From: Candidatus Poribacteria bacterium
GTDB taxonomy: Bacteria > Poribacteria > WGA-4E > WGA-3G
Length of the DNA stretch: 64,000 nucleotides
Reading direction: 5' to 3'
Assembly: GCA_963663765.2 (NCBI GenBank)
Contig: CAXXUA010000003.1
Location: 46,042-110,041, forward strand
In this document: in pieces, positions 1-64,000 of the stretch
Layout of the letters: each line of letters opens with the position of its first letter
Numbering within the stretch: the stretch's first letter is position 1
The notes under the pieces: generated by a model
The model's input: the letters and a program-made list of their open reading frames with translations, nothing else
Told to the model about the DNA's origin: nothing
The model's database searches: none
Made by a program: the position numbers and the translations under genes

Positions 1-895
1 ATCCATCCGATTCCTGTTTGACTAACATTGCTATTGCTGATTTTGTGTTCTTTGGTGGTATCTTCCACGCTTTTTCATACCAAAACTGTGGGAGTGCGTA
101 AATATGGCGAGCTTCGTTTGTTAGGTAAAGATTATATCCTTCAAAACAGATTGCCTCTCCTTGAAAATTGTGTCTTAATATCCAGGGCTTGTTTTTGATC
201 GTTTGTACTATATCGCCAGTATTGTTGTGGTAGACCCACAGTGCGTTGTAGGTGCAGACTGCAAGCCGTTTGCCATCTGTTGAAATACCTGCGCCTGTAA
301 CTAACCTTGCATCTGTGACTTCACCGACCCGTTCCAGAACCTGCTTTGAGTCTGCTTTCAATTCTGGGAAACGGTAAAGCACTGCAATCGCTTGTTCTTT
401 GGAGACTATATACGGGATTCCATCAGCAATAAACAATCCTTCCGCGTCTATATTGTTACCGGGATATTTGTATGGGTATTTAGCAATGATTTCTGCTTCT
501 TTTTCAGTGTGTGGGTTCGGTTCTTTGATGACAACCACATTTAAATCCATTCGCATTCTGCTATTGTTGCCGATGTCACCGATCCAGAGTTGTCCTTTGG
601 TGTCAATAGCGAGTGCTTCCCAGTCTCGGTTTCGTGTGCCTAACACTTTGATTTCTTGGATGAGTTCACCATTGCGTTTTGTTGCGTAAAGTGCTGTGGG
701 ATTTCCAGAGTCGTTCAATGTCCAATAGACACCATCAAACTGTTTGCTTGCGACAATGCCGGAACTTTCTCGAATATCGGGATGTGTATATTTACCTGCG
801 GGTTGCCACGGTGGCGTACCGAATGTTGTTGGTTCTTCAGCGATAGTGAATGTTGCGGTAAGGATAATGATTAGTGGGTAAAGTAGCAATCTCAT
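1..895 (-). CDS. secreted hypothetical protein, beta-propeller-like (start in window, 3' end runs off the left edge)
   Basis: My own translation of the minus strand from ATG at 893-895 gives MRLLLYPLIIILTATFTIAEEPTTFG... and stays open to position 1. It has an N-terminal signal-like segment and the motif DWEALAIDTKGQLWIGDIGNN. It is absent from the ORF track because no stop lies in the window. Track ORFs 399..689 and 656..874 are antisense to it. Confidence 0.6.
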   Translation of the reverse strand, partial: MRLLLYPLIIILTATFTIAEEPTTFGTPPWQPAGKYTHPDIRESSGIVASKQFDGVYWTLNDSGNPTALYATKRNGELIQEIKVLGTRNRDWEALAIDTKGQLWIGDIGNNSRMRMDLNVVVIKEPNPHTEKEAEIIAKYPYKYPGNNIDAEGLFIADGIPYIVSKEQAIAVLYRFPELKADSKQVLERVGEVTDARLVTGAGISTDGKRLAVCTYNALWVYHNNTGDIVQTIKNKPWILRHNFQGEAICFEGYNLYLTNEARHIYALPQFWYEKAWKIPPKNTKSAIAMLVKQESDG

Positions 896-960
896 GTATG
901 GATAATTCCTTTGTAGTTCTTGAATTTTGGTGTCTATATGACCGAGTATCTATGAATATG

Positions 961-1119
961 TTATACCAATTCTAATAAATCTTGTCTCATTAAGGAATTC
1001 TACTGTTTACTGGCAGGGGGTTACTCTCTTCGGTAGGAGCGACCTCCCGGTCGCGACCGTGATGTCGCTCCTACCAGATTTCCGCTGCTAATGAGACATT
1101 ATCACATGAAAATGGTATT
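961..1119. mobile_element. MITE-like element family A, copy 1 (inverted relative to copies at 31.1 and 39.5 kb)
   Basis: Terminal inverted repeats ttataccaattctaataaatcttgtctcatta / taatgagacattatcacatgaaaatggtatta. Central GTAGG-headed palindrome ggtaggagcgacctcccggtcgcgacc... carrying a few mismatches. Confidence 0.7.
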
Positions 1120-1134
1120 ATGTCAATTTACAGA

Positions 1135-3603
1135 TCAACGTGCATCGTCAATATCAGAGTATATACGCAGATCAGGAAGTTGCTTGCGAAGTCTGCGAAT
1201 TTGGGACATATCTTGAATTGGATTTTCTTGAATATGCAGAACTTCTAACTGTTTCAAGTTTTCTATAGGACTAATGTCCCGAATTTGGTTTTTAGCTAAT
1301 CTTAACAAATTTAGCTTTGTCATTCCCACAATCGGTTTGAAGTCCCGAATTTGATTATTGGAAAGTGATAGACTTGTAAGTTGTGTTATGTTTTGAAGCG
1401 GGGAAATATCTTGAATTTGGTTATCGTAAAGGCTTAATTCTGTAAGACGGGGCATTTTAGCCAATACTGTTCCGAGTTGTGTGATATTCTTCAGCTGATT
1501 ATTTGACAATGATAGCGTCGTTAACCGCGTCAATGTAACAAGAGGGGTTAGGTCCTGTAAAGGACAATCCCGAATCGATAAGTTGGTGAGTTGTTTTAAT
1601 TGTGCAATTGGTGTGATGTCACTGATTTGTGTTCCGCGGATTCTTAATGTGCTGAGATGCCTCAGTTCTGACAACCATGTGATGTCGCTAATCTGATTAT
1701 TGACAAGCGATAAGTTGTTAAGATGTTTCAACCTACTGATAGGTGTAAAGTCCATTATTGGGTTATCCCCGATACGTAGGGAGTCAAGTAGTTTCAAATT
1801 TGAGATGGGTGTTATGTCGGTAATCTGATTTTCTTGGATTGTTAAGTGCCAAAGAAATCTCAATTCCGCGAGAGGTGTAATATCATTAATTTGGTTACTT
1901 GCAATAAATAATTCACGTAAGTTCTTTAGTTTGGCAAGCGGTGTGATGTCTGTAATTTTTCCACGGCTTATTGATAAGGTCGTGAGTTGTGGCAATTCTT
2001 CAAGGGGTGTAAGGTCGTTGATCTGATTGTGTTTAGTTTCATCTATAACGTGAACTTCCCTGAAACGCAACGTTGTAAGATTCTTCAATCCGACAAGTGG
2101 ACTGATGTCTCTAATCTGATTTGCACCGAGTGATAAAATACATAGATTTGTTAAACCAGCAAGTGGGGTTAGGTCACTTATTTGGTTGTCTGAAAGGAAT
2201 AAGAATTCTAGCTGTGTTAAACCAGCAAGTGGGGTTAGGTCACTTATTTGATTATATGACAGTTGTAGACTTTTCAATTTCATCAGCCCTTTTAGGGGGG
2301 ATATATCTTTAACCTGATTTCCTGCAACCTTTAAAGTCTCTAAACTTGTAGCTAATTCCAATCCAGTGAGATCAGTTATACCTTCAAGGTAGTCCAATTT
2401 TTTCAACGACCTGAGTCTCTCTTTAGTAATAGAGCTGGTTTGGCTTAATCCGAGTGCTTTTCGCACTGCAGCAGCTAAGTTCGGATCGGGTATAAGCTGG
2501 GATTGCGAATTAGAGGTTGCATCTTGGATTGGAGCGTCCTTTGAAGGTAAACTTTCCTGTTGTTCACTGTACTTTTGTTCACTGATCTGTTTAATATTTT
2601 CCACAAGACTCATATCATCGATCTGATTGTGTGCAACTTCTAAGTACTCCAGTTGTGATAAGTCATTCAGCGAGGAAATATCGGTAATCACGTTGTGTTT
2701 GAGTTCCAAACGTTTTAACTTTGTCAACCCTTTGAGAGGCGAAGTATCTTTGATGTCATTGCGATTGAGATATAGATATTCAAGATCAGACAATGTACTA
2801 AGCGGGGTTAGATCACTGATTTCGTTGCTGGTTAGCGATAATGTCTTGAGTTTTGTAAATCCTTTGAGGGGTGTAATGTCACCGATTTCATTGCGTTCAA
2901 GTTTTAATACCGTGAGTTGGGTGAGGTCTGAAAGCGGCATAATGTCACTTATTTCGTTGTAGGAAAGGTAGAGTTTCTCCAGCATCGTCAAGTTTTTAAG
3001 ACCCGAAATATCTGAAAGTTGATTATTTAAAAGCACTAATGTTTTCAGTTGTGGTAAATCAGAGAGTGGTGTAATGTCACTGATTTCATTGTGACCAAAA
3101 TTTAAGGATTTAAATTGTTTCAAATTCGAGAGTGGTAATAGATCTACAACATGGTTCGCAGAAATATCTAAATGAGACAATTTCTTTAGTCTACTAACCG
3201 GTTTAATGTTGACAATATCATTATATTCAAGCCATAGAAATTCCAACTTTTTCAATTTTGACAGCGGCTTGATGTCTGTTATCTGATTTTTGGTAAGTCC
3301 TAATAAATACAAGTTTTTTAATTTACTAATAGGTGTGAGATCTGAAATCTGATTATGGTAAAGTGATAAAGTTGTCAAGCCTTTTGCTTGTTCTAAACCT
3401 GTTAAGTCTTTTATATCTTTCTCCGAGACCGTCAGGTCTTTTAGTTCTTTCAGTTTATTGTTCATGATAGGTTCATCAGGAGCTAAACCCAATTCTTCCC
3501 TGATAGCTGCAGCTAAATTCGGGTCGGGGAACTCTACGGGTTCTGGTGCGGAACAGCTACTAAATGCAATGAGTAGTACAAAAAGCAGGCAAATCTGTTT
3601 CAT
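1135..3603 (-). CDS. LRR surface lipoprotein, two-module (internalin-like 22-aa repeats)
   Basis: 822-aa ORF. Signal peptide ending in Cys (LLIAFSSC). Cap motif PDPNLAAAIREELGL occurs at the N-terminus and again mid-protein (PDPNLAAAVRKALGL). Dozens of LxxLxLxxNQIxDIxPL repeats. C-terminal cap NPIQDMSQIRRLRKQLPDL. Confidence 0.85.
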   Translation of the reverse strand: MKQICLLFVLLIAFSSCSAPEPVEFPDPNLAAAIREELGLAPDEPIMNNKLKELKDLTVSEKDIKDLTGLEQAKGLTTLSLYHNQISDLTPISKLKNLYLLGLTKNQITDIKPLSKLKKLEFLWLEYNDIVNIKPVSRLKKLSHLDISANHVVDLLPLSNLKQFKSLNFGHNEISDITPLSDLPQLKTLVLLNNQLSDISGLKNLTMLEKLYLSYNEISDIMPLSDLTQLTVLKLERNEIGDITPLKGFTKLKTLSLTSNEISDLTPLSTLSDLEYLYLNRNDIKDTSPLKGLTKLKRLELKHNVITDISSLNDLSQLEYLEVAHNQIDDMSLVENIKQISEQKYSEQQESLPSKDAPIQDATSNSQSQLIPDPNLAAAVRKALGLSQTSSITKERLRSLKKLDYLEGITDLTGLELATSLETLKVAGNQVKDISPLKGLMKLKSLQLSYNQISDLTPLAGLTQLEFLFLSDNQISDLTPLAGLTNLCILSLGANQIRDISPLVGLKNLTTLRFREVHVIDETKHNQINDLTPLEELPQLTTLSISRGKITDITPLAKLKNLRELFIASNQINDITPLAELRFLWHLTIQENQITDITPISNLKLLDSLRIGDNPIMDFTPISRLKHLNNLSLVNNQISDITWLSELRHLSTLRIRGTQISDITPIAQLKQLTNLSIRDCPLQDLTPLVTLTRLTTLSLSNNQLKNITQLGTVLAKMPRLTELSLYDNQIQDISPLQNITQLTSLSLSNNQIRDFKPIVGMTKLNLLRLAKNQIRDISPIENLKQLEVLHIQENPIQDMSQIRRLRKQLPDLRIYSDIDDAR

Positions 3604-3609
3604 GACGTT

Positions 3610-5481
3610 TTACTCCTTATTTTGAATGTTATCAATATCAACTTTCAAATTTGGTTTATGTGTGCGTAGTCGTTGAATCGGTGAAATATCCTGAATTGGA
3701 TTCCCGCTAATAAAAAGATGTGTTAACCGATTAAAGTTCTCAATGATGCTGATATCCCGAATTTGGTTACCACTAAGGGACAATATCGTAAGACTGTTCA
3801 TTCCAGAGAGAGGGACTATGTCTTTGATTTGATTGTTGCCAATGGATAATTGTTTGAGGGATTTTATAGTTGCAATATTCGTAAGGTCACTTATCTGATT
3901 TCCATTTAACCTTATACCTAAAAGCTGGGAATGTTCCTTAAATTGAGGAATATTTATGATTTTATTTTTATCAAGCCCTAAATTGAGAAGTTTCGTTAAT
4001 CCAGTGATTACTGTGATATCACTGATCTGATTATTACTGAAGTCTAAGGACAAAAGTTTTGTTAAATTTCTGATCGGTGTGATATCGCTAATTTGATTGT
4101 CTTCAAGCGATAAAGCTGAAAGGTTCGTCAAATTATACATTGGAGAAATGTCAACAATTTGGTTTCTATCGAGATATAGAAAAAATAATCGTGTTAATTC
4201 AGCAAGGGGTGTGATGTTGGTGATATGATTATTCCTGAGATTTAACTGACTCAGTTGTGTCAATCCTGCCAGCGGTGTGATATCGCCGATTTTATTGTTG
4301 TAGAGATTTAACGTCTCAAGCTGTGTCATATTAGCAAGTGGTGCTATATCATTAATATTGTTATTGTAGAGATTTAACTTCTCAAGCTGTGTCATATTAG
4401 CAAGTGGTGTGATATCATTAATTTTATTGTTGTAGAGTTTTAATGTTTTAAGTTGTGTCAATTTCCCAAGCGGTGTGATATCACTGATCTGATTATCATT
4501 AAGCATTAGTGCTGTCAGTTTCGGCAATCCTTCAAAAAATGAAACGATAGGTGTCAGATCTTGAATTTGATTATTCTCAAGTCCTAAGTCCGAAAGTTCT
4601 TTTAATCCATTGATGTGTTCGATCTCTTTAACTTGGTTGCCTTCAAGCGATAGTCTCCGAAGTCGAGTCAATCCAGACAATGGTGTGAGGTCGCTAATCT
4701 GATTACCTTCAAGCGATAAACCCCGAAGCTGAGTCAATTTAGACAATGGTGTGAGGTCGCTAATCTGATTACTACTAAGGAATAAACCCCAAAGTCGAGT
4801 CAATTCAGACAATGGTGTGAGGTCGCTAATCTGATTACTACTAAGTACTAAGCTCGTCAGTTTTGATAATTTTGTGAGTGGTGTGATGTCTTGGATTTCA
4901 TTATTACCAATAGATAAGGTGTGCAGCTGCGACAAATTTACCACGGATGTAAGGTCTATAATTTTATTATTGGATAAAGATGATTTTTCCAATTGCACAA
5001 GTCCTGCCAAGGGTGTGATATTTTGGATTCGATTCCTTTGTAGGGATAAATCTGTAAGTTCTTTCAATCCACTGAGCGGGGTGATGTCACTAATATGGTT
5101 ACTTTCAAGAGAGAGCTTCTCAAGTCGTATTAACTCAGACAATGGAGTGATGTCCGTAATTTGATTAGAATTTAGGCTTAACGAGATAAGATTTGTTAAT
5201 CCAGCAAGAGGGGTAATATCTGAAATTTGACCACTTTTAATTGATAAACTTGTTAAATGTGTTATTTTTTCTATACCTGTCAAATCACTGATATTGTGTT
5301 CACCTGTAGATAACTTTCCTAATTCTTCCAACTTCTTTTGTGTGATAGGTTCATCAGGGGACAAACCCAATTCTTCCCGGATAGCTGCAGCTAAATTCGG
5401 GTCGGGGAACTCTACGCGTTCTGGTGCGGAACAGCTAATAAATGCAATGAGTAGTACAAAAAGCAGGTAAATTTGTTTCAT
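3610..5481 (-). CDS. LRR surface lipoprotein (tandem paralog of 1135..3603)
   Basis: 623-aa ORF. Its N-terminal ~45 aa are nearly identical to the neighbouring gene. It has ~22-aa NQISDITPL-type repeats and the C-terminal cap NPIQDISPIQRLRTHKPNL. Confidence 0.85.
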   Translation of the reverse strand: MKQIYLLFVLLIAFISCSAPERVEFPDPNLAAAIREELGLSPDEPITQKKLEELGKLSTGEHNISDLTGIEKITHLTSLSIKSGQISDITPLAGLTNLISLSLNSNQITDITPLSELIRLEKLSLESNHISDITPLSGLKELTDLSLQRNRIQNITPLAGLVQLEKSSLSNNKIIDLTSVVNLSQLHTLSIGNNEIQDITPLTKLSKLTSLVLSSNQISDLTPLSELTRLWGLFLSSNQISDLTPLSKLTQLRGLSLEGNQISDLTPLSGLTRLRRLSLEGNQVKEIEHINGLKELSDLGLENNQIQDLTPIVSFFEGLPKLTALMLNDNQISDITPLGKLTQLKTLKLYNNKINDITPLANMTQLEKLNLYNNNINDIAPLANMTQLETLNLYNNKIGDITPLAGLTQLSQLNLRNNHITNITPLAELTRLFFLYLDRNQIVDISPMYNLTNLSALSLEDNQISDITPIRNLTKLLSLDFSNNQISDITVITGLTKLLNLGLDKNKIINIPQFKEHSQLLGIRLNGNQISDLTNIATIKSLKQLSIGNNQIKDIVPLSGMNSLTILSLSGNQIRDISIIENFNRLTHLFISGNPIQDISPIQRLRTHKPNLKVDIDNIQNKE

Positions 5482-5624
5482 TGTATTATTCCTCCTAAGT
5501 ATGTTCTACTTAGTGATAAAAGAGGGATAGGAATTGTCGGGGATTAAACGCTTGTTGGATGTTAATCTAACACATTGCCTCTTAGATTTCAATCTTTATT
5601 CTTATGTTTTGAATGTATTATCGC

Positions 5625-5653
5625 TTGCAGAATGAAGATAATTCCGTTATAGT
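5625..5653 (+). promoter_or_regulatory. sigma70-like promoter TTGCAG-17-TATAGT ending 6 nt before the ATG
   Basis: ttgcag (5625-5630), a 17-nt spacer, then tatagt (5648-5653). The ATG of the next gene is at 5660 and has no Shine-Dalgarno sequence. Confidence 0.4.
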
Positions 5654-5659
5654 TATTGT

Positions 5660-6586
5660 ATGACTTCAGGCAACCAAACACTTACAGTAATTGATGGAAT
5701 ACAGGTCGGACACGCGACAGATTTGAAAGCGCGGACAGGATGTACTGTTATCCTCTGTCCCGATGGAGCGACAGCAGGTGTTGATGTGCGCGGTGCTGCC
5801 CCCGGTACACGAGAAACAGAATCAATTCGTCCAGGACGTTTAATCCAGAAAGTACATGCTATCCTGTTGACAGGTGGAAGTGCCTTCGGATTAGATGCTG
5901 CGGGTGGTGTCGTCCAATACCTTGAGGAAAATGGCGTTGGGTTTGGTGCGGGTGAAATTCGTGTCCCGATTGTTCCTGCAGCAGTCATTTTTGACCTATT
6001 TGTTGGTGATGCCAAGGTGCGTCCAAATAGAGAAATGGGTTATCAGGCGTGCCTTGATGCAACATCTGAATCCGTTGCGATGGGTACTGTCGGTGCTGGA
6101 ACAGGTGCGACCGTAGGTAAAGCACAGGGTGTTATGCCTTCACAGGGGGGTGTGGGTTCAGTATGTCAACGACTTGATAATGGACTAATCGTTGCTGCGC
6201 TGACAGTTGTGAATGCGTTGGGAAACATCGTAAATCCCACAACAGGAGAGATTATCGCTGGAGGTAAAGTAGATGGACGTTTCGTGGACATCACAGAACG
6301 ACTCTTAGATGCAAATGTTGTTCCCGGTACGAATACAACTATAGGTGTTGTTACGACAAATGCCACGCTTACTGTAGCAGAAGCGACACGGGTTGCAGAG
6401 ATGGCACACGATGGGATGGCACGTGCGATTCGTCCATCGCATACTATGTTTGATGGTGATACGGTGTTTACCCTTGCTACAGGTGCACATGTTGGCAGTA
6501 GCGTCAATACTGTTGGTATACTTGCGGCGGAGGTGGTTGCTGAGGCAATTGTTGCTGCGGTAACTGCTATTGCTGTTGCCGATTAG
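5660..6586 (+). CDS. DmpA/BapA-type aminopeptidase (peptidase family S58/P1)
   Basis: 308 aa. The N-terminus IDGIQVGHATDLKARTGCTVILCP..GVDVRGAAPGTRETE and the Gly/Ala-rich body are typical of this family. Confidence 0.8.
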   Translation: MTSGNQTLTVIDGIQVGHATDLKARTGCTVILCPDGATAGVDVRGAAPGTRETESIRPGRLIQKVHAILLTGGSAFGLDAAGGVVQYLEENGVGFGAGEIRVPIVPAAVIFDLFVGDAKVRPNREMGYQACLDATSESVAMGTVGAGTGATVGKAQGVMPSQGGVGSVCQRLDNGLIVAALTVVNALGNIVNPTTGEIIAGGKVDGRFVDITERLLDANVVPGTNTTIGVVTTNATLTVAEATRVAEMAHDGMARAIRPSHTMFDGDTVFTLATGAHVGSSVNTVGILAAEVVAEAIVAAVTAIAVAD

Positions 6587-6602
6587 CGATTTTCAAGGTC
6601 TA

Positions 6603-8201
6603 TTACTTTATCTGTGAAGGAATTTCTTGGGTAACTGGTATTATATAACTACGAATCGGATAACCTTCTTGTATTTCTGTCTCTATCAGTGGGGACGGTT
6701 GTTTTCGGTGATCAAATACAATGTAGCATCCTTCTGTGGCTTTCTCCAATTTAAGGTACTTAGCGAGCTGTTTTTTTCCGGTTTGATAAAGACTTTCTCC
6801 TTCCCAAATTTTGGTTTCAACAACATATTTTTGCTGATTGTGGAGAATGAGTAAGTCTATTCTACCTCTACCCGTTTGTACTTCAAGATACATGTTACCG
6901 CGCACAAGACGTACAAACTGATCAAGATAAGCAAATAGAAGATATTGACCGACAAATTCTTTCGGAGTCTGCGGGACTTGCAAAAGGCGATGTCCAGCTC
7001 GTTCAATAAAACTTTGAAAGTTATCAAGGAGGGGCTGCATCTGAATCTGTCCGTCGGGGGTGAGGTAATCCAAAAAATTTGCAGCGGTTTCATCGGAGAA
7101 ATACTCGTTTTCAAGTCCATTTATCACTGGTTGAAAGGTTTGCATGATCCGATGGTGGTAAATTGGATTGACGATTTCACACATCCCATCAGAACCTTCT
7201 GCAATAATCCCATAAGTAGTGAGTTCATCAATAAGTTCGTTGTCTAAATTGAATCCTATACCTTTATCATAAGATACGATTTTCATCAAAATGTTTTCAA
7301 AATGCGGGTTTCTCCGTATATTGCTGATAAGATGCTCTATGTTGGTGTTTCGTTCCCGAAGCATGCGTGTGTGTGCTTGCGTAAAATGCACCATTTGAAT
7401 CGTAACAGTATTTGGAATATTTAGTTCATTGGTGAGAATCTGTGCAAATCTATTCACAAGAAAAGGCTGACCGGCTGTTTGTTTGTGTAGTGCTTCAATA
7501 ACTTCAATTGAGATAGTTTGTCCGACTTCATCTGTATACTGTGTAAAAAGTTCACGGACTTGCTCAAGCGTGAAGTTTGGTAATGCAAACTCGTCTTGTA
7601 TATTGAATGGGGAGATGGACCTATCATAGTTGAGTTGTGTAATGCTTTTCACTCCCACGATTCCAAGGCTAAATGGACATCGTGCTTCTGAATCCGACAG
7701 GTAGATACGACGGAGCGAGTGGAGAAAATCTGACACTACATCTTGTGGGATACCGTCAAACTCGTCAATGATGATAATGATCCGTTGGTTGTCTAACACC
7801 CTCAAAAGTTCTTCAAAAAAATGTCTTAATGTCACATGATTGGTAATATGCGTGTTCTCAAGTAATTGGTGAAGTGGATTAGACAATACTATTTCACGTT
7901 TTTGAAATACGTTTTCAATTTCTTTCCGAATGTCTTGGAGAAGGTAGTTGTAAAAATCAGAAGGGTTTACGTTTTTATACTCCTCAAAATCCAATTGGAT
8001 TGGAAAGTAAATTTGGTCCTCTTCAATGAGGACATCAAGTGCTAACCTGAAAAAGGTCGTTTTCCCAGTTTGTCGTGGTGCAAAGATGACGATATAACGT
8101 CCCTGTTTGACCCAGTTGACGAAATCAGAGAGTTCTTTGCTCCGTTGAACGACATAGTTCCGGTCAGGTGACACAGGTCCTTGAGTTTCAAAGGTTTTCA
8201 T
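6603..8201 (-). CDS. AAA-ATPase-like protein with C-terminal PD-(D/E)xK nuclease domain
   Basis: Walker A APRQTGKTT and Walker B-like IIIIDEFD. C-terminal GRIDLLIL...YVVETKIW matches the D..ExK nuclease motif. Confidence 0.7.
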   Translation of the reverse strand: MKTFETQGPVSPDRNYVVQRSKELSDFVNWVKQGRYIVIFAPRQTGKTTFFRLALDVLIEEDQIYFPIQLDFEEYKNVNPSDFYNYLLQDIRKEIENVFQKREIVLSNPLHQLLENTHITNHVTLRHFFEELLRVLDNQRIIIIIDEFDGIPQDVVSDFLHSLRRIYLSDSEARCPFSLGIVGVKSITQLNYDRSISPFNIQDEFALPNFTLEQVRELFTQYTDEVGQTISIEVIEALHKQTAGQPFLVNRFAQILTNELNIPNTVTIQMVHFTQAHTRMLRERNTNIEHLISNIRRNPHFENILMKIVSYDKGIGFNLDNELIDELTTYGIIAEGSDGMCEIVNPIYHHRIMQTFQPVINGLENEYFSDETAANFLDYLTPDGQIQMQPLLDNFQSFIERAGHRLLQVPQTPKEFVGQYLLFAYLDQFVRLVRGNMYLEVQTGRGRIDLLILHNQQKYVVETKIWEGESLYQTGKKQLAKYLKLEKATEGCYIVFDHRKQPSPLIETEIQEGYPIRSYIIPVTQEIPSQIK

Positions 8202-8314
8202 TTTGTTACCTTTTTAGCAGTTATCATCATATTATTTTATCAGTTTACCGTGTGAAAATCAATCTTTCATTTAGTCAATATTTTATAGATACATCCTAAC
8301 AAAACCGCTCAATA

Positions 8315-9727
8315 CTAAATATTTGACACATAAATCGGTTTACCTTGCATTTCTTTTGGAATGTCAATACCGAATTCGTTTAGCACTGTCGGTGCGATAT
8401 CGTATATGCTTTTTGTCGGAACATGTCCACTTGTCTGTCTACCGTCTTTGAGAATAAACATACCCATCTCAGCATGGTTACAGTCGTCAGGACCGGTGTC
8501 GTTGTCATAAGTATAGATGCTGTCGTATCCAACACTTCCCACTGAACGCCAATAGAGGTCACCGAAATAGACGATGAGGTCAGGTGGGATGTTGCGGCAC
8601 TTTTGATATACCTCCTCTGGCTTAAAGACGCGTGTATTGATATTCTTTCCGGTCTCATCTACGATCGCTTCAAGTTGTATCTTTAGTTCATCTCGAACCC
8701 TTTCGTAGTCTTGTGGATTGACAATCCCGTTAGGTTCTCTACCAGAAACATTGAGAAAGATTCGTGCGTAATACCCACCTTCACCCCATGCTTTTGTCTG
8801 TTGCCAATTTACCATGTCAGTTGAGAACCGCGAAATACTTTTCGGTTTCGTTTTTAGTGTGAGATAACGGTGTTTTTGCAACCATTCATTGACACAGATA
8901 CCGCCATCCATCCGTTTTGCGCCGTGGTCGGAGACAACCATGACAGTGGTGTCATCATCAACCAATTCTAACATCTTACCAAGTTCATCATCAAGTGTGC
9001 GATAGTAGTTCCGCATTGTATCCGCAAACGGTGAATTCGGTTCATATTTTGGATGCGTCTTATCCCAAAACCGCCAAAATGCGTGATGGAGTCGGTCAGA
9101 ACCCATCTCCACCATCATGAAGAAATCCCATGCTTTTTTCTCAAGCAGATAACGTGCGAATTTGAACCGTGCGCGTGTCATTTTATGGAGTTGCTGTTCC
9201 AACTCCGCGCGTTTATCGGTGCGGTAATTTGGAATGTCAATCATGTAATCAGGTGCGACTTGGGAAATTTCACGTGTGAGTCTCGGTGGAAATGTCCACT
9301 GCAAGTTTCGTTGTGTCAACGGAGAATTGAGATCACAAGGAGTGAGGAAACTGGTAATCATCCACCCCGGAAATGGTTTTGCAGGATAGGTGAGCGGTAC
9401 TCCCAAGACAGCAGAACGTTTTTGTGTTTGTCCAATTAAATCCCAGAGAGTCGGTAATTGCACCTGTTGTGCGTTGGCAATACTGAGTGCATCGTAGGTA
9501 TAATCCGCCCGGTTGCGAAAGCCGTAGATACCGAGTTCACCCGGATCACGACTGGTCATCATGCACATCCACGCAGGCACGGTAATAGGTGGGATTGTGC
9601 TTTCCAATTCCCCATAGATACCCTTTTGCATCAAGCCTTTTGTATGAGGCATGTCGTCTATGAATGCATCAAAGACCAATTCGGGTGCAGCGCAATCCCA
9701 TCCTATAATTAGAACCCGCTTATTCAT
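8315..9727 (-). CDS. alkaline-phosphatase-superfamily phosphodiesterase/nucleotide pyrophosphatase-like protein
   Basis: MNKRVLIIGWDC..., VVSDHGA metal-site motif. I prefer the ATG at 9727, which has an aagga RBS and does not overlap the upstream gene, over the track start at 9778. Confidence 0.7.
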   Translation of the reverse strand: MNKRVLIIGWDCAAPELVFDAFIDDMPHTKGLMQKGIYGELESTIPPITVPAWMCMMTSRDPGELGIYGFRNRADYTYDALSIANAQQVQLPTLWDLIGQTQKRSAVLGVPLTYPAKPFPGWMITSFLTPCDLNSPLTQRNLQWTFPPRLTREISQVAPDYMIDIPNYRTDKRAELEQQLHKMTRARFKFARYLLEKKAWDFFMMVEMGSDRLHHAFWRFWDKTHPKYEPNSPFADTMRNYYRTLDDELGKMLELVDDDTTVMVVSDHGAKRMDGGICVNEWLQKHRYLTLKTKPKSISRFSTDMVNWQQTKAWGEGGYYARIFLNVSGREPNGIVNPQDYERVRDELKIQLEAIVDETGKNINTRVFKPEEVYQKCRNIPPDLIVYFGDLYWRSVGSVGYDSIYTYDNDTGPDDCNHAEMGMFILKDGRQTSGHVPTKSIYDIAPTVLNEFGIDIPKEMQGKPIYVSNI

Positions 9728-9737
9728 ACTATGTCCT

Positions 9738-11090
9738 TTATGCCCAACGTGGTTTTCTACCACCAAACCGCTGTTCACTGATGTTCCACAGTTCTGTCAA
9801 TCCGAGTTGACGGATATGGTCTAAACCGGCAATGCATGGATCATTTATCCGAGTGAGCCACTGCTGAAGTTCTGTCTCTAATTCTTCTTTGAGCGATTGT
9901 GAGTTTGCATCGTCAATAAGATTGTTCATTTGATACGGGTCGTTATCATTATCGTAGAGTAGCCAGCCTGTTCCATCGTAATGACGTGCGTAAGTGTGTC
10001 TATGTGTCCGGACACCTCGCCATTCGCGGAGACCGAAATTGAACCCTTCACCACCATGCAATGGAAGCTCAAGCAGAACAGATTGCGGTTCATCAATTGC
10101 CTTTCCAAGCATCGCATCTGAAAGGTCAATACCTTCAACACCTTCTGGTATTGGTAGATCACACAAGGATAGCATTGATGGCATAAAATCTACAAGGCTT
10201 AGTAATGTATCACGGGTAACACCAGCGGGAATTTTGCGTGGATACCGGATCATGAAAGGGATGCGGCTTGATTCGTCCCACGGACGTTCTTTTCGGTTAT
10301 GTCCATGACTACCCAGCATATCACCATGGTCAGATGTATAGACAAGGATTGTGTCTTCAGCGATGCCGATTTCGTCTAATGCAGTCATCAGACGTGCAAG
10401 GTTTTCATCTAAAGCCGTGATATGTGCGTAGTAGCCTGAAATATCCTTTCGTGTTGCAGGAGTGTCTACAGCATTTGGACGTAACTGAATTTCTTCTGGT
10501 GGATACATCTCTTTATACCGTTCAGGTACATGTTCATACGGATTGTGAGGTGGTCCCCAACTTACATAGAGACAGAAGGGTTCATCGGCATGGTCGCGGC
10601 AGTATTGGATTGCCTGATCAGTTTGAAAATCGGGTTCATATCCTTCTATTTTGTGTTTGTTTCCATCGGAGTCGTGGTAGGGCGCGTTGAAATAATTATG
10701 ATGACAATTCCATCCAACCCAATGATCAAAACCGAACCGCATTTCGTGAGTAATGAACTTATCCCTCGGCATGCCGCCGAGGTGCCATTTGCCGATATAT
10801 CCTGTTGCGTATCCATCGTCTTTGAAGACTTGTGCAACGCCTGTTTCAGATAATGGTAGTGGTAAGTCGTTAGAGACCGCTTTGTGGCTCAAAGGGTGTT
10901 TGCCGGTCATCAGGCATCCGCGAGCAGGTACACATATCGGGACATTGGTAAAGGTGTTTGGAAAGAACATCCCTTCTTGTGCAAGTTGATCCATAGCGGG
11001 TGTCTGTAATTGTGGGTTGCCAGCACATCCGACATCACATTGCCGGTGTTGGTCTCCAAAAACAAAGATTAGATTTGGTTTTCGTTCCAT
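9738..11090 (-). CDS. sulfatase (formylglycine-dependent)
   Basis: CxPxR signature CVPARGCLMTGKHP, plus GKWHLG and SDHGDMLG. Confidence 0.85.
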   Translation of the reverse strand: MERKPNLIFVFGDQHRQCDVGCAGNPQLQTPAMDQLAQEGMFFPNTFTNVPICVPARGCLMTGKHPLSHKAVSNDLPLPLSETGVAQVFKDDGYATGYIGKWHLGGMPRDKFITHEMRFGFDHWVGWNCHHNYFNAPYHDSDGNKHKIEGYEPDFQTDQAIQYCRDHADEPFCLYVSWGPPHNPYEHVPERYKEMYPPEEIQLRPNAVDTPATRKDISGYYAHITALDENLARLMTALDEIGIAEDTILVYTSDHGDMLGSHGHNRKERPWDESSRIPFMIRYPRKIPAGVTRDTLLSLVDFMPSMLSLCDLPIPEGVEGIDLSDAMLGKAIDEPQSVLLELPLHGGEGFNFGLREWRGVRTHRHTYARHYDGTGWLLYDNDNDPYQMNNLIDDANSQSLKEELETELQQWLTRINDPCIAGLDHIRQLGLTELWNISEQRFGGRKPRWA

Positions 11091-11376
11091 TCTTCCTCCT
11101 ATTTCTAATTCTAATATTGATTTGATACTTCACGGAAACTACCAGGAACCGCTAAACGTTTTTCAACTGGAAAACTATTATATTTTCGGTTGTGTAGTCT
11201 TACCCAATCCGAACTTTTACAACTACAACCGAGTATCCGCTGTAACATTTTCGTGTTGTTGTTTTGCGTTAAGCCTTCACCGCATTTTCAAAGGATATTG
11301 TATTGACAGATATTATACCATGTCTAAGTGAAAAAAAATATCAATCTTAGATTGCAATACCTTCGCCAATAATAGA

Positions 11377-11555
11377 CATTCTTCCAGATTGTGTGGGTAG
11401 TTGTAGCACATTCTTCCAGATTGTGCGGGTAGTTGTAGCACATTCTTCCAGATTGTGCGGTCAGTTGTAGCACATTCTTCCAGATTGTGCGGTCAGTTGT
11501 AGCACATTCTTCCAGATTGTGCGGTCAGTTGTAGCACATTCTTCCAGATTGTGCA
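11377..11555. repeat. 32-bp tandem array, ~5.6 copies (cattcttccagattgtgcggtcagttgtagca)
   Basis: Copies start at 11377, 11409, 11441, 11473, 11505 and 11537. Each unit contains GTAG followed by caca..tgtg stem arms. The array sits between inverted repeats ataccttcgcca (11358) and tggcgaaggtat (11717). Confidence 0.9.
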
Positions 11556-12147
11556 TATAAATTATTCTGTCAGATTCTATCGTCAAATTCGACGCTATGA
11601 TAAATAAAAATACTTCAACGAAAACCTGAAGTTATTTTTATTTATGTAATCCTAACAATATCACAGAGCAATGGTAGATCAACACTATATACTCATTCAA
11701 CTGAAGCACTAAAAAATGGCGAAGGTATTGATCATCTTGTCCATGTTTTTAGTGGTTCTTTCGGCAATTAATTGTTGCATAAAATAAAAGTCCAATGCTG
11801 AAGAACCCCGTAGTCATATGTTTAAGTAGTAGATCGTCAATGGAAACATATCAGGACTTATACACCCAACGGTAGGCATGCTTTGTAAGCGCGCCGGAAA
11901 CCTAAAAAATGCTGAAAATTACATCGTTTTCGTCTTAATTCTTGATTGGATCATGAAAACTGCGTAAGTCCTACATAGAATAAATACTTAGCAAGAAAAT
12001 CATTTAGTGGTTTACTCGGCAATTAATATTGGTATTTTAGACACCCTAAATTCACCCACATTTATCCCCCTGCAAGCGAGGGGAAGGGACATTTTGGTTG
12101 TTTCTGTCCGTTCTATATATAATAAATGTTTAGCGAGTAAACCATTT

Positions 12148-12360
12148 AGTTCCGTAGGAACGATATGTTTATAGAAAATGTTTTCTACCCCAATTGAGTT
12201 CCGTAGGAACGATATGTTTATAGAAAATGTTTTCTACCCCAATTGAGTTCCGTAGGAACGATATGTTTATAGAAAATGTTTTCTACCCCAATTGAGTTCC
12301 GTAGGAACGATATGTTTATAGAAAATGTTTTCTACCCCAATTGAGTTCCGTAGGAACGAC
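12148..12360. repeat. 49/50-bp tandem array, ~4.3 copies (gttccgtaggaacgatatgtttatagaaaatgttttctaccccaattga)
   Basis: Unit starts at 12148, 12198, 12247, 12296 and 12345. The units are identical, so there are no unique spacers. Confidence 0.9.
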
Positions 12361-12590
12361 ATAGAAGAATACACATATCGTCCCTACCAAATCAACGCCA
12401 AATGCGTCAAATCAAGAAATCAACGGTATGAATGCCATTAAGGCATTCCCCGTATGGCATTTGTCGGGACTAAAAAGCGATGTTCATGTTTCAATAATCT
12501 AAAATTGATGTATAAAGTTCGGTTAGGAAACCGAACCTTGTATTAACTTTCAGTAAATCTCAATAACAGAAAATTCTTAAAACTGAATAA

Positions 12591-12860
12591 CACTATTGCT
12601 TAGTCACGTGTTTATTGATGGGTCTAAAAAGTAGTCGGGAATCGGAGTTCCCTCCTACAATACACACAAGACTTCTGTAGGAGCGATCTCCGAATCTCGA
12701 CCTACAATAATAGTATGTTGACTCAACACTATTGCTTAGTCACGTGTTTATTGATGGGTCTAAAAAGTAGTCGGGAATCGGAGTTCCCTCCTACAATACA
12801 CAAGACTTCTGTAAGAGCGATCTCCGAATCTCGACCTACAATAGTATGTTGACTCAACAC
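12591..12860. repeat. 136-bp tandem duplication carrying a GTAGG-headed hairpin pair
   Basis: cactattgcttagtcacgtg... starts at 12591 and again at 12727. Each unit contains gtcgggaatcggagttccctcctaca ... tgtaggagcgatctccgaatctcgac. Confidence 0.85.
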
Positions 12861-13626
12861 TAGATTGAACATAGGTATACGAGTTGTGCTAAATGACTTT
12901 ATGTAAACCATTGTTTCACATAAGCATAACGTTTTGCAGGTGTCCTTCATAGCTTGAAACGATCTTCAGTCCCGACAAATGCCATACGCGCATTTGGCGT
13001 TGATTTGGTAGGGACGATATGTTTATAGAAAAACGTCATAGTACATCCTCTTTAGTCCCGCCAAATGCCATACGCGCATTTGGCGTTGATTTGGTAGGGA
13101 CGATATGTGTGCATTATAAACCTAATATTATGTAAAAACTTTGAAAACAATGGGTTAACTGGCACAAGTCGTTAATTGTATATTTCACTATAAGTTACTA
13201 ATTGGTAAAATTGGTAATTTTTTCTTCGGAAAAACCCAGTCATAGACAAGATTCGTGTACAGAATAAATTACCAATTGCCTGTAAGTAGCGACTTGTGCT
13301 AAATAACTATTTATTAAAAATTACTTCACATAGACAAGAGGATTTAACCGTCGTTCTTTTGCTTTGGATGATCTTTAGTCCCGTTGGGACGAAATGTTTA
13401 TATATCATACCCAATATATGTGAATTTAGTATAAACATTTAGTTAACTGGCACAAGTCGTTAGGTATGTAATTGTCGATTATTCGCAAATTCTAACACAG
13501 GTTTCTTATGGTAGGAGCGAACTGTCGGTCACATTCTGTCGAATGCAATATGTGCATTCGACGTTGATTTGAAAATCCCGGTTCAGACAATACTTCGGTA
13601 TTGAAAACTCTACCCGTTATACAAAC

Positions 13627-15543
13627 CTAATCTACATCACCAGGATCTTTTACCCATAACAGTACGGTGCCATCATTGCTACCGCTCGCGAGCGTTTTTC
13701 CGTCTGGACTGAACGCAACGCTAGTCACAGGATACGTATGAGCTTTCAACTCAATAATGAGGGTACCTGTGCGGACATCCCACAAACTAACGGTTCTGTC
13801 CCAGCTGCCACACGCGAGTATCTTACCATCAGGACTGAACGCAAGGCAAAGGTTACCTCTATTCCCTAATGTTACTGTACGAACAGATTCACCTGTCCGC
13901 GGATTCCACAGACGAATAGTCCCATCCCCCGATAGACTTGCTAACAAAGTCCCATCCGCACTATAGGCAACGGTATTTACAAAACCCGTATGACCTTTCA
14001 AACGAGAGACAACTTTATTCGTGTTCGTATCCAAAAGCATCACAGTGTTATCATCACCACACGCTAATTGAGAACCATCCGGACTATACGCAATGCAATA
14101 TATCATACTTACCGAGTCTTCTACCGTAAGGAATTGATGTTTACCTGTCTGGAGGTCCCATAGATTCATGGAAAAGTCTTGATGTGCTCTTAGAAGTTTC
14201 TTTCCATCAGGACTGAAAGCCATGTCTGAAATCCAAAATCGATTATCTTCCAGTTCCTTCAGAGATTTACCTGTTTCTACATTCCATAAGCGAATAGTAT
14301 TGTTTACATCGACACTTGCAATGTTCTTTCCATTAGGACTGTAGACAACGATAGAGACTTGATTTGTATGTCCTTTCAGCACGCGCAGGGATTCACCCGA
14401 TTGTGCGTCCCATAAATGAACGGTGTTGTCTCTGCTCCCGCTTGCTAAAATCTTACCATCCGGACTGAACGCAACGCTATTGACACCATTTGTATGCCCT
14501 GTTATCGTCCGCAGCTGCTTGCCTGTGTTTGTCTCCCATAAACGCAAGGTGCCGTCCCGGCTGCCAGTCCGCAGTGTTTTGCCATCCGGACTGAATGCAA
14601 TGCTCAACACAAAAGAAGCATGTCCTTTCAACGTGCGGATGTGGGCTCCCGTCTCTGCATCCCACAGCCTTGAGGTATTGTCCCAACTTGCACTCGCCAG
14701 CATCTTTCCATCCGGGCTAAAGACAACAATATCAACATAATTTATATGATCATGCAACATGTACCGTGTAGTGCCTGTTTGCACGTCCCACACCAGCACG
14801 TTGGTGTCATCACTGGCAGTCGCAATTGACTTTCCATCCGGACTGAACGATACGTATTTTATTTTTTCTGTATGTCCTATGAATGTCTGCAGCAGTTCAC
14901 CCGTTTGCACATTCCATAACCGTGCAGTTCTGTCTTTACTGCAACTCGCCAGTAATGAGCCGTTTGGACTAAACGCAACACTTATGACACCCGATTCATG
15001 TCCATCTATTGTCTGAAGATGTGTACCTGTTCGCACATTCCATAAACGGATATTGTGATCGTAACTTCCGCTCGCTAAAAGTGTCCCATCCGGACTGAAC
15101 GCAATACCTTCAACACCGTCTTCATGTCCTATCATCGTGCGTAGTTCTGTGCCTGTGTGCGCATCCCACAGACGGATAGTCATGTCTGCACTCCCGCTTG
15201 CCAACAGTGAGCCATCTGGACTGAACACTGTCATCAAAACAAAGTCGGTGTGTCCTGTAAGAAATTGGAGTGGTTTGTCAGTGTGTGCGTCGTAAATCCA
15301 AATACCAGTGCTACACGAGACCGCCAAATACTTTCCGTCATGAGAATAGGTTATATTTCCTCTTATCCCACCTTTACCGAGCCGTGCTCTTGCACCCTCG
15401 GGTAAGTTTTGTAAATGCCAATCTTGTTTGTCTTGTTTGTCTTGTTTGTCTTGTGCGAAAGTATTTTGTGAAATAACGCACGTCGTCAAAACCAAAGTTG
15501 TCGTCAAAACCAAAGTTAATATCAGAATCAGTGTTTTTTGCAT
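13627..15543 (-). CDS. secreted WD40-repeat protein
   Basis: About 14 WD40 units (GHT..V.SVAFSPDG..LASGS.D.T.RLWD). I prefer the ATG at 15543 (MQKTLILILTLVL... signal). A QDK x3 linker is encoded by a 9-bp microsatellite. Confidence 0.85.
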   Translation of the reverse strand: MQKTLILILTLVLTTTLVLTTCVISQNTFAQDKQDKQDKQDWHLQNLPEGARARLGKGGIRGNITYSHDGKYLAVSCSTGIWIYDAHTDKPLQFLTGHTDFVLMTVFSPDGSLLASGSADMTIRLWDAHTGTELRTMIGHEDGVEGIAFSPDGTLLASGSYDHNIRLWNVRTGTHLQTIDGHESGVISVAFSPNGSLLASCSKDRTARLWNVQTGELLQTFIGHTEKIKYVSFSPDGKSIATASDDTNVLVWDVQTGTTRYMLHDHINYVDIVVFSPDGKMLASASWDNTSRLWDAETGAHIRTLKGHASFVLSIAFSPDGKTLRTGSRDGTLRLWETNTGKQLRTITGHTNGVNSVAFSPDGKILASGSRDNTVHLWDAQSGESLRVLKGHTNQVSIVVYSPNGKNIASVDVNNTIRLWNVETGKSLKELEDNRFWISDMAFSPDGKKLLRAHQDFSMNLWDLQTGKHQFLTVEDSVSMIYCIAYSPDGSQLACGDDNTVMLLDTNTNKVVSRLKGHTGFVNTVAYSADGTLLASLSGDGTIRLWNPRTGESVRTVTLGNRGNLCLAFSPDGKILACGSWDRTVSLWDVRTGTLIIELKAHTYPVTSVAFSPDGKTLASGSNDGTVLLWVKDPGDVD

Positions 15544-15702
15544 GAGAAAGGGATCCTTATTCGGGTTGTTTGTACAGGTTTCGTTCTTAAACCAAACCCA
15601 CAAGAACAGTTATGTTAAACTGAAACTCACCATACGCACATTCATACCCTTGATTTACGGGGTTACGTTTCACATTTCTATTCAGACTAATCAGTATACG
15701 AA

Positions 15703-16728
15703 CTACTGCATCCATGTATATATTTTCCTGAGCATACCTTCACTGCGTGTCCACAATGACCTTTTGAATGGTGAGACAATCTTTGTATAACTACAGAAAT
15801 CAGTTTTTTTGGCACGGTATTGCTCTTTATGTGCTATCAAACCTTCATTCTCTGGTGGTGATGCGCCGAAATCAATCCATTCATATCCTTCTCTGCATGC
15901 CCATGTAATAATATGGTGAAAAATAGCATTGTTTGGACGATATTGTAAGTATGCAGGGTCGGATGCCTCACACCACAAGGTTACATTGCGATTGTAGTAC
16001 AGATAGAGTAAACCGGCAATGATTGTGTTTTGGTATTTAGCAATCGCGAGTTTAGCAACACCCCGTTGTAAAAGCATCTTCATAAGCGTGCACGGTTTCG
16101 GTGTACCTTCTAATCGTTTTACTGTGTTTAGGTACATCTCGTAGAATGTGGATAGGTCGTCCTCATTATCGGTATCAGTAACTTCCACCCCAGATTTTTG
16201 TGCTTTACGGACTGCCCCGCGTACCCGTTTGTTGTATGCTTGCCATAAGGTGTCAATATCTCTGTTGGTGTTGAGTATATGTGTAAATCTTTCTGTCTTT
16301 TTGTATCCAATTTCTGTCAAAAAACCACCATATTTTATAGTATCCTCCGCGGAAAGCGTCCAGCACAATTCGCACCAACCTTTTTCTGAAGATACCGTTT
16401 GTATATAGTTCTCAATGGATGAGATCAATTCTCTTGCGTTTAGTTGTTCGCAATTAATGATCTGTGGACCACCGAACAAATTCCACGGCATAGAATGCCA
16501 CAATCGGATGCCTGGTATCGGTTGAAACACAAAAGCGGGGACTCCCCCAACTGTCATTTCATCCTTTTTGATGAAAAGAGATACAGGCTGAAGCTGCTTG
16601 AATGCATTATCAAGTGCATCTCTCCAAGCTGCCCCGTGAAAAGCAGTACTATTTTGACATTGAAGGATAATTGCATCCCATTCATCAGGATTTTGTGATG
16701 TAAGCGGTTCAATGGTGTACACATGCAC
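15703..16728 (-). CDS. FemAB-like/GNAT-fold acyltransferase (tentative)
   Basis: 341 aa. The general layout resembles the FemAB/BioF2-like acetyltransferase family. This rests on recollection only, with no diagnostic motif verified. Confidence 0.45.
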   Translation of the reverse strand: MHVYTIEPLTSQNPDEWDAIILQCQNSTAFHGAAWRDALDNAFKQLQPVSLFIKKDEMTVGGVPAFVFQPIPGIRLWHSMPWNLFGGPQIINCEQLNARELISSIENYIQTVSSEKGWCELCWTLSAEDTIKYGGFLTEIGYKKTERFTHILNTNRDIDTLWQAYNKRVRGAVRKAQKSGVEVTDTDNEDDLSTFYEMYLNTVKRLEGTPKPCTLMKMLLQRGVAKLAIAKYQNTIIAGLLYLYYNRNVTLWCEASDPAYLQYRPNNAIFHHIITWACREGYEWIDFGASPPENEGLIAHKEQYRAKKTDFCSYTKIVSPFKRSLWTRSEGMLRKIYTWMQ

Positions 16729-16832
16729 ATTGTAATTGATAAGTCTGTTTTGTGCAAGGAATATAGGTGTGTAAAGTTTTTATCATGTTTCTGAATCTCG
16801 GATTTCGCGGATAAGATACCAGCATCAGATAG

Positions 16833-17142
16833 CAGGGTTATTTAGTTTTCAATATTTTTGATATTATTTTACTATGTCGTTAATTTTATGGGATACCATC
16901 TTGTCCAGTTCTTTAGTCCCGTAGGGACGATATGTTTATAGAAAACGAATACCCTCCACAGCTCTTTAGTCCCGTAGGGACGATATGTTTATTCTTCTAT
17001 GTCGTTCCTACGGAACTAAAGAGCGATGTTCATTTTTCAATAATTTAAAACCGATGCAGAAAGTTCGGTTAGGAAACCGAACTTGGGTATTAACTTTCAG
17101 TAAATCTCAATAACATAAAACTCTTAAAACTAAATTACCTTG
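16833..17142. mobile_element. MITE family B (TIR cagggttattYagtttt), copy with one internal 53-bp unit
   Basis: Left TIR cagggttatttagtttt and degenerate right TIR aaaactaaattaccttg. Flanking 9-mers atcagatag / atcaggtcg match at 7 of 9. The element is inserted inside an aatccgcg-type inverted repeat. Confidence 0.7.
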
Positions 17143-17366
17143 ATCAGGTCGGATTACATAGGACAAGCGTTATCTATGAAATAAGGTTAATTGTTGAGAT
17201 CTTATCCGTGTAATCCGCGATTTAGAACACAATGAAATTGTGTTTCAAATTATAATAAAATATGGTACAATTCACTAAAAAGGGATAAGGAGAAAATCAA
17301 GACTATTAACAGTGTTATTTATTGTGACATTTCAAACATCTTGTAGACATTGCAAAGGAAAAAATA

Positions 17367-18845
17367 ATGGACCCAATTAAGGAATATCTACAACTTGAAA
17401 CACGCCGCCAATTTTTTGGTAAGTGTGCGATGGGACTTGGTGGTGCAGCTCTCGCCTCAATGCTGCCGAGTAGTATTGTGAACGCACTTGAACAGCAAGC
17501 GGGAACACGTATCGGTGGTTTACCTGAATTACCGCACTTTGCACCGAAAGCAAAACGGGCTATCTATCTATTTATGTCTGGCGCGCCCTCACAGATGGAC
17601 CTGTTTGATTACAAACCGAAGATGGGTGAATGGTTTGATAAAGACCTGCCAGAAACGGTGCGGATGGGACAACGTCTTACAACGATGACCTCTGGACAAG
17701 CGCGTTTCCCAATTGCACCGTCTATTTTTGAGTTCAAGCAGTACGATAACGGTAGTGACGGTGTATGGCTTAGTGAGTTGTTACCGCATACCGCATCTAT
17801 GGTAAAAGATATTGCCATTATCAAAAGTGTTCACACCGAGGCGATCAACCATGACCCAGCTATCACGTTTGTGTGTACCGGTGATGAAACACCCGGCAAA
17901 CCGAGCCTCGGTGCGTGGCTTAGTTATGGACTCGGTAGTGAGAACCAGAATCTGCCGGCATTCATTGTAATGAACGCGACTTGGAGCGGTCCGAAGGGCG
18001 CACAAGCACTTTACAACCGCCTCTGGGGTGCCGGGTTCCTCCCATCCGAACATCAAGGTGTGTTACTCCGAAGCCAAGGCGATCCTGTGCTATTTCTCTC
18101 AAATCCTAAAGGCATGAGTGAAAAAGCACGCAAACGCATGCTTGATTCACTTGTCAAACTGAATGAAGAACTCTACGAGGAGGTCGGCGATCCAGAAACG
18201 CACGCACGTATTTCTCAATATGAGATGGCGTTCCGTATGCAGACCTCAGTCCCTGAACTCACTGATCTTAAACAGGAATCTGATAAAGTTAAAGAGATGT
18301 ATGGTCCTGAAGTAAGCACCCCCGGGACGTTTGCGAACTGCTGTATCCTTGCACGTCGGATGATGGAGCGGGATGTCCGTTTAGTTCAAATCTTCCATCG
18401 TGGTTGGGACCAGCACGGTGACCTACCCAAGAACATTCGGAATCAGGCGCGCGATATTGACCAACCTGCAACAGCACTCGTCCAAGACCTGAAACAACGC
18501 GGCATGCTTGATGAAACACTTGTTGTTTGGGGTGGTGAATTCGGTCGGACTGTTTACTGCCAAGGTGCGCTTAAGAAGGATAATTATGGACGCGATCATC
18601 ACCCGAAATGCTTTACGCTTTGGATGGCAGGCGGGGGTATAAAAGGTGGCATCGTTCACGGAGAAACAGATGATTTCAGTTACAACATCGTCAAAGACCC
18701 TGTTTCTGTGCGCGACCTAAACGCTACGATTCTCAATCAACTCGGAATTGATCATGAAAGGTTGACCTTTAAGTTCCAAGGACTTGACCATAGGTTGACT
18801 GGTGTTGAGGAGAAAGCGCATGTTGTCAATGAGATTTTGGCGTAA
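17367..18845 (+). CDS. DUF1501 family protein (sulfatase-like fold, Tat signal)
   Basis: Twin-arginine leader [19 protein letters not shown]. The conserved blocks [30 protein letters not shown] and TEAINHDPA are typical of DUF1501. Confidence 0.85.
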
Positions 18846-18865
18846 CCTTAAAATTTGCTGATAGT

Positions 18866-18889
18866 CGCGCGTTTTGTCCGCGCGTCTTT
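18866..18889 (+). terminator. possible intrinsic terminator hairpin
   Basis: cgcgcg-ttttgtc-cgcgcg followed by tcttt, about 20 nt after the stop codon. The U-tract is short. Confidence 0.35.
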
Positions 18890-18890
18890 A

Positions 18891-19126
18891 GGTAATACCA
18901 TTTCTAATAAATAATGTCTCTTTTTTGAGCATCAAACTTTTGGTTTGGGTTTCCGTATAAGACTAGAGCATATCTCATAAATCATTCTTATAGAAATAAC
19001 GGGCGGGGAGACCCCGCCCCTACGATGATAACGATAGGTGACAATCTAACCATTTGATTATGAGATTCGTTCTACATTTCACAAAAACCTGCAATGCAAT
19101 ATGTTTTTTTAGAAATGGTATTACAA
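18891..19126. mobile_element. MITE-like element related to family A (different core)
   Basis: TIRs ggtaataccatttctaa / ttagaaatggtattac. The core hairpin gggcgggg-aga-ccccgccc is followed by ctac, which is a GTAG head on the minus strand. Confidence 0.55.
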
Positions 19127-19194
19127 CATCTTTTGAAGATTAATGTATAATTATGGTGCGGTTAATTGACCTGACTTCCCATTGAGGTGATATT

Positions 19195-21282
19195 ATGAAA
19201 AATTACTGTTTTATGTTCATCATATTCATAGTTTCGGTTACCTATGCATATAGTGACGCTGTGACAATACCGGATGCCAACTTAACCGCCGCTGTGCGTA
19301 AAGCACTTGATTTAGGTCCAACGGATCCTATTCTGCAAAGTGAATTGGAAGAATTGGAGATGCTGCATGCCTATAAAAAAGAGATAAAAGACCTAACAGG
19401 ACTGGAAAAAGCAACAGGATTAACGATCATAAATTTGCGCGAAAATCAAATCAGTGATCTCTCGCCACTCACTAAGTTGACAAAATTGACAGTACTAAAC
19501 CTCATGGAAAATCAAATCAGTGATATCATGCCACTCACTAAGTTGATACAGTTAAAGAAATTATACCTATCGGATAACCAAATCAGTGACATCACGCTGT
19601 TCACTAAGTTGACACAGTTGACAGAACTACATCTCATGGATAATCAAATCAGTGATATCACACCGATTGCTAAGTTGACACAGTTGACAGAACTACATCT
19701 CGCGAATAATCAAATCAATGATATCACACCGATTGCTAAGTTAACGCAACTGAAAGAGTTATGGCTCAATAACAATCAAATCAGTGACATTACACCGATT
19801 GCTAAGTTGACAAAGTTGACATTATTATCTCTTGATCGTAATCAAATCAGTAATATCACACCGATTTCTGGTTTAACAGAGCTCACAACACTGTGGCTAC
19901 ACAGAAATCAGATCAGCGACATTACTCCCGTTGAAAATTTAACAGGTTTAACGCGCTTAACTGTCAAAGGAAATCCAATTCAGGATATAGAACCACTTCA
20001 GAGGTTACTGACACGACTCCCGAATTTGAGATCAGATATTCAGGTAGGTGCCCCGGACCCTACAATTCCTGATCGCAACTTAGCCAACGTTGTCCGTGAG
20101 GCACTCCGTCTGGGACGCAACGACATTATTCCACCAGAGAAGTTGGAAAAATTAGAGCAGTTGCATGCCTATAACAAAGGCATAAAAGACCTAACAGGAC
20201 TGGAAAAAGCAACCAGTTTAATGACTTTACAACTTCGCAAGAATCAAATTAGTGATCTCACACCGCTTAGTGAATTAACGAAATTAACAGGATTGTACCT
20301 CAAGGAAAATCAAATCAGTGATCTCACACCGCTCAGTGGATTAACAAAGTTAACAGAACTATCCCTCGGTGAAAACCAGATCAGCGACATAAAACCAATT
20401 GCCAACTTGAAACAGATAACAAAGTTATGGCTCTGGGGAAATCAGATTAGTGATATAATACCAATCAGTGGGTTGACGCAATTGTCTGAGTTGTGGCTGA
20501 GTGAAAATCAGATCAACGACATAAAATCGATCAAAAATTTGACGCAGTTGACAACGTTACGCCTTCATGAAAATCAGATCAATGACATCACACCTCTAAC
20601 AGAATTGGTTTCGTTAGTAGAGTTAAATATCGGAGGTAATTTAATTGACGATATAAAACCGCTTGCTGAATTAAATCTACTGACAAAGTTATGGGTTTGG
20701 CGGAATCAAATCAGTGACATTACCCCACTCAAGGATCTAACGCAATTAACCCACTTATATCTTAGGGATAATCAGATTAGTGACATCACACAACTCACTA
20801 AATTGAAGCGATTAGTGGCGTTAAATCTACAAAGGAATCAGATTAGTGACATCGCACCACTCGCGGGGTTAACGGAGATGACAGATTTAGCACTCGGTGG
20901 GAATGAAATTAGTGACATCACACCACTCGCTGGCATGAAACAATTGGCTTGGATATGGATTTGGGGAAACCGTATTACTGACATTACACCACTTGCTAAG
21001 TTAACACAATTGACAATATTGCATCTTAACAGAAACCAAATCAGCGACATAAAACCGCTTGCTGGATTAACAAAATTAAAAGAATTAGTGCTCTCTGCTA
21101 ATCAAATCAGTGATTTTAGCTATACTAAAAACCTTACAAATCTAAACCGGTTAACTGTAGGACAAAATCCAATTCAGGATATGGAACCACTCAAAAAACT
21201 CTTGAAACAGATTCCAGACTTAAAATTGGATATCCCAGCACCAGTGGAACTGAATATTCAACCACCACCTGCAAACAGGTAA
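19195..21282 (+). CDS. LRR surface protein, two-module
   Basis: 695 aa with a signal peptide. Cap IPDANLTAAVRKALDLG is repeated mid-protein as IPDRNLANVVREALRLG. NQISDITP repeats throughout. Caps NPIQDIEPLQRLL and NPIQDMEPLKKLL. Confidence 0.85.
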   Translation: MKNYCFMFIIFIVSVTYAYSDAVTIPDANLTAAVRKALDLGPTDPILQSELEELEMLHAYKKEIKDLTGLEKATGLTIINLRENQISDLSPLTKLTKLTVLNLMENQISDIMPLTKLIQLKKLYLSDNQISDITLFTKLTQLTELHLMDNQISDITPIAKLTQLTELHLANNQINDITPIAKLTQLKELWLNNNQISDITPIAKLTKLTLLSLDRNQISNITPISGLTELTTLWLHRNQISDITPVENLTGLTRLTVKGNPIQDIEPLQRLLTRLPNLRSDIQVGAPDPTIPDRNLANVVREALRLGRNDIIPPEKLEKLEQLHAYNKGIKDLTGLEKATSLMTLQLRKNQISDLTPLSELTKLTGLYLKENQISDLTPLSGLTKLTELSLGENQISDIKPIANLKQITKLWLWGNQISDIIPISGLTQLSELWLSENQINDIKSIKNLTQLTTLRLHENQINDITPLTELVSLVELNIGGNLIDDIKPLAELNLLTKLWVWRNQISDITPLKDLTQLTHLYLRDNQISDITQLTKLKRLVALNLQRNQISDIAPLAGLTEMTDLALGGNEISDITPLAGMKQLAWIWIWGNRITDITPLAKLTQLTILHLNRNQISDIKPLAGLTKLKELVLSANQISDFSYTKNLTNLNRLTVGQNPIQDMEPLKKLLKQIPDLKLDIPAPVELNIQPPPANR

Positions 21283-21333
21283 AGCGTAGCAATGCCCCAA
21301 ATAGGCAGCAGACATTGCAAAAGGAGATAAACA

Positions 21334-22812
21334 ATGGACCCGATTAAGGAATATTTGAAACTTGAAACACGTCGTCAGTTCTTCGGCAAATGTGCGATGG
21401 GACTCGGTGGTGCAGCCCTTACCTCACTGCTGCCAAATAGCATAGCAAATGCTCTTGAACAGCAAGCAGGCACAAAGTTTGGCGGTTTACCAGAACTACC
21501 ACACTTTGCACCGAAAGCAAAACGTGCAATCTATCTATTTATGTCCGGTGCGCCCTCACAGATGGACATGTTTGACTATAAACCGCAGATGGGTGAATGG
21601 TTTGATAAAGACCTGCCAGAAACGGTACGGATGGGACAACGTCTTACAACGATGACCTCCGGACAAAAACGTTTTCCAATTGCCCCATCTATCTTTGAAT
21701 TCAAACAGCATGATAATGGTAATGAGGGTGTATGGCTTAGCGAGTTGCTACCGCATACCGCAACTATGGTCAAAGACATCGCAATTGTAAAATCGTTACA
21801 CACCGATGCGATTAACCACGATCCTGCTATTACCTTTGTTTGCACAGGTGATGAAACACCCGGCAAACCGAGCCTCGGTGCATGGCTCAGTTATGGGTTA
21901 GGCACGGAAAACAAAAATTTGCCATCCTTTATTGTGATGAATGCGACTTGGACAGGTAGGAAGTCAGCCCAAGCATTATATAACAGACTTTGGGGTTCGG
22001 GATTCCTACCTTCCGAGCATCAAGGTGTGCTGCTTCGTAGTCAAGGCGATCCAGTGCTGTTTCTGTCAAATCCGAAAGGTATGAGTGAAAAGTCGCGCAA
22101 ACGCATGCTTGACTCTCTGGTCAAACTGAACGAAGAACTATACGAGGAAGTGGGTGATCCTGAAACACATGCACGTATCACACAATATGAGATGGCATTC
22201 CGCATGCAGTCCTCTGTGCCGGAACTTACGGATTTGAATCAGGAACCGGATAAAGTCAAGGAGATGTACGGTCCCGATGTCAACAAACCTGGTACATTTG
22301 CACACTGTTGTATCCTTGCACGCCGGATGATGGAACGTGATGTCCGTCTCGTTCAAATTTTCCATCGCGGTTGGGACCAGCACGGCAACCTCCCGAATGA
22401 CATTCGGAACCAATGCCGTGATATTGACCAACCGGCAACAGCACTCGTCCAAGACCTGAAACAGCGCGGCATGCTTGATGAAACACTTGTTGTTTGGGGT
22501 GGTGAATTTGGTCGGACTGTTTACTGTCAAGGTGCACTCAAAAAAGATAACTACGGACGTGATCATCACCCGAAGTGCTTCACGCTTTGGATGGCAGGTG
22601 GAGGTATAAAAGGTGGAATCGTTCACGGTGAAACAGATGACTTCAGTTACAACATCGTCAAAGACCCAGTTTCGGTGCGCGACCTAAACGCTACGATACT
22701 TAATCAACTCGGTATTGATCACGAAAGGTTGACCTACAAGTTTCAAGGACTTGACCATCGGTTGACTGGTGTTGAGGAAAAAGCGCGGGTTGTCAACGAA
22801 ATATTGGCATAA
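21334..22812 (+). CDS. DUF1501 family protein (paralog of 17367..18845)
   Basis: 492 aa, collinear with the first copy and identical at roughly nine in ten residues by eye. It has the same Tat leader. Confidence 0.85.
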
Positions 22813-22961
22813 CCTAAGCATTACGGGTTGGCGTGTTCTGTAAGTGTGACATCTAAAAAAAGTTGAACTGCTGTATTTCTATCTCTGTCTAAATACATAA
22901 CTTTTGCTTCTACATTTTTTAGATGTATGGAGTTCACATGCAAGTCTACCATGGCACTGAA

Positions 22962-23150
22962 CAGGGTTATTCAGTTTTCAATATTTTTGATAATATTTTG
23001 CTATGTCGTTAATTTTGTGTGATACCATCTTGTCCATGTCTTTAGTCCCATAGGGACGATATGTTTATAGAAAATGTTTTCTACCCCAATAAAGTTCCAT
23101 AGGAACGACATAGAAGAATAAACATATCGTCTCTACGGCACTAAAGATGA
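22962..23150. mobile_element. MITE family B, truncated copy (left TIR only)
   Basis: It begins with cagggttattcagttttcaatatttttg and carries the gtagggacgatatg modules. The right part is replaced by a caggacttacgca... element (23155-23360). Confidence 0.5.
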
Positions 23151-23437
23151 TGTACTCAGGACTTACGCAGTTTTCATGATTTGATCAAGAATTATGACGA
23201 AAATGGTGTAATTTTCAGCATTTTTTCGGTTTCCGGCGCCAAATCAACGGTATGAATGCCTTTTGGCATTCCCCGCCTACAAAGCGCCAAATCAAGAAAT
23301 CAACGGTATGAATGCCATTTAGGCATTCCCCGCCTACCGTTGGGTGCGTAAGTCCTGATAATGTTATTATTTTTACCATTGATTTGAATTAGTATAGTCA
23401 TAGATTTTCACGAATATGAAAATGAACAGGAGATGTA

Positions 23438-24295
23438 ATGAACACACAATCAACGCCACAAGAACAGGGTTTTCGCTTGAGCACAGATGAACTTTCATTT
23501 TGGAACGAAAACGGGTATCTCGTCCGTTTAGCTGTATTTAACGTTGAAGAAAATGACGCACTCCGTCAAGTTGCTGAAGATGTTGTTGACGGTAAACGTC
23601 CATTTCCGTCCGCACACATTGATCAGAACGCTCTTGTGAGAGATGGCAAGATTGAAGAACAAGGCATTTATGCGATGCACAAAATCCATCATCCGAGTTG
23701 TTTTATCCCCGAATTCCTTGCCCGTGTGCGTGATCCGCGTTTAACTGACCCACTTGTTGATTTGATGGGACCAGATATACTCGGAATCAACAATCTATTT
23801 ATCTGGAAAGCACCTAAGATTGGTCTCGGTTTTCCTTGGCATCAAGACAAATTTTATTTTCGGAATAGATTTAATACGGAAACAACCATCGGGACGTGGA
23901 CAGCGATTGACCCTGCGGATCGGGAAAACGGGTGTTTATATGTTATCCCCGGTAGCCATAAACACGATATTTATATCCATGATGATCTTGAAGGTTCACA
24001 ACAACGGGAATTTAAGTTGGCACGCGATGCACGCGATGAAGATGGCGTTGCAGTTGAAGTGCCACCCGGCTCAGTTGTCTGGTTTCACAGTCATCTCCTT
24101 CATAAGAGCACGGACAACCACAGTCTGCGGTTTCGACGTAGTTACGTTTCGCATTACCTGAGCGCACAAGCAGAATGGGCAAATCACAACGGTTCGTATA
24201 AAGGACAGCCGATAATGTGGATTCGCGGTAAAACCTATCCTGATAAGGTGCATGAAGTTCAACGCGAAGTGTTACCTGTTCCTGAAGAAGAATGA
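23438..24295 (+). CDS. phytanoyl-CoA dioxygenase (PhyH) family Fe(II)/2OG oxygenase
   Basis: HxD in FPWHQDKFYF and a distal His in WFHSHLLHKS. Length 285 aa. Ends in TGA. Confidence 0.75.
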   Translation: MNTQSTPQEQGFRLSTDELSFWNENGYLVRLAVFNVEENDALRQVAEDVVDGKRPFPSAHIDQNALVRDGKIEEQGIYAMHKIHHPSCFIPEFLARVRDPRLTDPLVDLMGPDILGINNLFIWKAPKIGLGFPWHQDKFYFRNRFNTETTIGTWTAIDPADRENGCLYVIPGSHKHDIYIHDDLEGSQQREFKLARDARDEDGVAVEVPPGSVVWFHSHLLHKSTDNHSLRFRRSYVSHYLSAQAEWANHNGSYKGQPIMWIRGKTYPDKVHEVQREVLPVPEEE

Positions 24296-24329
24296 TGTTC
24301 TATGAATTCTCACACAGATTGAATTATAA

Positions 24330-25496
24330 TTGAGAAAGATGAAAAAACTAAAAGCAGTTGTTGTTGGTGCAGGCTGGTCTGCGGAGGGTCACACAAAGGC
24401 GTTTCAGCATTACGGTGTTGAGGTGCTTGCTATCTGTGCGCGCAAACCAGAGATTGTGCAAAAAGTTGCACATAGATTAGGTGTGCCTGACGCTTCAATT
24501 GATTGGCGAAAGAGTCTGTTGGAACATAAACCAGATATCGTCGCGCTCACAACGCCTGCTATTTTGAGAACAGAAGTCATTGAGTTAGCAGTAGAACTCG
24601 GTTGTCATATCTTATGTGAGAAACCGTTGGCTCTAAACGCCGAAGCAGCAACTCATATTTACCACCTCATCAAAGACACAGACTTGAAACACGGCTTTGC
24701 TGCAACGCACCGATACGACCCCAGCGTTGCTTACATACGCCAACTACTGACACAGGAGAAGGTCATCGGAGATATAACTGCCGTTGATGTAGGATACACC
24801 CGCCGAATTCCTGGTCCCCCTTCAGATAAGGTTAAGCCGTGGAATTGGATGAGTTCTCTTTCACACGGTGGCGGCGTATTGAACAACGGACTTACACACC
24901 GACTCGGTATGTTGGAACGCATGACAGGTATGGAAGTTACCTCTGCAGTCGGTGAGGCGAAAATCTATCCGAGAAAAGCACCAGTCGTGCCAGAAATTCG
25001 AGACTGGCGGGTGTGGAGAAGCACAATGATCACTCGAGAAGAAGCATCAAAACTTGAGTGGCGAGAAACTGACGCTGAATGGGATTATTCTGCATTCTTC
25101 AAGTTAGGACATCCAAACGCTGATACTGACAATTCAATACTCGTGACGATGCACACTAATCCTGGAGTGCCATCACACAGACCCACCGGCGGTTGGTTCT
25201 TCTATGGAACACACGGCACACTTGTCGGGAGAGGTGGACACATCCTGCATCCTATCACTAAGCATTCGGGAGAGAAAGTTGTTGAGTTGAATGTTCCCCA
25301 AAATCTGATAGATGATCTACCCCAAATCGGTGACGAAATCCAAAATAAGTGGACTGCTCTCGTCCGTGATGTCCTTGCAGATATAAACGGAGAACGGCAT
25401 GAACCCTATTTGACGTTCTATGATGGGTGGCGATACCAAACCGCTATTGATGCTATACGGGCAAGCAAGGGCTGGGCGCAGATGTTACACACATAG
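24330..25496 (+). CDS. Gfo/Idh/MocA family oxidoreductase
   Basis: N-terminal Rossmann segment KAVVVGAGWSAEGH and the EKP motif (CEKPLA). The start could instead be the ATG at 24339. Confidence 0.8.
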   Translation: MRKMKKLKAVVVGAGWSAEGHTKAFQHYGVEVLAICARKPEIVQKVAHRLGVPDASIDWRKSLLEHKPDIVALTTPAILRTEVIELAVELGCHILCEKPLALNAEAATHIYHLIKDTDLKHGFAATHRYDPSVAYIRQLLTQEKVIGDITAVDVGYTRRIPGPPSDKVKPWNWMSSLSHGGGVLNNGLTHRLGMLERMTGMEVTSAVGEAKIYPRKAPVVPEIRDWRVWRSTMITREEASKLEWRETDAEWDYSAFFKLGHPNADTDNSILVTMHTNPGVPSHRPTGGWFFYGTHGTLVGRGGHILHPITKHSGEKVVELNVPQNLIDDLPQIGDEIQNKWTALVRDVLADINGERHEPYLTFYDGWRYQTAIDAIRASKGWAQMLHT

Positions 25497-25732
25497 CCGT
25501 GGCAGGCTTCGTTATAATACTTATTGTCTCATCCTTTTCTCAGGCTTATTTAGTTTTCAATATTTTTGATATTATTTTGCTATGTTACGACTTGTGCCAG
25601 TTAACCAAATGTTTTTATAGTTATCACATATATTAGGTTTATAATGCACACATATCGTCCCTAATGAAGATTAATTTATTAATCGGGTTATATAGTAAAA
25701 CTCGTAATTATTAGCACATGCTGCACGGAACG

Positions 25733-25956
25733 TAGGGGTTGGGTAACCCAACCCCATAGGCGTCAATTTAAGAAAAAAGTGTTAGCATTTCTCTTGTGGG
25801 AGGGGTTTTCAACCCCGATATGACAGAAGATCTACATAAAATCGGGGTTGAAAACCCCTCCCACAAGAGGTGAAAATCCTTAAGTTGAAAACCCCTCCCA
25901 CAAGAGGTGAAAACCCTTAAGTTGACGCTTATGGGGTTGGGTAACCCAACCCCTAC
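25733..25956. repeat. ~224-bp composite palindrome built from GTAG-headed hairpins
   Basis: gtaggggttgggtaacccaacccc...cttgtgggaggggttttcaaccccgat on the left is mirrored on the right by atcggggttgaaaacccctcccacaag...ggggttgggtaacccaacccctac. A second partial copy lies at 26385-26556. Confidence 0.85.
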
Positions 25957-26073
25957 AAACGTGTTATGTGAGATTCTATCGCGGAGTGTAAATATATTTT
26001 CGGATTCTACTATAATATCTTTCTCCAACGGTAGGCGTGCTTTGTAAGCGCGCTGGCACATCAAGTCCCCTCA

Positions 26074-26315
26074 GCGCGCTTACAAAGCACGCCTGCAGTT
26101 GGGGAGCGCGCTTACAAAGCACGCCTGCAGTTGGGGAGCGCGCTTACAAAGCACGCCTGCAGTTGGGGAGCGCGCTTACAAAACACGCCTGCAGTTGGGG
26201 AGCGCGCTTACAAAGCACGCCTGCAGTTGGGGAGCGCGCTTACAAAGCACGCCTGCAGTTGAGGAGCGCGCTTACAAAACACGCCTGCAGTTGGGGGGAG
26301 CGCTTACAAAGCACC
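26074..26315. repeat. 32-bp tandem array, ~7.5 copies (gcgcgcttacaaagcacgcctgcagttggggag)
   Basis: Unit starts at 26074, 26106, 26138, 26170 and onward. An inverted copy of the 21-bp core at 26031-26052 precedes the array. Confidence 0.9.
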
Positions 26316-26823
26316 AAATCAACGGTATGAATGCCATTTAGGCATTCCCCGCCTACCATCGGGGGCGCGCTTACAAAGCACCATAGGCGTTAATTTAAGA
26401 AAATATTGTTGTCATTTTTCTTGTGGGAGGGGTTTTCAACCCCGATTTGAGAGGAAAAGCGCATAAATTCGGGGTTGAAAACCCCTCCCACAAGAGGTCA
26501 AAATCCTTAAATTGACGCTTATGGGGTTGGGTAACCCAACCCCTACAAACGTGTTATGTGAGATTCTATCGTGGAGTGTAAATATATTTTCGGATTCTAC
26601 TATAATATCTTTCTCCAACGGTAGGCGTGCTTTGTAAGCGCGCTGGCACATCAAGTCCCCTCAGCGCGCTTACAAAGCACGCCTGCAGTTGGGGAGCGCG
26701 CTTACAAAACACGCCTACTATGGGGGAGCGCTTACAAAGCACCAAATCAACAGTATGAATGCCATTTAGGCATTCACCGCCTACCGTTGTGTGCGTAAGT
26801 CCTGCTTGGTTTCATTCAACTGA

Positions 26824-27980
26824 TACCAAATTAACGCGTGTCGTATTGTTTTTCCATTTTGCAAATCCACTGAAAACCGACGTGTGCCTGCACTTTCTTT
26901 TTGTTTTCGGAAAACCATTGACACCTTTTTACCAATACTTCTTCAAGTGCTGATAGTGTTGTCCAAACTTTATTCACAACCACCTCCCGCAACAGAGGCC
27001 ATAGGCGTTCAGCAGGTTGAAGTTCCGGTGTATACGGCGGTAAAAAAAATAACTCAATCCCTTGTGGGACTTCTAAACCTTTACCCGTATGAAAACCCGC
27101 ACGATCTAACAAGAGGATTATCTGTTTCTTGCCTTCCGGGTTCACATCACGAGCAAACTCTGCCAGCGCAAGGTTCATGATTTCAACACTCACACTCGGC
27201 ATCAGAAGCCAATAGGTCTCACCTGTCTGCGGACGGACAAAACCGAAACTATAGAGCCATTTATAGGCTGGACACACCGGGGCTACCGGTCTTTCACCTT
27301 GCTTCGCCCAGACACGCCGATGAACAGGTAATAAGCCTAAGCGCGTCTCGTCTTCTGCCCAAATCTCTACAGGTTTCTCCGGGTGCTGACTTTCAAGCGT
27401 AGCTACCCGATCCTTAAGTTTTTTTTTAAATGTTTGCTGTGCTTCGGGGGTTGCAGCAGCCTGATGTTGTGGACGAGGCGTTTGTAAAGTCCAACCGAGA
27501 CGCTTGAGATATTTCCAACCTGACACATTACTGACAGGACGCTGAAGGGTCTCAGATATCCACGCAGCTACCTTCGGACCTGTCCAAAGACCACCATCAG
27601 CAGGGGGCTCAGAAAGCACAGCTTCAAGTGCTGCTTGCTGTTTCTCATCCAAAAAACGCTTGCCTTTATTGTTTTTGCGTTTATCTTGTAGAGCTGTTTC
27701 CCCTTCTGCATTATAGCGTTTGAGCAACTTGCGAACCCAGTCCGGAGTGCATCCTACAATCTCAGCAACTTCGCGGGGTGTGCGTGGATGTGTCGTATCA
27801 GCAAGAAGCCAAATAATATGCCAATGCGTCCGTTCCCGATGACATTTACATTCAAGATACCTTTGTCTAAGAACTTCTACTGGAAAGTGAGGGAGAACCT
27901 CATGTTTTTTCTTTTTCATCTGTTCACAATAGCATATTTTCAAAAAAATATAAACAAGAACTATTCCGTTAATACGGTAT
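26824..27980 (-). mobile_element. IS630/Tc1-mariner family insertion sequence (boundaries approximate)
   Basis: Single transposase ORF. Candidate imperfect TIRs ataccaaattaacg (26824) and cgttaatacggtat (27966). Confidence 0.55.
26831..27919 (-). CDS. IS630 family transposase
   Basis: N-terminal HTH region, then a DDE_3-like triad context: IWAEDETRLGL, LLLDRAGFH, PPYTPELQPAERLW. I prefer the start MKKKKHEV at 27919. Confidence 0.85.
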   Translation of the reverse strand: MKKKKHEVLPHFPVEVLRQRYLECKCHRERTHWHIIWLLADTTHPRTPREVAEIVGCTPDWVRKLLKRYNAEGETALQDKRKNNKGKRFLDEKQQAALEAVLSEPPADGGLWTGPKVAAWISETLQRPVSNVSGWKYLKRLGWTLQTPRPQHQAAATPEAQQTFKKKLKDRVATLESQHPEKPVEIWAEDETRLGLLPVHRRVWAKQGERPVAPVCPAYKWLYSFGFVRPQTGETYWLLMPSVSVEIMNLALAEFARDVNPEGKKQIILLLDRAGFHTGKGLEVPQGIELFFLPPYTPELQPAERLWPLLREVVVNKVWTTLSALEEVLVKRCQWFSENKKKVQAHVGFQWICKMEKQYDTR

Positions 27981-28300
27981 GAGATAATCCGCACCATCTT
28001 TATAATCCGACAGATCATGCAGAGTACTCGTCAATACCATACGCGTATTTAGCAGGTATTTCAAGTATACTGCAACGGGAGTTCAACATTGATTTGTTGG
28101 TAAGCCAAAATCTGATATTCTGACATAAGTGGTGTCCTGATCTCTGATTACACGGATTTTGTGGAATAGTCTTCTTATTTGCGGACGTTCCCATCCAGTG
28201 AAAAACACCTTGAAATATCAAACAAAAAATCTGTGCACTCCGCGTAATCCGCGATTCAGACAATTCCAGAAACTTTACCCACCCACACCAAAATCAATTG

Positions 28301-28329
28301 TTGACAGAATATGTGAATGAAAATATAAT
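28301..28329 (+). promoter_or_regulatory. perfect consensus sigma70 promoter TTGACA-17-TATAAT
   Basis: ttgaca at 28301-28306, a 17-nt spacer, tataat at 28324-28329. It lies ~65 nt upstream of the ATG at 28394, which has an aagga RBS. Confidence 0.7.
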
Positions 28330-28393
28330 TGTCATTGGAAGTGCCGTAATTAGTCCAACAAGCCACGACTTACTATATGTTCAAGGATTCCTT

Positions 28394-30925
28394 ATGTCAA
28401 ACAACTTTCTGTCAAAATTGTTCCTTATCACCATCATCTTCCTCATCACCATCACACACGCAACAGCACACCAAACTACCAACAACGACACAACCCACGC
28501 AACAGATTACTTCAACCACATCACCCTCTACGCCGATGGCAGAATCACACGTTTCACACAGATGCCAATTCAGGTTTACATCTCACCATCCATAAAAGAG
28601 AGTGCCTACCTACCAGAACTCCGATACGCAATGCAAGAATGGGAAACAGCATCTGATAATCTAATCAAATTCAAAGAAACCGATACACACGATAACGCAG
28701 ACATTCATGTCAATGCAGGTGAAAATAGCATGGCAACCTACTTTGATATGCGACTCGGAAGCGCAGAATTGACGCGCCATAGGGATAGCACACAAGTTGT
28801 ATTCTCACCCGAACCAACTGAAAACGAAGGAGATACACCAGCAGAATCTGATGGAGAGGAACAACCTTCAGACAACACAAATGCTATTGATTTTACCGTA
28901 GAGATTATTCTGATACCAGAAGGGGATGGTGCCGTTAGTGATGAATTGCAGAAAGAGATGCGGACGGTGTCTCTACATGAATTTGGACACGCACTCGGTT
29001 TATGGGGGCATAGTCCTTTCAAAGACGATGTTAACTACACAAAAGCAACTGCACAACAACCCTCCAAACGCGACGCAGACACGTTAATCAAACTCTATAA
29101 CACACCTTTGAATACATCTCAGCATGATGTCGCTATAAATCTGCTAAAAATGGAAATTGAAGCGAAACCGAACCATCCGCTTTACCATTACCGCCTTGGA
29201 GCAGTCTACTATGACAAAGGCAACATGGAATTAGCATTGCAAAGTATACAGGAATGTCTCAGACTTGACCCCAAATTTAACACAGCATCACAGAAACTCT
29301 TACAAATCTATGATAACACCGGGCAGCAAACACTCGCAATTGACCTGCTGGAGAAAAACCTTGACCAACCAGATAAAGAAAAAACCCAGCAAGAAACCTC
29401 TATAGCATATAACCATCTCGGTGTACTACACTATCAAAAAAACAACATAGATAAAGCAATCCAAGCATTTGAAAAGGCTTTAGAACTCTCACCTCACAAC
29501 AAAACCACAAAACGCAATCTGCATCAAATCTTTCTTGAAAGAACATTCAAATCCCTGAAAACAAAAGCCTATGAAACTGCTGAAACCTATGCCAAAAAAG
29601 CCATTGAACTTGAGCCGAAAGACACAACTGCCTATAAGTATTTAGGTTCCGGATATTCTCAATTAGGGAAGTATACAAAAGCGATTGAATACTACCAAAA
29701 AGCACTTAAGATTCAACCTACCGATCAGTTGACGCAGAAAAACCTCGCAAATAGTTATGTCGGATATGGCATAACATTGAAAGATCAGATGAAATGGGAT
29801 GAAGCTATCTCCGCCTACAAGCAAGCACTCAAAATAGAACCGACCCTCCAAGTTGCAACCACAAACTTGACTGATGCTTATTGGAAAAAGGCAAACGCAC
29901 ATCGTGCTTCGGGAAACATTGACCAAGCTATTGACGCTTACGACGAATTGAAAAAAATGCATCCCAATGAACCCGACCTATACAGCCTTCTCGGTGATTT
30001 ATACCTCAAAAAAAGGAAATTTCAATCCTCTTTATCTGCATTCCAAATGGCTTCTACCCTAAAACCTGATGATCCACAGGCACAGCAAAACGTCATCGCA
30101 GTATATCTACAATACGCACAGCACCTAATAAATATAAAAGACTATAATACCGGAATTGAAAAACTTGTTAATGGTGTTGAGGAATTTCCAGACGATCTAA
30201 AGTTGCGACTGATCCTATCACAAGCATATCAGAATACAAACAAATTTGATAAAGCAAAAACCGAATTGGAATATATACTGACGAAACAACCTGGACATCC
30301 ACAAGCAGAAGCTGCCCTGTTTAACATGCAGGTGCGACGTGGAAACGAACTCATGCAACAAAAGAAATACAGCGAATCTGTTGCAGCATTTGAAGGTATT
30401 CCAGAATCCAAAAAAACCACAGATATCCACAATATGATCGGCTATCTCTATATCATGAAGTCCGACCACTTGAAAGCGTTAGCAGCTTTTGAAACTACGC
30501 TTGCCAAAGAACCTCAAAACAATGTCGCCTATCAGAACTTGCAAGCACTTGAATCAAGATTTGTTGTTCAACTTGAAAAATTGTCACCGCCAAAGAAAGA
30601 ACTAACAGAAGGTGAAACAACGGCAAAAACTCAACCGAATGTAGCAAACAAACCTAAAATTGATGCGGTTAAGACAAAGTTGCTTCATATACAATGTTCA
30701 CTGTCAATCTGTCTACTCAATCGTGGAAACCCCAAAAACGCGTTAGCAAAATTCGAACAGGCATTGAAAAATAATCCTAATAAACCTGAACTACAGAAAC
30801 TCCTGATTGATACAGGTAGAAAACTTGCTAACATATACCAGTCGCGGAATGACATCCAAAAACGCGATAAAGTCAAACAATTAATTCAACCGTTAGAAAG
30901 CAGCTTTGATGAATTAAAGAAATAA
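28394..30925 (+). CDS. secreted metzincin-like zinc protease fused to a long TPR array
   Basis: Signal/TM segment MSNNFLSKLFLITIIFLITI. Zinc motif HEFGHALGLWGH (HExxHxxGxxH). More than 10 TPR-like repeats follow. The track start at 28298 lies inside the promoter. Confidence 0.8.
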   Translation: MSNNFLSKLFLITIIFLITITHATAHQTTNNDTTHATDYFNHITLYADGRITRFTQMPIQVYISPSIKESAYLPELRYAMQEWETASDNLIKFKETDTHDNADIHVNAGENSMATYFDMRLGSAELTRHRDSTQVVFSPEPTENEGDTPAESDGEEQPSDNTNAIDFTVEIILIPEGDGAVSDELQKEMRTVSLHEFGHALGLWGHSPFKDDVNYTKATAQQPSKRDADTLIKLYNTPLNTSQHDVAINLLKMEIEAKPNHPLYHYRLGAVYYDKGNMELALQSIQECLRLDPKFNTASQKLLQIYDNTGQQTLAIDLLEKNLDQPDKEKTQQETSIAYNHLGVLHYQKNNIDKAIQAFEKALELSPHNKTTKRNLHQIFLERTFKSLKTKAYETAETYAKKAIELEPKDTTAYKYLGSGYSQLGKYTKAIEYYQKALKIQPTDQLTQKNLANSYVGYGITLKDQMKWDEAISAYKQALKIEPTLQVATTNLTDAYWKKANAHRASGNIDQAIDAYDELKKMHPNEPDLYSLLGDLYLKKRKFQSSLSAFQMASTLKPDDPQAQQNVIAVYLQYAQHLINIKDYNTGIEKLVNGVEEFPDDLKLRLILSQAYQNTNKFDKAKTELEYILTKQPGHPQAEAALFNMQVRRGNELMQQKKYSESVAAFEGIPESKKTTDIHNMIGYLYIMKSDHLKALAAFETTLAKEPQNNVAYQNLQALESRFVVQLEKLSPPKKELTEGETTAKTQPNVANKPKIDAVKTKLLHIQCSLSICLLNRGNPKNALAKFEQALKNNPNKPELQKLLIDTGRKLANIYQSRNDIQKRDKVKQLIQPLESSFDELKK

Positions 30926-31143
30926 TTGACGCTTATGATTTAGCGAATTACGTGATTCAGGCAATATAAATGTAAAAAACTTTACACTCCCAAACGATAT
31001 TGGATATGTATTAGAAATGTATTGTTCCACCCCCCAGACAACTTGGAAATAAACATTCATCATGCACTATAATATTAACATTACAACAAAAAGCAAGAAC
31101 CACAATCAAATTCATAAAAAACTTGACACACACATTTTATATG

Positions 31144-31303
31144 TTATACCATTTTCATGTGATAATGTCTCATTATCAGCGGAAATCTGGTAGGAGCGAC
31201 CTCCCGGTCGCGACCGGGAGGTCGCTCCTACCGAAGAGAGTAACCCCCTGCCAGTAAACAGTAGAATTCCTTAATGAGACAAGATTTATTTGAATTGGTA
31301 TTA
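31144..31303. mobile_element. MITE-like element family A, copy with perfect 44-bp palindrome
   Basis: TIRs ttataccattttcatgtgataatgtctcatta / taatgagacaagatttatttgaattggtatta. The palindrome ggtaggagcgacctcccggtcgcgaccgggaggtcgctcctacc lies at 31189-31232. Confidence 0.8.
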
Positions 31304-31770
31304 CAATACATATTGCACTATAAACATATAACAAAATATAAATGCAAACTTATGAAACTGACACATCAAAATCACAAAAATACAACAAATTTCAAAATGT
31401 TACACTTTTCTGAAAAATATATTTTAAAATTCGGAAAATCACAAATAAAAAGCCTGTTATCCCTTGCTACTACTGGGTTTACAGCAAACTTTTAAATGTT
31501 TCCAAAAAAACGAAAAAAGTGTCCATTTGAAAACATTTTAAGAAAATTCGCCTATTAAAATACCAAAAAATAACACACTCTATTTTGAATGCTACTGAAC
31601 CTTTATATCTGTAGTACAAATTGAATGAAGATGATAAAATATTTTGATATTCCATATTTAACGCTTGTCCATGCAATCCGACCTGAAACTGGTGTCTTAT
31701 CCGCGAAATCTGTGTAATCCGCGTAATCCGCGATTCTGAACCCAAATCCGCGAAATCTGTGTAATCCGCG

Positions 31771-34700
31771 ATGCCGAATAACGAAAACGAACAACCCGTG
31801 AATACCCTAAGAAAACTATATATCATCACAATTCTCATCTTCTCCCATGTCTCAATTCAATCTGCCATCGCATTCCAACAGATGAAGTCATACACCGTAG
31901 CAGATGGACTATTAGATGCTGTCGTCCCCGTTATATTCCAGGATAGTCGTGGGATGCTCTGGTTCGGTTCTGAGCATGGCGGTGTGAGTCGTTTTGATGG
32001 GAAAACGATTGTTGCATTCGGTGCAACCTCACAGAACTTCTATGGCAGAACACAAAAGATCGTTGAAGATAGATGGGGACATATCTGGTTTCTAAGCAAA
32101 AACCCATCTCAAGAAACAGGAGTCATCATCAGATATAACGGGGATACATTTGAGCATTATGATAATGGCAACTGTCTTACTGTTGACACAGAAGGAAATA
32201 TTTGGGTCGGGAGTCAAAACAGCATCACCCGATTTACTGCAACAAGTAGTCAAGATATACCGAAAGGACTCCAACTTGACATCAGCAACACCTCTGATGC
32301 AAAGATAAACGCTATATTTCAAAGTCAAGATAGTACAATATGGGTCGGTGGAAATGACGCACAAGGAGTCTTTATCGTCTCTCTTCAAGGCAACATCATT
32401 GAGGGAAAAGCTGTAGACCTAAATCGGTTTGACAACATACCGACTCTTCCCAATGACCTTGCCGTTGATGCCATCACCCAGGATTCAGATGGACACCTCT
32501 GGTTTGCCGGAAAATCACTACTACTCCGTTTTGATGGTAACCAATTTGAACAGATTAGAGATACTCACGAAAACAAGAATGTCCAACAAGCACCTGATAA
32601 AATAGATAATGGTGCAGCATCCGTTAAAAGTGATAAACAAGGAAGGATATGGTATAGCGACAATAAAAAACTACGTTGGAGCGACGGTAAAAAACTCACC
32701 AGGTTAAAAAATCTCAGTCTGGAAGCAAATCAAGACCCCTATCTACAAGGCACTTTTGGCACTGAAGACGCAATGGGGAGACTTTGGTTTGCAAGCAACA
32801 TCGGCGTGCATCTATACGAAAACAACGATAATCCAAACGACGGTATAAACAATTCTCAATTAGAATCTCTCCTTACGGGTTCAACACAAGTAACACACAG
32901 AATATTTCAAGTCAATCATGGACTTGGTAGTAATAACATTTTCACTATCTTTGAAGCGATGGATGGAACACTCTGGTTTGGTCATGACAACGGAGTAACT
33001 GCATTGCAACCGCAACCAGCAATTGTGCAATACGGAACGCGTTCTATTTTAGGCAGCAGCAACGTTAAACTAATGTTTCCAGATAGCATTGGCACACTCT
33101 GGCTCAGCATTCCTGGTGGTATTGCCCGATATGTACCAAAAGACGATGAACTCTATAAATACCCGTTAGCAGAAATCGATTTTGCAGACAATAGACATAG
33201 AAGTACTCAGAGAACAAATAGACCTACAGAAATAGTTAAGATATGTGAGATAGATGGAGATATCTGGTTATTGGATAAACCAATTCAACACCAAGATGGA
33301 TTTTCTTTATACAGAATATTCCGCTATAGAAATGGCTCGTTTGAGGAACTTTCTATTCAAATCGCCGCTAACATCGATCTTGATGGACAACCCATTTTCA
33401 GCAACCCAGGTCCGTTTCTATCTTCAGGTGCAGAACCGTGGATAGCATTAAACGGATGGCTTTTCCTTCCAAGAAAAAACGGATTGTACCAAATCTTACC
33501 AGATGGAAACACAAAAAGATTGGTTTTTGAAACAAGAACTTCTTTACCATCCGCATCAGATACAATCTCATATATACATTCGGACAACCAAAACCGATTA
33601 TGGTGCTATTTTGAAAAAGGTGAAGTGAAACGGTATACAAATATCCGCAATAACAACACACAACCTATTGGCAGAATTCACGATGAAATCCTACGGATAG
33701 GTTCAGTTATTCCCATTCCAAACATACCTACAGACAACTCTATAAAGTGGTTGTACAATACCGAAAGTAAGAAACTAATATATTGGAAAAACCTTGATAT
33801 AACAAGACCAGCAATTGAACTACCAAATGCGTTTGTCGACCCGCCGTTATTGGCTGTGCAAACTGTTACTGTTTCCTCAGAACTTCAGCAGAAAAACAAT
33901 GAAAATAATCCAACGACTTTTGTTTTCCAAGATGGTATTAAGACTTATGACGGTATTACATTACTAAATGAAGTTTCCACTGAAATCGGTAAGCTCAACA
34001 GTTCACTCGTTGCAACTGATGGAATACTCTGGTTAGCCACATCCAAAGGCTCAATCCAATATAACGGAAAAGGGGTTACAACTTACACAAAAAATGATGG
34101 TTTCATTGTTGATGATTTGCGGGATGTAAAGGAAGATGACTGGGGTAATATCTGGTTCGCAACATTGGGTGGCGGTCTGATACGATACAATGGGGATACG
34201 TTTGAATCTATCACGACTAAAGACGGTCTTATTCATAACAACGTATCAAGTATTCATGTCTCAAATGAAGAAGACCTATGGTTTGGAACCGAAGGTGGAG
34301 CTACACAATATCGGGTCAGTCGTGGGGCACTTCCATTCTGTCGTATCATCTCTGTTCATACTGGAAAATCAAACACACAAACTATTAGGATGGAATCCCA
34401 TAAAACCACTGATATTACTGAACTTCTCCCAGCAGGACTCAACCATTTGACTGTCCGTTTTCAAGGGATCAACCCACTCGGAGGAGACGTAACCTACAAA
34501 TTTAGACTCATTGGCATAGACAACAACGAATGGACAACTGTTTCTCCTGACATCAAACAAGATATTTCTACATCATTTAAAGGTAGGGTTGTACAATATT
34601 ATCAACCACCAAAACATGAAACATCAAAAGGGTTACCACAAATTCGTTTTGAAGGTTTGAAATCAGGAAATTACGCTTTTCTAATTACAGCATATCGCGA

Positions 34701-35643
34701 AGGTTGGCAATATGCACAACAACCCGCAATATTGAACTTCACTATCGACAAACCAATCTGGACAAAATGGCGTTCTTATCTCCCCTATACCATCTTATTC
34801 ATAACAGTGGGTTCTTTGCTATTTAGACTCATCATCAACCGAAGACAAACAGCACGATTACGACTTGAAATGCGCGAAAAAGAAGAAACCGAAATGAAAC
34901 GTATCCGAGATGAACTGAGCGAAGCACAAAATATACAGATGGGACTATTACCGACTGAAGTACCACATTCACAAGTATTTGACTTCGCAGGAAAATCCAT
35001 ACCAGCAACACAAGTCGGGGGAGACTTCTACGATTACTTGACTGTCGCAAACGGACATACGGCTATCGCTGTAGCAGACGCAGCGGGAAAAGGCATTAGG
35101 GGTGCAATGAGTGCTGTACTCACAAATGGAATGCTGTATGAAGTCGTACGCATCAAAACGGAAGCACATCACATACTGCAGGAACTCAATGATGGAATAG
35201 CTCCACGTATACACGGACGCAATTTTATTGCACTAAACTTGGCAATACTCAACGAAACAGAAAAAACAGTTAACTACGCAAATGGCGGGCAACCTTATCC
35301 TATTCTCAAAAGAGGAACAAACATTACTGAAATTGATTGCAGCGATCTACCTCTTGGCAGTATGAAAAATGTTGAATATGATTCTGTAACTTTTGATTTA
35401 GAGGAAGGTGATTTTCTTATATTACATTCGGATGGTGTGATTGAAGCACTCAATTCTGACCAAGAAATGTACGGTGTAGAACGGCTATTAGAACTAACTT
35501 CACGCATCCCTAACGAATGCAGTGCTGAAGAAGTGTTACAACGTATCGTAGATGATGTCCGAGTCTTTGTTCAGAACGCAGAACAATACGATGATTTAAC
35601 ACTTGTCGTTGTAAAATGTACGGAACCTATGCACCAACGGTAG
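31771..35643 (+). CDS. membrane sensor: periplasmic beta-propeller/Y_Y_Y region + TM + cytoplasmic PP2C (SpoIIE-type) phosphatase
   Basis: 1290 aa. Repeated G.LWFGT..GG propeller blades, a TM segment YLPYTILFITVGSLLF, a coiled coil, then the SpoIIE motifs GGDFYDY and ADAAGKGIRGA. Confidence 0.75.
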   Translation: MPNNENEQPVNTLRKLYIITILIFSHVSIQSAIAFQQMKSYTVADGLLDAVVPVIFQDSRGMLWFGSEHGGVSRFDGKTIVAFGATSQNFYGRTQKIVEDRWGHIWFLSKNPSQETGVIIRYNGDTFEHYDNGNCLTVDTEGNIWVGSQNSITRFTATSSQDIPKGLQLDISNTSDAKINAIFQSQDSTIWVGGNDAQGVFIVSLQGNIIEGKAVDLNRFDNIPTLPNDLAVDAITQDSDGHLWFAGKSLLLRFDGNQFEQIRDTHENKNVQQAPDKIDNGAASVKSDKQGRIWYSDNKKLRWSDGKKLTRLKNLSLEANQDPYLQGTFGTEDAMGRLWFASNIGVHLYENNDNPNDGINNSQLESLLTGSTQVTHRIFQVNHGLGSNNIFTIFEAMDGTLWFGHDNGVTALQPQPAIVQYGTRSILGSSNVKLMFPDSIGTLWLSIPGGIARYVPKDDELYKYPLAEIDFADNRHRSTQRTNRPTEIVKICEIDGDIWLLDKPIQHQDGFSLYRIFRYRNGSFEELSIQIAANIDLDGQPIFSNPGPFLSSGAEPWIALNGWLFLPRKNGLYQILPDGNTKRLVFETRTSLPSASDTISYIHSDNQNRLWCYFEKGEVKRYTNIRNNNTQPIGRIHDEILRIGSVIPIPNIPTDNSIKWLYNTESKKLIYWKNLDITRPAIELPNAFVDPPLLAVQTVTVSSELQQKNNENNPTTFVFQDGIKTYDGITLLNEVSTEIGKLNSSLVATDGILWLATSKGSIQYNGKGVTTYTKNDGFIVDDLRDVKEDDWGNIWFATLGGGLIRYNGDTFESITTKDGLIHNNVSSIHVSNEEDLWFGTEGGATQYRVSRGALPFCRIISVHTGKSNTQTIRMESHKTTDITELLPAGLNHLTVRFQGINPLGGDVTYKFRLIGIDNNEWTTVSPDIKQDISTSFKGRVVQYYQPPKHETSKGLPQIRFEGLKSGNYAFLITAYREGWQYAQQPAILNFTIDKPIWTKWRSYLPYTILFITVGSLLFRLIINRRQTARLRLEMREKEETEMKRIRDELSEAQNIQMGLLPTEVPHSQVFDFAGKSIPATQVGGDFYDYLTVANGHTAIAVADAAGKGIRGAMSAVLTNGMLYEVVRIKTEAHHILQELNDGIAPRIHGRNFIALNLAILNETEKTVNYANGGQPYPILKRGTNITEIDCSDLPLGSMKNVEYDSVTFDLEEGDFLILHSDGVIEALNSDQEMYGVERLLELTSRIPNECSAEEVLQRIVDDVRVFVQNAEQYDDLTLVVVKCTEPMHQR

Positions 35644-35750
35644 GCGGGGAATGCCTACAGAAGCATGCGCGTGTGGCATGCTCCATGATTCATACCGTTG
35701 ATTTCTTGATTTGGCGCTGGTATATCAAGTACAACAGTTCTCCCCCGCTG

Positions 35751-36127
35751 GTATGCGTGCTTTGTAAGCGCGCCCCCCTACTGCCCCCCACGCAGGCGTG
35801 CTTTGTAAGCGCGCCGATTTTTTGGCAAGCGTTCTCCCAAACTGTAGGCGTGCTTTGTAAGCGTGCTCCGTTCTCCCAAAAACTGTAGGCGTGCTTTGTA
35901 AGCGCGCCGATTTTTTGGCAGGCGTGCTTTGCGAGCGTGCTCCCAAACTGCAGGCGTGCTTTGTAAGCGCGCTCCGTCTCCCAAAAACTGCAGGCGTGCT
36001 TTGTAAGCGTGCTCCGTTCTCCCAAACTGTAGGCGTGCTTTGTAAGCGTGCTCCGTTCTCCCAAAAACTGCAGGCGTGCTTGTAAGCGCGCCGATTTTTT
36101 TTTTGGCAAGCGTTCTCCCAAACTGCA
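35751..36127. repeat. array of 9 copies of the 21-bp hairpin core ggcgtgctttgtaagcgcgcc (variable 33-48-bp spacing)
   Basis: Cores near 35755, 35794, 35838, 35886, 35920, 35951, 35993, 36038 and 36071. The array is interrupted at 36127/36128 by a MITE. Confidence 0.9.
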
Positions 36128-36555
36128 CAGGGTTATTCAGTTTTCAATATTTTTGATAATATTTTACTATGTCGTTGATTTTATGTGTTGCCATCTTGTC
36201 CATGTCTTTAGTCCCGTAGGGACGATATGTTTATAGAAACATGTTATCTATCCCTCTTGAGTTCCGTAGGAACGACATAGAAGAATAAACATATCGTCCC
36301 TACCAAATCAACGCCAAATGCGCGTGTGGCATTTGGCGGGACTAAAGAGCTGGGGCGTGTATTCGTTTTCTATAAACATATCGTCCCTACCAAATCAACG
36401 CCAAATGCGCGTGTGGCATTTGGCGGGACTAAAGACCGATGTTCAGGTTTCAATAATCTAAAATTGATGTATAAGGTGCAGTTAGGAAACTGCATTTGGG
36501 TATTAACTTTCAGTAAATCAAAATAACAGAAAACTTTTAAAACTGAATAACCCTG
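36128..36555. mobile_element. MITE family B, complete copy with perfect 9-bp target-site duplication
   Basis: TIRs cagggttattcagtttt / aaaactgaataaccctg. The 9-mer caaactgca is present at 36119-36127 and again at 36556-36564. The flanks join to restore the host array unit. Confidence 0.85.
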
Positions 36556-37360
36556 CAAACTGCAGGCGTGCTTTGTAAGCGCGCCGATTTTTTTGCAAGC
36601 GTTCTCCCAAACTGTAGGCGTGCTTTGTAAGCGCGCCGATTTTATGGTAGGCGTTCTCCCAAACTGTAGGCGTGCTTTGTAAGCGCGCCGATTTTATGGT
36701 AGGCGTTCTCCCAAACTGTAGGCGTGCTTTGTAAGCGCGCCGATTTTATGGTAGGCGCGCTTACAAAGCACGCCTGCAGGGGAATGGGGGGATGGCGCGC
36801 TTACAAAGCACGCCTGCAGGGGAATGGGGGGATGGCGCGCTTACAAAGCATGCCTGCAGGGGAGGGCGGGGATGGCGCGCTTACAAAGCACGCCTGCAGG
36901 GGAGGGCGGGGATGGCGCGCTTACAAAGCACGCCTGCAGGGGAGGGCGGGGATGGCGCGCTTACAAAGCACGCCTGCAGGGGAGGGCGGGGATGGCGCGC
37001 TTACAAAGCACGCCTGCAGGGGAGGGCGGGGATGGCGCGCTTACAAAGCACGCCTGCAAAAGGGATAAGAGGGGCGCGCTTGAAAAGCACGCCTGCAGTT
37101 ATAGGGGCAGTTGAGGGGCGCGCTTGAAAAGCACGCCTGCAGTTATAGGGGCAGTTGGGGGGCGCGCTTACAAAGCACGCCTGCAGTTATAGGGGGCAGT
37201 TGGGGGGCGCGCGGACAAAGCACGCCTGCAGTGGGGGGCGGGGATGGCGCGCTTACAAAGCACGCCTGCAGTTGGGGGTGCAGGTGGGGGGCGCGCTTAC
37301 AAAGCACGCCTGCAGGGGAGGGCAGGTGGGGGGCGCGCGGACAAAGCACGCATACCAGGG
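36556..37360. repeat. continuation of the core array (4 copies), then orientation flip at ~36752 into ~15 inverted-orientation copies (8 at an exact 40-bp period)
   Basis: ggcgcgcttacaaagcacgcctgcagg occurs at 36755, 36795, ... 37035 (40-bp period). Further copies at 38-46-bp spacing run to ~37355. The spacers are G-rich. Confidence 0.9.
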
Positions 37361-37460
37361 TGAGTTAAATAGAAATACCGATTCTATTTATTAATCTTCA
37401 TATAGCATTCACACCGTTGATTCGGTGAGATCCTGGTTCAGACAAGGAAGACATGACGAT

Positions 37461-38300
37461 TTACTCTAATTCCGAGCAAATTTCCCCAACCAATTGGGCA
37501 TTTTCACCAATCTGGTCACCAAATTGCTGATACATCCCAAGCAACAGAACATCATTCGGTTTGGTGTTCTCTATAGCAAATTTCAACTCCTCTCGGATCT
37601 GTTGTTTGCTGCCAATAACCCTGCCCGCAGCAAGCACTTTGAATATGATACAAGGTTTATCTGTACGTTGGATCGCCTTGCACATCTCAATGCGATCCTC
37701 ACGCGCATAGATTTCACCCAAAGGAGCATAACCGAACTTCTCTCTAAACTTCTCACTACCACCTCGTAGGTTATAGAGTGCTGTCATATAATAGTCTATA
37801 TCCCAATTTTCATCTTCAGCAATATGCAATAGTTTCGGGTCATGCACCGATAAACCCACAAGCGTACCAGTGTCGCGAATCCGCTTCAGGAGATCCTGCA
37901 AGAAATCAAGTCTGTTTTCACGTAGACAACGTTGCCCAACACCACCTCCGTGGGGTGCCATCCCCAACGGGTTATGCTTTGCGTCTTCAAAAACATGGTC
38001 AGGTTCATCATACCATACATAGCCTTGACTCAGACAGAACCAATGAACCTTGCCACCTTGATCACGGTATAACTTCAGGTCAGAAAGTGAACGTTCAGTC
38101 GCAGTATTCTGCCAACCATTTATACCAACTTCCTCTGCTCTATTAATTGTTGCTACGACCCTTTCAGGTGTATGATACTCTTTCTGATGTTGCGAAAGCA
38201 GTTGATTGAAGTGGGAATATCCGTATATCGGATTATCCCCTATCAACAACTTGCTGATCTGATGATTGCAAAATGATACTTTCGGCAGGTTAGTTTCCAC
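37461..38300 (-). CDS. hypothetical protein
   Basis: 279-aa ORF with normal composition. I recognise no motif. Confidence 0.5.
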   Translation of the reverse strand: METNLPKVSFCNHQISKLLIGDNPIYGYSHFNQLLSQHQKEYHTPERVVATINRAEEVGINGWQNTATERSLSDLKLYRDQGGKVHWFCLSQGYVWYDEPDHVFEDAKHNPLGMAPHGGGVGQRCLRENRLDFLQDLLKRIRDTGTLVGLSVHDPKLLHIAEDENWDIDYYMTALYNLRGGSEKFREKFGYAPLGEIYAREDRIEMCKAIQRTDKPCIIFKVLAAGRVIGSKQQIREELKFAIENTKPNDVLLLGMYQQFGDQIGENAQLVGEICSELE

Positions 38301-38341
38301 TGTTTAATCCTCTACAAACAATAGCACGTTTCAAAACGTGT

Positions 38342-39415
38342 CTAATCGAACAGAAATCCATCAAAAACGGATGAGTCAATTTCACGCACAAGATGTATCG
38401 TTAAATCCAACGCTGCCGTGTAGTCATCAGTGTTTATAATGGAGACATGGCTATGAATATAACGGGAAGGTACACCGAGTACAACAGAAGGGACACCTCT
38501 ACCAAACTGATGAATTGCTCCGCCATCAGTGCCGCCAGATTGACGCACACCGAGTTGATAAGGTATCTCATGCTTCTTAGCAGTCTCAACCACAAAATCA
38601 GCCAACTTTGGATTGACTATCATTGAAGAATCAATGATCCGTATTTGTACACCGCCGCCGAGTTTCCCTTGTGAGTTTCCGACACTTAATCCTGGTGTAT
38701 CATCGCCAGGGGGTCCCTCAAGCACAATCGCGAGATCAGGTTCCACACTTGCTGCCATTGTCCTTGCCCCTCGTAGTCCTATCTCCTCCTGTACACTTCC
38801 CGCACCGATAACAGTGTTCGGATGCTCTTCAAGTTGCAACAGTGCATCAATAACGATTGCAACACCTACGCGATTATCAAACGCTTTGGCAGTCAGTAAC
38901 TTCTCATTTTTCAGCCGCATAAAGGGTCCATAAGGTGCAATAGGACATCCGGGTAGAATTCCGTACTCTTCTGCTGCTTGTTCTTCACTTTCAGCACCAA
39001 CGTCTATGAAAAGGTCTTTGATGTCTATTACCTTGTCGCGCGATCCTGAAAGCAGGTGCGGCGGTGTTGAACCGACTACCCCCGGCACTTTCCCATTCTT
39101 CGTTGTGATATTGACACGTTGTGCCAACAGTGTGTGCGCCCACCAACCACCAAGCGGCAAAAACTTAACGAAACCCTTATCTGTGACGTTTGTCACAACA
39201 AAACCGATTTCGTCTAAATGTGAATCCAACACAATGCGTGGGTGTTCAGCATCTCCAGCGCGCGTACAAAAAATACTCCCCAATTTGTCGGTCTCAATCG
39301 GACCAACATCGGCGACAGCTTCACGAAAAACGTCTCGCACTTCCGCCTCATAACCAGGGATTCCATCCGCTTGTGTTAGGGTCTTTAGTAACTCTATTGA
39401 AGTTTCATTCATCAT
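38342..39415 (-). CDS. M42 family metallopeptidase (FrvX/glutamyl aminopeptidase-like)
   Basis: N-terminus LLKTLTQADGIPGYEAEVRDVF and the overall length and layout are typical of M42. Confidence 0.75.
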   Translation of the reverse strand: MMNETSIELLKTLTQADGIPGYEAEVRDVFREAVADVGPIETDKLGSIFCTRAGDAEHPRIVLDSHLDEIGFVVTNVTDKGFVKFLPLGGWWAHTLLAQRVNITTKNGKVPGVVGSTPPHLLSGSRDKVIDIKDLFIDVGAESEEQAAEEYGILPGCPIAPYGPFMRLKNEKLLTAKAFDNRVGVAIVIDALLQLEEHPNTVIGAGSVQEEIGLRGARTMAASVEPDLAIVLEGPPGDDTPGLSVGNSQGKLGGGVQIRIIDSSMIVNPKLADFVVETAKKHEIPYQLGVRQSGGTDGGAIHQFGRGVPSVVLGVPSRYIHSHVSIINTDDYTAALDLTIHLVREIDSSVFDGFLFD

Positions 39416-39544
39416 TAAATTCCTTTACCATTCGTGTTATAATTTTGCACGATTATACCACGATTCAGATTTTCTGCCAACTTTTATGTGAACTGAACAG
39501 GGTTATTTAGTTTTAGGTATTTTTGATGATTTTTGCTATGACGT

Positions 39545-39695
39545 TTTTCATGTGATAATGTCTCATTATCACATGAAATCTGGTAGGAGCGACCTCACGG
39601 TCGCGACCGGGAGGTCGCTCCTACCGAAGAGAGTAACCCCCTGCCAGTAAACAGTAGAATTCCTTAATGAGACAAGATTTATTTGAATTGGTATA
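39545..39695. mobile_element. MITE-like element family A, copy inserted into a family-B left-end fragment
   Basis: The same sequence as 31144-31303 with one mismatch in the palindrome. It is immediately preceded by cagggttatttagttttaggtatttttgatg (39498-39544). Confidence 0.75.
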
Positions 39696-39968
39696 ACAAT
39701 CAATTTCGCACGCTGTACAGTTCGAAAGAGGATAGTAATACGATACCCATTACTTTTTAGGTGACTATCTCTTACAAGACCTCTTGCTTTTGATTTCAAC
39801 CGGGCATTTGTTTGGACTTTACAACCCGGATCAATTAAACTTTTGTAAAAAAAGTAGATACTATATACATATTAAGTCTTTATGCATATATATTTTTATT
39901 TGTGTTTATTATACGACTTAATATGTATTTATATCGTGGCATAAGTTACACAGGGACGAAATGCTGGT

Positions 39969-40290
39969 ATTACCGACCTGAAGTCAGGCGAATTCTCAGG
40001 ATTGATAGGTTTGACAAATCTCAATCTACACAACAATGAAATCAACAGTCTACCTGATGGAATCTTTGAAGGTTTGACTGCTTTGACAAGTTTACGGTTA
40101 AGGAACAACGTAGTTGAACCGATACCAATTGTCGTTCACTTGAGAAAATGACAGGTGAACAAATAAAAGCAGTTGACCCGGTAGGTGCGCCATTTGACAT
40201 ATATCTCCCTTTATATATCAAATGGCAGCATCACCGGAGTTTATACAGCACTGACCATCAAGGCAGATCATTCTCTGCTAAATAGAAAGG
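39969..40290 (+). pseudogene. degraded LRR gene fragment (paralog of the downstream gene)
   Basis: My translation gives ITDLKSGEFSGLIGLTNLNLHNNEINSLPDGIFEGLTALTSLRLRNNVVEPIPIVVHLRK*. Two frame changes then recover ..VDPVGAPFDIYLPL.. and ..NGSITGVYTALTIKADH... These parallel NNAVDPLPIVVSLEK..GAPFYMNIPISINNGS in 41103..42056. There is no start codon or signal peptide. Confidence 0.6.
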
Positions 40291-40299
40291 AATCATATA

Positions 40300-42056
40300 T
40301 TGAATACTTATTTCGAAAATAAAAAAGGTTACTTATTCATTTTTTTATCGCTATTGATGATACTTGGCGGACAAGCTACAAGCGTTTCGGATGTAGTAAC
40401 TGCTGTTAGTGAACGGACATCACAAGTGCGTGATGTTATCGTATCCGCTGCAGGTGTAAACGCCGCAACAGACGTAACCGACACCGATTTAGCAGAAATA
40501 AACAGTCTTGACCTTAGAATCGAAGGCATCACTCAACTGAAATCAGGCGATTTCTCAGGCTTAACAGGACTAACGAATCTGAACCTATACGGTAATCAAC
40601 TCAGCAGTCTACCTGAAGGGGTTTTTGACAATCTAAGCAGCCTATCTGAACTAAATCTGAGTAAGAATGAATTTGCTTCCTTACCCTCAAATCTATTCCG
40701 TAATCTCAAAGGATTAGATGTCCTTGACCTGAATTACAATGAATTTACCACGTTACCTTTGGGTTTTTTTAATGGTCTCAGTATTGTCATCAAAATTAAG
40801 TTGAATGGAAACAACATTAGTTCTTTACCACTTGGCATAAATGACAATCTTCCCACTTTGGAGGAACTCCAATTGGCTGGGAATAGTCTAAGTTCATTAC
40901 CTGTTGATATATTTGACGAACTTTCATCACTCTTAACTCTTAATCTGATTGGAAACAAATTCACTGAATTGCCAAGTGGAATATTTGATGCCTTGTCATC
41001 TCTGGGGGACTTCATATAGAAAATAACAGTTTAACATCTTTACCATCTGGTATCTTTGATGGACTGACTTCTATAAGATGGATATACGCTCATCATAATC
41101 AGTTGAGTTCATTGCCATCTGGTCTATTTGACAATAATTCAACTCTGGTGACGCTAAAATTAAACGAGAATCAGTTGAGTTCATTACCGTCAGGTATTTT
41201 TGACAATTTGAGAACACTGAAATGGCTACATTTATATAAGAATCAGTTGAGTTCATTGCAATCAGGTATGTTTAGCGATCTTGTGAAACTGCAAGAGTTA
41301 AAACTATATAATAATCAGTTAAGTTCGTTGCCAGACGGTATATTTGAAAACCTCAGTTTCCTAGTAGAACTTCTGTTGGGGAACAACGCTGTTGATCCCT
41401 TGCCTATTGTAGTGTCATTAGAGAAAGTTGAGGAAGGACAATTCAAGGTAGTTGTTCATACAGGCGCACCATTTTATATGAATATACCAATCAGTATCAA
41501 TAACGGAAGCACTAACGATGGAAAAACCAACTTAAGTGTAGAAATACATAAAGGCAAAATCACAAGTCGCACTGTCAATGTAGTACGAACAGAGGGAACA
41601 ACGGAAGCGGTCACAGTAAATATCGGTAATCTACCATCTATACCTGCAAATTATATTCATTATGGATATGCCCTTATAACATCTGCTGATCTACCGTTAG
41701 AAATCATACCTGCAATATCGGGTGCACCTACCAAAGTTACTAATGTAGCCTTGACTATTCCTAATAATAACGCACTTTTATCCAACTATCCAAACCCGTT
41801 CAATCCTGAAACATGGCTACCGTATCAGTTATCAACAGCATCGGATGTTACAATAACAATTTACAATATGAGAGGTGTTGTTGTGCGACGGTTGATGTTA
41901 GGACATCAGAAGGCAGGTTTCTACACAAGTCGTCCCCGTGCTGCACATTGGGATGGTCGGAATGCTATCGGTGAAAAGGTTGCGACAGGTGTGTATTTCT
42001 ACACATTCAAAGCGGGTGATTGGACTGCTACGCGCAAGATGTTGATACGGAAGTAA
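40300..42056 (+). pseudogene. LRR protein with T9SS-type C-terminal sorting domain, split by a 1-nt frameshift at a G5 run (may be an assembly error)
   Basis: Track ORFs 40300..41019 and 41103..42056 are one gene. Adding one G at 41004-41008 gives ...DALSSLGGLHIENNSLTSLPSGIFDGL... The C-terminus NYPNPFNPETW...GVYFYTFKAGDWTATRKMLIRK is a Por/FlgD-Ig-like tail. Confidence 0.7.
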
Positions 42057-42272
42057 TCGTTAGAATTGTAAGCTGCACAAATTTTGTATTAACTTTACGT
42101 GTAATTCTTCATGTCTGATTTTATGTCGTCTCTACCTAACAAACACGACATTGATTAACGATACGCTAACTTTTAAAGGCAATTTACCGCCTTCTGTATG
42201 CGTAGATCAACATATATTTCTATAGGTATATTTCAAATCTGTTTGATTAGAAAACGTTTTTTATTATTTCCT

Positions 42273-43286
42273 AACGTGAGTTCGGATATAAAGTCCGAGT
42301 TTGTGGTATTTAGAGAACCCTTTTGATATAATGAAATCATTATCCAATACAAAAGGAGTTCTCTGATGTTTATCATATCACTTTTCTGTAATATTGACGA
42401 CTTTTTTAATGTCTATAAAAAATATAAAGCATCTCAACAACTGCCAGCGGATCGCCCCTTTGAAATGCGAGGCCGTCCACGCACTCTACATCCCAGTGAG
42501 GTGATGACGATCCTTATCCTTTTTCATCAAAGCGATTATCAAACCTTAAAAGCTTATTATGAAAAACACGCCCGGCACTACTTGCGGTGGGCATTTCCGA
42601 ACTTAGTGAGTTATAACCGCTTTGTGGAACTTCAACAAGAAGTCCTTGAACCTTTGTCTATATATCTTTACACATGCTTTGGCATCTGTGATGGTATTTC
42701 CTTCGTAGATTCTACGCCAATGCCAGTTTGCCACAATCGCGGAATCCCAACACATAAAGTCTTTGTTGAACAGGCATCCCTTAGCAAGAACACTGTCGGT
42801 TGGTTCTACGGGTTCAAACTTCATCTGTGTGTTAACACTTCTGGCGAACTTTTAGGTGTTGAGTTCACACCTGCTACAACAGATGACCGGAAAGTTGTTC
42901 CGAAGTTGGGAACCCACTTATATGGCAAACTCTATGCGGATAAAGGCTATATCTCACAAATCCTGCGTGAATACTTGCAAACCCAAGGTATTGAGTTGGT
43001 ATATAAGGTTCGCAAGAACATGAAGCCGCAACCTTTATCAGACTTTGATGAGCTCTTGCTGAAAAAACGGATCCTGATTGAATCGGTTATCAAAGAAATA
43101 AAAACGCAGACACAACTTCAACATACGCGGCATAGAAGTTTTATCAATTTCCAAGTGAACATGGTGGCTGCTTTAATTGCTTATACCTACTTGGAGAAGA
43201 AACCCTCGTTGAACTTGCCGGAATGCAAACGGGTACCGACAGCAACGCTTTCTTTAGAACCCTAAATCTTTTTCCGAACTCACGTT
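42273..43286 (+). mobile_element. IS982-family insertion sequence
   Basis: Perfect 14-bp terminal inverted repeats aacgtgagttcgga (42273-42286) and tccgaactcacgtt (43273-43286) bracket a single transposase ORF. Total length 1014 bp. Confidence 0.8.
42366..43265 (+). CDS. IS982 family DDE transposase
   Basis: N-terminus LFCNIDDFF is characteristic of IS982. The DDE context is FVDSTPMPVC, LYADKGYIS, LIESVIKEIK. Confidence 0.8.
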   Translation: MFIISLFCNIDDFFNVYKKYKASQQLPADRPFEMRGRPRTLHPSEVMTILILFHQSDYQTLKAYYEKHARHYLRWAFPNLVSYNRFVELQQEVLEPLSIYLYTCFGICDGISFVDSTPMPVCHNRGIPTHKVFVEQASLSKNTVGWFYGFKLHLCVNTSGELLGVEFTPATTDDRKVVPKLGTHLYGKLYADKGYISQILREYLQTQGIELVYKVRKNMKPQPLSDFDELLLKKRILIESVIKEIKTQTQLQHTRHRSFINFQVNMVAALIAYTYLEKKPSLNLPECKRVPTATLSLEP

Positions 43287-43295
43287 TTCAATAGG

Positions 43296-44234
43296 TTATT
43301 TGTCCCGTTTTTCTTTATACTTCGCTATTGCTCCGCGTTCCGCCAGTTCGGATTTTGCGTAATATGCTGGCATCTCTGAACTTTTCCACCTGCCAGCAAT
43401 TTGCATCTCAACAACGGAAGCACCGGCTTGTGCCAAAGCGACCGCAGAACCCACACGCAACGAATGCCCAGCAATGAAACCATCAACACCGGCATCAGAT
43501 GCACGCTTCTGTATGATTCGCCTTGCAGAGAAATCTGTCAACCTTTCCGATTGGATGTGATCACCCCGGCGTATCCTACGAAACAAAGCACCCGATGTTA
43601 TGTCCGCACGTTTTTGATACCTTTTCATAATGTCCTGTGTTTCATTTGTCACATAAAGCGCGGTTGATGCACCTTCTTGATCTGTCTTGGATGTCCGAAC
43701 TATCAAGGCTTGTTTTTCAAAATCCGATACATCTACCACGACAACTTCTGAAACACGTAGCAAACAATCAGACATCAGACGGATCATTGCACTATCACGT
43801 AAGCCTGCGATCGTGTTTTCAGATTCAGCGAAAGCACAGACCCTTTCCGTTTGTTGCCAATCAAGTCCTGTGACTTGTCCACGTCCGCGATTTTTTCCTT
43901 CGCGCCGAATGCCTGCTAATGTCCGAGTGGTGACCGGTAAATCATAATTCTTGCTTTCATTCCGCAGTTGCCAACGCGCCGCAGCCACCACAATAGATAT
44001 TGACGAAGGCGCGCGTCCTTGTCCATACAAATCTGTAATATAAGCAGCTAAAGCACCATCAGAAATCTCTAAGTTATGATCCGAGAGGTACGTCTGAATC
44101 CCCGCCAAAGCATGCCGATATGCTTTCAATGTGTTCGGCGCGATACTTGCCCTGATTAGATTTTCAGTCTCTTGTCTGAGTGTGATGTTGGCACTTGTGT
44201 CTTTATCTGATTGGACGATGCTTGTGTTATTCAT
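43296..44234 (-). CDS. tyrosine site-specific recombinase, Cre-like
   Basis: C-terminal catalytic region GHSLRVGSAVALAQAGASVVEMQIAGRWKSSEMPAYYAK (HxxR ... W ... Y) closely parallels the Cre GHSARVGAARDMARAGVS..GGW..Y block. An upstream Arg lies in LLRVSEV. Confidence 0.8.
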   Translation of the reverse strand: MNNTSIVQSDKDTSANITLRQETENLIRASIAPNTLKAYRHALAGIQTYLSDHNLEISDGALAAYITDLYGQGRAPSSISIVVAAARWQLRNESKNYDLPVTTRTLAGIRREGKNRGRGQVTGLDWQQTERVCAFAESENTIAGLRDSAMIRLMSDCLLRVSEVVVVDVSDFEKQALIVRTSKTDQEGASTALYVTNETQDIMKRYQKRADITSGALFRRIRRGDHIQSERLTDFSARRIIQKRASDAGVDGFIAGHSLRVGSAVALAQAGASVVEMQIAGRWKSSEMPAYYAKSELAERGAIAKYKEKRDK

Positions 44235-44532
44235 TGAGTTTTCTACTTATGCGTTTGTATAATTCTTCGCTTGGATTGAGTTTATATTTCCCCCATCCCG
44301 TCTTTTCTAACTCTTGATATTTTTCATATAGATATTCTCTCACATATTTGTTTATAGAGTTCTGTAATTCCAACGGATAGACATTCCCCCATAATTGTGA
44401 CATTTCTTCCTCACTGATATAAGGTATCAGTTCTACCGATTGAAATTCTTTTGTGAGTTGGTAATTGTTAACAATGAACATTCTGCTGATAAGTTCCCTT
44501 ACATGCTCCTCATGTTTGTCTTTATTTAACAT
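44227..44532 (-). CDS. hypothetical acidic protein translationally coupled to the recombinase
   Basis: 101-aa ORF. Its stop overlaps the recombinase start by 8 nt (ATGAATAA). Confidence 0.5.
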   Translation of the reverse strand: MLNKDKHEEHVRELISRMFIVNNYQLTKEFQSVELIPYISEEEMSQLWGNVYPLELQNSINKYVREYLYEKYQELEKTGWGKYKLNPSEELYKRISRKLNE

Positions 44533-44652
44533 TGAAATCCCTTTTCCTTTTATTTATTGAATTTAATATTTAACATCATATAACTGGACTTATCTGATGT
44601 TATTATAAACGCGAGAATAAACAATGTCAACACTATTACATCACTTATTTCA

Positions 44653-44681
44653 TTGAAAAATATATCGCATTATGATATAAT
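44653..44681 (+). promoter_or_regulatory. near-consensus sigma70 promoter TTGAAA-17-TATAAT
   Basis: ttgaaa at 44653-44658, a 17-nt spacer, tataat at 44676-44681. It is divergent from the 101-aa ORF/recombinase operon. Confidence 0.6.
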
Positions 44682-44718
44682 CTAAATATGTCTAAGATTC
44701 CATACTGGAGACGATACC

Positions 44719-44898
44719 GTGAGAGAAAGACATACCCAACAAAAAACTATGTATGAAAAAATTGGGAAAGCAGCTAACGAATTTGAGGTCTCATTTGCGG
44801 AGGTTGTTTGCGAATGTATTGATCGAGAACTGGACAGACTTATTGACAGAGAAAAAAAGAGAATACAATCTCAACAGAATCTGTCTGAACATAGATAA
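44719..44898 (+). CDS. small ribbon-helix-helix-like protein (59 aa; below the ORF-track cutoff)
   Basis: GTG start 7 nt after a ggaga RBS. Translation (M)RERHTQQKTMYEKIGKAANEFEVSFAEVVCECIDRELDRLIDREKKRIQSQQNLSEHR shows a strand-helix-helix pattern like CopG/Arc-type regulators. Confidence 0.5.
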   Translation: MRERHTQQKTMYEKIGKAANEFEVSFAEVVCECIDRELDRLIDREKKRIQSQQNLSEHR

Positions 44899-44973
44899 AT
44901 ACTAATTCCATAAGTTCTGAAAAATCGCAGAAAAAATGAGGTGATTCTCATCAGGATATATAACGGCAATAAT

Positions 44974-45783
44974 TTATGATAATTGATGAATTAGAGTTGC
45001 TAAATCATGAATTGCCCTTCCATATATTGTAACTTGAGAACCTACTGCAACATGAGAATCTATTGAACTTCTAAGTATTGACAAGGTTGGACCACCGTGG
45101 AAACGCAGTTTTGCTTCTCTATAATGTGTTTTAGAATCATTTCTGATTTCAAATTCGCTCATATTTTTATTATTATACCGAAGAACAACCTTTAGATCAT
45201 CCATCTGATTCATATTTCGCGCCTTAGAGTTTTTTATCTGCAGTTTAGGGGATAGAACTCGAACAACGTCTTCAGCCGAAAAGATATGATAATGTTTTTC
45301 ATCAATAGGAGTTTCTTTACCAGATTGCTCTACAGGTAAAATTGCAAGGTATTTTACCTCAAGACCATTAAAAAATGCCTTTGACAAAAACATCGGGAAA
45401 ATGCCTGGCTTATGTAATTCATCTTTTAGCTGACGCATAATAGGTTGAAGACGCTTTTTCGCTACTTGTTTGTCCGCTTCATAATCCTTAAATTCTTCTG
45501 GGAACGCATCAATGCAATCAATCATCAAGTTCGCAATACTGCCTATATCATGGAATTCCGTATTATTTACAAGCCGGTCTCGTGAATACAAGAATACTTG
45601 CCAATACTTGTTCCCTTTTACTGAATAACTCCTACCGTCACTATCCAATACATCCGTTTTTTTTGTCCTACCCCCAACAACCTTTCCATCTATAAGATCA
45701 GAAAATATCTTTTCATTTTTATGACCTTGTTTTTTTTTGCCGGATGCTGCTTCTGAAGTCATAGCACGTCTTTTTTTAGCCAT
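44974..45783 (-). CDS. putative type II restriction endonuclease (unclassified)
   Basis: 269 aa. Its start overlaps the methyltransferase stop by 1 nt (TAATG). It has a possible PD..(S/E)xK-like motif TDVLDSDGRSYSVKG. I see no similarity to enzymes I can recall. Confidence 0.5.
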   Translation of the reverse strand: MAKKRRAMTSEAASGKKKQGHKNEKIFSDLIDGKVVGGRTKKTDVLDSDGRSYSVKGNKYWQVFLYSRDRLVNNTEFHDIGSIANLMIDCIDAFPEEFKDYEADKQVAKKRLQPIMRQLKDELHKPGIFPMFLSKAFFNGLEVKYLAILPVEQSGKETPIDEKHYHIFSAEDVVRVLSPKLQIKNSKARNMNQMDDLKVVLRYNNKNMSEFEIRNDSKTHYREAKLRFHGGPTLSILRSSIDSHVAVGSQVTIYGRAIHDLATLIHQLS

Positions 45784-46703
45784 TACCCTTCCTTTACAAT
45801 TAATAATTCGTGAGATTTCTTAACATGACTCATTCCTTTTTCTATGCGATTTTTTCCGATCCGGGTTTCCCCCTGACCTAATGTATACTGCCAGCGAACT
45901 TCAACTATCTTAAAGTCCGAATACCATTCTCGAATAGTTTCGCAATCGTTATAGGACAAGACAAAACCGCCTTTATGATCATGGAGCAAGTTACGCAGCA
46001 ATTCGTGCTGAAATCCCTTGTGATGCACAGGAAAATTTCTCTGTGGATAGATCCCTTTAAACATATTTCCATCATCCAGATAATAAGGTGGATCGCAATA
46101 AAGGAATTCTCCATTATGACAGGGTATTGTCTCCTCAAAACTTCCATGATCAACTTCTAATGTTGGACAGTGAAAATGTCTCACTTTTCCTACAGATGTA
46201 ACATACCTTTTCGGTGATTCATAAATCTTTGACATCCAACCCAGAAATCCTGGACCATACGAAAGATTATGATTAAACCAGTAATGTGCAGCCAACTCCA
46301 ACGGATCAGAAATAAGAACTTCTCCAGTCCAGTGTCCTTTGAGAACACTTTTTATCTCTTTGTATTTCTCTTGAGTCGGTTGCCATTCTTCCAGCTTATC
46401 CGCGAGTTCGTTAGCAGATTTCAATTGCATCTGCCAATAGTTAACAAGAATATCAAATATATCATAGGCTTTGACCCGCATACCGAGTTCTTTCGCACAA
46501 GCAATTTCAACAGAGCCACCCCCAATGAATGGGGAGGCAAGCTTCTCAATGTTTGATGGGATATGTTCAACAATATGCCCTACGCCTAAACTTTTTCCAC
46601 CTGCATAACGGATAGGAAGTCCGTTATAACGTGTGTATTTATATTTTCCTTTGCTCCTAAGCATATGAAGGAACAACTCTTTTGATTGGAATAAATTTTG
46701 CAT
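45783..46703 (-). CDS. Dam-family (D12 class, alpha) N6-adenine DNA methyltransferase
   Basis: Motifs RYAGGK, the AdoMet motif FIGGGSV and the catalytic DPPY, in alpha-class order. Confidence 0.8.
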   Translation of the reverse strand: MQNLFQSKELFLHMLRSKGKYKYTRYNGLPIRYAGGKSLGVGHIVEHIPSNIEKLASPFIGGGSVEIACAKELGMRVKAYDIFDILVNYWQMQLKSANELADKLEEWQPTQEKYKEIKSVLKGHWTGEVLISDPLELAAHYWFNHNLSYGPGFLGWMSKIYESPKRYVTSVGKVRHFHCPTLEVDHGSFEETIPCHNGEFLYCDPPYYLDDGNMFKGIYPQRNFPVHHKGFQHELLRNLLHDHKGGFVLSYNDCETIREWYSDFKIVEVRWQYTLGQGETRIGKNRIEKGMSHVKKSHELLIVKEG

Positions 46704-46950
46704 TGGGATTGTCCAGCTTCCAGCTTAATTATCCCTCCGCTAAGATGGGATGGGTGGCAGACATACCATGCAATATGCTTAGCAATGCCACCCAAAGCTG
46801 GTTTTAAAGTATAACAAAATTACAAAATAAACACAAATATTATATACAAAACATGTATAAATTACGCAAAAGTTTGAAATATATTACATGCAAATCCACC
46901 ACGACTCCACGAACTTAGCAGGCTTGCTACACCTCCTGCTTATTTCTCTA

Positions 46951-47208
46951 TCATAACCGCCTCTGATTTTTATACTGGTGGAGAGCGCGCTGGATAAGAT
47001 CTAAGAGTGTCCCACCCTCTCTGTCAAGAATTTCTGTAATTTCGGGATTATGCCGGAGGTCAATCAGAAAATCTGCAACGTTCATTGTGATCGCAGCACT
47101 TTTCAACGTACCATGCGATGTATGCATGCGATGCTCCCGTCCGAATTCTATTAGCTTTTTGTGTCGACCACCAATAAACGACAATTGCACTTGGGCAGGT
47201 TTCGGCAT
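46951..47208 (-). CDS. hypothetical small protein
   Basis: 85-aa ORF inside the island with no recognisable motif. Confidence 0.35.
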   Translation of the reverse strand: MPKPAQVQLSFIGGRHKKLIEFGREHRMHTSHGTLKSAAITMNVADFLIDLRHNPEITEILDREGGTLLDLIQRALHQYKNQRRL

Positions 47209-47320
47209 GGCTTAACCTCTGTGAATTAATTTATTAATATCATGCCATGATTCTAAAATAATATCAAATATAGAAAGCTTTGAGACACACTTTTGATGTT
47301 AACAGAAAATGAAATATCTC

Positions 47321-47349
47321 TTGACACAAACATCCAATCGTGATAAAAT
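47321..47349 (+). promoter_or_regulatory. near-consensus sigma70 promoter TTGACA-17-TAAAAT driving the structured-RNA candidate
   Basis: ttgaca at 47321-47326, a 17-nt spacer, taaaat at 47344-47349. Confidence 0.6.
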
Positions 47350-47356
47350 AGAAACC

Positions 47357-47603
47357 AATATTGATAGCAAGCGCGAACTCTGAACTGAACCAAATGCTAC
47401 AAATTCTAGGGCGAAAGATACTCAATCTCACCGTCCTGATTACAACCGCACAAAAGAGGCGACGGTCTCGCAGTTGTGATAAATCCTGTGAGTGAATCCA
47501 AGTAGCCGGTAGCCTATCGGTTACCGGTTGCTTTTATACACTGGAAAGTTAGAGTAGGATTCATACACAGGAAGGGAACACGCACCCCGTGTTTTTCCTT
47601 TCC
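47357..47603 (+). ncRNA. candidate structured sRNA or 5' leader, copy 1
   Basis: It starts just downstream of the promoter. It has a 5' hairpin ttgatagc../..gctacaa, the conserved segments agggcgaaagatac and aaaagaggcgacggtctcgcagttgtgataaatcctgtgagtgaatcc, a GTAG-headed hairpin ccggtagcc-tatc-ggttaccgg, and then the hairpin ggaagggaacacg..cgtgtttttcctttcc (47570-47603). Confidence 0.5.
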
Positions 47604-47665
47604 TGTTGGCAGACTACAAACACACCATAAATACAAGGTATACAACACATTTTAGGGGAGAGATC

Positions 47666-48148
47666 ATGGCAAATGGCATTTTACAAAATCTGACAAAGGA
47701 CTTAGAGCTTTACGCAAGATTCATAGCAAAATTATCCGCATTGGTTGCCCATAGGTTTATTATGAAGCCATCATCAAATACTGTGCACCCATCAGATATT
47801 GAAAAGCAATCAGATATTGTGCACCATTCAATTACTGTGCAGCCCTCAGATATTGTGCTCCCATCAGGGGACATAATAAAACATTGGACTTCAGTTATTT
47901 ACACTATCGGTGATCATGTCTATCACTTCGTACACTCCGCATCAAACATACTTATACCAATAATTCTATCTCTCTTACTAATCAGAGTGAGTTGTAAAAT
48001 CTTGCTACTTAGACCAGATAGAACTCCTGGATACCTGCTCATACTAATTTATAGAATACCTGGTATCTCACATATCAGGAACTGGCTACGAAAATTGAAT
48101 ATCACTTTTAAAAAAGAGGAATCCCATTTCCATAAATCACAAGAGTAG
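47666..48148 (+). CDS. hypothetical small membrane protein
   Basis: ATG at 47666 lies 4 nt after an aggggagag RBS; the track start at 47606 is a TTG inside the leader. There is one clear TM segment (NILIPIILSLLLI). The central part is encoded by degenerate tcagatattgtgc repeats. Confidence 0.4.
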   Translation: MANGILQNLTKDLELYARFIAKLSALVAHRFIMKPSSNTVHPSDIEKQSDIVHHSITVQPSDIVLPSGDIIKHWTSVIYTIGDHVYHFVHSASNILIPIILSLLLIRVSCKILLLRPDRTPGYLLILIYRIPGISHIRNWLRKLNITFKKEESHFHKSQE

Positions 48149-48203
48149 TGGAAAGGGCTGCTGGACATTCTCCGGCGCACTACCGAAACTTACTAAATAA
48201 CAC

Positions 48204-48400
48204 TTGATGGATTCACACAATCGCGAGACAATAAAACTTGATATTGATAGCACAAGCGATCCAATCTAAACACACTTGCTATCAACTCCAGGGCGAAAGA
48301 TACACAATATACAAAAGAGGCGACGGTATCGCAGTTGCGATAAATCCAGTGAGTGAATCCAAAGTAGACGGGAAGCAAGCAACCACCGAGAGCTTCGCTT
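48204..48400 (+). ncRNA. candidate structured sRNA, copy 2 (includes a weaker promoter-like TTGATG-17-GACAAT)
   Basis: It aligns with copy 1 from the -35 box through gtgagtgaatccaa. The 5' hairpin ttgatagcacaag../cttgctatcaa is retained. The terminal hairpin has a completely different sequence (ggaagcaagc..gcttcgcttcc) but occupies the same position after GTAG. Confidence 0.45.
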
Positions 48401-48539
48401 CCTACCCTACTAATTACACCCTCCCCTAAATATTTTGAATGTTCAGAATGCCCCACAACGCATTTCTTAACAACCCCGTGTGGTGTAACTCTCAGCTGTT
48501 TCCATGTTTTAGTGCCTCACACGAATTTTCGCACACGTT

Positions 48540-49925
48540 TGACTGACATACTCCCCAAGCTAAAGCATGGGGGTTCTTAGTTCTTATATTGGAAAAGGTT
48601 TGAGTTGTTTCCAAACGACTTTTCCTGCTTCCGTGTCTCGTGCCCTTTCCTGAACAGCGTTGGGTCTTATTTGCACTCCACAGGCGTGACTTTCGGTGTG
48701 CCCCACCGTAGTTGGTTTCAAGTTTATTGCAGCGTTGACATCTCTATCTATAGACATATCACATTGACTGCAGTGATACATTCTTTCTGAAAGTGTAAGG
48801 TCTTTCTTTTTGTGTCCACAACCGGAACAGGTTTTACTACTTGCAAAGAACTGATCTGCTTCTTTGACAGGTATACCGCGCACTTCCGCTTTTGTCTTGA
48901 GTTTTAGCAGGAAACCGCCTAATGCTGAATCTGACAATACTTTTGCGAGGTTTCTGTTCTTCAGCATATTAGTAACCTTGAGTGTCTCAATACCGATCGC
49001 AGCGGCACGGTTGACAATCTCTGTATTTGCTTTGTGGTGTGCATCATTTCGGATACAAGCGATACAATAGTGGATACGTTCTAACTTGTGTTTCTGCTTG
49101 AACCAGTTTTTTGACTTGAAAACACGCCGGCTCAACTTGCGTTGTTCCCGCTTTAGTTTTCTCTCATAGCGTTTCAGAGGTCTTGGATTCTCATATTTCG
49201 TACCATTACTCAAGGTGGCAAGGGTGTTGATGCCTACATCTATACCGATAACAGGGTGTGTTGAATTGTCAACGACTTCGGTGTCCTCTGTTTCTACGGT
49301 GATAGATACAAACCAACGATGTGCTGTCCTTGAAATCGTCACGCTGATAATCTTCCCTACAAAACGCAATGCTTGACGCATTTTGACCCAACCAACCTTA
49401 GGCAACCGGACCCTCTTGCCTTCAACTTTCACAGATTGTTCGTCTGTTGTCCATGTATCCCGAATCCCACGCTTTTTGAATCGAGGAAACCTCGCACGTT
49501 TGCTAACCCAATTCGTAATCGCTTGACCCAAATTCTTGATCGCATATAACGCTGCACGTTGATCTTGGGAACGTGTTCAATCATACTCTTTCTTCGTTTT
49601 ATTGAAGTTAATGTTTAATGTCCGCCATGATTGGAAGGTGTCCTGATCTAAACCCGCTTTAAAATCTGATAACGCTTGATTGTAGGCAAACCTCGCATAA
49701 CCACATTGCTGAGCAAACCATGTGCGTTGTTTGTTGTTCGGATTCAATGTAATCTTGTGTGTTTTGTAGGGCATACCTAACTCCTGTAGGGTGCTGACTT
49801 CCATTGACGTGGTGTGATAGGTGCGTCAACACCTATCACGGAGTCAGTCCTATAAGGATACCATAGAAGACATATAAATGTCAACGTTTTTTGACCCAAG
49901 CATAAATGCTTGGGATTGTCAGTTA
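48540..49925 (-). mobile_element. IS200/IS605-family element of the tnpB-only (IS1341-like) type; boundaries approximate
   Basis: Matching subterminal hairpins sit at both ends in the same orientation: cccaagca-taaa-tgcttggg (49895-49914) and ccccaagc-taaa-gcatgggg (48553-48572). There is an extra hairpin gtgataggtg..cacctatcac (49814-49839) and no tnpA. Confidence 0.7.
48584..49804 (-). pseudogene. tnpB: tnpB (RuvC-like RNA-guided nuclease) interrupted by a single in-frame TGA
   Basis: Track ORFs 49577..49804 and 48584..49531 are in the same frame, giving ...NKTKKEYD*TRSQDQRAALYAIKNLGQAITNWVSKRARFPRFKKRG... The RuvC Asp (GIDVGIN), the Glu (IGIETLKV), the zinc finger CSGCG..CSQC and DRDVNAAINL are all intact. 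Confidence 0.85.
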
Positions 49926-49932
49926 ATTCCCT

Positions 49933-52155
49933 TCAAAAACGTCTAACTAACTCCAATCCCAAAAAACGAGGCTCATTGACATAACCGGTCAAATTGTTAA
50001 AATCAATACCACCAGTGGGAGATGTATCGTTTAGGATATTGCGTCCCGTTAGGGCAATCTCAGTGACAGCATCTGGCAGCTGACATGCAAGGCGGACACC
50101 ACCATTTAAAAGCCAATCATCACTATACTCCACTGAATCATAGAGAAAAAAGTGCACACGACTACGAAACGCCCAATCTGTAGAAGCAATAATCCGAAAA
50201 CCACCAGGAAGATCAAGAAAATAACGTAACGATATGTCAGCAATCCAAGTCGGTGCTTGCGGTAGACTATTCCCATCAATGTAAAAAGTATTCTCGTTAG
50301 AAGCTGGCGGATTCTGCACCGTACACGGCGCACCACATCCTACAACTGCTAAATTAGGATCGTCAATACGTGTCTGGTTGTAACTAAATGCAGTTGAAAT
50401 CTGGAGCGATGTTATTGGAAGGAAAATCAACTCTGCCTCAGCTCCACGTCCAATAGTGCTATCAGCGTTCACCAACCGATTAAAATTGGTCTCTCCACCC
50501 ACCGCAGTCAGTTGTTGATCCCGCATCAAGTAGTTGAACACTGCCAGATTCATGTGTAACCGCTGATCCCATAGACGTAGTTTCGTGCCACCTTCAATGG
50601 AAAAAACTGTCTCCGTCTCTGCGACTGTGACCTCATTACCAAACAACAAACGTCCCTGAATACTGGGTGCACGAAACCCGCGAGCTACACGCAAATATGT
50701 CTGCACGTTGGATGATACCTCATAACGTAGACTAAGATCACCGCTCCACACCGTATCCTGCGGACTTTGATGGATCGGACCAATTGCACCTAACTCAGTC
50801 ACAGCGGGGGCTTCGTCGCGCCATGCTGTATAGTCTTTCGCATCGTCAGACAACCGCACACCAGCACCAAATTCCAGTTCGTCAAGCAATTGGAACGTCA
50901 TAGAAGCGTAAGCTGCTCGTGCTGTAGCAATTTGTTCCTGACGTGCCATACCATCTTGAACTCCACTAGCCAAGGTATTATAATTGAAATCCTCCATCTC
51001 CACAAACTCATGGAAATAGTACAGTCCAAACTGGTAAGCAAGGCGACTCTCTCCAATAGTCATCAAACGGACTTCTTGACTCAACTGACGCAGCAAGGGT
51101 ATACCAGACGCAGTCTCCGATGGAGATGGTATTACACCAGGACCGCTTGTCTCAGTAAACACCGCACCATATCCACCATCAATATCACCACGAGAATATG
51201 TGGTAAGTCGCTCAAAACCTGTCAGTGAAACCAGTTGAAAATTACCAATGTCATAACGCACCTCAAGCACTAATCCACCGGATCTCAGTGTCTGTTCATT
51301 TTGTGCATCGTGCGCGATAGTATCACGCGCAAAGTTATCCACCAAGTCTCCCCTGTCAGGTTCAAGGATATTCGCACGAAACAGACGTGATGTACCATCA
51401 AGATCGCGTCCATGAAATTTAAACCATGCCTCTAATTCTGGTATCGGAGTCCACAACAGTTGCAATCGTGCTGCTGAATCACGATATCCTCCTAAAACAT
51501 CCTCTTCGTCCGTAAATTCATTATCTATCCAATCACTACGCCACTGATTAAGAATGGAAAGTCTCGCTGAAAGCACGTTCGGAACAAGTGGACCTGATAC
51601 AACACCTTCAAAATTACTGCTGTTGAAACGCCCGTAACTCAAACGACCATACCCTTCTAAAGCCTGTGTGGGACGTGCAGATTCAAACTTCACGGTACCA
51701 GCTGGTGTATTACGACCAAATAGCGTACCTTGTGGTCCGCGCAACACCTCTATCCGATCCAGATCAAATACCGGGAAACCTTTCAACATGGTATTTTCAA
51801 GCACAACTCCATCGTAGAGTACAGAAACGGGCTGCGATGCGTTAAGGTCAAAATCCGTATTGCCAAGTCCACGGATATAAAAGCGTGGAAACACACGACC
51901 AAATGAGGATTCCATCTGAAAACTCGGTGTCCGATTCGACAAAAACCGTATATCCAAGCCTGATGTTCGTAAGGTATCGGATTTATCCCCGCGTATCGTT
52001 GATACCGATAAGGGCACCTCAAATGACAACTGTTCACGTTTCCGGGCAGTAACAACAACATCCTCCAACTGAATCACATCATCCGTCTCTTCATCAGCAT
52101 AGACTATTAAGGGTAAAGTTAGCATCACTAAAAAAACTATAATTATTATCTTCAT
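49933..52155 (-). CDS. TonB-dependent outer-membrane receptor
   Basis: Signal peptide MKIIIIVFLVMLTLPLIVYA after a strong aggggag RBS (start 52155, not 52254). Plug region VVVTARKREQ...RIEVLRGPQGTLFGRN. A long beta-barrel ending in a terminal Phe. Confidence 0.85.
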   Translation of the reverse strand: MKIIIIVFLVMLTLPLIVYADEETDDVIQLEDVVVTARKREQLSFEVPLSVSTIRGDKSDTLRTSGLDIRFLSNRTPSFQMESSFGRVFPRFYIRGLGNTDFDLNASQPVSVLYDGVVLENTMLKGFPVFDLDRIEVLRGPQGTLFGRNTPAGTVKFESARPTQALEGYGRLSYGRFNSSNFEGVVSGPLVPNVLSARLSILNQWRSDWIDNEFTDEEDVLGGYRDSAARLQLLWTPIPELEAWFKFHGRDLDGTSRLFRANILEPDRGDLVDNFARDTIAHDAQNEQTLRSGGLVLEVRYDIGNFQLVSLTGFERLTTYSRGDIDGGYGAVFTETSGPGVIPSPSETASGIPLLRQLSQEVRLMTIGESRLAYQFGLYYFHEFVEMEDFNYNTLASGVQDGMARQEQIATARAAYASMTFQLLDELEFGAGVRLSDDAKDYTAWRDEAPAVTELGAIGPIHQSPQDTVWSGDLSLRYEVSSNVQTYLRVARGFRAPSIQGRLLFGNEVTVAETETVFSIEGGTKLRLWDQRLHMNLAVFNYLMRDQQLTAVGGETNFNRLVNADSTIGRGAEAELIFLPITSLQISTAFSYNQTRIDDPNLAVVGCGAPCTVQNPPASNENTFYIDGNSLPQAPTWIADISLRYFLDLPGGFRIIASTDWAFRSRVHFFLYDSVEYSDDWLLNGGVRLACQLPDAVTEIALTGRNILNDTSPTGGIDFNNLTGYVNEPRFLGLELVRRF

Positions 52156-52220
52156 ATTCTCCCCTTTCAAATATATAGTGTTGTATGTGATCTCCCAGTA
52201 TGAATTGATTTTTTTGTGCA

Positions 52221-53255
52221 TTATTTTGCAAAGTGCTGTCGCACAAATGGCCATGCACCTGATTTGTAATACCGATGTCCCCCATCACCGATAAATAGTT
52301 CACACCTATCTGCCACTCCAGCAACCGTATAGATCTCCTTCAACCGTTGATATGCAAACTTGACATGTTCTATCGGAAAAATACCATCGTCATGTCCTGC
52401 AATTGCACAGAACGGACGTGGTGCAATCAAACCTGCAACATCATACATCTCACCTAACCGCATCACACCCGGCACATAGTTGCATTCACAGTGCCGAATA
52501 GTGCCAATGCTCCCTTCAAACGTGCAAAAATAACAACTCGGTACTGCCACAGCAATGCGCGTTTCACAAGCCGCGGCAAAAAGCGATACCGTCCCGCCAC
52601 CAGAGTTACCAGTAATCGCAATCCGTTCAGGATCAACCGGCAAATCCTCTATCGCCCAATCAATCAGTCGTGACATATCCCACACCCGCTCACCAATTGG
52701 AGTCCGACCAACCAATATGCTATGAACCAACTGGTGTCTGCATGAATGCGTGTTATTGTTTTGTTTATCTGCTTCAGTACGTGTTTCTCCGAATGCACGG
52801 GTCGTCGGCGCAATAGCAATATATCCTTCCTCAACGACAGCCTGACGTGCAATGTCGCGTTCCCCTGCAATCATCTCCTGCTCCTCTTTTTCTGAATGCG
52901 CAATGCCAGCATAGATATGCGGATGGTTATGACCATGCGGCGCGAGGATTAACGGCAGCTTCCCATCAATGGATTTTGGACGAAGCAGGTAAAATGGTAA
53001 CGGCACTGTCGGTTCCACCCACAAATACCAACTTTCCCTTACATGATCGTCCAAATCTAAAACATCCAACTGTTCAGCTTTCGGAATATAATCAGCCAAG
53101 TCAGATTCTATGTTATCTAAACCGAGAATATTCCGCAACTCAGGACGAAATTTGGCTTGCCATGCTAACAATCCTTCTCGTGTTGTCTCATGGAACTCAT
53201 ATTTCCTCGGTACTGTGTGGTATAAAGTTTCAAAATGTTTATCAGCGTTATACAT
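52221..53255 (-). CDS. alpha/beta-hydrolase family esterase (carbohydrate-esterase-like)
   Basis: Nucleophile elbow GNSGGG. The overall layout resembles the acetyl-xylan-esterase/Abhydrolase_7 type. Confidence 0.65.
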   Translation of the reverse strand: MYNADKHFETLYHTVPRKYEFHETTREGLLAWQAKFRPELRNILGLDNIESDLADYIPKAEQLDVLDLDDHVRESWYLWVEPTVPLPFYLLRPKSIDGKLPLILAPHGHNHPHIYAGIAHSEKEEQEMIAGERDIARQAVVEEGYIAIAPTTRAFGETRTEADKQNNNTHSCRHQLVHSILVGRTPIGERVWDMSRLIDWAIEDLPVDPERIAITGNSGGGTVSLFAAACETRIAVAVPSCYFCTFEGSIGTIRHCECNYVPGVMRLGEMYDVAGLIAPRPFCAIAGHDDGIFPIEHVKFAYQRLKEIYTVAGVADRCELFIGDGGHRYYKSGAWPFVRQHFAK

Positions 53256-53285
53256 AAGGTTCCTCCTATTAAAATTCTATCCTAC

Positions 53286-53313
53286 TTGACAAAATTCGCA
53301 TCAATGCTATAAT
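53286..53313 (+). promoter_or_regulatory. consensus sigma70 promoter TTGACA-16-TATAAT
   Basis: ttgaca at 53286-53291, a 16-nt spacer, tataat at 53308-53313. It lies upstream of the epimerase/oxidoreductase/WD40 gene string. Confidence 0.65.
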
Positions 53314-53388
53314 AATAAACAACACACTAAAGCCTGTCAACTGAATTCAACTCAACATTACGACAGGTTGAATATGAAAGGTTTTTCA

Positions 53389-54273
53389 ATGAAAGTATTG
53401 ATAACTGGTGCTAGTGGTCGACTCGGTGCTTATGTCATCAGAGAATTGGCTGAACATCATACACTCGTCCTAATGTCCCGAAGACTACCTGCAGACGAAT
53501 TTTCAAAGTTACCGTTTATACAAGGCGACCTAAACAACTTTGAAGACTGCCAACGCGCTGTGGAAGGTATAGACGCTATCCAACACCTTGGCGCACAACC
53601 CGGTCCTGCCGATCATCCCGATATGCGTGCAAATGCCGAAGAAAAAGGTATACCTTTTGATACAACTTTCAAAACCAATATGCTCGGCACCTACTACCTC
53701 ATGCAAGCCGCAATTGAAGCAGATGTACAAACGGTGGTCATGTCCGGCAGCAACTGCGCATTAGGGCATGGGTTCCGTATTAGCAAAACACACATACCAA
53801 TCGATTACCTACCTATAGACGAAGAACATCCCTGCTACCCTGAAGATTCCTATAGTTTCTCCAAACGTTGTGGTGAAGACCTATTAGCAAGTTACACGCG
53901 TGCCTACGGTATCCGAACCTATATCACCCGTCCGGCAGGTATAACACCAGAGGAACGCAGGCAGCAGATGGCACAAAATGCCAAACCTACAAACGGTTGG
54001 ACACCTTGGTTGTGGTGTTGGGTAGGCAGTGAAGACGTCGCAAGTTCACACCGTTTGATCATGGAAAATGCTGACACACTGCCACCGCACGATGTCTATT
54101 TTCTAAACGCAGATGATACCTCTGCTTTAGAACCCTCCTTAGAACTGGTAGAACGTTTCAAACCGGAATTTCTGCCAAAAGTCAGGACACTAAAAGGACA
54201 TCAATCGTTTATCAACTGTGACAAACTCAAAAATGCTGTCGGGTGGCAACACGAAACATCTTGGAGGGAATAA
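53389..54273 (+). CDS. NAD-dependent epimerase/dehydratase family protein
   Basis: MKVLITGASGRLGAY Rossmann motif. I prefer the start at 53389, which follows a gaaagg RBS. Confidence 0.75.
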   Translation: MKVLITGASGRLGAYVIRELAEHHTLVLMSRRLPADEFSKLPFIQGDLNNFEDCQRAVEGIDAIQHLGAQPGPADHPDMRANAEEKGIPFDTTFKTNMLGTYYLMQAAIEADVQTVVMSGSNCALGHGFRISKTHIPIDYLPIDEEHPCYPEDSYSFSKRCGEDLLASYTRAYGIRTYITRPAGITPEERRQQMAQNAKPTNGWTPWLWCWVGSEDVASSHRLIMENADTLPPHDVYFLNADDTSALEPSLELVERFKPEFLPKVRTLKGHQSFINCDKLKNAVGWQHETSWRE

Positions 54274-54274
54274 C

Positions 54275-55357
54275 ATGGAAACGAGTGATCGAACCCGCAT
54301 CGGTGTTGTCGGCGTAGGAAGTATTGCAGTGCGTGGCATTCTCCCGCACCTCACACAAGACGATGTCCAAGATAGATTACAGGTAACTGCTGTTTGTGAC
54401 CCTGTCCCTGGAAGAGCACAAGCCGCATCCAAAAAATTCAATATACCCCATGCTTACGAGACGTTTGAAGAAATGTTGGCAGAAGGTCATGTTGACGTTG
54501 TCAGCATTGCATCCCCCATAGGGATCCATTATAAGCAAGGCAAACTCGCTATTGAACACGGTGTCCACGCACACTTCAACAAAACAATGACTACCACAGT
54601 TGATGAGGCTGATGACCTGATTGAATCGGCAAAGCGAAAAGGAGTCAAATTAGTCGCATCCCCCGGACAAATGTTACGTCCGATACATCAAGAAATAAAA
54701 AGACTTATTGATGATGGTGCTATCGGAACGTTAACTTGGGCAGCAACCGGTTCATCCTTCGGCAGATACCATGAAGCGGAATCGGTTCGACACGGGAACG
54801 ATGTCCTCTCTAACATCAATCCAGCGTGGTACTTCCGCAAACCAGGTGGCGGTCCACTATACGACATGACCGTTTACGGACTGCATACAATGACAGGTAT
54901 CCTCGGTCCTGTCAAGCGCGTAACCGCTTTCTCTGGTGTGCGTGTCAAGGAACGTGAATTCCGAGGTGAGATGCTGCCATGCGATATGGATGATAACACT
55001 TTTATTCTACTTGACTTCGGTGAAGCTTTCTTCGGTTTTGTCTACGGTGCCGCGGCAGGACACGCGATCAAAGGTGGATTAGCAATTAACGGAACCGCAG
55101 GTTCTATTGAGGGAAGCACAATCAACGGCAAACCAATTGACGCACCGAAAAGGCAACTGCCGCACGTCGTCGGACCGCATCGTAGCATACAGGAAGCACA
55201 TGTGTTTGAAGACATCATGCAACTCGTTGACTGGATCCGCGAGGATAAACCTACCATCGTTACAGCGGAGCATGCACGACATGTCATTGAAATCTTTGAT
55301 GCAGGATACCGATCAGCAGAGTCAGGACAAGCACAAGACCTCCGCACAACATTTTGA
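54275..55357 (+). CDS. Gfo/Idh/MocA family oxidoreductase
   Basis: METSDRTRIGVVGVGSIAVRG Rossmann N-terminus. The ATG at 54275 follows a ggaggg RBS and lies 1 nt after the upstream stop. The track start at 54218 overlaps the previous gene. Confidence 0.8.
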   Translation: METSDRTRIGVVGVGSIAVRGILPHLTQDDVQDRLQVTAVCDPVPGRAQAASKKFNIPHAYETFEEMLAEGHVDVVSIASPIGIHYKQGKLAIEHGVHAHFNKTMTTTVDEADDLIESAKRKGVKLVASPGQMLRPIHQEIKRLIDDGAIGTLTWAATGSSFGRYHEAESVRHGNDVLSNINPAWYFRKPGGGPLYDMTVYGLHTMTGILGPVKRVTAFSGVRVKEREFRGEMLPCDMDDNTFILLDFGEAFFGFVYGAAAGHAIKGGLAINGTAGSIEGSTINGKPIDAPKRQLPHVVGPHRSIQEAHVFEDIMQLVDWIREDKPTIVTAEHARHVIEIFDAGYRSAESGQAQDLRTTF

Positions 55358-55384
55358 CCTGTTTCAAAAAAAAGAGGTATTTTC

Positions 55385-57286
55385 ATGTTTGAACTTAAAA
55401 ACAGAACCATATTATTCGTGGGTCTACTGATTCTTCTAAACAGCATGGCTTGTCAACAGAACCCGCGACTTCCAGAACCGTTGGAAACCAATTATGATCC
55501 CTCTACCCAACTCAGTTTACCAGAGGGTGCCAAGGCACGTATCGGCAAAGGTACAATACAAGGAATTGAATATTCCGCGGATGGAACTCGACTCGCTGTG
55601 TTTAGTTCTATCGGAATCTGGATTTACGATGCTAAGACACTTCAAGAACTGTCACTACTTACGGTACATACGGATTACGTTTATAGTGGAAGCATTTCGT
55701 CAGACGGCACCAGAGTTGCAGCTGGTTCTCTTAAGGGTTCAGTCCATTTATGGAACACTAATACCAGTGAACGCTTATACACTTTGAATGAACATACCTT
55801 AACGGTGGATGCCATCAGTTTCTCTCCAGATGGAACGATACTTGCCACTGGGGGTTATGATGGAAAGTTGCATTTGTGGCGGACTGCCACAGGTGAACAT
55901 CTAAAAGGATCAACAAAACACACGAAACCTATTACTCACATTAGGTTTTCGTCAGATGGTAAAATGCTTGCTACCGCTACTGAGAGTGAAAAAAACAAAA
56001 AAGGTGGCACAGTATATTTGTATGATGTACAAACAGGCGCGACTCTAAAAACACTTAATGGACATGATGACGACGTTAACAGCATTGATATTTCACCAGA
56101 TGGTAAAACACTGGCAAGTTGCAGTAAAGATGAGACCGTTCGTTTGTGGAATATTACCAATGGAAATAACATAAAAACATTATCAGGACATAATACTTGG
56201 GTCAAAAGTGTGCGTTTTTCTCCAGATGGTGAAACCCTTGCAAGTCAATCTTTTTCCGGCAAAATACTCTTGTGGAATGCTTCCACGGGCAAAAGGCTGA
56301 GTACACTTGACGACGATATTTTTCACTATGGAAAAGGAATATCTTTTTTACCTGATGCAGTAACAATTGCCAGTGCCAATCATAAGGACATTAATTTTTG
56401 GGACATTGAGTCAAGCAAACTCCTAAAGACACTTAGAGGGTATACGACTTGGATTGAAAGTGTGGACTTTTCTCCGGATGGCAAAAAAATCGCAACCGGC
56501 AGCGACGACAGACGGGTACGTTTGTGGGATGCTACAACTTGTAGACTGCTTACTATCTTTGATCAACATACATCCAGAGTCAAAAGTGTGTGTTTTTCAC
56601 CGGATGGCAACACAATCGTAAGCGGCAGTGAAGACAAAACAGTACGTTTGTGGCATGCAACGACCGGTAAACTTTTGAGAACACTTAAAGGGCATACAGG
56701 AATTGTCTTGAACGTTGATTTCTCACCAGATGGACGAAAGATTGCAAGCTGCGGGTGGGACACAACAGTACGTTTGTGGGATGCAAATACCGGTAATCAC
56801 CTTAGAACTCTACAGCATGACAAAATCGTCAATACCGTGTGTTTTTCACCAGACAGTCGAAAAATCGTAACTGACACTAACAAACTGCACTTATGGAGAG
56901 TTGCTACTGGTAGACGTTCAAGAATCATCGCAGACAATCTGGGATATGGTGTGAGTTTTGCGCCCAATAGCAAGCAATTCATAACTGGTGGACACAACAA
57001 AGTATATTTGTTCCCCGTTTCAAGGCTCGGATTCCGCAAAGAGTTTACAGGAAACACAGGCGGTTGGGTCAAAAACGTCAGTTTCAGTCCAGATGGACAC
57101 ACAATCGCAAGCGCAAATAAAAACGGAACAATTACTATATGGAATATCTCAACGAGTGAAGCATTACGGAATTTGACAGGGCATGGTTCTGCCGTCAATG
57201 AAGTTGCTTTTAGTCCGGATGGACGCACAATCGCAAGTGCAAGTAGTGATGGGACAGTGCTTTTGTGGGATGTTCCACTACAATAG
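55385..57286 (+). CDS. secreted/lipoprotein WD40-repeat protein (paralog of 13627..15543)
   Basis: Signal peptide with Cys (LLILLNSMAC). It shares the block LPEGAKARIGKGTIQGIEYSADG..GIWIYDA with the other WD40 gene. About 13 WD40 units. Confidence 0.85.
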   Translation: MFELKNRTILFVGLLILLNSMACQQNPRLPEPLETNYDPSTQLSLPEGAKARIGKGTIQGIEYSADGTRLAVFSSIGIWIYDAKTLQELSLLTVHTDYVYSGSISSDGTRVAAGSLKGSVHLWNTNTSERLYTLNEHTLTVDAISFSPDGTILATGGYDGKLHLWRTATGEHLKGSTKHTKPITHIRFSSDGKMLATATESEKNKKGGTVYLYDVQTGATLKTLNGHDDDVNSIDISPDGKTLASCSKDETVRLWNITNGNNIKTLSGHNTWVKSVRFSPDGETLASQSFSGKILLWNASTGKRLSTLDDDIFHYGKGISFLPDAVTIASANHKDINFWDIESSKLLKTLRGYTTWIESVDFSPDGKKIATGSDDRRVRLWDATTCRLLTIFDQHTSRVKSVCFSPDGNTIVSGSEDKTVRLWHATTGKLLRTLKGHTGIVLNVDFSPDGRKIASCGWDTTVRLWDANTGNHLRTLQHDKIVNTVCFSPDSRKIVTDTNKLHLWRVATGRRSRIIADNLGYGVSFAPNSKQFITGGHNKVYLFPVSRLGFRKEFTGNTGGWVKNVSFSPDGHTIASANKNGTITIWNISTSEALRNLTGHGSAVNEVAFSPDGRTIASASSDGTVLLWDVPLQ

Positions 57287-57460
57287 ATTATTGGAAGGAC
57301 AGTTTAGCTAGAGAAAACTGATTTCTTGCTAAGTGTGCAACTTAACCTTGAAATCTACAAGATATAAAGAATCCTGTAGTACATAATCCGCGTAATAGTA
57401 AAATCCATAATTACTTGGATACGACGGTAGGTTCGGTTAGAAAACCGCACCATAAGCGTC

Positions 57461-58958
57461 AATTTAAGAGTTTTGACCTTTTGTGGGAGGGGTTTTCAAC
57501 CTTGATTTATAGTAAAATATACAAATAAGTTGACATATCTTCTGTAGGAGCGATCTCCGAATCGCGACTGAACGCCTTGATAGTCGGGAATCGGAGTTCC
57601 CTCCTACAAACAAACTGTCAAGGTAATTGTAAAATCCAATATAAGAGAAAATGTACGTAGAATCGGGGTTGAAAACCCATCCCACAAGAGAAACACGAAC
57701 ACTTTTTTCTTATAGTGAAATATACAATTAAGTTGACATATCTTCTGTAGGAGCGATCTCCGAATCGCGACTGAACGCCTTGATAGTCGGGAATCGGAGT
57801 TCCCTCCTACAAACAAACTGTCAAGGTAATTGTAAAATCCAATATAAGAGAAAATGTACGTAGAATCGGGGTTGAAAACCCATCCCACAAGAGAAACACG
57901 AACACTTTTTTCTTATAGTGAAATATACAATTAAGTTTACACTTTTTCTGTAGGCGGGGAATGCCAATAGGCATTCATACCGTTGATTTCGATCTCCGAA
58001 TCGCGACTGAACGCCTTGATAGTCGGGAATCGGAATTCCCTCCTACAAACAAACTGTCAAGGTAATTGTAAAATCCAATATAAGAGAAAATGTACGTAGA
58101 ATCGGGGTTGAAAACCCATCCCACAAGAGAAACACGAACACTTTTTTCTTATAGTGAAATATACAATTAAGTTTACACTTTTTCTGTAGGAGCGATCTCC
58201 GAATCGCGACTGAACGCCTTGATAGTCGGGAATCGGAATTCCTTCCTACAAACAAACTGTCAAGGTAATTGTAAAATGCACTATAAGAGAAAATGTACGT
58301 AGAATCGGGGTTGAAAACCCCTCCCACAAGAGAAACACGAACACTTTTTTCTTATAGTGAAATATACAATTAAGTTTACACTTTTTCTGTAGGCGGGGAA
58401 TGCCAATAGGCATTCATACCGTTGATTTCGATCTCCGAATCGCGACTGAACGCCTTGATAGTCGGGAATCGGAGTTCCCTCCTACAAACAAACTGTCAAG
58501 GTAATTGTAAAATCCACTATAAGAGAAAATGTATGTAGAATCGGGGTTGAAAACCCCTCCCACAAGAGAAACACGAACACTTTTTTCTTATAGTGAAATA
58601 TACAAATAAGTTTACACTTTTTCTGTAGGCGGGGAATGCCAATAGGCATTCATACCGTTGATTTCGATCTCCGAATCGCGACTGAACGCCTTGATAGTCG
58701 GGAATCGGAGTTCCCTCCTACAAATAAACTGTCAAGGTAATTGTAAAATCCACTATAAGAGAAAATGTACGTAGAATCGGGGTTGAAAACCCCTCCCACA
58801 AGAGAAACACGAACACTTTTTTCTTATAGTGAAATATACAAATAAGTTTACACTTTTTCTGTAGGCGGGGAATGCCAATAGGCATTCATACCGTTGATTT
58901 CGATCTCCGAATCGCGACTGAACGCCTTGATAGTCGGGAATCGGAGTTCCCTCCTACA
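57461..58958. repeat. higher-order tandem array, 7 units of 203 or 236 bp
   Basis: The unit marker ctgtagg occurs at 57542, 57745, 57948, 58184, 58387, 58623 and 58859. The 236-bp units carry an extra hairpin module cggggaatgccaataggcattcataccgttgattt. Confidence 0.9.
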
Positions 58959-59086
58959 CCTGAAAGTGTAAGAATAATTCTAAAATCTACTATAAATTGA
59001 CGCCTATAGTTCGGTTAGAAAACCGCACCTACCAGGGAGTGTAGACATATTTTGGATTTCACTATAATATACAGGAGAATTGACTC

Positions 59087-59338
59087 ATGAAATTTGATGA
59101 ACAAAAAAACGCAACATTAGACGGTCTCATTACATGCGATGCAGAGATTATGAGTGGCACACCCGTTTTTAAAAACACCCGTGTTCCGGTAAAAAACCTG
59201 ATTGACTATTTAGAGACTGGAGAAACACTTGATGAGTTTTTAGATGATTTTCCATCTGTCAACCGAGATCAAGTAGTCAAAATCTTGGAACTTGCCAAAG
59301 AAATGCTCCTAACACACGCTTATGCAAATTCTCATTGA
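59087..59338 (+). CDS. DUF433 domain protein (antitoxin-like HTH), orphan
   Basis: ITCDAEIMSGTPVFKNTRVPVKNLIDYLETGETLDEFLDDFPSV matches the DUF433 pattern. No DUF5615/PIN-like partner follows. Confidence 0.7.
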   Translation: MKFDEQKNATLDGLITCDAEIMSGTPVFKNTRVPVKNLIDYLETGETLDEFLDDFPSVNRDQVVKILELAKEMLLTHAYANSH

Positions 59339-59350
59339 GGAATTCAACTT

Positions 59351-60301
59351 ATGCCAAGAGCCTTATGTATCGGTGAACTGCTCATCGATTTTGTATCAAC
59401 GACACCTGATCTCACTCTTGCCGACGCCCCTGGATTTGTCAAAGCCCCTGGCGGCGCACCTGCTAACGTCGCTGTCGGTTTAGCCAAACTTGGTGTGGAT
59501 GCGGGTTTCATCGGGAAAGTCGGAGCAGACCCGTTTGGTGATTTTCTGACTGAAACACTCCAGCAAAACAGTGTGGATACCACATATCTCATTGCAGGAG
59601 AAACATCCCGTACCACCTTAGCCTTCGTCGCAACCCGTTCTGATGGCATGAAAGACATTACGTTCTATAGACACCCAGGTGCTGACATCCAACTCTCCCC
59701 CGATGAGATTGATACGAACTATATCCAATCAGCAGAACTGTTTCACTACGGTTCTGTTAGCCTCAGCCATTCACCGACGCGTGAGGCAACCCTGAAGGCA
59801 ATCCAATGTGCGAAATCTGCAGGTGCATTCATCTCCTACGACCCCAATTTGCGACTGATGCTATGGGACAATGCCGATGATGCCAAGCATTGGATTTGGG
59901 AGGTGATGCCTTATGCCGATGTTGTCAAAATCTCAGAGGAAGAGTGGGAATTCATTACAGGGGATGTAGAATTACAACGCGGTATTGAACAGATTCTCGG
60001 TCTCGGAGTGAAGTTGCTTGTTGTGACATTAGGCGAACGTGGCTGTTATTACACAAACGGAAACGCTGATGGATATGTTGAAGGTTTCACCGTCAAAGCC
60101 GTTGATACACTCGGTGCTGGTGATGCATTCGTCGCTGCAATGCTCTCCCGACTGATAACGCATACTGACCTTACTTCACTTAACACCGACCAACTTGATG
60201 GTATTATGCGATATGCAAATACGGCGGGAGCATTGGCAACTCAAAAGGTGGGTGTGATTCCCTCTTTACCAACCCCACAAGAAATCGAACATTTTCTTTG
60301 A
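59351..60301 (+). CDS. PfkB-family sugar kinase (fructokinase-like)
   Basis: GGAPANVAVGLAKLG near the N-terminus and the PfkB signature DTLGAGDAF near the C-terminus. Confidence 0.8.
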   Translation: MPRALCIGELLIDFVSTTPDLTLADAPGFVKAPGGAPANVAVGLAKLGVDAGFIGKVGADPFGDFLTETLQQNSVDTTYLIAGETSRTTLAFVATRSDGMKDITFYRHPGADIQLSPDEIDTNYIQSAELFHYGSVSLSHSPTREATLKAIQCAKSAGAFISYDPNLRLMLWDNADDAKHWIWEVMPYADVVKISEEEWEFITGDVELQRGIEQILGLGVKLLVVTLGERGCYYTNGNADGYVEGFTVKAVDTLGAGDAFVAAMLSRLITHTDLTSLNTDQLDGIMRYANTAGALATQKVGVIPSLPTPQEIEHFL

Positions 60302-60340
60302 TTATCTATTTGCAGGTAGCGTAAAAAACAACTCGTATGA

Positions 60341-61114
60341 TCAAGGGAAATCTATTTGTAAACTCTGATTTCGTTCCAAAAGTCTTTGAAGCACTCCCAT
60401 ATCCTGAATTAGATTTTCTTTGATATGTAAATGCATTAAACCCGTTAGATTCGCTATAGGATCAATGTTTCTGATCTGATTCTTATCCAATGCTAAATGT
60501 GTCAATCCTGCCAAACCAGCAAGAGGAGAAAGAACAGATATTCGATTTCCGCTAAGCCATAAGTGCGTGAGACGTTTCAAATTAGAAAGTGGTTTGACAT
60601 CACTGAGTTGATTCCGTCTGACGTTTAGCAACTGCATCTGAGTCAAGTTAGCAAGCGGCGAAATATCACTAAGTTGATTGTCCCAGAGTCCTAATTCTGT
60701 GAGTTGTGTTAACCCTGCCAGCGGCGTAATGTCACTGATTTGATTTTTGCCGAGTCCTAATTTCGTGAGTTGTTTTAAATTGGCAAGTGATGTAATATCC
60801 CTGACGTTATTGTCCCAGAACTCTAAGTATGTGAGTTGTGTCAATCCACTAATAGGTGTGATGTCGTCAATCTGATTCTTCTCAAGTTCTAAAACTTTTA
60901 AAGCTGTTGCCTTCTCCAGTCCTGTTAGGTCTTTTATACCTTTTTCTTCAGCATGGAGTTTCTCTAATTCTACCAATTTCCTTTGTGGAACAAGATCACT
61001 TACACCTAACCCCAGTGCATCTTTCACAGCAGCTAATAAGTTGGGATCTGGTATTGTTACAGATGTACTCGCCATAGCGTGATATTCCTTTACTCTAGTT
61101 TGGACAATTTTCAT
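60341..61114 (-). CDS. LRR protein without an obvious signal peptide
   Basis: Cap IPDPNLLAAVKDALGLG, 22-aa NQISDITPL repeats and the C-terminal cap NLIQDMGVLQRLLERNQSL. The start may be the ATG at 61075 (MASTSV...). Confidence 0.8.
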   Translation of the reverse strand: MKIVQTRVKEYHAMASTSVTIPDPNLLAAVKDALGLGVSDLVPQRKLVELEKLHAEEKGIKDLTGLEKATALKVLELEKNQIDDITPISGLTQLTYLEFWDNNVRDITSLANLKQLTKLGLGKNQISDITPLAGLTQLTELGLWDNQLSDISPLANLTQMQLLNVRRNQLSDVKPLSNLKRLTHLWLSGNRISVLSPLAGLAGLTHLALDKNQIRNIDPIANLTGLMHLHIKENLIQDMGVLQRLLERNQSLQIDFP

Positions 61115-61274
61115 CTTGTAGAAGTTGATTATTCAACAGAACGTCTATTTTTCTACGTGTTTCGTATATTTGTGAAACTGGAGAAAATGATGTGCTCCAG
61201 CGGAGTGCTATGTTGGCTGACAATGTGACTATAAACATATTGCTCCGCTGCAGCAAAGAAAGTTCCGTTTTGGT

Positions 61275-61916
61275 CAGGGTTATTCAGTTTTAAAAGCTTT
61301 CTGTTATTTCGATTTACTGAAAGTTAATACCCAAATGCAGTTTCCTAACTGCACCTTATACATCAATTTTAGATTATTGAAACCTGAACATCGCTCTTTA
61401 GTCCCGACAAATGCCATACGGGGAATGCCTTAATGGCATTCATACCGTTGATTTGGCCCATTTGGCGTTGATTTGGTAGGGACGATATGTTTATAGAAAA
61501 AGAGTGACCTTCCCAGCTCTTTAGTCCCGTAGGGACGATATGTTTATAGAAAACGAGTGACCTTCCCAGCTCTTTAGTCTCGTAGGGACGATATGTTTAT
61601 AGAAAACGAGTGACCTTCCCAGCTCTTTAGTCCCGTAGGGACGATATGTTTATAGAAAACGAGTGACCTTCCCAGCTCTTTAGTCCCGTAGGGACGATAT
61701 GTTTATAGAAAACGAGTGACCTTCCCATGTCTTTAGTCCCGTAGGGACGATATGTTTATTCTTATATGCCGTTCCTACGGAACTCAAGAGGAGTAGATAA
61801 CATTTATCTATAAACATATCGTCCCTACGGGACTAAAGACATGGACAAGATGGCAACACATAAAATTAACGTTATAGCAAATAATCATCAAAAAAACCTA
61901 AAACTAAATAACCCTG
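61275..61916. mobile_element. MITE family B, long copy with an internal 53-bp x5 tandem array (61478-61760)
   Basis: TIRs cagggttattcagtttt (61275) and aaaactaaataaccctg (ending at 61916). Flanking 9-mers cgttttggt / agttttggt match at 8 of 9. Internal unit starts at 61519, 61572, 61625, 61678 and 61731. Confidence 0.85.
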
Positions 61917-62030
61917 AGTTTTGGTCATTATGTCTTGATTTGGTAACATAAGCGGTGCACCAATTTCTTATCAAAACATGTTGGAAAAAAATTGTCCAAC
62001 TATAGTCTTCCTTTAGAGTGGAGGAGTATT

Positions 62031-62978
62031 TTAGTTTCCTGCTGGTTGTATTTCAATATCAATTGCCAATTTCGGTAGTTGTTCCTTGAGTTTTCGGAGT
62101 GGTTCCATATCCTGAATTGAATTACCCGTGAGGTATAATTCCTTTAACTGTGTTAGATTAACGAGCGGGTTCATGTCACTGATCTGATTTCTGTTTAGGG
62201 ATAACACTTCCAATTGCGTCAAATTCGTGAGTGATTGTATGTCGCTAATTTGATTATCAGACAAGTATAACGTTGTCAACTGTGACAAGTTAGCAAGTGG
62301 TTTTATATCACTAACTTGATTCAACTCAATTCCTAATCTTGCCAGCTGTGTCAAATCAGTAAGGGTGTTTAAATCACTGATCTTGTTTTTATCCAACCAT
62401 AACAACTCCAGCTGCGTCAAGTTAGCAAGCGGTTTTATGTCGATGATTTTATTATCAGATAGGTATAAATTAGTCAACTGTGTCAAGTTAGCAAGCGGTT
62501 TTATATCACTGATTTTGTTTTTGTCCAACCATAACGTTGTCAACTGTGTCAAGTTAGTGAGTGGTTTTATATCGCTGATTTTATTCGCAACGATGTCTAA
62601 ATCTGTTAACTGCGTCAAACCTGTCAGAGGTGTTATATCACTAATCTGATTATCCCCAAGGTATAAGTTTGTCAATTGGTTTAGTTCTGTGAGAGGTGCC
62701 AGGTCCTCAATCTGATTCTTGCGAAGTTCTAAAGTCGTTAGTCCTATCGCCTTTTCTATACCCATTAAGTCCTTTATACCTTTACTGTCAGCACTAAGCT
62801 TCTCTAATGCTTGAAATTTCTTTTGTGAAATAGGCTCGGTTGGATCTAAACCGAGTGCTTCACGTACAACAGCGGCTAAGTTTTCATCTGGAATTGTCAC
62901 TTCTGGTCCGGCTGAGCAACTGAGGAAAATAACTAATACTACAAACAGGCTGAAAATGCGTTTCATAATCTTTACCAA
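62031..62978 (-). CDS. LRR surface lipoprotein
   Basis: Signal peptide with Cys (VIFLSC), cap IPDENLAAVVREALGLD, 22-aa repeats and the C-terminal cap NSIQDMEPLRKLKEQLPKL. Confidence 0.85.
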   Translation of the reverse strand: MVKIMKRIFSLFVVLVIFLSCSAGPEVTIPDENLAAVVREALGLDPTEPISQKKFQALEKLSADSKGIKDLMGIEKAIGLTTLELRKNQIEDLAPLTELNQLTNLYLGDNQISDITPLTGLTQLTDLDIVANKISDIKPLTNLTQLTTLWLDKNKISDIKPLANLTQLTNLYLSDNKIIDIKPLANLTQLELLWLDKNKISDLNTLTDLTQLARLGIELNQVSDIKPLANLSQLTTLYLSDNQISDIQSLTNLTQLEVLSLNRNQISDMNPLVNLTQLKELYLTGNSIQDMEPLRKLKEQLPKLAIDIEIQPAGN

Positions 62979-63012
62979 ATGGGCGCGAACTGCTGGACGC
63001 GCCCTCCTTTTA

Positions 63013-64000
63013 TTATCCCTTATTCAAGACTTCGTCTAGATTGAGGATAAGGTTTGCAATCATCGTCCATGTAGCAACTTCAACTGCATCTAATTTTTGG
63101 TTCGGTTTAGATTCACCGACAGCGATCAGTTCTTTGGCTGCCTCTGGGTCCGCTTGCATCTCTTCTGCGTGTGCCAGCATTGTTTCAAGGAGCAGTTTTG
63201 CTTCCAAAGGTTTCGGTTCGCGTGCAGTTGCTATCTCAAAGATGTAAGCAATTCTTTCCTCAGGTGTGTTGCCACCTTCTTTGATCGTGCGTTCTGCGAA
63301 AACGCGCGCCGCTTCAAAGAACTGCGGATCGTTCATCAACATCAATGCCTGCATCGGTGTATTGGTCCGTTCACGACGAATTGTGCATGCTTCACGTGAA
63401 GGCGCATCCAAGATGTTCATCTGCGGCGGAGGTGCCGTTCGTTTCCAAAATGTATAAAGACTTCTACGGTATACCTTATCAGCACCAGAATCTTTCCTAA
63501 AGGTATCAGTATTGGATCCAGTAAATCCAACGGCTTTCCAGAGTCCACCCGGTTGCGGCGGTTTGACACTCGGTCCACCGATACGTTTATACAACAACCC
63601 ACTAACAGCCAAAGCGTTATCGCGCACGATTTCGGCATCTAACCGATACCTTGGTGCGCGTGAGAATAGCATGTTATCCGCATCACGTTCCAATTTCTCA
63701 GATGTAACCCGTGAACTCTGCATATATGTTGCGGAGGTTAGCATCAGTTTCTGCATTGCTTGCATGTCCCAACCAGAGTCAACAAATTCAGTTGCAAGCC
63801 AATCCAGGAGTTCTGGATGTGTAGGTGGACTGCCTTGTGTCCCGAAGTCCTCTGATGTCCTCACAATTCCAGCCCCGAATACGTTTTGCCATAGACGGTT
63901 GACCGTAACACGTGAAGTGAGTGGATGTTTTCGTGAAACCAACCATTTTGCAAGTGTCAACCGATTCGGTGGTGAACCCTTCACAATCGGTGGTAGTACT
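63013..64000 (-). CDS. DUF1553 (PSD1) domain protein, C-terminal part (5' end beyond the window)
   Basis: The conserved C-terminal blocks DAPSREACTIRRERTNTPMQALMLMNDPQFFEAARVFAER are typical of DUF1549/DUF1553 proteins, which normally partner DUF1501. The reading frame stays open to the window edge. Confidence 0.8.
   Translation of the reverse strand, partial: VLPPIVKGSPPNRLTLAKWLVSRKHPLTSRVTVNRLWQNVFGAGIVRTSEDFGTQGSPPTHPELLDWLATEFVDSGWDMQAMQKLMLTSATYMQSSRVTSEKLERDADNMLFSRAPRYRLDAEIVRDNALAVSGLLYKRIGGPSVKPPQPGGLWKAVGFTGSNTDTFRKDSGADKVYRRSLYTFWKRTAPPPQMNILDAPSREACTIRRERTNTPMQALMLMNDPQFFEAARVFAERTIKEGGNTPEERIAYIFEIATAREPKPLEAKLLLETMLAHAEEMQADPEAAKELIAVGESKPNQKLDAVEVATWTMIANLILNLDEVLNKG

Follow-up and report, generated by a model that had tools for sequence, protein, structure and literature searches.

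Hairpin repeats of the window

The window, by which we mean the whole 64-kb stretch of DNA analysed, contains several families of hairpin repeat. It is of poribacterial and not of cyanobacterial or proteobacterial origin; its best protein match is poribacterial and 86% identical. A first-pass annotation had placed nine such families, all said to be unrelated in sequence, under one 5' GTAG(G) head. Its coordinates for families a, b1/b2, e, e2, h and the g array (at 11403-11554) were verified. These features are as follows, with strand in brackets where one applies.

1033-1074, family a 'double-foot' REP doublet, a perfect 42 nt, GTAGGAGCGACnTCnCGGTCGC joined to GACCGnGAnGTCGCTCCTAC
11376-11554 (+), family g, tandem array of 32 nt (GTTGTAGCACATTCTTCCAGATTGTGC), with a weak 5-bp stem overlapped by GTAG
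12634-12658/12677-12701 and 12770-12794/12811-12835, two head-to-head pairs of b2(-) and b1(+), spanning 12634-12835
19001-19023 (-), family h, a single GTAGGGGCGGGGTCTCCCCGCCC hairpin
25732-25773 (+), family e, GTAGG, a GGTTGGGT..ACCCAACC hairpin and a CATARGCGTCAATTTAAG tail
25916-25956 and 26506-26546 (both -), other copies of family e
31190-31231, family a doublet within a composite palindrome (31142-31303)
39583-39624, family a doublet within a composite palindrome (39558-39694)
57427-57462 (+), family e2, stem TTCGGTT..AACCGCA, head and tail as in e
57507-58964 (+), BIME-like tandem array of 7 units of 203 or 236 nt, each with a tail-to-tail b1(+)/b2(-) doublet
58997-59032 (-), partner of the e2 copy

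Families a, b1 and b2 are built as GTAG-GA-stem-loop-stem-GAC and arranged as inverted doublets. The doublets fold with z from -4 to -8 in the window. The family a copy at 31190 folds at -27.6 kcal/mol (z=-8.4) and the b1/b2 doublet of the 57507-58964 array at -19.6 kcal/mol (z=-5.9). A longer palindrome of ~165 nt (953-1118) encloses the doublet at 1033-1074. As had been proposed, b1 and b2 are inverted partners with an identical loop; head and loop are retained, and the stems covary with two compensated base pairs (57544-57607 and others). The nine families are not all unrelated: a, b1 and b2 are plainly homologous to one another. All three are textbook GTAG-type REPs.

We also used a phylum sample of 851 kb, made up of 108 loci around a/b REPs from ~40 other Poribacteria genomes. 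The a/b pattern matches ~100 Poribacteria loci. Composites of ~25-165 nt recur at 80-89% identity, at non-orthologous sites, in different poribacterial species. Families e and e2 keep head and tail constant while their stems covary. Family h has 1 more copy in the 108 loci. Family g has none there, and its membership among the GTAG hairpins is doubtful.

Higher-order arrays had been described earlier, and inverted doublets, tandem mosaics and nesting do occur in the window. In the four 236-nt units of the 57507-58964 array, a 35-nt family d module splits b1 directly after CTGTAGG. The two unit types of this array do differ there, as claimed, by AG versus the 35-nt block; at 57.9 kb the loss of AG means that the block was not cleanly inserted.

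Families c and f and the insertion modules d and x

The remaining features include two full copies of a TIR-MITE.

11872-11894 (+), family c singleton with GTAGG head, 94% identical to a 124-nt composite on metagenome contig L134
12148-12390 (+), family f, 49-nt array of GTTCC-gta-GGAAC + GATATGTTTATAGAAAA units with a terminal inverted doublet, GTAGGAACGACAT..ATATCGTCCCTAC
12417-12451 (-), d module, nested at two levels like that at 61420-61454
12975-13007 and 13061-13093 (+), x modules ([A/C]CAAATGCCATACGCGCATTTGGCGTTGATTTG), each inserted in an f hairpin and flanked there by AGTCCC(G) and GTAGGGAC
16915-17017 (+), family f singlet and doublet
23044-23136 (+), family f units with ata loop (lacking GTAGG) and a doublet
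23241-23331 (-), two d modules (GGGGAATGCC-n4/5-GGCATTCATACCGTTGATTT), each preceded by GTAGGC from a truncated c element
26031-26686, family c singletons at 26031 and 26621 (CCAACGGTAGGCG head) and 32-nt arrays
35792-37313, arrays of family c (G[T/C]AGGCGTGCTTTGTAAGCGCGC) on both strands, MITE-interrupted, mostly CTGCAGG and not CTGTAGG
36128-36555, TIR-MITE with ends CAGGGTTATTCAGTTTT and a 9-bp duplication, CAAACTGCA, which interrupts a c array and carries modules of families f, x and j
36210-36400, family f singlet, doublet and x-interrupted copies, all within the MITE
36304-36336 and 36391-36423 (both -), further x modules
61275-61916, second full TIR-MITE copy, duplication GTTTTGGT, carrying an f array
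61420-61454 (+), d module in the loop of an x module that itself lies in the loop of an f hairpin
61476-61834 (+), family f 53-nt array (5 units) and doublets, within the MITE

The right end of the second TIR-MITE, 61916, is also the end coordinate of the feature described in the first-pass annotation.

Family c had been listed as GTAG-headed. Among 32 strict copies just 9 have GTAGG; the other 23 have GCAGG, in 21 cases within CTGCAGG. For family d, a 35-nt module consisting of a hairpin and CGTTGATTTG, some 12 copies had been claimed under the GTAG(G) head. We counted 10, of which 8 directly follow GTAGGC and 2 have a CCATAC head. The GTAGGC before the former is the 5' part of a split family c element; the d modules at 26316-26350 and 26744-26778 each split a c copy. 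Module d occurs after CCATAC, CTCC, GACC and other 5' flanks, taking it out of the sequence restores intact host repeats, and in other genomes it follows many different sequences ending in C. The x-insertion site in f hairpins was empty 37 times and filled 4 times. For both d and x, sites with and without the module and nesting at two levels were seen, in the window as well as in other genomes. Family d is a module that inserts into other repeats, and owes its GTAGGC to the family c host.

In family f, GTAGG is likewise not a 5' head. In the hairpin GTCCC-gta-GGGAC it is made up of the loop (gta) and the 3' arm, and variants have ata or gtt loops. A single head does not unite the nine families: it fails for d, f and most of c, and g is weak. 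At least two of the listed families are mini-elements of another kind, with a borrowed or incidental GTAGG.

The small dispersed repeats (SDR) that Elhai and co-workers described in Nostoc (Genome Res, 2008) are reportedly hairpins of 21-27 nt. They are reported to be nested in their own copies, in other repeats and in mini-transposons, with structure in common but not sequence. To our knowledge, no mobilising enzyme is known for them. The d and x modules are likewise very small (<40 nt) hairpin elements with this kind of nesting, in families alike in structure but not in sequence. They differ in their length of 33-35 nt, in ending in CGTTGATTTG and in the phylum.

GTAGG enrichment and transposase genes

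GTAGG and CCTAC together occur 133 times in the window. Non-coding DNA contains 84 occurrences, against 18.7±4.2 expected (maximum 30 in 200 dinucleotide shuffles), whereas coding DNA is at expectation (48 versus 46.5±6.2). The predicted enrichment is thus confined to non-coding DNA, where GTAG has the highest z among 4-mers and GTAGG among 5-mers. After collapsing repeated contexts, we found a hairpin 3' of GTAG in 14 of 93 distinct contexts, against a background of 6.2% (p=0.002), which bears out the proposed enrichment at hairpin feet. All five top-scoring hairpin heads in the window are shifts of ACGGTAGGA. In the 108 poribacterial loci, with a hairpin defined as a perfect stem of >=6 bp, GTAGG ranks 1/1024 among pentamers preceding a hairpin. 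Here, 75 of 1124 distinct GTAGG contexts have a hairpin (background 1.24%, p=5e-31), and >60 different stems lie behind the tag. Many different GC-rich hairpins thus have a GTAG(G) tag at their foot, far more often than by chance, both in the window and Poribacteria-wide. The tag was said to mark essentially every module. Many hairpins do carry it, but it is not a regular feature of four window families: i (GGGGTTGAAAACCCC), j (TTCGGTTAGGAAACCGAA), k (at 61.2 kb, with CCAGCGG hairpins) and x (CCAAATGC..GCATTTGG).

The a and b repeats resemble the GTAG-1/2 families (Di Nocera et al., 2013, PMC3733652), which are the 'short REPs' of TnpA-Y1 subclass 2.5, Bertels group 3 RAYTs (Quentin et al., 2018, PMC6006769). 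In the published build, GTAG is followed by two additional bases (GW), a stem of 5-6 bp and a tail of 3 nt; the tetranucleotide lies 1-2 nt from the short stems, and a 'double-foot' type is described too (PMC3733652, PMC6006769). Such superfamilies, with several families per genome, are known beyond the Proteobacteria, in Cyanobacteria, Chloroflexi and PVC (PMC3733652). Families a and b match the build exactly, with GTAG at the 5' end, GW, a GC stem of 5-6 bp, a loop of 4-6 nt and a tail of 3 nt, and occur in inverted dimers and clusters, with complementary stem changes and several families per genome. The phyla reported for GTAG-1/2 do not include the host phylum here, Poribacteria (42% G+C). 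In a further difference, the tag mostly reads GTAGG, its GG often being the first bases of the stem, and longer conserved palindromes and 200-nt array units enclose the REPs. As in REPINs and E. coli BIMEs, two inverted REPs make a long hairpin (20 bp and perfect in a, imperfect in b1/b2). The b1/b2 subtypes, with compensated stem positions, alternate like the Y/Z REPs of E. coli BIMEs and form tandem mosaics. However, the arrays here have units of 203/236 nt in which other modules are also present.

A RAYT gene (NF047646, 141 bits) in a Sulfuricella locus (L092) is flanked by three copies of GTAGGAGCGACCTCCCGGTCGCGAC, a 25-mer identical to window family a. This locus is a REPtron with the family a REP. 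The E. coli RAYT requires GTAG both to bind and to cleave; in REPs of Marinomonas, whose 5-bp stem lies 2 bases from GTAG, the tag guides cleavage-site choice. The 64-kb window was said to lack a RAYT gene, and indeed no Y1 or RAYT ORF was found in it. Nor was a classical RAYT found in the 851 kb of poribacterial DNA around a/b REPs. Among the 120 best homologues of the Sulfuricella RAYT, none of those with a name was poribacterial, and almost all of these were proteobacterial. We saw no strain-level empty/filled polymorphism for a GTAG-tagged REP (Class I, below) itself, and the evidence for mobility is indirect.

All seven poribacterial Y1 genes examined are bracketed by arrays of hairpin+8nt+TATAGAA, with inverted copies of the same repeat on either side. 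Family f has the same build; an AGTCCC..GGGAC stem is present in one of the arrays, and f relatives have agc, aga or gga loops and lack GTAGG. Array copy number varies among samples encoding an identical Y1 protein. Family f is thus one of the hairpin+TATAGAA repeats, whose associated Y1 subclass is not that of the GTAG REPs. The Y1 proteins resemble TnpA-Y1 subclass 1.2 in their DHIH, WQ and YIENQETHH motifs, length (~157 aa), low copy number and lack of tnpB. That subclass is reported as mostly cyanobacterial or Bacteroidetes, without associated REPs (Quentin et al., 2018, PMC6006769). In contrast, all seven poribacterial genes are bracketed, and the repeat is also dispersed as family f. With IS200/IS605 and non-autonomous derivatives, the system shares a Y1 HUH enzyme, hairpin-defined ends, a guide tetranucleotide 5' of the hairpin, and small modules without terminal inverted repeats or target duplication. 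Unlike them, the window elements are single-hairpin units of 25-40 nt, and the Y1 genes are standalone (no tnpB), in fixed syntenic positions, with REPtron-like bracketing.

Proposed origin of the repeats

We think it reasonably likely that, in this sponge symbiont, miniature hairpin repeats of at least three kinds (GTAG REPs, insertion modules and hairpin+TATAGAA repeats) and a TIR-MITE make up a mosaic between the genes. Class I, the GTAG-tagged REPs, would comprise a, b1, b2, e, e2, h and the GTAGG-bearing minority of c. Its members consist of GT(A)G(G), up to 2 spacer bases (0-2), a GC-rich stem of 5-9 bp and a short tail, in inverted doublets (REPIN or 'double-foot') and tandem BIME-like arrays. 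By analogy with characterised REPtrons, where the enzyme binds GTAG and the tag guides the choice of cleavage site, a HUH/Y1 REP-associated tyrosine transposase acting on single-stranded DNA may spread Class I, or may once have done so. The tag would then be kept while stems change by compensated substitutions. Many copies lie in tandem arrays, which slippage or unequal exchange can enlarge without any transposase. Class II, the 33-35 nt modules d and x, consists of a hairpin plus (ATAC)CGTTGATTTG that inserts at C^G, mostly in loops of other repeats, GTAGG being the host element's. Class III, family f, with a 5-bp stem, 3-nt loop, 8-nt linker and TATAGAA, and with GTAGG as loop and stem, would be the cognate repeat of the standalone subclass-1.2-like Y1 genes of Poribacteria.

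The original proposal, of nine unrelated families with one meaningful GTAG(G) head, one RAYT-type enzyme and swaps exactly at GTAGG, seems decidedly improbable. GTAGG is the top hairpin-preceding pentamer, and two junctions lie beside it (x 5' of GTAGGGAC, d 3' of CTGTAGG(C)). However, the GTAGG-free f relatives, the GCAGG majority of c, the homology of a, b1 and b2, and the several untagged families speak against it; for d and f it was already contradicted by the d flanks and f loops. We regard as very improbable that GTAGG is a preferred insertion target outside the elements (cf. TTAC for IS608), 3' of which small hairpins accumulate. GTAGGC does precede d in 8/10 window copies and the x junction abuts GTAGG, but x lies on the 5' side, d in other genomes follows varied sequences ending in C, and a and b carry GTAGG with the hairpin in every copy, in other phyla too.

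It is also unlikely that the repeats are no longer mobile and are maintained by the host, as RNA hairpins stabilising or terminating transcripts or as sites for a GTAGG-reading DNA-binding protein, and multiply by tandem duplication, recombination and MITE hitch-hiking. REPs reportedly influence mRNA stability and termination (PMC3733652), the majority of window copies are in tandem arrays, f arrays ride in a TIR-MITE with target duplications, in the f doublet a G·T-compatible asymmetry favours one strand, and no transposase was found nearby. Against this stand the composites at non-orthologous places in different species, the precise 33-35 nt insertions within other repeats and the same REP in a REPtron of another phylum; there was no Rfam family match, and position relative to gene ends is inconsistent.

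We therefore favour the mosaic of miniature elements. The anatomy, the enrichment, the nested insertions, the Sulfuricella REPtron and the bracketing of Y1 genes in Poribacteria are direct results, from which we infer that a RAYT or Y1 enzyme may move copies in this genome. The GTAG-tagged repeats are of a known GTAG-REP kind, here extended to a new phylum, Poribacteria.

GTAGG at hairpin feet in the window and in other Poribacteria

The window has a G+C content of 42%. It encodes eukaryote-like LRR and WD40 proteins, of the type typical of sponge symbionts, two DUF1501 paralogues, a TonB receptor, and IS630-like and IS982-like transposases. The repeat proteins and paralogues are located as follows.

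1135-5481, 13627-15603, 19195-21282, 55385-57286 and 60341-63984: numerous LRR (66-nt periodic) and WD40 repeat proteins
17367-18845 and 21334-22812: two 492-aa DUF1501 paralogues, on either side of one LRR gene

In the non-coding DNA (~16-17 kb of the window) we counted 84 occurrences of GTAGG and CCTAC, compared with 18.7±4.2 (maximum 30) in dinucleotide shuffles. For coding DNA, the count was 48 and the expectation 46.5±6.2. Measured against a Markov expectation, GTAG was the most over-represented 4-mer, and GTAGG the most over-represented 5-mer, in the non-coding DNA. We then scored hairpins starting within 0-3 nt of each head. Tandem arrays inflate such counts and contexts were therefore collapsed to distinct 12-mers. 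A hairpin followed GTAG in 14 of 93 distinct window contexts, against a background of 6.2% (p=0.002). The best heads, ACGG, GGTA, GTAG, AGGA and TAGG, are shifts of one motif.

The pattern GTAGGAGCGAYCTCCNNNTCGCGAC, derived from hairpin families a and b, was scanned over one genome per species. At least 114 loci matched, and ~100 of those listed are from Candidatus Poribacteria MAGs of many species. On this result we rejected a cyanobacterial origin of the window, at first suspected because of its G+C content and its spacers rich in repeats. Across 108 poribacterial loci (851 kb), GTAGG ranked first of 1024 pentamers for preceding a hairpin, doing so in 75 of 1124 distinct contexts (6.7% versus 1.24%, p=5e-31). 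The enrichment is therefore a property of the phylum. More than 60 distinct stem sequences follow GTAGG in these loci, and the GG of GTAGG often opens the stem.

The enrichment of GTAGG at hairpin feet, expected by the first-pass annotation, is thus seen in the window and in the 108 loci. The further claims, that essentially every intergenic hairpin module carries this head and that the families are unrelated in sequence, were too strong. Several families lack a consistent GTAG head, namely GGGGTTGAAAACCCC, TTCGGTTAGGAAACCGAA, the CCAGCGG hairpins (61.2 kb) and CCAAATGC..GCATTTGG.

Two paralogous non-coding units flank the ORF at 47606-48148.

47405-47540: first unit, ending in a terminator-like hairpin and T-run
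48289-48405: second unit

Both contain AGGGCGAAAGATAC...GAGGCGACGGTnTCGCAGTTGnGATAAATCCnGTGAGTGAATCCAA(A)GTAG, followed by differing terminal hairpins. A near-consensus promoter-like site is at 47321-47349. No Rfam family matched anywhere in the window, these units included.

REP-type families and the search for their enzyme

Most GTAG-tagged REPs and RAYTs on record are from Proteobacteria, and reports from other groups are scattered. In the window, hairpin families a, b1, b2, e, e2 and h have a conserved 5' GT[AG]G at, or 1-2 nt from, the hairpin foot. Family c does so in only 9 of 32 copies, and families d and f intrinsically do not. The elements are 23-42 nt long, in keeping with the short (20-40 nt), extragenic, many-copy imperfect palindromes of GTAG-REPs, and GTAGG is enriched only in the non-coding DNA.

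Families a and b are as first described. Family a comprises perfect palindromes of 42 nt at three sites (1033, 31190 and 39583). Families b1 and b2 have the same loop, CTCCGA, and differ by two base pairs flipped with compensation. Both a and b read GTAG and GA, then the first arm of a 5-6 bp stem, a loop of 4-6 nt, the second arm and finally GAC. Published GTAG-1/2 REPs have 'GW extra bases' and a '3 bp tail' (PMC3733652). In the short REPs of TnpA-Y1 subclass 2.5, the tetranucleotide is 1-2 nt from a short stem (PMC6006769). The a/b build is that of both published groups. The family a palindrome corresponds to the 'double-foot' REP form described in PMC6006769. We found 134 copies of a/b1 in 108 loci of other Poribacteria, although these loci were picked by that very pattern. 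Longer palindromes of ~165 nt (ATACCATTTTCATGTGATAATGTCTCATTA ... TAATGAGACAAGATTTATTTGAATTGGTAT) surround the a doublets.

953-1118: long palindrome around an a doublet
31142-31303: long palindrome around an a doublet
39558-39694: long palindrome around an a doublet

These are 85-89% identical across other poribacterial species (L040 3510-3679, L058 1896-2014) and recall the long palindromes around GTAG-15 dimers of Anabaena variabilis.

In predicted folds, the a and b1/b2 doublets each form one long hairpin from two inverted REPs, as REPINs do (-27.6 kcal/mol, z=-8.4 for a; -19.6 kcal/mol, z=-5.9 for b1/b2). The b1 and b2 elements form tail-to-tail doublets in an array of seven 203/236-nt units, and head-to-head pairs at 12.6-12.8 kb. 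The alternation of b1 and b2 in this array invites comparison with BIMEs; the units are far longer than those of E. coli BIMEs.

Other families fit less uniformly. Families e and e2 have the head GTAGG and the tail CATARGCGTCAATTTAAG in common and differ in their stems; in other genomes, additional stems occur between this head and tail. Family g has a weak 5 bp stem and family h a single copy in the window. Family c had been assigned a GTAG head. This is so for 9 of 32 strict copies, which have GTAGG; the remaining 23 have GCAGG, 21 of them within CTGCAGG. The long arrays contain CTGCAGG (a PstI-type CTGCAG site).

26074-26256: long family c array
36755-37313: long family c array

Dispersed c copies read C(T/G)GTAGG, differing from the array form by one C/T transition in the tag. 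The arrays may have been amplified from copies with a degenerate tag. Elsewhere, family c is rare, with three metagenome matches, none closely related to the window.

The window contains no Y1 or RAYT gene; an ORF search agreed with the first-pass annotation on the RAYT. We searched all ORFs of the 114 loci and the window with a motif regular expression, phmmer and two HMMs, and found only one RAYT, from Sulfuricella, and one poribacterial Y1 gene. The 851 kb of poribacterial sequence examined held no class-2 RAYT, whether flanked by GTAGGAGCGAYCTCC REPs or not. When 1507 ORFs from REP-bearing loci were clustered, the groups were all large paralogous families, and no gene was associated with the REPs. 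The RAYT-type ORF is in locus L092, from a Sulfuricella sp. MAG (JASJPA010000044.1). It scores 141 bits with NF047646 and has the motifs DHFH, WQ and YVVANP.

L092 5928-6521: REPtron, in which GTAGGAGCGACCTCCCGGTCGCGAC, letter for letter the sequence of window family a, flanks the ORF in three copies

This was the only RAYT gene flanked by the same REPs. The REP is identical even though G+C content is 62% in L092 and 42% in the poribacterial DNA. Similar REPs occur in Thiobacillaceae, Pseudomonadales, one Gammaproteobacteria MAG and one Verrucomicrobiia MAG. Of the best 120 homologues of the Sulfuricella RAYT, nearly all that carry a name are from Proteobacteria, and no name is poribacterial. 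The shared family a sequence suggests that a REP/RAYT pair has passed from one phylum to another. In Poribacteria, the enzyme for the GTAG-tagged REPs may be encoded elsewhere in the genome or have been lost, or its role may have been taken by the subclass 1.2 proteins described below.

GTAG-dependent RAYT cleavage and strand transfer are established in E. coli, Stenotrophomonas and Marinomonas systems, and the enzyme binds GTAG in the three REPtrons studied biochemically (PMC8266576). With the Marinomonas REP, which has a 5-bp stem two bases from GTAG, the tag guides choice of the cleavage dinucleotide (PMC8266576). By analogy, such binding and guidance would be the best available mechanism for a tag that is kept while stems drift.

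Nested insertion modules and repeats bracketing Y1 genes

For families d and x, every copy was lined up with its flanks. We counted 10 copies of d where ~12 had been claimed; 8 follow GTAGGC, as described, and 2 follow CCATAC. The alignments gave a series of empty and filled sites. The empty family f hairpin, AGTCCC-gta-GGGAC, was seen 37 times, and four window copies are interrupted by the x module (CCAAATGCCATACGCGCATTTGGCGTTGATTTG, 33-34 nt). At window positions 61420 and 12417 (minus strand) and in L073, the x module in turn hosts the 35-nt d module, GGGGAATGCC-n5-GGCATTCATACCGTTGATTTG, which interrupts its loop (CATAC^GCG). The d module also lies within a b2 loop in L044, where the junction AACTCC^GATTCCC is exact. 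Two further hosts are family a, in L108/L112, and family c, which d splits in the window at 26316-26350 and 26744-26778 (GTAGGC^GTGCTTTGTAAGCGC). The 5' flanks of d vary and end in C. The GTAGG before d is therefore part of the host repeat. By these alignments, d and x are a separate class, consisting of a hairpin plus CGTTGATTTG and inserting at C^G. Exchange of modules at GTAGG had been proposed. In the 57.5-59 kb array, the A and B units differ by the d module, which does sit after CTGTAGG, but the junction is unclean, with AG missing. The nested-insertion behaviour of d and x resembles that of the Nostoc elements SDR1-8, reportedly described by Elhai et al. in 2008 as dispersed repeats with nested self-insertions, although those are 21-27 nt long rather than 33-35 nt.

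Family f had also been listed as headed by GTAGG. In its 28 cores, GTAGG consists of the loop gta and the 3' arm of GTCCC-gta-GGGAC, and copies with ata or gtt loops exist. The poribacterial Y1 genes provide a context for this repeat. One, in L045, encodes a 157-aa Y1_Tnp protein (PF01797, 97 bits; NF033573, 74 bits) with the motifs PDHIHIL, SWQTGYG and YIENQETHH.

L045 444-962: Y1 locus

Subclass 1.2 is defined by DH[IV]H, WQ and Y---Q--HH motifs, a length of ~148 aa and low copy number; by motifs alone, the L045 protein would belong to it. Subclass 1.2 TnpA-Y1 proteins are reported to be low-copy, without IS features and without REPs (Quentin et al., PMC6006769). The L045 protein has thousands of homologues, and the best 120 are 68-96% identical, many on Mb-size contigs with one or two per contig.

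Seven different Y1 genes were compared (L045, L115, L116-122, L125, L126-133, L137 and L138). Each is a standalone gene, and wherever one was found in several samples it occupied the same syntenic position. All seven are bracketed by arrays of a single repeat type, in which a stem of 5-7 bp with a loop of 3-4 nt is followed, after a linker of 6-8 nt, by TATAGAA or a close variant. For most of the genes, the downstream copies have the opposite orientation to those upstream. The stems, per Y1 gene, include GCACC/GGTGC, GCCCC/GGGGC, GCTCC/GGAGC and GCACTCC/GGAGTGC, and the L138 array includes AGTCCC-gga-GGGAC. Array length differs between loci with an identical Y1 protein (7 copies in L129 versus 9 in L130; 2 in L116 versus 7 in L117). 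The last upstream copy ends ~20-30 nt before the Y1 start codon, and may supply the Y1 promoter. Family f, GTCCC-gta-GGGAC plus gatatgtt plus TATAGAA, has the exact format of the Y1-bracketing repeats, and thus its GTAGG is a lineage-specific loop and not a head.

Most f arrays of the window lie inside the two full copies of a TIR-MITE, whose ends read CAGGGTTATTYAGTTTT and whose target duplications are 8-9 bp long (CAAACTGCA; GTTTTGGT).

36128-36555: full TIR-MITE copy
61275-61916: full TIR-MITE copy
16833, 22962, 25541 and 39498: partial left ends

The MITE carries f, x, d and j modules (j being a further hairpin module) as passengers, and one MITE copy sits within a family c array.

Mobility and relation to known elements

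The evidence that the hairpin repeats are mobile is indirect. It consists of conserved composites at non-orthologous sites in different poribacterial species, the precise nested insertions, and orthologous spacers that are very different in related species. The FGGY-PhyH spacer is 3.1 kb in one species (L123 6910-10001) and 0.4 kb in another (L124 9603-10001). The longer spacer is filled with f, x, d-like and GTAGGTCGGGTAG modules and a DDE transposase; the shorter holds one composite. The window PhyH protein has its best homologue (86% identical) on a 4.8-Mb contig bearing the same repeats, and further close matches carry Poribacteria names. We sought orthologous spacers for a presence/absence comparison, but this closest relative is not syntenic with the window. 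Alignment of L116, L117 and L118 gave no clean indel boundaries.

Miniature elements derived from IS200/IS605 would be expected to have distinct left and right hairpins, a fixed 5' target tetranucleotide, a subclass 1.1 TnpA (Y---Q) and often tnpB. The modules have a single hairpin, the 5' flank of d is variable beyond its final C, and the poribacterial Y1 genes have Y---Q--HH, lack tnpB and occupy fixed syntenic sites. We rejected this origin. The arrays also prompted comparison with CRISPR, but every array consists of whole units, head to tail, without unique spacers. Nor are the hairpins generally terminators, as most have no T-run after them.

The REP interpretation of the first-pass annotation holds for some of the families but is wrong for d and f. 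GTAG-REP superfamilies have already been described in which one genome has several families, with inverted dimers, clusters and degenerate GYAG tags; Cyanobacteria, Chloroflexi and the PVC group are among the reported hosts (PMC3733652). For Nostoc, an analysis of REPINs and RAYTs has been published (PMC3116915). The window repeats are therefore a further case of a known kind, which they extend; this observation is solid. Our literature search found no paper linking Poribacteria to REP, RAYT, REPIN or IS200. Two features are new leads, suggested by sequence comparison: the REPtron-like bracketing of putative subclass 1.2 Y1 genes, and the 33-35 nt modules that appear to home to loops.

It is possible, though we lean against it, that Poribacteria carry a layered community of single-strand-DNA hairpin elements beyond classical REPs. 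The standalone subclass 1.2 Y1 proteins would be domesticated enzymes, each bracketing and amplifying its own hairpin plus TATAGAA family. The modules of 33-35 nt, which have one hairpin and end in CGTTGATTTG, would be insertions of autonomous appearance that home to C^G in repeat loops; if so, few known mobile DNAs would be as small. The GC-rich GTAGGAGCG... REP, which Poribacteria and Betaproteobacteria share in identical form, would have passed between phyla.

A multi-family GTAG-REP population in Poribacteria extends the REP system to an uncultivated sponge-symbiont phylum. The poribacterial REP identical to that of a proteobacterial REPtron is a concrete case for asking whether REP/RAYT pairs cross phyla. 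The precise nested insertions of 33-35 nt are relevant to the movement of very small repeats, the Nostoc SDRs among them. From the arrays around subclass 1.2 Y1 genes, a function that can be tested is suggested for enzymes without a known substrate. For Poribacteria, the repeats account for large and variable intergenic regions, and so are relevant to genome assembly and binning.

Follow-up and report, generated by a model that had tools for sequence, protein, structure and literature searches.

The locus studied here lies in a stretch of DNA of 64 kb from Candidatus Poribacteria, which is called the window below. Two convergent genes, a SpoIIE/Reg_prop sensor gene (31771-35643, + strand) on the left and ORF279 (37461-38300, - strand), coding for a conserved Poribacteria hypothetical protein, on the right, flank a 1.6-kb block (35748-37358) that contains 28 copies of GGCGTGCTTTGTAAGCGCGCC, 13 on the + strand followed by 15 on the - strand. 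Searched as exact sequences, the two proteins that flank the block in the window returned no record. The original prediction had placed the block between the 3' ends of these convergent genes and had announced about 28 cores, 13 one way and 15 the opposite way, and both statements were confirmed, the counts being exactly 13 (+) and 15 (-) once the degenerate copies at 35921 and 36072 had been recovered by an indel-tolerant scan. With up to three mismatches allowed, the core matched 39 times in the window, where shuffled sequences predict 0.00 matches, and 26 of the 39 fall inside 35754-37352. The features of the block are the following (the term REP for its units is justified later in the text):

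35634-35720, + strand: another dispersed element, CAACGGTAGGCGGGGAATGCC...ATTCATACCGTTGATTTCTTGATTTGG, which caps the array on the SpoIIE side
35748-36127, + strand: outer part of the left arm, 9 REP units head-to-tail, with spacers of 11-35 nt, several of which have GATTTTTT tails
within 35748-36127, + strand: outermost unit of the left arm, with the variant tag CTGGTAT-GCGTGC
36128-36555, no strand: MITE-like insertion of 428 bp, outside the REP family, which interrupts the left arm
36556-36741, + strand: inner part of the left arm, 4 REP units at a 52-bp period, with 96% unit identity
36717-36778, no strand: flip point, two inverted REPs with GTAG/GCAG tags outward and the 12-nt spacer GATTTTATGGTA at 36742-36753
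36754-37358, - strand: right arm, 15 REP units in direct order, eight of them at an exact 40-bp period
within 36754-37358, - strand: outermost unit of the right arm, again with the tag CTGGTAT-GCGTGC
35748-35789 paired with 37317-37358, no strand: outer inverted repeat of the block, 42 nt, 88% complementary

The orientation switch, predicted at ~36752, is located in the 12-nt gap between the last + copy, which ends at 36741, and the first - copy, which begins at 36754. The eight copies expected at an exact 40-bp period were found at 36754-37034, six of them with identical spacers, and the other right-arm copies follow at 39-45 bp. Not only the cores but whole units with their spacers are 96-100% identical at the 40-bp, 52-bp and 32-bp periods, as well as at a two-unit period of 79 bp. 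In each unit of the inner left arm, GATTTT(T/A)T follows the hairpin, and a second, truncated tag, GGTAGGCGTTCTCC, comes after it. The right-arm spacers have a - strand rich in C and a + strand rich in G; a G-quadruplex array was considered for them and discarded, the canonical G3+N1-7 x4 motif occurring on neither strand. At the gathering threshold, Rfam gave zero matches in the whole window, and a permissive scan of 35500-37500 returned only miRNA/sRNA hairpin models of at most 25 bits, far below threshold.

The + arm is interrupted: the MITE-like insert, which the original prediction had missed, splits it into 9 and 4 units. This insert is bounded by perfect 17-bp terminal inverted repeats, CAGGGTTATTCAGTTTT (36128-36144 and 36539-36555), and flanked by a 9-bp direct duplication, CAAACTGCA (36119-36127 and 36556-36564), and its interior is made of other repeat families that are present too at 12.1-12.5 kb and 61.5-61.8 kb. 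The duplication restores a regular array unit, which suggests that the array is older than the insertion. As for the 'mega-palindrome' of the original prediction, the two opposed arrays are there but their symmetry had been overstated. The arms measure 564 and 611 nt and are only 65.5% identical in a global alignment, mostly through their cores, which indicates two arrays grown independently rather than a mirror copy. A near-perfect palindrome is limited to the central dimer at 36717-36778.

The unit itself differs from the 21-bp core first proposed, with its 7-bp stem and 7-nt loop. The predicted fold has a G+C-rich stem of 9 bp and a loop of 3 nt (z-score of -3.4 to -4.1), and the core is preceded by a conserved 5' G-[T/C]-A tag, which makes the unit 25 nt long. 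This tag is mostly unpaired and present at one end only, and reads GTAG or, in arrays, GCAG or GTAT. Directly 5' of the stem, G[T/C]A[G/T] was found in 104 of 116 oriented copies (GTAG 65, GCAG 27, GTAT/GCAT 8). Among 81 distinct units, the G and A columns of the tag are conserved at 90% or more and the T column at 70% or more, and the would-be 3' partners of the tag are not conserved and pair with it in only 37-69% of the units.

The nine stem pairs, for their part, are formed in 84-98% of these 81 units. Two of them covary: pair 15/23 is CG in 65 units, GC in 11 and UG in 3, and pair 13/25 is UG in 51, CG in 27, AU in 1 and GC in 1. The covariation score is 0.187, compared with 0.137 in shuffles (none of 500 reaches 0.187) and at most 0.109 in slid controls. 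The strand asymmetry noticed at the outset was upheld: on the tagged strand, the T at position 5 forms a G.T wobble, which becomes a C.A clash on the complement. In silico folding of each strand, one of the checks proposed with it, agrees, the hairpin having -14.9 (RNA) and -9.4 (DNA) kcal/mol on the tagged strand versus -11.4 and -6.7 on the complement, i.e. an advantage of 2.7-3.5 kcal/mol. Overall, the tagged strand carries 144 G.T wobbles against 9 A.C clashes, an excess that tallies copies and not independent events, and master copies are the probable source of the T residues at positions 5 and 21.

As a rival explanation, given that assembly is error-prone in tandem and inverted repeats, we weighed the possibility that the inverted arrays are a technical artefact, either a fold-back or chimeric long-read palindrome or the expansion or collapse of a simple repeat during assembly. 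In 91%-identical relatives the orthologous gap is 28 bp long and devoid of REPs, and in a 93% relative it is ~150 bp long and also REP-free; in 85-87% relatives the orthologous gaps are non-syntenic on the SpoIIE side and contain no REP either. A contig (L037) of a 99%-identical strain, whose source is the sponge Petrosia ficiformis, was obtained from an independent Illumina metagenome; it has the same right junction with different spacers and covers at least five array units before it breaks off at an adapter. Each of its array units begins with T instead of G, as expected under concerted evolution. Taken together, the REP-free gap in the 91-93% relatives and the shared junction with different spacers indicate that the array is real, recent and fast-changing, so that the outcome of the artefact test set by the original prediction favours a genuine structure. 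The arms, moreover, are not mirror images and have T-rich versus C-rich spacers, one of them carries an insertion with a clean target duplication, and the same architecture is found twice more at 26 kb. The exact flip junction had no match among JGI metagenome contigs, a collection without such contigs, and direct REP pairs likewise gave zero matches in the metagenome scan; these nulls are uninformative, since the latter pattern is present in L037 itself. We thus regard an artefact as highly unlikely, although the exact unit counts of the array could be slightly wrong.

The block is not singular but one cluster of a repeat family that is dispersed and conserved in Poribacteria, which accounts for 39 core copies at five loci in the window alone, including the following:

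11870-11895, + strand: singleton REP with the full head, CAACGGTAG-GCATGCTTTGTAAGCGCGCC
26034-26384, no strand: second locus, one + unit, an 18-nt spacer, 7 - units (32-bp period, 96% identity) and a degenerate - unit at 26364
26624-26742, no strand: third locus, one + unit, an 18-nt spacer and then 2-3 - units

The third locus (26624-26742) lies within a duplication of the second of ~590 bp. Each array locus of the window has one tags-outward junction (26034/26073, 26624/26663 and 36721/36754, with spacers of 12 and 18 nt), and the singleton REPs share the 12-nt head CAACGGTAGGCG with the element at 35634-35720. Beyond the window, an exact 19-mer of the core was found at at least 30 loci in 19 species-level assemblies. 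Eighteen of these are labelled Poribacteria, and the nineteenth, an 'uncultured bacterium', has an orthologous locus in common with Poribacteria assemblies. Carriers of the core include the complete Poribacteria chromosomes OY282386, OX638351 and OZ240244. All 30 Poribacteria core loci examined are intergenic, and in other Poribacteria species the tagged hairpin is mostly a singleton. At one orthologous site with conserved flanks, a REP is kept in five species, which fits long-term vertical persistence. Two hairpin subtypes alternate in opposite orientation in MAG AGPOR5, body to body and with gaps of 10-12 nt (alternating A/B clusters occur at L021, L022, L027 and L030), and some of the B-type copies have a tag that pairs with CTAC. 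Where neighbouring genes run in the same direction, the REPs in the gap between them are in sense orientation in 12 cases, at a median of ~49 bp from the upstream stop codon, and antisense in 5, a bias that is not significant (one-sided binomial ~0.07) and rests on crude longest-ORF gene calls. A match in a viral contig (L039) was set aside as a chance hit in untagged, G+C-rich coding sequence, and a match in Hyphomicrobiales (L010) is likewise genic and without the tag.

These features match those of the known superfamily of GTAG-tagged REPs (REP/BIME/REPIN), which includes the SMAGs of S. maltophilia, Pseudomonas GTAG-1 and enterobacterial GTAG-3 (Di Nocera, De Gregorio & Rocco 2013, PMC3733652). 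As in the Poribacteria unit, the members described are palindromes of 20-40 bp with a stem of 6-13 bp, a loop of 2-3 nt, frequent G.T stem pairs and an unpaired GTAG at one end, sometimes degenerate to GYAG. They are extragenic, mostly between unidirectional or convergent ORFs and near the upstream stop codon, and they form tags-outward dimers, 'HH' in the nomenclature of Di Nocera (PMC3733652), as well as clusters of tandem units reiterated with flanking DNA, both of which are seen in the window. The Poribacteria family thus shows the short palindrome, the one-end tag, the dispersed and extragenic location, the HH dimers and clusters, and the compensatory or G.T variation of the stem, GCGTGCTT-TGT-AAGCGCGC being likened to the class, which has 24 published consensus sequences, by its described features. 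Poribacteria are not mentioned in the main text of that study, and in the searchable literature we found no report tying them to REPs, RAYTs or REPINs.

In several respects the block departs from the known arrangements. Its homotypic head-to-tail arrays of 13 and 15 units correspond to an arrangement called absent or under-represented in PMC3733652, and long direct arrays of one type are therefore atypical for the GTAG class. REPs clustered in intergenic gaps are also known from the BIMEs of E. coli and relatives, but these alternate in orientation at regular spacing and usually combine two types, whereas the block has one unit type in direct orientation and a single flip. The BIME layout is found in MAG AGPOR5, which implies that the family is able to form BIME-like clusters. 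The REPINs associated with RAYTs (Bertels & Rainey 2011, PMC3116915, PMC3337134) are inverted REP pairs with a short spacer, the pair being what replicates, and the window has three doublets of that form; amplification in the window is however local and in tandem rather than by dispersed doublets, and the copies of other species are mostly singletons. Thermomicrobium roseum GTAG-23 and Thauera GTAG-1 (PMC3733652) offer a parallel, with REPs in large blocks or arrays at few loci flanking genes, as here, although their sequence and phylum are other than those of the Poribacteria family.

Short palindromic repeats in one direction within each arm and at a regular spacing of 32-52 bp might also recall a degenerate or orphan CRISPR-like array, or an array of integron attC sites. 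We find this extremely improbable. The spacers, just 11-35 nt long, are repeated too, with 96-100% identity over whole periods, and other genomes have the unit mostly as dispersed singletons; on these two grounds the candidate was rejected. Moreover, cas and integron-integrase domains are absent from the 20 window ORFs scanned, and the sole tyrosine recombinase lies 6 kb away and is unrelated.

We consider it quite probable that the block is a large two-armed tandem cluster of Poribacteria-wide GTAG-tagged REPs, with an origin in dimer amplification and an action on single strands. This confidence covers the class together with a putative origin and a putative action, the latter deduced from the orientation of the units and from proposals made for REPs. 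As to the origin, the most likely course is that of a dimer between convergent genes, each partner of which was amplified in tandem. The starting state would have been a tags-outward inverted REP dimer between the SpoIIE-sensor gene and ORF279. Local tandem duplication, by slipped-strand mispairing or unequal recombination, may then have amplified each partner with its adjacent spacer, giving two opposed head-to-tail arrays that would evolve in concert with quick turnover, and at a later step the MITE would have landed in one arm.

On a different account, a single mobile element, composite and non-autonomous, would make up all of the 1.6-kb block; it would have the 42-nt outer inverted repeat (CTGGTATGCGTGC...) at its ends and would have been inserted as a unit, with the arrays as cargo. 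The outer units do differ from the inner ones in their GTAT tag and form the 88% inverted repeat, and the block is missing in the 91-93% relatives and flanked by two copies of another module that is single in the 93% relative; duplicated composite units bounded by inverted CAACGGTAGGCG heads are also seen at the 26-kb loci. However, the block ends without a target-site duplication, the CTGGTATGCGTGC end has no second copy elsewhere in the window, and the sub-blocks of identical units, together with the strain differences in L037, show that most of the length arose in place. This account therefore seems improbable to us, although it is compatible with our explanation of how the seed dimer arrived and differs from it only in the amount that arrived at once.

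A RAYT-type tyrosine transposase (Y1, HUH) is a candidate for spreading the family; in a REPtron its gene lies in the same genome, flanked by the cognate REPs. We looked for such a gene in three ways. The Pfam scan of 20 window ORFs and 10 REP-adjacent ORFs contained no RAYT/Y1 transposase, tblastn with E. coli RayT detected none in 378 kb, and a scan for the HUH...YxxxNP motif recovered only the E. coli control. These searches sampled less than 10% of one genome equivalent, a tiny part of genomes of 4-7 Mb and too small a sample to speak for an absence; REPtrons can, besides, be absent from REP-bearing species. The TnpB of the window (IS605 OrfB, 48584-49804) was rejected as a link to Y1 transposition, being a split solo copy without TnpA and without REP-like ends.

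With regard to function, the units are oriented as the original prediction would have it: on either side, the strand read into the convergent transcript would be the tagged one, which folds better. Under the preferred reading, in which the units act on single strands, as suggested by this orientation and by general proposals on REPs, each transcript would enter its arm with the tagged strand as sense and acquire a series of stable 3' stem-loops. The bidirectional terminators of the original prediction fit one side only. Seven + strand units of the left arm match the terminator consensus, a hairpin followed by GATTTTTT or GATTTTAT, and the region contains 14 terminator-like sites versus 4.1 +/- 2.1 in shuffles. 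No right-arm unit has a T/U tract, and in that arm the transcript strand of the spacers is rich in C. On the SpoIIE side, the seven hairpins with U-tracts should thus serve as intrinsic terminators, while on the ORF279 side the hairpins and C-rich spacers would block 3' exonucleases and perhaps be Rho entry sites. For both arms these functional steps are throughout what we infer from sequence. The seven left-arm units resemble Rho-independent terminators in their G+C-rich 9-bp hairpin, T-run and position on the sense strand of the upstream gene, but they are repeated many times, and most dispersed members of the family have no T-run.

The arrays could, alternatively, act at the DNA level, either as an element that binds proteins or affects topology, in the manner of BIMEs to which gyrase or IHF binds, or as a palindrome that pauses replication or recombination. 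REP dimers are able to stall replication through large hairpins or cruciforms (PMC3733652), and the inner arms fold very stably as single strands (z = -15 to -21). However, pairing is preserved on one strand, with G.T and not A.C mismatches, which argues for selection on a single strand and not on duplex DNA. In addition, complementarity between the arms is confined to the cores of 21-26 bp and does not extend to the spacers, so that the cruciform extrusion put forward originally is unlikely in a 600-bp form. An action at the DNA level consequently appears rather unlikely; it would leave an RNA role possible, and recognition of single-stranded DNA by a RAYT would be strand-specific too.

A last reading, which is doubtful, sees in the long head-to-tail arrays a device specific to Poribacteria, or the outcome of a new copying mode, instead of products of passive slippage. 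One candidate version is a bank of RNA hairpins on the sense strand, whose spacers are rich in U on one side and in C on the other, that would insulate each convergent gene from the transcription of its neighbour. The other candidate is tandem copying by a putative partner protein reading the extended 12-nt head, CAACGGTAGGCG, which occurs in no fewer than two different hairpin elements and is conserved in at least 19 species. Should complete Poribacteria genomes truly lack RAYT, this second version would represent a RAYT-independent system maintaining GTAG-type REPs.

With the reading that we prefer, that of a two-armed cluster of GTAG-tagged REPs, current concepts are left unchanged: the array is a well-characterised example of a known intergenic repeat in an unusually large two-armed arrangement. 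It brings Candidatus Poribacteria, an uncultivated phylum of sponge symbionts, into the GTAG-tagged REP class, and the 19-mer core, preserved in many species-level genomes, has an unusually wide distribution for one REP sequence. The locus offers a clean natural case in which to ask if REP hairpins between convergent genes terminate transcription or affect RNA stability, and if tandem amplification depends on a RAYT. Such arrays also break short-read assemblies, L037 stopping inside the array, and, as they differ between 99%-identical strains, they could serve as markers of symbiont strains. As a minor observation, the array creates spurious ORFs of 60-143 aa across the block.

The two-armed block at 35748-37358 is genuine and was accurately described in the original prediction. 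Allowing up to three mismatches, GGCGTGCTTTGTAAGCGCGCC matches 39 sites across the window, where 100 shuffles gave 0.00, and 26 of these lie within 35754-37352, 11 on the plus strand followed by 15 on the minus strand. Two degenerate plus-strand copies, at 35921 and 36072, were added by an indel-tolerant scan, giving totals of exactly 13 (+) and 15 (-). The orientation flips between the end of a plus copy at 36741 and the start of a minus copy at 36754; in the right arm, eight minus copies (36754-37034) stand at an exact 40-bp spacing, the others at 39-45 bp. The numbers of opposed copies, the flip, the run of eight and the flanking genes are thus all as first read. The same core also occurs elsewhere in the window, and the left arm is interrupted by an insert:

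31771-35643, plus strand: SpoIIE/Reg_prop/Y_Y_Y sensor phosphatase, 1290 aa, left flank of the block
37461-38300, minus strand: ORF279, conserved, 279 aa, no Pfam domain, right flank, followed by an M42 peptidase
11875: singleton with the same core
26034-26384: smaller array with the same core
26624-26742: smaller array with the same core
36128-36555: MITE-like insert of 428 bp with perfect 17-bp terminal inverted repeats CAGGGTTATTCAGTTTT, splitting the left (+) arm
36119-36127 and 36556-36564: 9-bp target-site duplication CAAACTGCA flanking the insert

Taking out the 428-bp insert restores a regular array unit, indicating that the MITE-like element landed in a pre-existing array. Its interior belongs to other repeat families, with further members at 12.1-12.5 and 61.5-61.8 kb.

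The unit is predicted to form a 9-bp stem (GGCGTGCTT/AAGCGCGCC) with a 3-nt loop, and not the 7-bp stem with a 7-nt loop initially proposed. Alignment of the copies showed that the conserved unit runs 5' beyond the 21-bp core by G-T-A, which creates a GTAG-type tag before the stem. In 116 oriented copies, this tag is GTAG in 65, GCAG in 27 (all in the window arrays) and GTAT or GCAT in 8. When 81 distinct units were aligned, the G and A of the tag were conserved in at least 90% and the T in at least 70%; the 3' columns opposite the tag are not conserved and are paired in only 37-69% of the units, and the nine stem pairs are paired in 84-98%. Pair 15/23 alternates between C-G (65) and G-C (11), while pair 13/25 is found as U.G (51), C-G (27), A-U (1) and G-C (1). 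The covariation score was 0.187 versus 0.137 in shuffles, none of 500 reaching the observed value, and slid partners scored at most 0.109. The hairpin is kept by selection in this repeat family. Moreover, the strand-asymmetric mismatch noticed at stem position 5 (G.T versus C.A) is real, since in silico folding of both strands favours the tagged strand, with -14.9 kcal/mol against -11.4 for the complement as RNA, and -9.4 against -6.7 as DNA. The tagged strand carries 144 G.T wobbles versus 9 A.C clashes, an asymmetry that is suggestive of stem variation keeping pairing preferentially on this strand and is not proof, because copies rather than independent mutations are counted.

Without the insert, the arms measure 564 and 611 nt and share only 65.5% identity, mostly from the cores. 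The spacers differ too: those of the left arm are rich in T or belong to the CTCCCAAACTG type, those of the right arm are rich in C when read on the tagged strand. Only the outermost units are alike between arms, as a 42-nt inverted repeat (88%) with the variant tag CTGGTAT on both. The proposed 'mega-palindrome' consequently stands as two opposed arms of one core, but only its outermost units mirror each other, which argues for two independently grown arrays and against a mirrored duplication. Within each arm, runs of units are identical including their spacers, with periods of 40, 52 and 44 bp and a two-unit period of 79 bp; such runs are the mark of duplication in tandem at the site, not of a 25-nt element inserting time and again.

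The GTAG-tagged REP superfamily (Di Nocera et al. 2013; PMC3733652) groups 20-40-bp palindromes in which the stem measures 6-13 bp (6-9 in most cases), the loop is often 2-3 nt long and G.T pairs are frequent; the terminal GTAG is unpaired and, in some families, degenerate to GYAG. Such REPs lie mainly between unidirectional and convergent ORFs, near the upstream stop codon, and their preferred form is a dimer with the tags outside ('HH') (PMC3733652). The stem, loop, tag, G.T pairs and dimers of the Poribacterial unit match these properties. Judged by its sequence features, the block is a cluster of GTAG-tagged REPs, a known kind of element, in a phylum without prior description of it: the literature searched held no report tying Poribacteria to REP, RAYT (REP-associated tyrosine transposase), REPIN or MITE elements. 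Rfam gave no family match at gathering or permissive thresholds. Two arms built of long head-to-tail runs of one unit type are an unusual arrangement. What remains novel is how widely the 12-nt head CAACGGTAGGCG is conserved, how the arrays grow in tandem and which enzyme is the partner.

Scanning one genome per species for the exact 19-mer core gave at least 31 loci. Thirty of them are in 19 assemblies, 18 labelled Candidatus Poribacteria; the 19th, an 'uncultured bacterium', has an orthologous locus in common with Poribacteria assemblies. The 31st locus (Hyphomicrobiales) and a single viral-contig match are untagged and inside G+C-rich coding sequence, and were taken as chance. In most species, REPs are scattered as single copies, each in unique flanking sequence. 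By crude longest-ORF gene calls, all 30 Poribacteria loci fall between genes. The census counted 17 gaps between unidirectional genes, 3 between convergent and 3 between divergent ones, plus the window's two convergent gaps. REPs in unidirectional gaps are sense in 12 cases and antisense in 5, which is not significant, and the upstream stop codon is a median of ~49 bp away from sense REPs. This census agrees with the published pattern of gap types and stop-codon distance. Five species keep one REP at the orthologous position within an operon, its flanks being conserved too, and the genes adjoining REPs are ordinary (ogt, nuoC, ABC and other transporters).

In the MAG AGPOR5, subtypes A (GCG[T/C]GCTT...AAGCGCGC) and B (GCGCGGTT...AACCGCGC) strictly alternate in opposite orientation with body-to-body gaps of 10-12 nt, a BIME/REPIN layout under the definitions of BIME in PMC2817692 and of REPIN in PMC3337134. 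Tags-outward dimers as in AGPOR5 occur at the window's flip (12-nt gap) and at both 26-kb junctions (18-nt gaps); unusually, each partner in the window is multiplied head to tail. At positions 5596-7500 of the AGPOR5 sequence (L021, PYJE01000008.1), an alternating A/B cluster follows each of two tandem ogt (O6-methylguanine-DNA methyltransferase) genes, gene and cluster forming a ~1085-bp unit duplicated whole.

ORF279 has 1420 homologues at E<=1e-10; among the best 120, identities are 65-99% and the few with a named source are all Poribacteria. The gene is always downstream of an M42 aminopeptidase. The order M42 peptidase, ORF279 and convergent SpoIIE sensor is kept in relatives with 91-93% identical ORF279, and their orthologous gaps (28 bp in L034-L036, ~150 bp in the 93% relative L032) contain no REP, that of L032 carrying a different small module. 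In the 85-87% relatives the downstream neighbours differ, and no REP lies within 8-9 kb. An independent Illumina contig of 2.5 kb (L037, ORF279 99% identical), which comes from a sponge metagenome at JGI, has the same right-hand junction as the window (…AACTCACCCTGGTATGCGTGCTTTGTCCGCGCGCC) and at least five further units before ending inside the array at adapter sequence, so the assembly artefact envisaged in the original prediction is not borne out. The L037 spacers are unlike those of the window and all its units start with T, not G, details to be read with caution as repeat assembly from short reads is error-prone; such differences would fit tandem arrays homogenising within a lineage. Together, the junction, the REP-free relatives and the differing spacers indicate that the array is real, confined to a strain-level lineage and fast-changing.

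RAYTs are the defining partners of mobilised REPs. None was found by a Pfam search of 20 window ORFs and 10 REP-adjacent ORFs or by tblastn with E. coli RayT against 378 kb, and a catalytic-motif scan recovered only the E. coli control; this sample (30 ORFs, 378 kb) is far too small to conclude absence. REPtrons (a RAYT gene with flanking REPs) can be absent from REP-bearing species (PMC3733652). A TnpB (OrfB_IS605 plus Cas12f1-like TNB domain) at 48584-49804 (-) is split by a stop codon into ORFs of 75 and 315 aa, with no Y1 TnpA beside it. It is probably a decaying solo IS605-family element, and we rejected this split copy, unrelated to REPs, as their partner.

Each arm is oriented, at 26 kb as in the block, so that the gene reading into it has the tagged strand as its sense strand. 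In seven left-arm units read on the SpoIIE sense strand, GATTTTTT or GATTTTAT follows a G+C-rich hairpin (by consensus match only); the region holds 14 terminator-like sites, while shuffles gave 4.1 +/- 2.1. T-tracts follow none of the REP units in the right arm. The suggested bidirectional terminators thus find a counterpart in the left arm but not in the right. The SpoIIE transcript would be terminated by the first of the hairpin and T-tract units, whereas the ORF279 transcript would gain stable 3' stem-loops that hinder 3' exonucleases, and its C-rich (43% C), G-poor spacers could serve as Rho entry sites. Copies past the first few probably add little, and are more likely products of slippage or unequal recombination tolerated between convergent 3' ends. 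A less likely alternative is that the block acts as DNA, by binding proteins or because its central dimer extrudes as a hairpin or cruciform; single strands across the inner arms do fold very stably (z = -15 to -21), but this is expected of any inverted repeat.

Other repeats and two further genes lie in the window:

23290-23340(-), 26310-26357(-), 26740-26785(-), 35634-35720(+) and 12395-12450: second dispersed palindromic element, CAACGGTAGGCGGGGAATGCC-TAAAT-GGCATTCATACCGTTGATTT
12144-12359, 36205-36440 and 61476-61759: family of GT(C/T)CCGTAGG(G/A)ACGATATGTTTATAGAAA hairpins
4237-4838, 19439-20384, 41097-41331, 60654-60778 and 62238-62675: periodic repeats of 66, 72 and 132 bp inside ORFs
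28298-30925: TPR protein
9738-11090: sulfatase

Singleton REPs and the second palindromic element have the head CAACGGTAGGCG in common, and at three loci this element caps REP arrays; the array-free L032 has one copy of it in the gap between ORF279 and the SpoIIE sensor. GGTAGGCG occurs 9 times in the window versus 0.68 expected. The GT(C/T)CCGTAGG(G/A)ACGATATGTTTATAGAAA family forms tandem arrays (49-bp x4.4 and 53-bp x5.4, 97-99% identity). Long tandem repeats fill 1.5 kb at 57507-58995 (periods 203, 236 and 439 bp, 91-99% identity) with the hairpin GGAGCGATCTCCGAATCGCGAC...GGGAATCGGAGTTCCCTCC, and a similar motif is located just downstream of ORF279 in the relative L040. The repeat 'GGGGTTGAAAACCCCTCCCACAAGAGGTGAAAA' (37-bp x2.1) and an inverted partner, at 25760-25930 and 26390-26500, belong to a ~590-bp segment that is duplicated along with the 26-kb REP arrays and adjoins an IS630-type transposase (26831-28018, -). 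A likely mobile or defence islet at 42366-46703 contains a DDE_Tnp_1 transposase, a tyrosine recombinase, an unannotated 269-aa ORF and a D12-class N6-adenine DNA methyltransferase. Finally, the ORFs hosting the repeats at 41097-41331 and 60654-60778 have leucine-rich-repeat Pfam matches; in-ORF periodic and leucine-rich repeats, the TPR protein and the sulfatase are gene content typical of sponge symbionts.

Follow-up and report, generated by a model that had tools for sequence, protein, structure and literature searches.

The window analysed here is a stretch of 64,000 nucleotides (C3:46042-110041) from Candidatus Poribacteria genome G000, which comprises 6.35 Mb in 15 contigs; coordinates given without a contig name are those of the window. 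Two convergent genes of the window enclose a 1.6-kb head-to-head array of the 21-bp hairpin GGCGTGCTTTGTAAGCGCGCC (35751-37360). The array has periods of 40-52 bp according to TRF, and the motif caaactg(c/t)a recurs in every unit. It is interrupted by a non-coding element of 428 bp (36128-36555), referred to below as the focal MITE. The element and its immediate flanks are organised as follows.

36119-36127, no strand: left copy of the target-site duplication CAAACTGCA, directly outside the left TIR
36128-36144, plus strand: left TIR CAGGGTTATTCAGTTTT, located by a scan for the 17-mer
36128-36205: left module of 78 bp, present in ~130 near-full-length genomic copies
36206-36437: variable middle made of GTAGG-headed hairpin units, including an 87-bp tandem duplication (36285-36348 = 36372-36435)
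36438-36555: right module, 118 bp, with ~118 copies in the genome
36539-36555, minus strand: right TIR, the exact reverse complement of the left one, located by the same scan
36556-36564, no strand: right copy of the target-site duplication CAAACTGCA, directly outside the right TIR

The TIRs match at 17 of 17 positions, and at 88% when extended to 26 nt. Removal of the element together with one 9-mer in silico yields ...gcgttctcccaaactgcaggcgtgctttgtaagcg. The restored host unit, gcgttctcc-caaactgca-ggcgtgctttgtaagcgcgcc, is also found elsewhere in the array and agrees with the neighbouring units, e.g., at 35940-35970 and 36600-36640, so that the other units of the array represent paralogous empty sites for this insertion. 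The longest ORF of the element codes for 66 aa without similarity to transposases, and nothing in the element or its vicinity scores above the threshold of an Rfam family. Among its full-length paralogues, the best share 92-93% identity. In the two closest species (G036 and G016) the orthologous spacers are 331 and 136 bp long, against 1.8 kb here; both lack the whole hairpin array and therefore contain no empty allele of the focal site. The absence of the array from both species indicates that the array, and then the insertion, are lineage-specific.

Scanning of the window for the TIR with up to three mismatches returned ten matches, while 0.28 were expected and none of 100 shuffled sequences reached ten. 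Apart from the focal MITE, the following copies were located.

12145-12595: 5'-truncated copy with four 49-bp units, the right module and the right TIR at 12579-12595 (2 mismatches)
16833-17142: complete copy of 310 bp, TIRs with 1 and 3 mismatches
22962-23147: 3'-truncated copy comprising the left module with its perfect TIR and some of the middle
25541-25585: solo left end of 45 bp, 91% identity
39498-39554: solo left end of ~57 bp, 82% identity
61275-61916: complete copy of 642 bp, inverted relative to the focal one, with five 53-bp internal units and TIRs with 0 and 1 mismatches

The flanks of the 61275 copy are cgttttggt and agttttggt (61266-61274 and 61917-61925), which agree at 8 of 9 positions, and those of the 16833 copy are atcagatag and atcaggtcg (16824-16832 and 17143-17151), agreeing at 7 of 9. 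An earlier note on this DNA, made from the window alone, had described the focal element as a MITE with 17-bp TIRs and 9-bp duplications caught inside a repeat array, listed these two copies with their imperfect flanks and placed truncated left ends at 22962, 25541 and 39498. All of this was borne out: the TIRs and the CAAACTGCA pair of the focal copy are perfect and its removal restores a host unit, both further copies have the TIRs and flanks attributed to them, and the three left ends are real. The 12145-12595 copy is additional to those listed there.

Both complete copies are nested in other repeats. The 61275 copy lies inside a dispersed repeat (61200-61274 and 61917-62000), and an insertion of the same type, flanked by CGTTTTGGT, recurs in several copies of this larger host repeat. 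It is therefore not clearly an independent event; either spread together with its host or insertion at a hot spot may account for it. The 16833 copy sits in a small element (16768-16832 and 17143-17228) which starts with aGGTGTGTAAAGTTTTT, an ISKra4-type end, and has the inverted arms cgcggataagat and atcttatccg..ccgcga. In the orthologous intergenic region of G016, 40 unrelated bases replace the whole 461-bp block. We considered this region as a clean empty site for the 16833 copy and rejected it, since G016 lacks not only the MITE but also the small element which hosts it.

The earlier note had proposed cataloguing all copies of the family with their duplications, searching the genome for longer elements with the same ends and a transposase gene, and looking for empty sites in related strains. 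For the catalogue, the whole genome was scanned for the end sequence, allowing up to three mismatches, and inward-facing ends less than 5 kb apart were taken as pairs. The scan found 698 matches (553 of the genome's matches have at most one mismatch), which form 264 end pairs. Perfect 9-bp duplications flank 84 of the 264 pairs, and a further 33 and 22 pairs have flanks agreeing at 8 and 7 of 9 positions; perfect duplications of 10 bp were registered in 17 pairs and of 8 bp in three. When left and right flanks were paired at random, all nine positions matched in just 0.17% of cases. The 84 perfect duplications represent 74 distinct 9-mers, hence they mostly stem from independent events. The duplicated 9-mers show no strong consensus and have a G+C content of 38% (41% in the genome). 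Altogether the paired copies cover ~90 kb, or 1.4% of the genome. The family combines the traits by which prokaryotic MITEs are recognised, being short, non-coding and multi-copy, with TIRs, duplications of fixed length, termini matching those of an IS, and empty sites.

Recurrent insertions such as that of the 61275 type are seen in three dispersed repeats, in each of which a MITE of this family occupies a constant internal position and has a constant duplication (CGTTTTGGT, TTATCATAG and GCCAATAATA). Some copies have left and right flanks from different sets, as if MITEs had recombined.

Longer elements with MITE ends and a transposase gene do exist in the genome. The partner is a 1315-bp IS of the ISAs1 family with the same ends and the same 9-bp duplications as the MITEs. 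Eleven end pairs are 1314-1315 bp long, and all 11 are flanked by perfect 9-bp duplications. The reference copy, C3:447030-448344, has the ends CAGGGTTATTTAGTTTT, which differ from the focal MITE end CAGGGTTATTCAGTTTT by a single base, a duplication GGACTTACG and one ORF of 387 aa. The ORF product matches Pfam DDE_Tnp_1_assoc and DDE_Tnp_1 and scores 234.3 bits with the NCBIfam model transpos_ISAs1 (NF033564, cut-off 70). The IS4 family, whose IS10/IS50-like members also produce 9-bp duplications, was considered for the same protein and rejected, as NF033592 gave only 28 bits with a cut-off of 115. The 11 full copies are 98.6-100% identical, and the 387-aa ORF is intact in 10 of them; further copies include one at a contig end, two interrupted ones and an old one. 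No other intact ISAs1 lineage was found in the genome. All 11 full copies lie outside the window, and inside it no transposase-sized element is bounded by MITE ends, in agreement with the suggestion of the earlier note that the autonomous partner is elsewhere or lost, neither transposase of the window having matching ends. The nearest remnant of the IS is a decayed copy ~14 kb upstream of the window (C3:30814-31819). One IS copy itself carries a 331-bp MITE (C3:31028-31358, duplication GGAAAACGA).

The sequence shared by the MITEs and the IS is confined to the terminal ~17-35 bp. An origin of the MITEs as deletion derivatives of the IS was rejected on this ground; with only the termini in common, they are end-sharing MITEs and not simple deletion derivatives.

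We consider it very probable that the focal element is a non-autonomous MITE moved in trans by the transposase of the 1315-bp ISAs1-family IS encoded in the same genome. Judging from the sequences involved, the 387-aa transposase would recognise the shared ~17-bp termini CAGGGTTATT(C/T)AGTTTT and bind the MITE ends in trans. The termini would then be linked to a target whose strands are cut 9 bp apart (in some cases 8 or 10), and repair of the stagger would produce the flanking direct repeat. The focal copy would have landed in this way in the species-specific tandem hairpin array between the convergent genes. Both the role of the ISAs1 transposase as the actual mobiliser and the chemistry of transposition are predictions from such comparisons. 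The earlier note had taken a 9-bp duplication as indicating cut-and-paste DDE transposition. Such a duplication does show staggered joining by a DDE-type transposase; the cut-and-paste part does not follow, as the duplication is compatible with a replicative mode as well. As the MITEs far outnumber the IS copies, some process leading to a net gain of copies is required.

Another transposase acting on the MITEs is the best of the alternatives, although we regard it as highly improbable. The genome harbours a second family, represented by a 1462-bp ISKra4-type IS with the end GGGTGTGTAAAGTTTTTG and 9-bp duplications, which codes for a 438-aa transposase (NCBIfam NF033572, 236 bits). One such IS, C5:1771410-1772871, is located inside an ISAs1 copy and flanked by the duplication TCGTTTTCC. 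The ISKra4-type family is abundant (441 end matches, 43 perfect 9-bp duplications), is physically associated with the CAGGG family, as we call the elements with the MITE ends, and its terminus shares with the MITE end a common GGG...AGTTTT pattern. However, the ISKra4 end GGGTGTGTAAAGTTTTT agrees with the MITE end at only ~10 of 16 positions, whereas the ends of the ISAs1-family IS do so at 16-17 of 17, and the duplication lengths of the latter and of the MITEs are the same, 8-10 bp. The ISKra4-type family also has MITEs of its own, in size classes of ~180, 340, 480 and 510 bp.

The copies found in the window belong to the long subfamily, built from the left module, the variable middle and the right module, the inner end of which resembles a degenerate TIR (ttcaggtttcaataat). 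The size classes, between 306 and ~650 bp, reflect the variable number of hairpin units in the middle. The units differ in length between copies: they are 49 bp long at 12145-12340 and 53 bp at 61478-61760, while the focal copy has the 87-bp duplication. The second subfamily, of ~120 bp, has about 70 copies, and its core consists of a single GTAGGAGCGACC...GGTCGC hairpin. The hairpin unit GTAGGGACGATATGTTTAT has 812 matches in the genome, only 279 of which are inside paired MITEs, the rest being dispersed alone. The genome also encodes Y1 transposases (six Y1_Tnp hits), which are candidates for mobilising the GTAG-headed hairpins. Since the hairpin units are also dispersed on their own and the genome has Y1 transposases, the MITE body is probably a mosaic which has captured REP-like units or was invaded by them. 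An IS200-like Y1 transposase gene (C5:353059-353373) is truncated by an ISAs1 copy (C5:353372-354686).

These observations could also be read to mean that a REP-associated tyrosine (Y1) transposase has spread the whole repeat, which would then be a mosaic of the REP/BIME type with incidental inverted ends. The interior made of GTAGG-headed hairpins that also occur alone and the presence of Y1 transposases would agree with this, yet REP/RAYT systems have neither target duplications nor 17-bp TIRs. Here the GTAGG hairpins are internal to a unit bounded by TIRs and 9-bp duplications, both matching those of a DDE-type IS. We therefore find the explanation very hard to sustain and retain mobilisation by the ISAs1-family transposase.

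Mobility of the family is evident from empty sites. Empty forms (170 bp, the 9-mer and 170 bp) were rebuilt for 14 MITEs with perfect duplications and unique flanks and searched against 40 genomes of the genus. At seven orthologous sites the alignment crosses the junction with a single copy of the 9-mer.

C2:291302: empty in G036, AATATTAAA
C3:550843: empty in G036
C4:909222: empty in G016 and G036
C8:10677 and C5:1593686: empty in G016
C5:24791: empty in G045
C7:35119: empty in G040

At the G036 site orthologous to C5:121944 there is a 378-bp member of the family with its own 9-bp duplication, TCTTTTTAC. In addition to the sites in related species, empty sites exist as paralogues of the 61275 copy: at least 20 copies of its host repeat are uninterrupted in the same genome, and one of them, C6:299184-299290, matches the reconstructed empty site at 97% identity, with CGTTTTGGT present once. 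As the focal element lies in an array where this motif is repeated, the 9-mers beside it might instead stem from the periodicity of the array or from recombination between units. This notion can hardly be entertained: the 9-mers coincide exactly with the boundaries of the element, the array repeats every 40-52 bp, the unit is complete only after removal of one 9-mer, with both of its halves complete on either side of the insert, 73 more distinct perfect 9-bp duplications occur at unrelated sites, and empty sites contain a single copy of the 9-mer.

Members of the CAGGG family are often found next to the ends of other transposons. Within the family, 29 junctions have a spacer of 6-10 bp (9 bp in 11 and 10 bp in 12 of them). 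Some of these junctions belong to homogeneous head-to-tail arrays of 2-6 near-identical MITEs separated by exactly one 9- or 10-bp duplication, with a period of ~130 bp for the short subfamily. The following arrays lie outside the window.

C3:179060-179570: four 121-bp copies
C15:117984-118623: MITE array
C5:701395-701776: MITE array
C5:1385763-1387722: MITE array
C8:55813-56065: MITE array

Such homogeneous arrays could result either from repeated insertion into the same target or from unequal recombination or tandem duplication. Other junctions involve different elements with one duplication present three times, for example a 121-bp MITE and an IS at C5:1770170/1770300, with CAAGAATAT, and a pair of 122 and 307 bp at C5:580695. 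To produce these, the same 9 bp must have served as target twice.

CAGGG ends are also located ~8-9 bp from ISKra4-type ends, at a frequency far above that expected by chance, e.g., at C6:74982-77762, C2:240235-241075 and C6:374483-375042. The distances from ISKra4-type ends to the CAGGG ends facing them form a sharp peak, with 57 cases at 3-23 bp and only three at 41-120 bp; in the control orientation of the two ends none was found within 30 bp. No two spacers are alike, so each case is an event of its own. Of 40 genomes of the genus, 18 show this arrangement, and the reversed-pattern control gave no case. For three clean chains, a model with the CAGGG element inserting second gives perfect duplications for both elements, while the opposite order leaves a mismatch. 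This suggests a register in which the ISAs1-type element inserts second and its target consists of the terminal base of the neighbour and eight flanking bases. About 17% of the well-preserved independent insertions adjoin a transposon end.

On these statistical grounds, we see roughly even chances that the ISAs1 transposase picks targets at the termini of resident transposons, both its own and ISKra4-type ones, either in a fixed register or by re-using the duplication of the neighbour. Several IS elements are known to target repeats: IS231A inserts into Tn4430 ends, IS30 into its own ends, and IS1397 and ISKpn1 into REP/BIME sequences. The poribacterial CAGGG elements resemble them in being placed at a fixed register beside resident transposon termini. 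They differ in that the register equals one duplication length and overlaps the terminal base of the neighbour, the evidence in their case being statistical. To our knowledge, end-adjacent targeting has not been described for elements of the ISAs1 family. If the pattern reflects real targeting, it adds a new trait to the behaviour of this family. End-directed insertion, if it takes place, would build head-to-tail chains of transposons and may seed tandem arrays of a MITE plus its duplication, i.e., a bacterial route from a MITE to a satellite-like array. The focal target was also considered as a mimic of an ISKra4-type end (GGCGTG against GGTGTG past the duplication); being the sole such case among 698 ends, this speculation was set aside.

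Members of the ISAs1 family are 1.2-1.5 kb long according to ISfinder, code for one DDE transposase, have ends starting with CAGGG and generate duplications of 8-10 bp; they include ISAs1 of Aeromonas salmonicida, the H-repeat elements of E. coli and IS1358 of Vibrio cholerae. The partner IS conforms to this description with its 1315 bp, a single 387-aa ORF, CAGGG ends and duplications of 9 (8 or 10) bp. Unlike the known ISAs1 systems, it resides in a Candidatus Poribacteria host and is accompanied by an unusually large population of MITEs. The pair is an ordinary MITE/IS system of a well-understood kind, found here in an understudied phylum. It provides a fully resolved combination of a MITE and its autonomous IS for the ISAs1 family, the transposition of which is little studied.

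Two bacterial MITEs are comparable. BrickBuilt of Porphyromonas gingivalis is a non-coding, TIR-bounded MITE whose leader and tail modules enclose a minisatellite that varies in copy number; the TIRs correspond to those of a resident IS, and the interior retains no trace of a transposase (PMC4596501). The poribacterial MITE likewise has modules around a variable internal repeat, TIRs matching a resident IS and no transposase remnant. However, the ends of BrickBuilt are of the IS5 family, its repeat units measure 23 nt, and its 19 copies show inconsistent duplications (PMC4596501), in contrast to the ISAs1-type ends, hairpin units of 49-87 nt, hundreds of copies and clean 9-bp duplications found here. 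The cyanobacterial MITE Nezha, described by Zhou et al. (2008) and summarised in PMC3184786, has its TIR and type of duplication in common with an IS and was recognised as mobile by filled and empty orthologous sites. Compared by description only, the poribacterial element is similar in its small size, in the TIR and duplication type shared with an IS and in having filled and empty sites, and differs in the phylum of its host. Among the papers searched, none mentions both Poribacteria and MITEs.

Candidatus Poribacteria are uncultivated symbionts, and the genome studied here is sponge-associated. Within the genus the family is ubiquitous: each of the 28 same-genus genomes searched contains the end sequence, between 7 and 553 times, with the maximum in G000. 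Beyond the genus it is nearly absent: 18 genomes from other genera of the order have 0-6 matches each. As a genus-wide family with an ~80-fold range of end copy number between species, it can be used as a marker of genome dynamics and is likely to give rise to rearrangements and to breaks in assemblies.

All relatives found for the transposase, at 45-83% aa identity, come from MAGs labelled Candidatus Poribacteria. A Nostocales cyanobacterium, which the style of the repeats had suggested as host, was rejected for this reason. The related IS copies with 76-83% aa identity in other MAGs of this group are 1305-1318 bp long and keep the same ends, and several of them (L021, L030 and L031) have perfect 9-bp duplications. 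In L023-L027 there are pairs of IS copies with swapped flanking 9-mers, e.g., TGGAGTGGG/ATAGACATA in one copy and ATAGACATA/TGGAGTGGG in the other. Such reciprocal flank exchanges are typical of IS-mediated inversions and indicate recombination between IS copies.

Follow-up and report, generated by a model that had tools for sequence, protein, structure and literature searches.

The window, by which we mean the whole 64,000-nt stretch of Candidatus Poribacteria DNA that was analyzed, contains a small integrative element on which two related promoter-driven units lie on either side of a 160-aa ORF (Table 1). In the product of the ORF, which is probably membrane-bound, a conserved N-terminal helix is followed by a variable 6-aa tandem repeat, and the C-terminal half is hydrophobic. 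Tandem repeats detected by TRF are confined to this ORF (47773-47867). Searches of Pfam, PHROGs, PADLOC, and NCBIfam placed the ORF in no family, and its structure model was all-helical and of low confidence. The 85-aa protein encoded upstream gave a weak structure model and no fold match, and the neighbor genes as a group, searched with Pfam, PHROGs, PADLOC, NCBIfam, and AlphaFold/Foldseek, were uninformative, with pLDDT values of 66 and 52 and without a match to a known fold. T9SS sorting domains were found in genes neighboring the unit, which would point to an FCB-group host. RHH-like proteins are encoded near the units, and the promoters diverge from the 85-aa gene. There is no gene downstream of unit 2, which runs into an IS605-type element that has no further copy in the window.

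Table 1. Features of the two units and their surroundings in window coordinates; hairpins and helices are as predicted.
Feature	Position	Strand	Remarks
Element cargo			Tyrosine recombinase, restriction-modification pair, 85-aa gene (small integrative element)
85-aa gene	46951-47208	-	Divergently transcribed; kept beside the unit in L004 and L013
Unit 1 promoter	47321-47349	+	-35 TTGACA 47321-47326, 17-nt spacer, extended -10 TGnTAAAAT 47344-47349
P1, 5' hairpin (UUGAUAGCA ... UGCUACAAA)	47361-47403	+	Stem sequence conserved, loop variable
P2, AGGGCG/CGUCCU with inner AGAU/AUCU stem	47408-47437	+	Predicted fold; holds conserved AGGGCGAAAGA box
P3, variable hairpin (AUUACAAC ... GUUGUGAU)	47439-47480	+	GCGA/UCGC at tip; -15.2 kcal/mol, z -3.1
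Conserved core GAUAAAUCC-N-GUGAGUGAAUCC	47478-47499	+	47484-47499 is the P4 5' strand
T1, 15-bp hairpin (AAGUAGCCGGUAGCC-UAUC-GGUUACCGGUUGCUU), then UUUAUA	47500-47538	+	-23.9 kcal/mol, z -6.8; terminator-like
P4 3' strand (GGAUUCAUACACAGGA)	47557-47572	+	Beyond the T1 U tract
T2, second terminator-like hairpin	47570-47603	+	U-rich 3' side; base overlaps P4 at 47570-47572
Shine-Dalgarno AGGGGAGAG and 160-aa ORF	47654-48148	+	ATG at 47666
Unit 2 promoter	48204-48232	+	Weak; TTGATG-17-GACAAT; 8/12 positions, under the promoter scanner's threshold
Unit 2, partial paralog	48239-48411	+	P1, AGGGCGAAAGAUAC, short hairpin, core, different terminal hairpin
Unit 2 P1	48244-48285	+	Perfect 9 bp
Unit 2 AGGGCGAAAGAUAC	48290-48303	+	
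Unit 2 core	48319-48360	+	
Unit 2 short hairpin UAUCGC-AGUU-GCGAUA	48327-48342	+	
Unit 2 terminal hairpin	48362-48411	+	Unlike that of unit 1; without U tract
IS605-type element, frameshifted tnpB (49804-49577 + 49531-48584)	48440-49900	-	Approximate ends; abuts unit 2, separate from the unit

The units are true paralogs, with copy 1 at 47321-47603 and copy 2 at 48204-48411. A first-pass annotation had placed two copies at 47321-47603 and 48204-48400, and this was borne out. The 42-nt core GGCGACGGTNTCGCAGTTGNGATAAATCCNGTGAGTGAATCC occurs exactly twice in the window (47458-47499 and 48319-48360), compared to an expectation of 0 from 100 shuffles, and AGGGCGAAAGATAC starts at both 47408 and 48290. 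In addition, a profile built from homologs detected copy 1 (E = 5e-53) and copy 2 (E = 1e-39) and no further match in the window. The copies do not align without gaps, as had been claimed; a 21-nt indel and several 1-3-nt gaps are required. Moreover, the 24-nt segment taken for an insertion specific to copy 1 is instead a deletion (21-24 nt) in copy 2, with the segment present in three related loci (L003, L004, and L013; see below). Copy 2 also lacks the 3' strand of P2, T1, T2, and the 3' strand of P4. Of the two equivalent structured RNAs originally proposed, copy 1 is well supported by sequence as a plus-strand RNA, and copy 2 is only a partial paralog.

Both promoters are as first described. 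The unit 1 promoter, TTGACA-17-TAAAAT, matched 11 of 12 positions in a promoter scan and has a TG before the -10 box, and transcription would be predicted to start near 47356. It is 97% identical between the window and L003, and the -35 and -10 hexamers with their 17-nt spacing recur in both units of L003 and in L004 and L013, where spacers and flanks differ. No promoter in the spacer ahead of the 160-aa ORF is conserved across the window, L003, and L002, and the L002 spacer has a promoter-like site matching 10 of 12 positions. The lack of a conserved promoter of its own suggests that the ORF would have to be transcribed through T1 and T2.

Relatives were found only on a few ENA/Logan metagenome contigs, of which L002, L003, L004, and L013 carry units (assemblies SRR17504023, ERZ23495297, ERZ25071132, and ERZ26167216), and about five independent copies are known. 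L003 contains a full ortholog of copy 1, followed by the ORF and by a second promoter unit that shares only the promoter and P1 with the first L003 unit (93%) and has no core. L002 contains the 3' half of the unit; its unit 2 promoter survives only as a remnant, with unrelated sequence after it. L004 and L013 contain the 5' half without the ORF; because they are 98% identical, we count them as a single event. L001 contains the ORF and no unit. The 160-aa ORF has 3 homologs, and the 85-aa gene has 13, of which only those in L004 and L013 have a unit beside them. The order of promoter, structured RNA, terminator-like hairpins, RBS, and ORF, first noted in the window, is conserved in all three loci that cover the region upstream of the ORF (window, L003, and L002).

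Searches of GTDB genomes, JGI metagenomes, IMG/VR, plasmids, and phages returned no true matches. Five DNA patterns searched against genome, metagenome, and viral contigs returned nothing or chance matches inside unrelated genes. Likewise, there was no match for BLASTN against plasmids and phages or for tblastn of the 85-aa protein against phages, and a protein-guided locus search of IMG/VR with alignments of the 85-aa protein and the 160-aa ORF recovered no relatives. The motif had been described as matching no known RNA family, and Rfam release 15 indeed gave no gathering-score match across the window; at E values up to 10 (46900-48900, L003, L002, and L004), only noise was obtained, with no family recurring across loci. 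The hypothesis that the units are coding was rejected; the small ORFs over them lie in different frames in each copy and are not conserved in L003.

Folds predicted independently for unit 1 of the window and of L003 have the same order, namely P1, P2, P3, P4 enclosing T1, and then T2. The plus strand folds at -85.5 kcal/mol (z -5.7) in the window and at -93.7 kcal/mol (z -6.9) in L003, compared to minus-strand z values of -1.35 and -4.8, respectively. P1, whose arms are ~33 nt apart, had been reported as a 5' hairpin common to both copies. This holds in full for copy 2, whose stem is perfect, and in part for copy 1, which has 5 contiguous pairs and three more past a bulge. The basal pair of P1 is U-A in copy 2 and A-U in L004, L013, and L003 unit 2. 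The segment containing AGGGCG, formerly read as single-stranded, is predicted to pair with CGUCCU, because the 21-24-nt segment missing from copy 2 supplies this 3' strand. The resulting P2 is invariant in window copy 1, L003, L004, and L013. Among these few sequences, P1 and P2 are near-invariant with almost no covariation, and they are neither proven nor disproven because the sequences hardly vary. The P3 segment is only 37% identical between the window and L003, and L003 and L004 have a CGCUAC/GUAGUG hairpin with differing tips. P3 is exchanged between elements yet forms a hairpin each time; it is common to both window copies and leads at its 3' end into the conserved GAUAAAUCC. An earlier suggestion that GCGA/UCGC and UCGC/GYGA stems form a switch was not supported, as it falls in this segment, the only one not conserved between elements.

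By contrast with P1 and P2, the 3' half of unit 1 contains changes that preserve pairing. The long-range pairing of GUGAGUGAAUCC with GGAUUCAUACAC pointed out in copy 1 proved to be real. This helix, P4 (47484-47499 with 47557-47572), survives 2 compensatory changes (47487/47569 and 47496/47560) and 2 wobble-preserving changes (47489/47567 and 47490/47566) in L003 and L002. T1 is nested inside P4 and shows one G-U/A-U change (47512/47521). The 'terminal hairpin' previously assigned to copy 1 is present and corresponds to T1, which is in fact the earlier of two terminator-like hairpins. In P4 and T1 together, 79 of 79 testable cells pair, with 2 compensatory and 3 wobble-preserving changes, whereas slid registers pair in ≤46% of cells. 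Coverage was limited to three sequences for the 3' half and four independent ones for the 5' half, and the shuffle control for covariation was non-significant (observed value reached in 96 of 500 shuffles). The conserved structure of the 3' half is strand-specific, and the G-U pairs kept on the plus strand would be C-A mismatches on the minus strand. Moreover, covariation of the P4 3' strand, located beyond the T1 U tract, implies that transcripts passing T1 matter functionally. The hairpin with a U-run noted at 47570-47603 was recovered as T2, which is terminator-like in the window, L003, and L002, and its one-sided changes (A-U/G-U and C-G/U-G) still pair. The only overlap between P4 and T2 is 3 shared nt. 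Truncated folds gave different alternatives to T1 in the window and L003, and no antiterminator among them was found to be conserved. The pairing proposed for copy 2 through the upstream GGATTCACAC (48210-48219) did not hold up, because this segment is within the promoter spacer and therefore outside the RNA of copy 2.

Parts of unit 1 are better conserved than the adjoining sequence, as expected under selection on non-coding blocks. Between the window and L003, identity is 97% in the promoter block and also in the core-plus-T1 block, compared to 71-82% in the adjacent ORF and 46% in the spacer ahead of the RBS. Likewise, the AGGGCGAAAGA, CAAUCUCACCGUCCUGAU, and GAUAAAUCC blocks are invariant across elements in which the neighboring proteins are only 58-82% identical; this block identity could result partly from recent recombination in a mosaic element.

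We tentatively propose, with a confidence somewhat short of even, that unit 1 acts in cis as a leader and that its terminator-like hairpins, arranged in tandem, gate either transcription or processing into the 160-aa ORF. With so few relatives known, we infer this function from sequence features. In this model, a near-consensus sigma-70 promoter would initiate a folded 5' leader RNA of ~250 nt near 47356 on the small integrative element. The RNA would begin with hairpins P1, P2, and the element-specific P3, followed by the conserved, putatively single-stranded GAUAAAUCC, a long rod formed by the terminator-like T1 within helix P4, and then T2. The leader would set the amount of transcript that reaches the ORF, either through termination at T1 and T2 with regulated read-through or through processing of the P4/T1 rod. 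Unit 2, consisting of promoter, P1, and core without the gating half, would be a product of duplication and gene conversion inside the element, and now faces the IS605 insertion.

The strong promoter followed by two terminator-like hairpins would also suit stand-alone, trans-acting sRNAs, with unit 1 ending at T1 (~180 nt) or T2 (~250 nt) and the ORF as a leak-through neighbor. We regard this as unlikely, although a serious contender, and judge in the same way the idea that such sRNAs regulate targets of the element or host or act as immunity RNAs, like the CI RNA of phage P4 and the c4 RNA of phage P1. Consistent with sRNAs, L004 and L013 retain the 5' half in the absence of the ORF, L003 unit 2 resembles a short promoter-to-hairpin RNA, and the variable P3, which the window copies share, could serve in target recognition. 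However, no target in the island stands out; the best P3 duplexes (~-29 kcal/mol) are weaker than the shuffled-query mean (-34.6 kcal/mol). In addition, P4 requires sequence past T1, and no promoter dedicated to the ORF is conserved. It is distinctly unlikely that the units have no dedicated RNA function and are instead portable promoter/5'-UTR DNA modules, with possible operator sites for the RHH-like proteins, ordinary terminators, and stabilizing 5' stem-loops. Recombination would spread such modules and keep them alike within a mosaic element. Their mosaic composition points in this direction, in that the window copies share P3 and the core and the L003 units only the promoter and P1, as do the promoter remnant in L002, the near absence of covariation in P1 and P2, and the divergence of the promoters with the 85-aa gene. 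The compensatory and wobble-preserving changes in P4, T1, and T2, the strand-asymmetric stability, and the invariance of AGGGCGAAAGA, CAAUCUCACCGUCCUGAU, and GAUAAAUCC argue against simple DNA modules, and a P1 arm spacing of ~33 nt would misfit a dimer operator.

The 5' domain (P1-P3 and GAUAAAUCC) adjoins the promoter and lies directly 5' of the two terminator-like hairpins, and could be a cis-acting processive antiterminator that lets polymerase initiated at the unit's own promoter pass T1 and T2, with the terminators insulating the ORF from all other transcription. We consider this reading very unlikely. Two paralogs in one mobile element are also seen for putL/putR (PMC9378689), P3 is common within an element and different between elements, and insulating terminators with a cis-acting antiterminator RNA are already known in ICEs (PMC11658703). 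Yet the domain (~125 nt, three hairpins) is set apart by description from put (~70 nt, two stem-loops), nothing follows copy 2 to be antiterminated, L003 unit 2 lacks the core, and, according to the canT authors, such function is not readable from sequence. The possibility raised beforehand that the unit marks an IS or transposon end, together with an attachment site or the antisense of a decayed integrase gene, is largely refuted and scarcely credible. Copy 2 adjoins the right end of the IS605-type element, and the L004 and L013 units break at GATAAATCCAGTGAATG, on His-Ser-Leu codons, and continue into the antisense of an integrase pseudogene. However, only copy 2 touches the IS605-type element; copy 1 and the units of L003, L002, and L004 do not, and no IS lies near copy 1 or the L003 and L002 units. 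The L004 and L013 breaks are one event. The integrase-remnant or attachment-site idea was rejected: no minus-strand frame is conserved (L003 and L004 differ in length by 2 nt, which puts them in different frames), minus-strand translations have no Pfam match, the window's own integrase uses other codons at HSLR, and the island is not flanked by direct repeats of the core.

The cis-acting leader remains our preferred interpretation of unit 1. A more speculative and rather improbable extension is that the units represent a new class of promoter-proximal RNA modules that reprogram polymerase in a put/canT-like manner or confer RNA immunity, in which P3 would be the element-specific determinant and the T1-in-P4 rod a read-through or processing switch. 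If true, integrative elements of an uncultured, probably FCB-group lineage would possess a gene-control system made of RNA only. Confirmation of the leader would add a structured RNA family that no catalog yet lists, one controlling a cargo gene of small integrative elements beside a restriction-modification system, in a bacterial lineage that has been sampled poorly. With its strong promoter, its domain of three hairpins, and a terminator-like hairpin nested in a covarying helix, the arrangement is tractable in a heterologous reporter, which could reveal an RNA antiterminator or attenuator of a new type, or else a site whose processing depends on read-through. The reach of these ideas is limited for now by the few copies and by a putatively regulated protein that matched no family.

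The locus resembles several known systems in part. Type III toxin-antitoxin loci have a promoter, a non-coding RNA, a terminator that sets the RNA:protein ratio, and a protein gene, and often lie on mobile or defense islands (PMC3401426). The order of elements in toxIN, cptIN, and tenpIN is the same as here, including a terminator-like hairpin between RNA and protein gene, and a restriction-modification system is next door in the window. In contrast to these loci, TRF found no tandem array of nucleotide repeats in the RNA, the repeats being only inside the ORF; the ORF matched no ToxN/AbiQ-type, CptN, or TenpN endoribonuclease family in Pfam, PADLOC, PHROG, or NCBIfam; and the protein is repeat-containing and probably membrane-bound. 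HK022 putL/putR, Tn916 canT, Bacillus EAR, and pLS20 conAn2 share with unit 1 a promoter-proximal cis RNA on a mobile element with terminators downstream. The put RNAs further share the presence of two paralogs in one element, but differ in size and fold, and the second copy here is incomplete, with no terminator or gene after it.

Unit 1 also resembles attenuation leaders and riboswitch 5' UTRs. As in these, a promoter, a structured RNA, terminator-like hairpins, an RBS, and an ORF follow each other on one strand. Unit 1 would thus lie in the 5' UTR on the ORF strand with putative intrinsic terminators ahead of the gene, and conservation is higher in the non-coding blocks than in the ORF itself. 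Unlike these leaders, unit 1 matches no known aptamer class and has no conserved terminator/antiterminator alternative that we could find, its P3 is swapped wholesale between elements, and its two hairpins are in tandem, the first nested in a longer covarying helix. At the tI terminator and sib RNase III site of phage lambda, a terminator hairpin also lies in a longer helix, whose distal strand is past the U tract, and the site is downstream of int, which it regulates. P4 around T1 is similarly a helix completed only by read-through of the nested terminator-like hairpin; the lambda site follows its gene, whereas the site described here is upstream of the 160-aa ORF.

Alignment of 47300-47620 with 48190-48450 (MAFFT) gave long identical blocks, confirming two paralogous copies of one element, unit 1 and unit 2, where the first-pass annotation had placed them. 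A 42-nt core, GGCGACGGTNTCGCAGTTGNGATAAATCCNGTGAGTGAATCC, occurs in the 64 kb only at 47458 and 48319, against zero expected (100 shuffles), and AGGGCGAAAGATAC is located at 47408 and 48290. The promoter proposed for unit 1, TTGACA-17-TAAAAT, is near-consensus with a TG ahead of the -10 hexamer (promoter scan). The TTGATG-17-GACAAT proposed for unit 2 is also present, but it matches at only 8 of 12 positions, falls under the scanner threshold and is weak. Promoter hexamers with 17-nt spacing are repeated in every unit, including those of the metagenome contigs L003, L004 and L013 (TTGACA/TAAAAT in unit 1 and in both units of L003, L003-1 and L003-2; TTAACA/TAGAAT in L004 and L013).

Comparison with homologous units indicated that the 24-nt segment read earlier as an insertion in unit 1 is instead a deletion in unit 2, which thereby lost the 3' strand of helix P2. 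T1, T2 and the distal P4 strand are also missing from unit 2, whose terminal hairpin (-18.7 kcal/mol) lacks a U tract. GGATTCACAC, proposed as a pairing partner upstream in unit 2, is positioned in the promoter spacer. Unit 1 is the complete version and unit 2 a partial paralog.

Features of the island and of an adjoining IS, with the predicted anatomy of unit 1
Feature	Position	Strand	Remarks
IS with DDE_Tnp_1 transposase (42366-43265)	42274-43288		13-nt terminal inverted repeats ACGTGAGTTCGGA / TCCGAACTCACGT
Tyrosine recombinase	43296-44234	-	
101-aa ORF			next after tyrosine recombinase
59-aa ORF			after 101-aa ORF; ribbon-helix-helix-like by eye; no family match
Putative restriction enzyme and D12-class adenine methyltransferase	44974-46703	-	
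85-aa gene	46951-47208	-	next: unit 1
Unit 1	47321-47603	+	
Transcription start (inferred)	near 47356	+	
P1	47361-47403	+	
P2	47408-47437	+	AGGGCG paired with CGUCCU
P3	47439-47480	+	
Single-stranded GAUAAAUCC	between P3 and P4	+	
P4	47484-47499 with 47557-47572	+	encloses T1
T1	47500-47533	+	hairpin, 15 bp, -23.9 kcal/mol, then UUUAUA
T2	47570-47603	+	terminator-like hairpin
Spacer	T2 to RBS	+	50-105 nt, unconserved
Shine-Dalgarno AGGGGAGAG	3' of spacer	+	conserved; then 160-aa ORF
160-aa ORF	47666-48148	+	between unit 1 and unit 2
Unit 2	48204-48411	+	

For unit 1, comparison of the window with contigs L003 and L002 bore out the suggested layout of promoter, structured RNA, terminator-like hairpins, RBS and ORF, and in each of these loci T1 and T2 were both flagged as terminator-like. 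Separate predictions for the window (-85.5 kcal/mol, z -5.7) and L003 (-93.7 kcal/mol, z -6.9) arrived at the same modular fold; reverse-strand folds gave z -1.35 and -4.8, respectively. The AGGGCG box previously described as single-stranded is one half of predicted helix P2, opposite CGUCCU. Long-range pairing of the conserved core with a downstream segment of unit 1 held up as P4: in an alignment of the window copy, L003 and L002 over their 3' halves, all 79 testable cells of P4 enclosing T1 pair, including two double-sided changes (47487/47569, U-A to A-U; 47496/47560, A-U to U-A). Three one-sided changes in P4 and T1 are accommodated by G-U, and pairing fell to 27-46% when the 3' partners were shifted by 1-3 columns. 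T2 pairing survives A-U/G-U and C-G/U-G changes. Because the G-U pairs in P4, T1 and T2 would be C-A mismatches on the opposite strand, the strand is fixed. A covariation shuffle control for P4 and T1 with three sequences was not significant (96/500), and P1 and P2, nearly invariant across homologs, are neither supported nor contradicted by substitutions. For so few sequences, comparative support for a unit RNA is good.

Identity between the window and L003 was 97% in the promoter, 97% in the core plus T1, 75% in P1, 78% in P2, 37% in P3, 46% in the spacer before the RBS, and 82% and 71% at the N- and C-termini of the ORF; parts of the non-coding unit are therefore better conserved than the adjoining gene. 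The proposed GCGA/UCGC versus UCGC/GYGA switch was not supported by this comparison, as it sits in P3, the sole block lacking conservation between elements. At this position L003, L004 and L013 carry another hairpin, CGCUAC...GUAGUG, whose tip differs between L003 and L004/L013 with pairing retained in both. A coding reading was rejected: the frame of the small overlapping ORFs changes from one copy to the other, and L003 has these ORFs interrupted. Across the whole window no Rfam family reached its gathering score, and allowing E values up to 10 near the units brought up only noise. We conclude that the unit, which has no Rfam counterpart, is a genuine structured-RNA candidate, both conserved and strand-specific.

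Among 5.8 billion proteins, just three are homologs of the 160-aa protein. On L003 (Logan, 992 nt) a full unit 1 ortholog precedes the ORF, whose stop codon is directly followed by a second promoter unit. L002 (ENA, 1153 nt) begins inside unit 1 and comprises the 3' half of that unit, the ORF and what is left of the unit 2 promoter, after which the sequence is unrelated. On L001 the ORF occurs with no unit. In all four homologs, an 18-nt (6-aa) tandem repeat (47773-47867 in the window) varies in copy number between conserved N- and C-terminal parts. The 85-aa protein has 13 homologs; among the contigs fetched, the unit occurs only on L004 and L013, which represent one lineage because they are 98% identical in the unit. 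There, as in the window, unit and 85-aa gene lie on opposite strands; on these two contigs a 113-aa gene separates them. No true unit homologs were found in GTDB genomes, JGI metagenomes or IMG/VR (DNA pattern scans, also protein-guided for IMG/VR), or in plasmids and phages (BLAST). The family is therefore real and, among the databases searched, confined to a handful of ENA/Logan contigs; with so tiny a distribution, the finding has a correspondingly small reach. L009 (ENA ERZ25068511, 38.4 kb, labelled circular) is a phage-like genome that encodes an 82-aa homolog of the 85-aa protein, without the unit, between its early genes and its structural ones (portal, GpA-type terminase); carriage on phages or mobile elements is therefore wider for the 85-aa family than for the RNA unit.

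In L004 and L013 the unit ends at GATAAATCCAGTGAATG, beyond which the sequence reads as a frameshifted integrase gene in antisense, broken at its His-Ser-Leu codons. This pseudogene (L004 3140-3233, L013 3170-3267, +; ending ...GKLASHSL) is joined head-on to the truncated unit, and the junction has CA(T/C)TCACTGG in common with the unit core. An integrase remnant or att site was rejected: the junction is a single event, no reading frame is conserved across units, translations have no Pfam match, the integrase in the window encodes His-Ser-Leu by other codons, and no core repeat flanks the island. An IS end was likewise discarded, as only unit 2 touches the adjoining IS605-type element, whose tnpB is frameshifted. 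Weak Rfam matches at 48531-48684 (-; HgcC, E 1.8; RAGATH-18, E 2) cover the 3' end of this tnpB and just past, point toward unit 2, and are probably the omega/right-end RNA of that element. A few bases separate the inserted DDE_Tnp_1 IS from the stop codon of the tyrosine recombinase gene in the island. Beyond the island lie chromosomal genes for a TonB-dependent receptor and for LRR proteins that bear T9SS sorting domains, which hint at an FCB-group host without proving one. Leucine-rich-repeat genes with 66-nt periodicity lie at 1300-5100, 19400-21100, 40300-42056 and 60650-62730, one with a T9SS C-terminal sorting domain. Tandem-repeat arrays are many (11344-11586, 12095-12388, 26041-26346, 35745-37350, 57507-58964 and 61423-61812, with periods of 32, 49, 32, 40-52, 203/236 and 53 nt), several on common seeds (GTAGGGACGATATGTTTATAGAAAA at 16 places, GGCGCGCTTACAAAGCACGCCTGCAG at about 15); a CRISPR reading was rejected since whole units repeat without unique spacers.

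Transcription, termination and regulation at unit 1 are all inferred from sequence, and the reading that we favour, with a little less than even confidence, is a cis-acting leader. For the ORF to be transcribed from the unit 1 promoter, polymerase would have to get past T1 and T2, and the folded 5' domain and P4/T1 rod would set the amount passing, or the processing of the read-through transcript. No spacer promoter conserved across the window, L003 and L002 was found; L002 alone has a 10/12 site there. The 3' strand of P4 lies beyond the T1 U tract and covaries, and transcripts passing T1 must therefore matter. An independent sRNA, with its end at T1 or T2, is rather unlikely; a search for antisense targets within the island found nothing above shuffled controls.

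Units 1 and 2 have P3 and the core in common at about 94%, and the two L003 units only the promoter and P1 loop, at 93%, with unlike promoter spacers. Both pairs of paralogs behave like recombining modules, and a null reading, recombining promoter/UTR modules with ordinary terminators, is less likely again than the sRNA. The sharing, seen in so few sequences, may reflect either gene conversion or a common specificity hairpin of the nutL/nutR kind. Least likely of these readings is a sharper form of the leader, a put/canT-type processive antiterminator, with T1 and T2 shielding the ORF from foreign transcription (PMC9378689, PMC11658703). The units are best described as a putative new RNA family of leader type, with a proposed mechanism, that belongs to a rare integrative element.

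Type III toxin-antitoxin loci are ordered promoter, RNA, terminator, protein (PMC3401426), and the unit 1 locus has the same order. Membership in that class was rejected, as the RNA has no tandem repeat array and the protein is not ToxN-like. In geometry, P4 around T1 resembles the tI/sib site of phage lambda.
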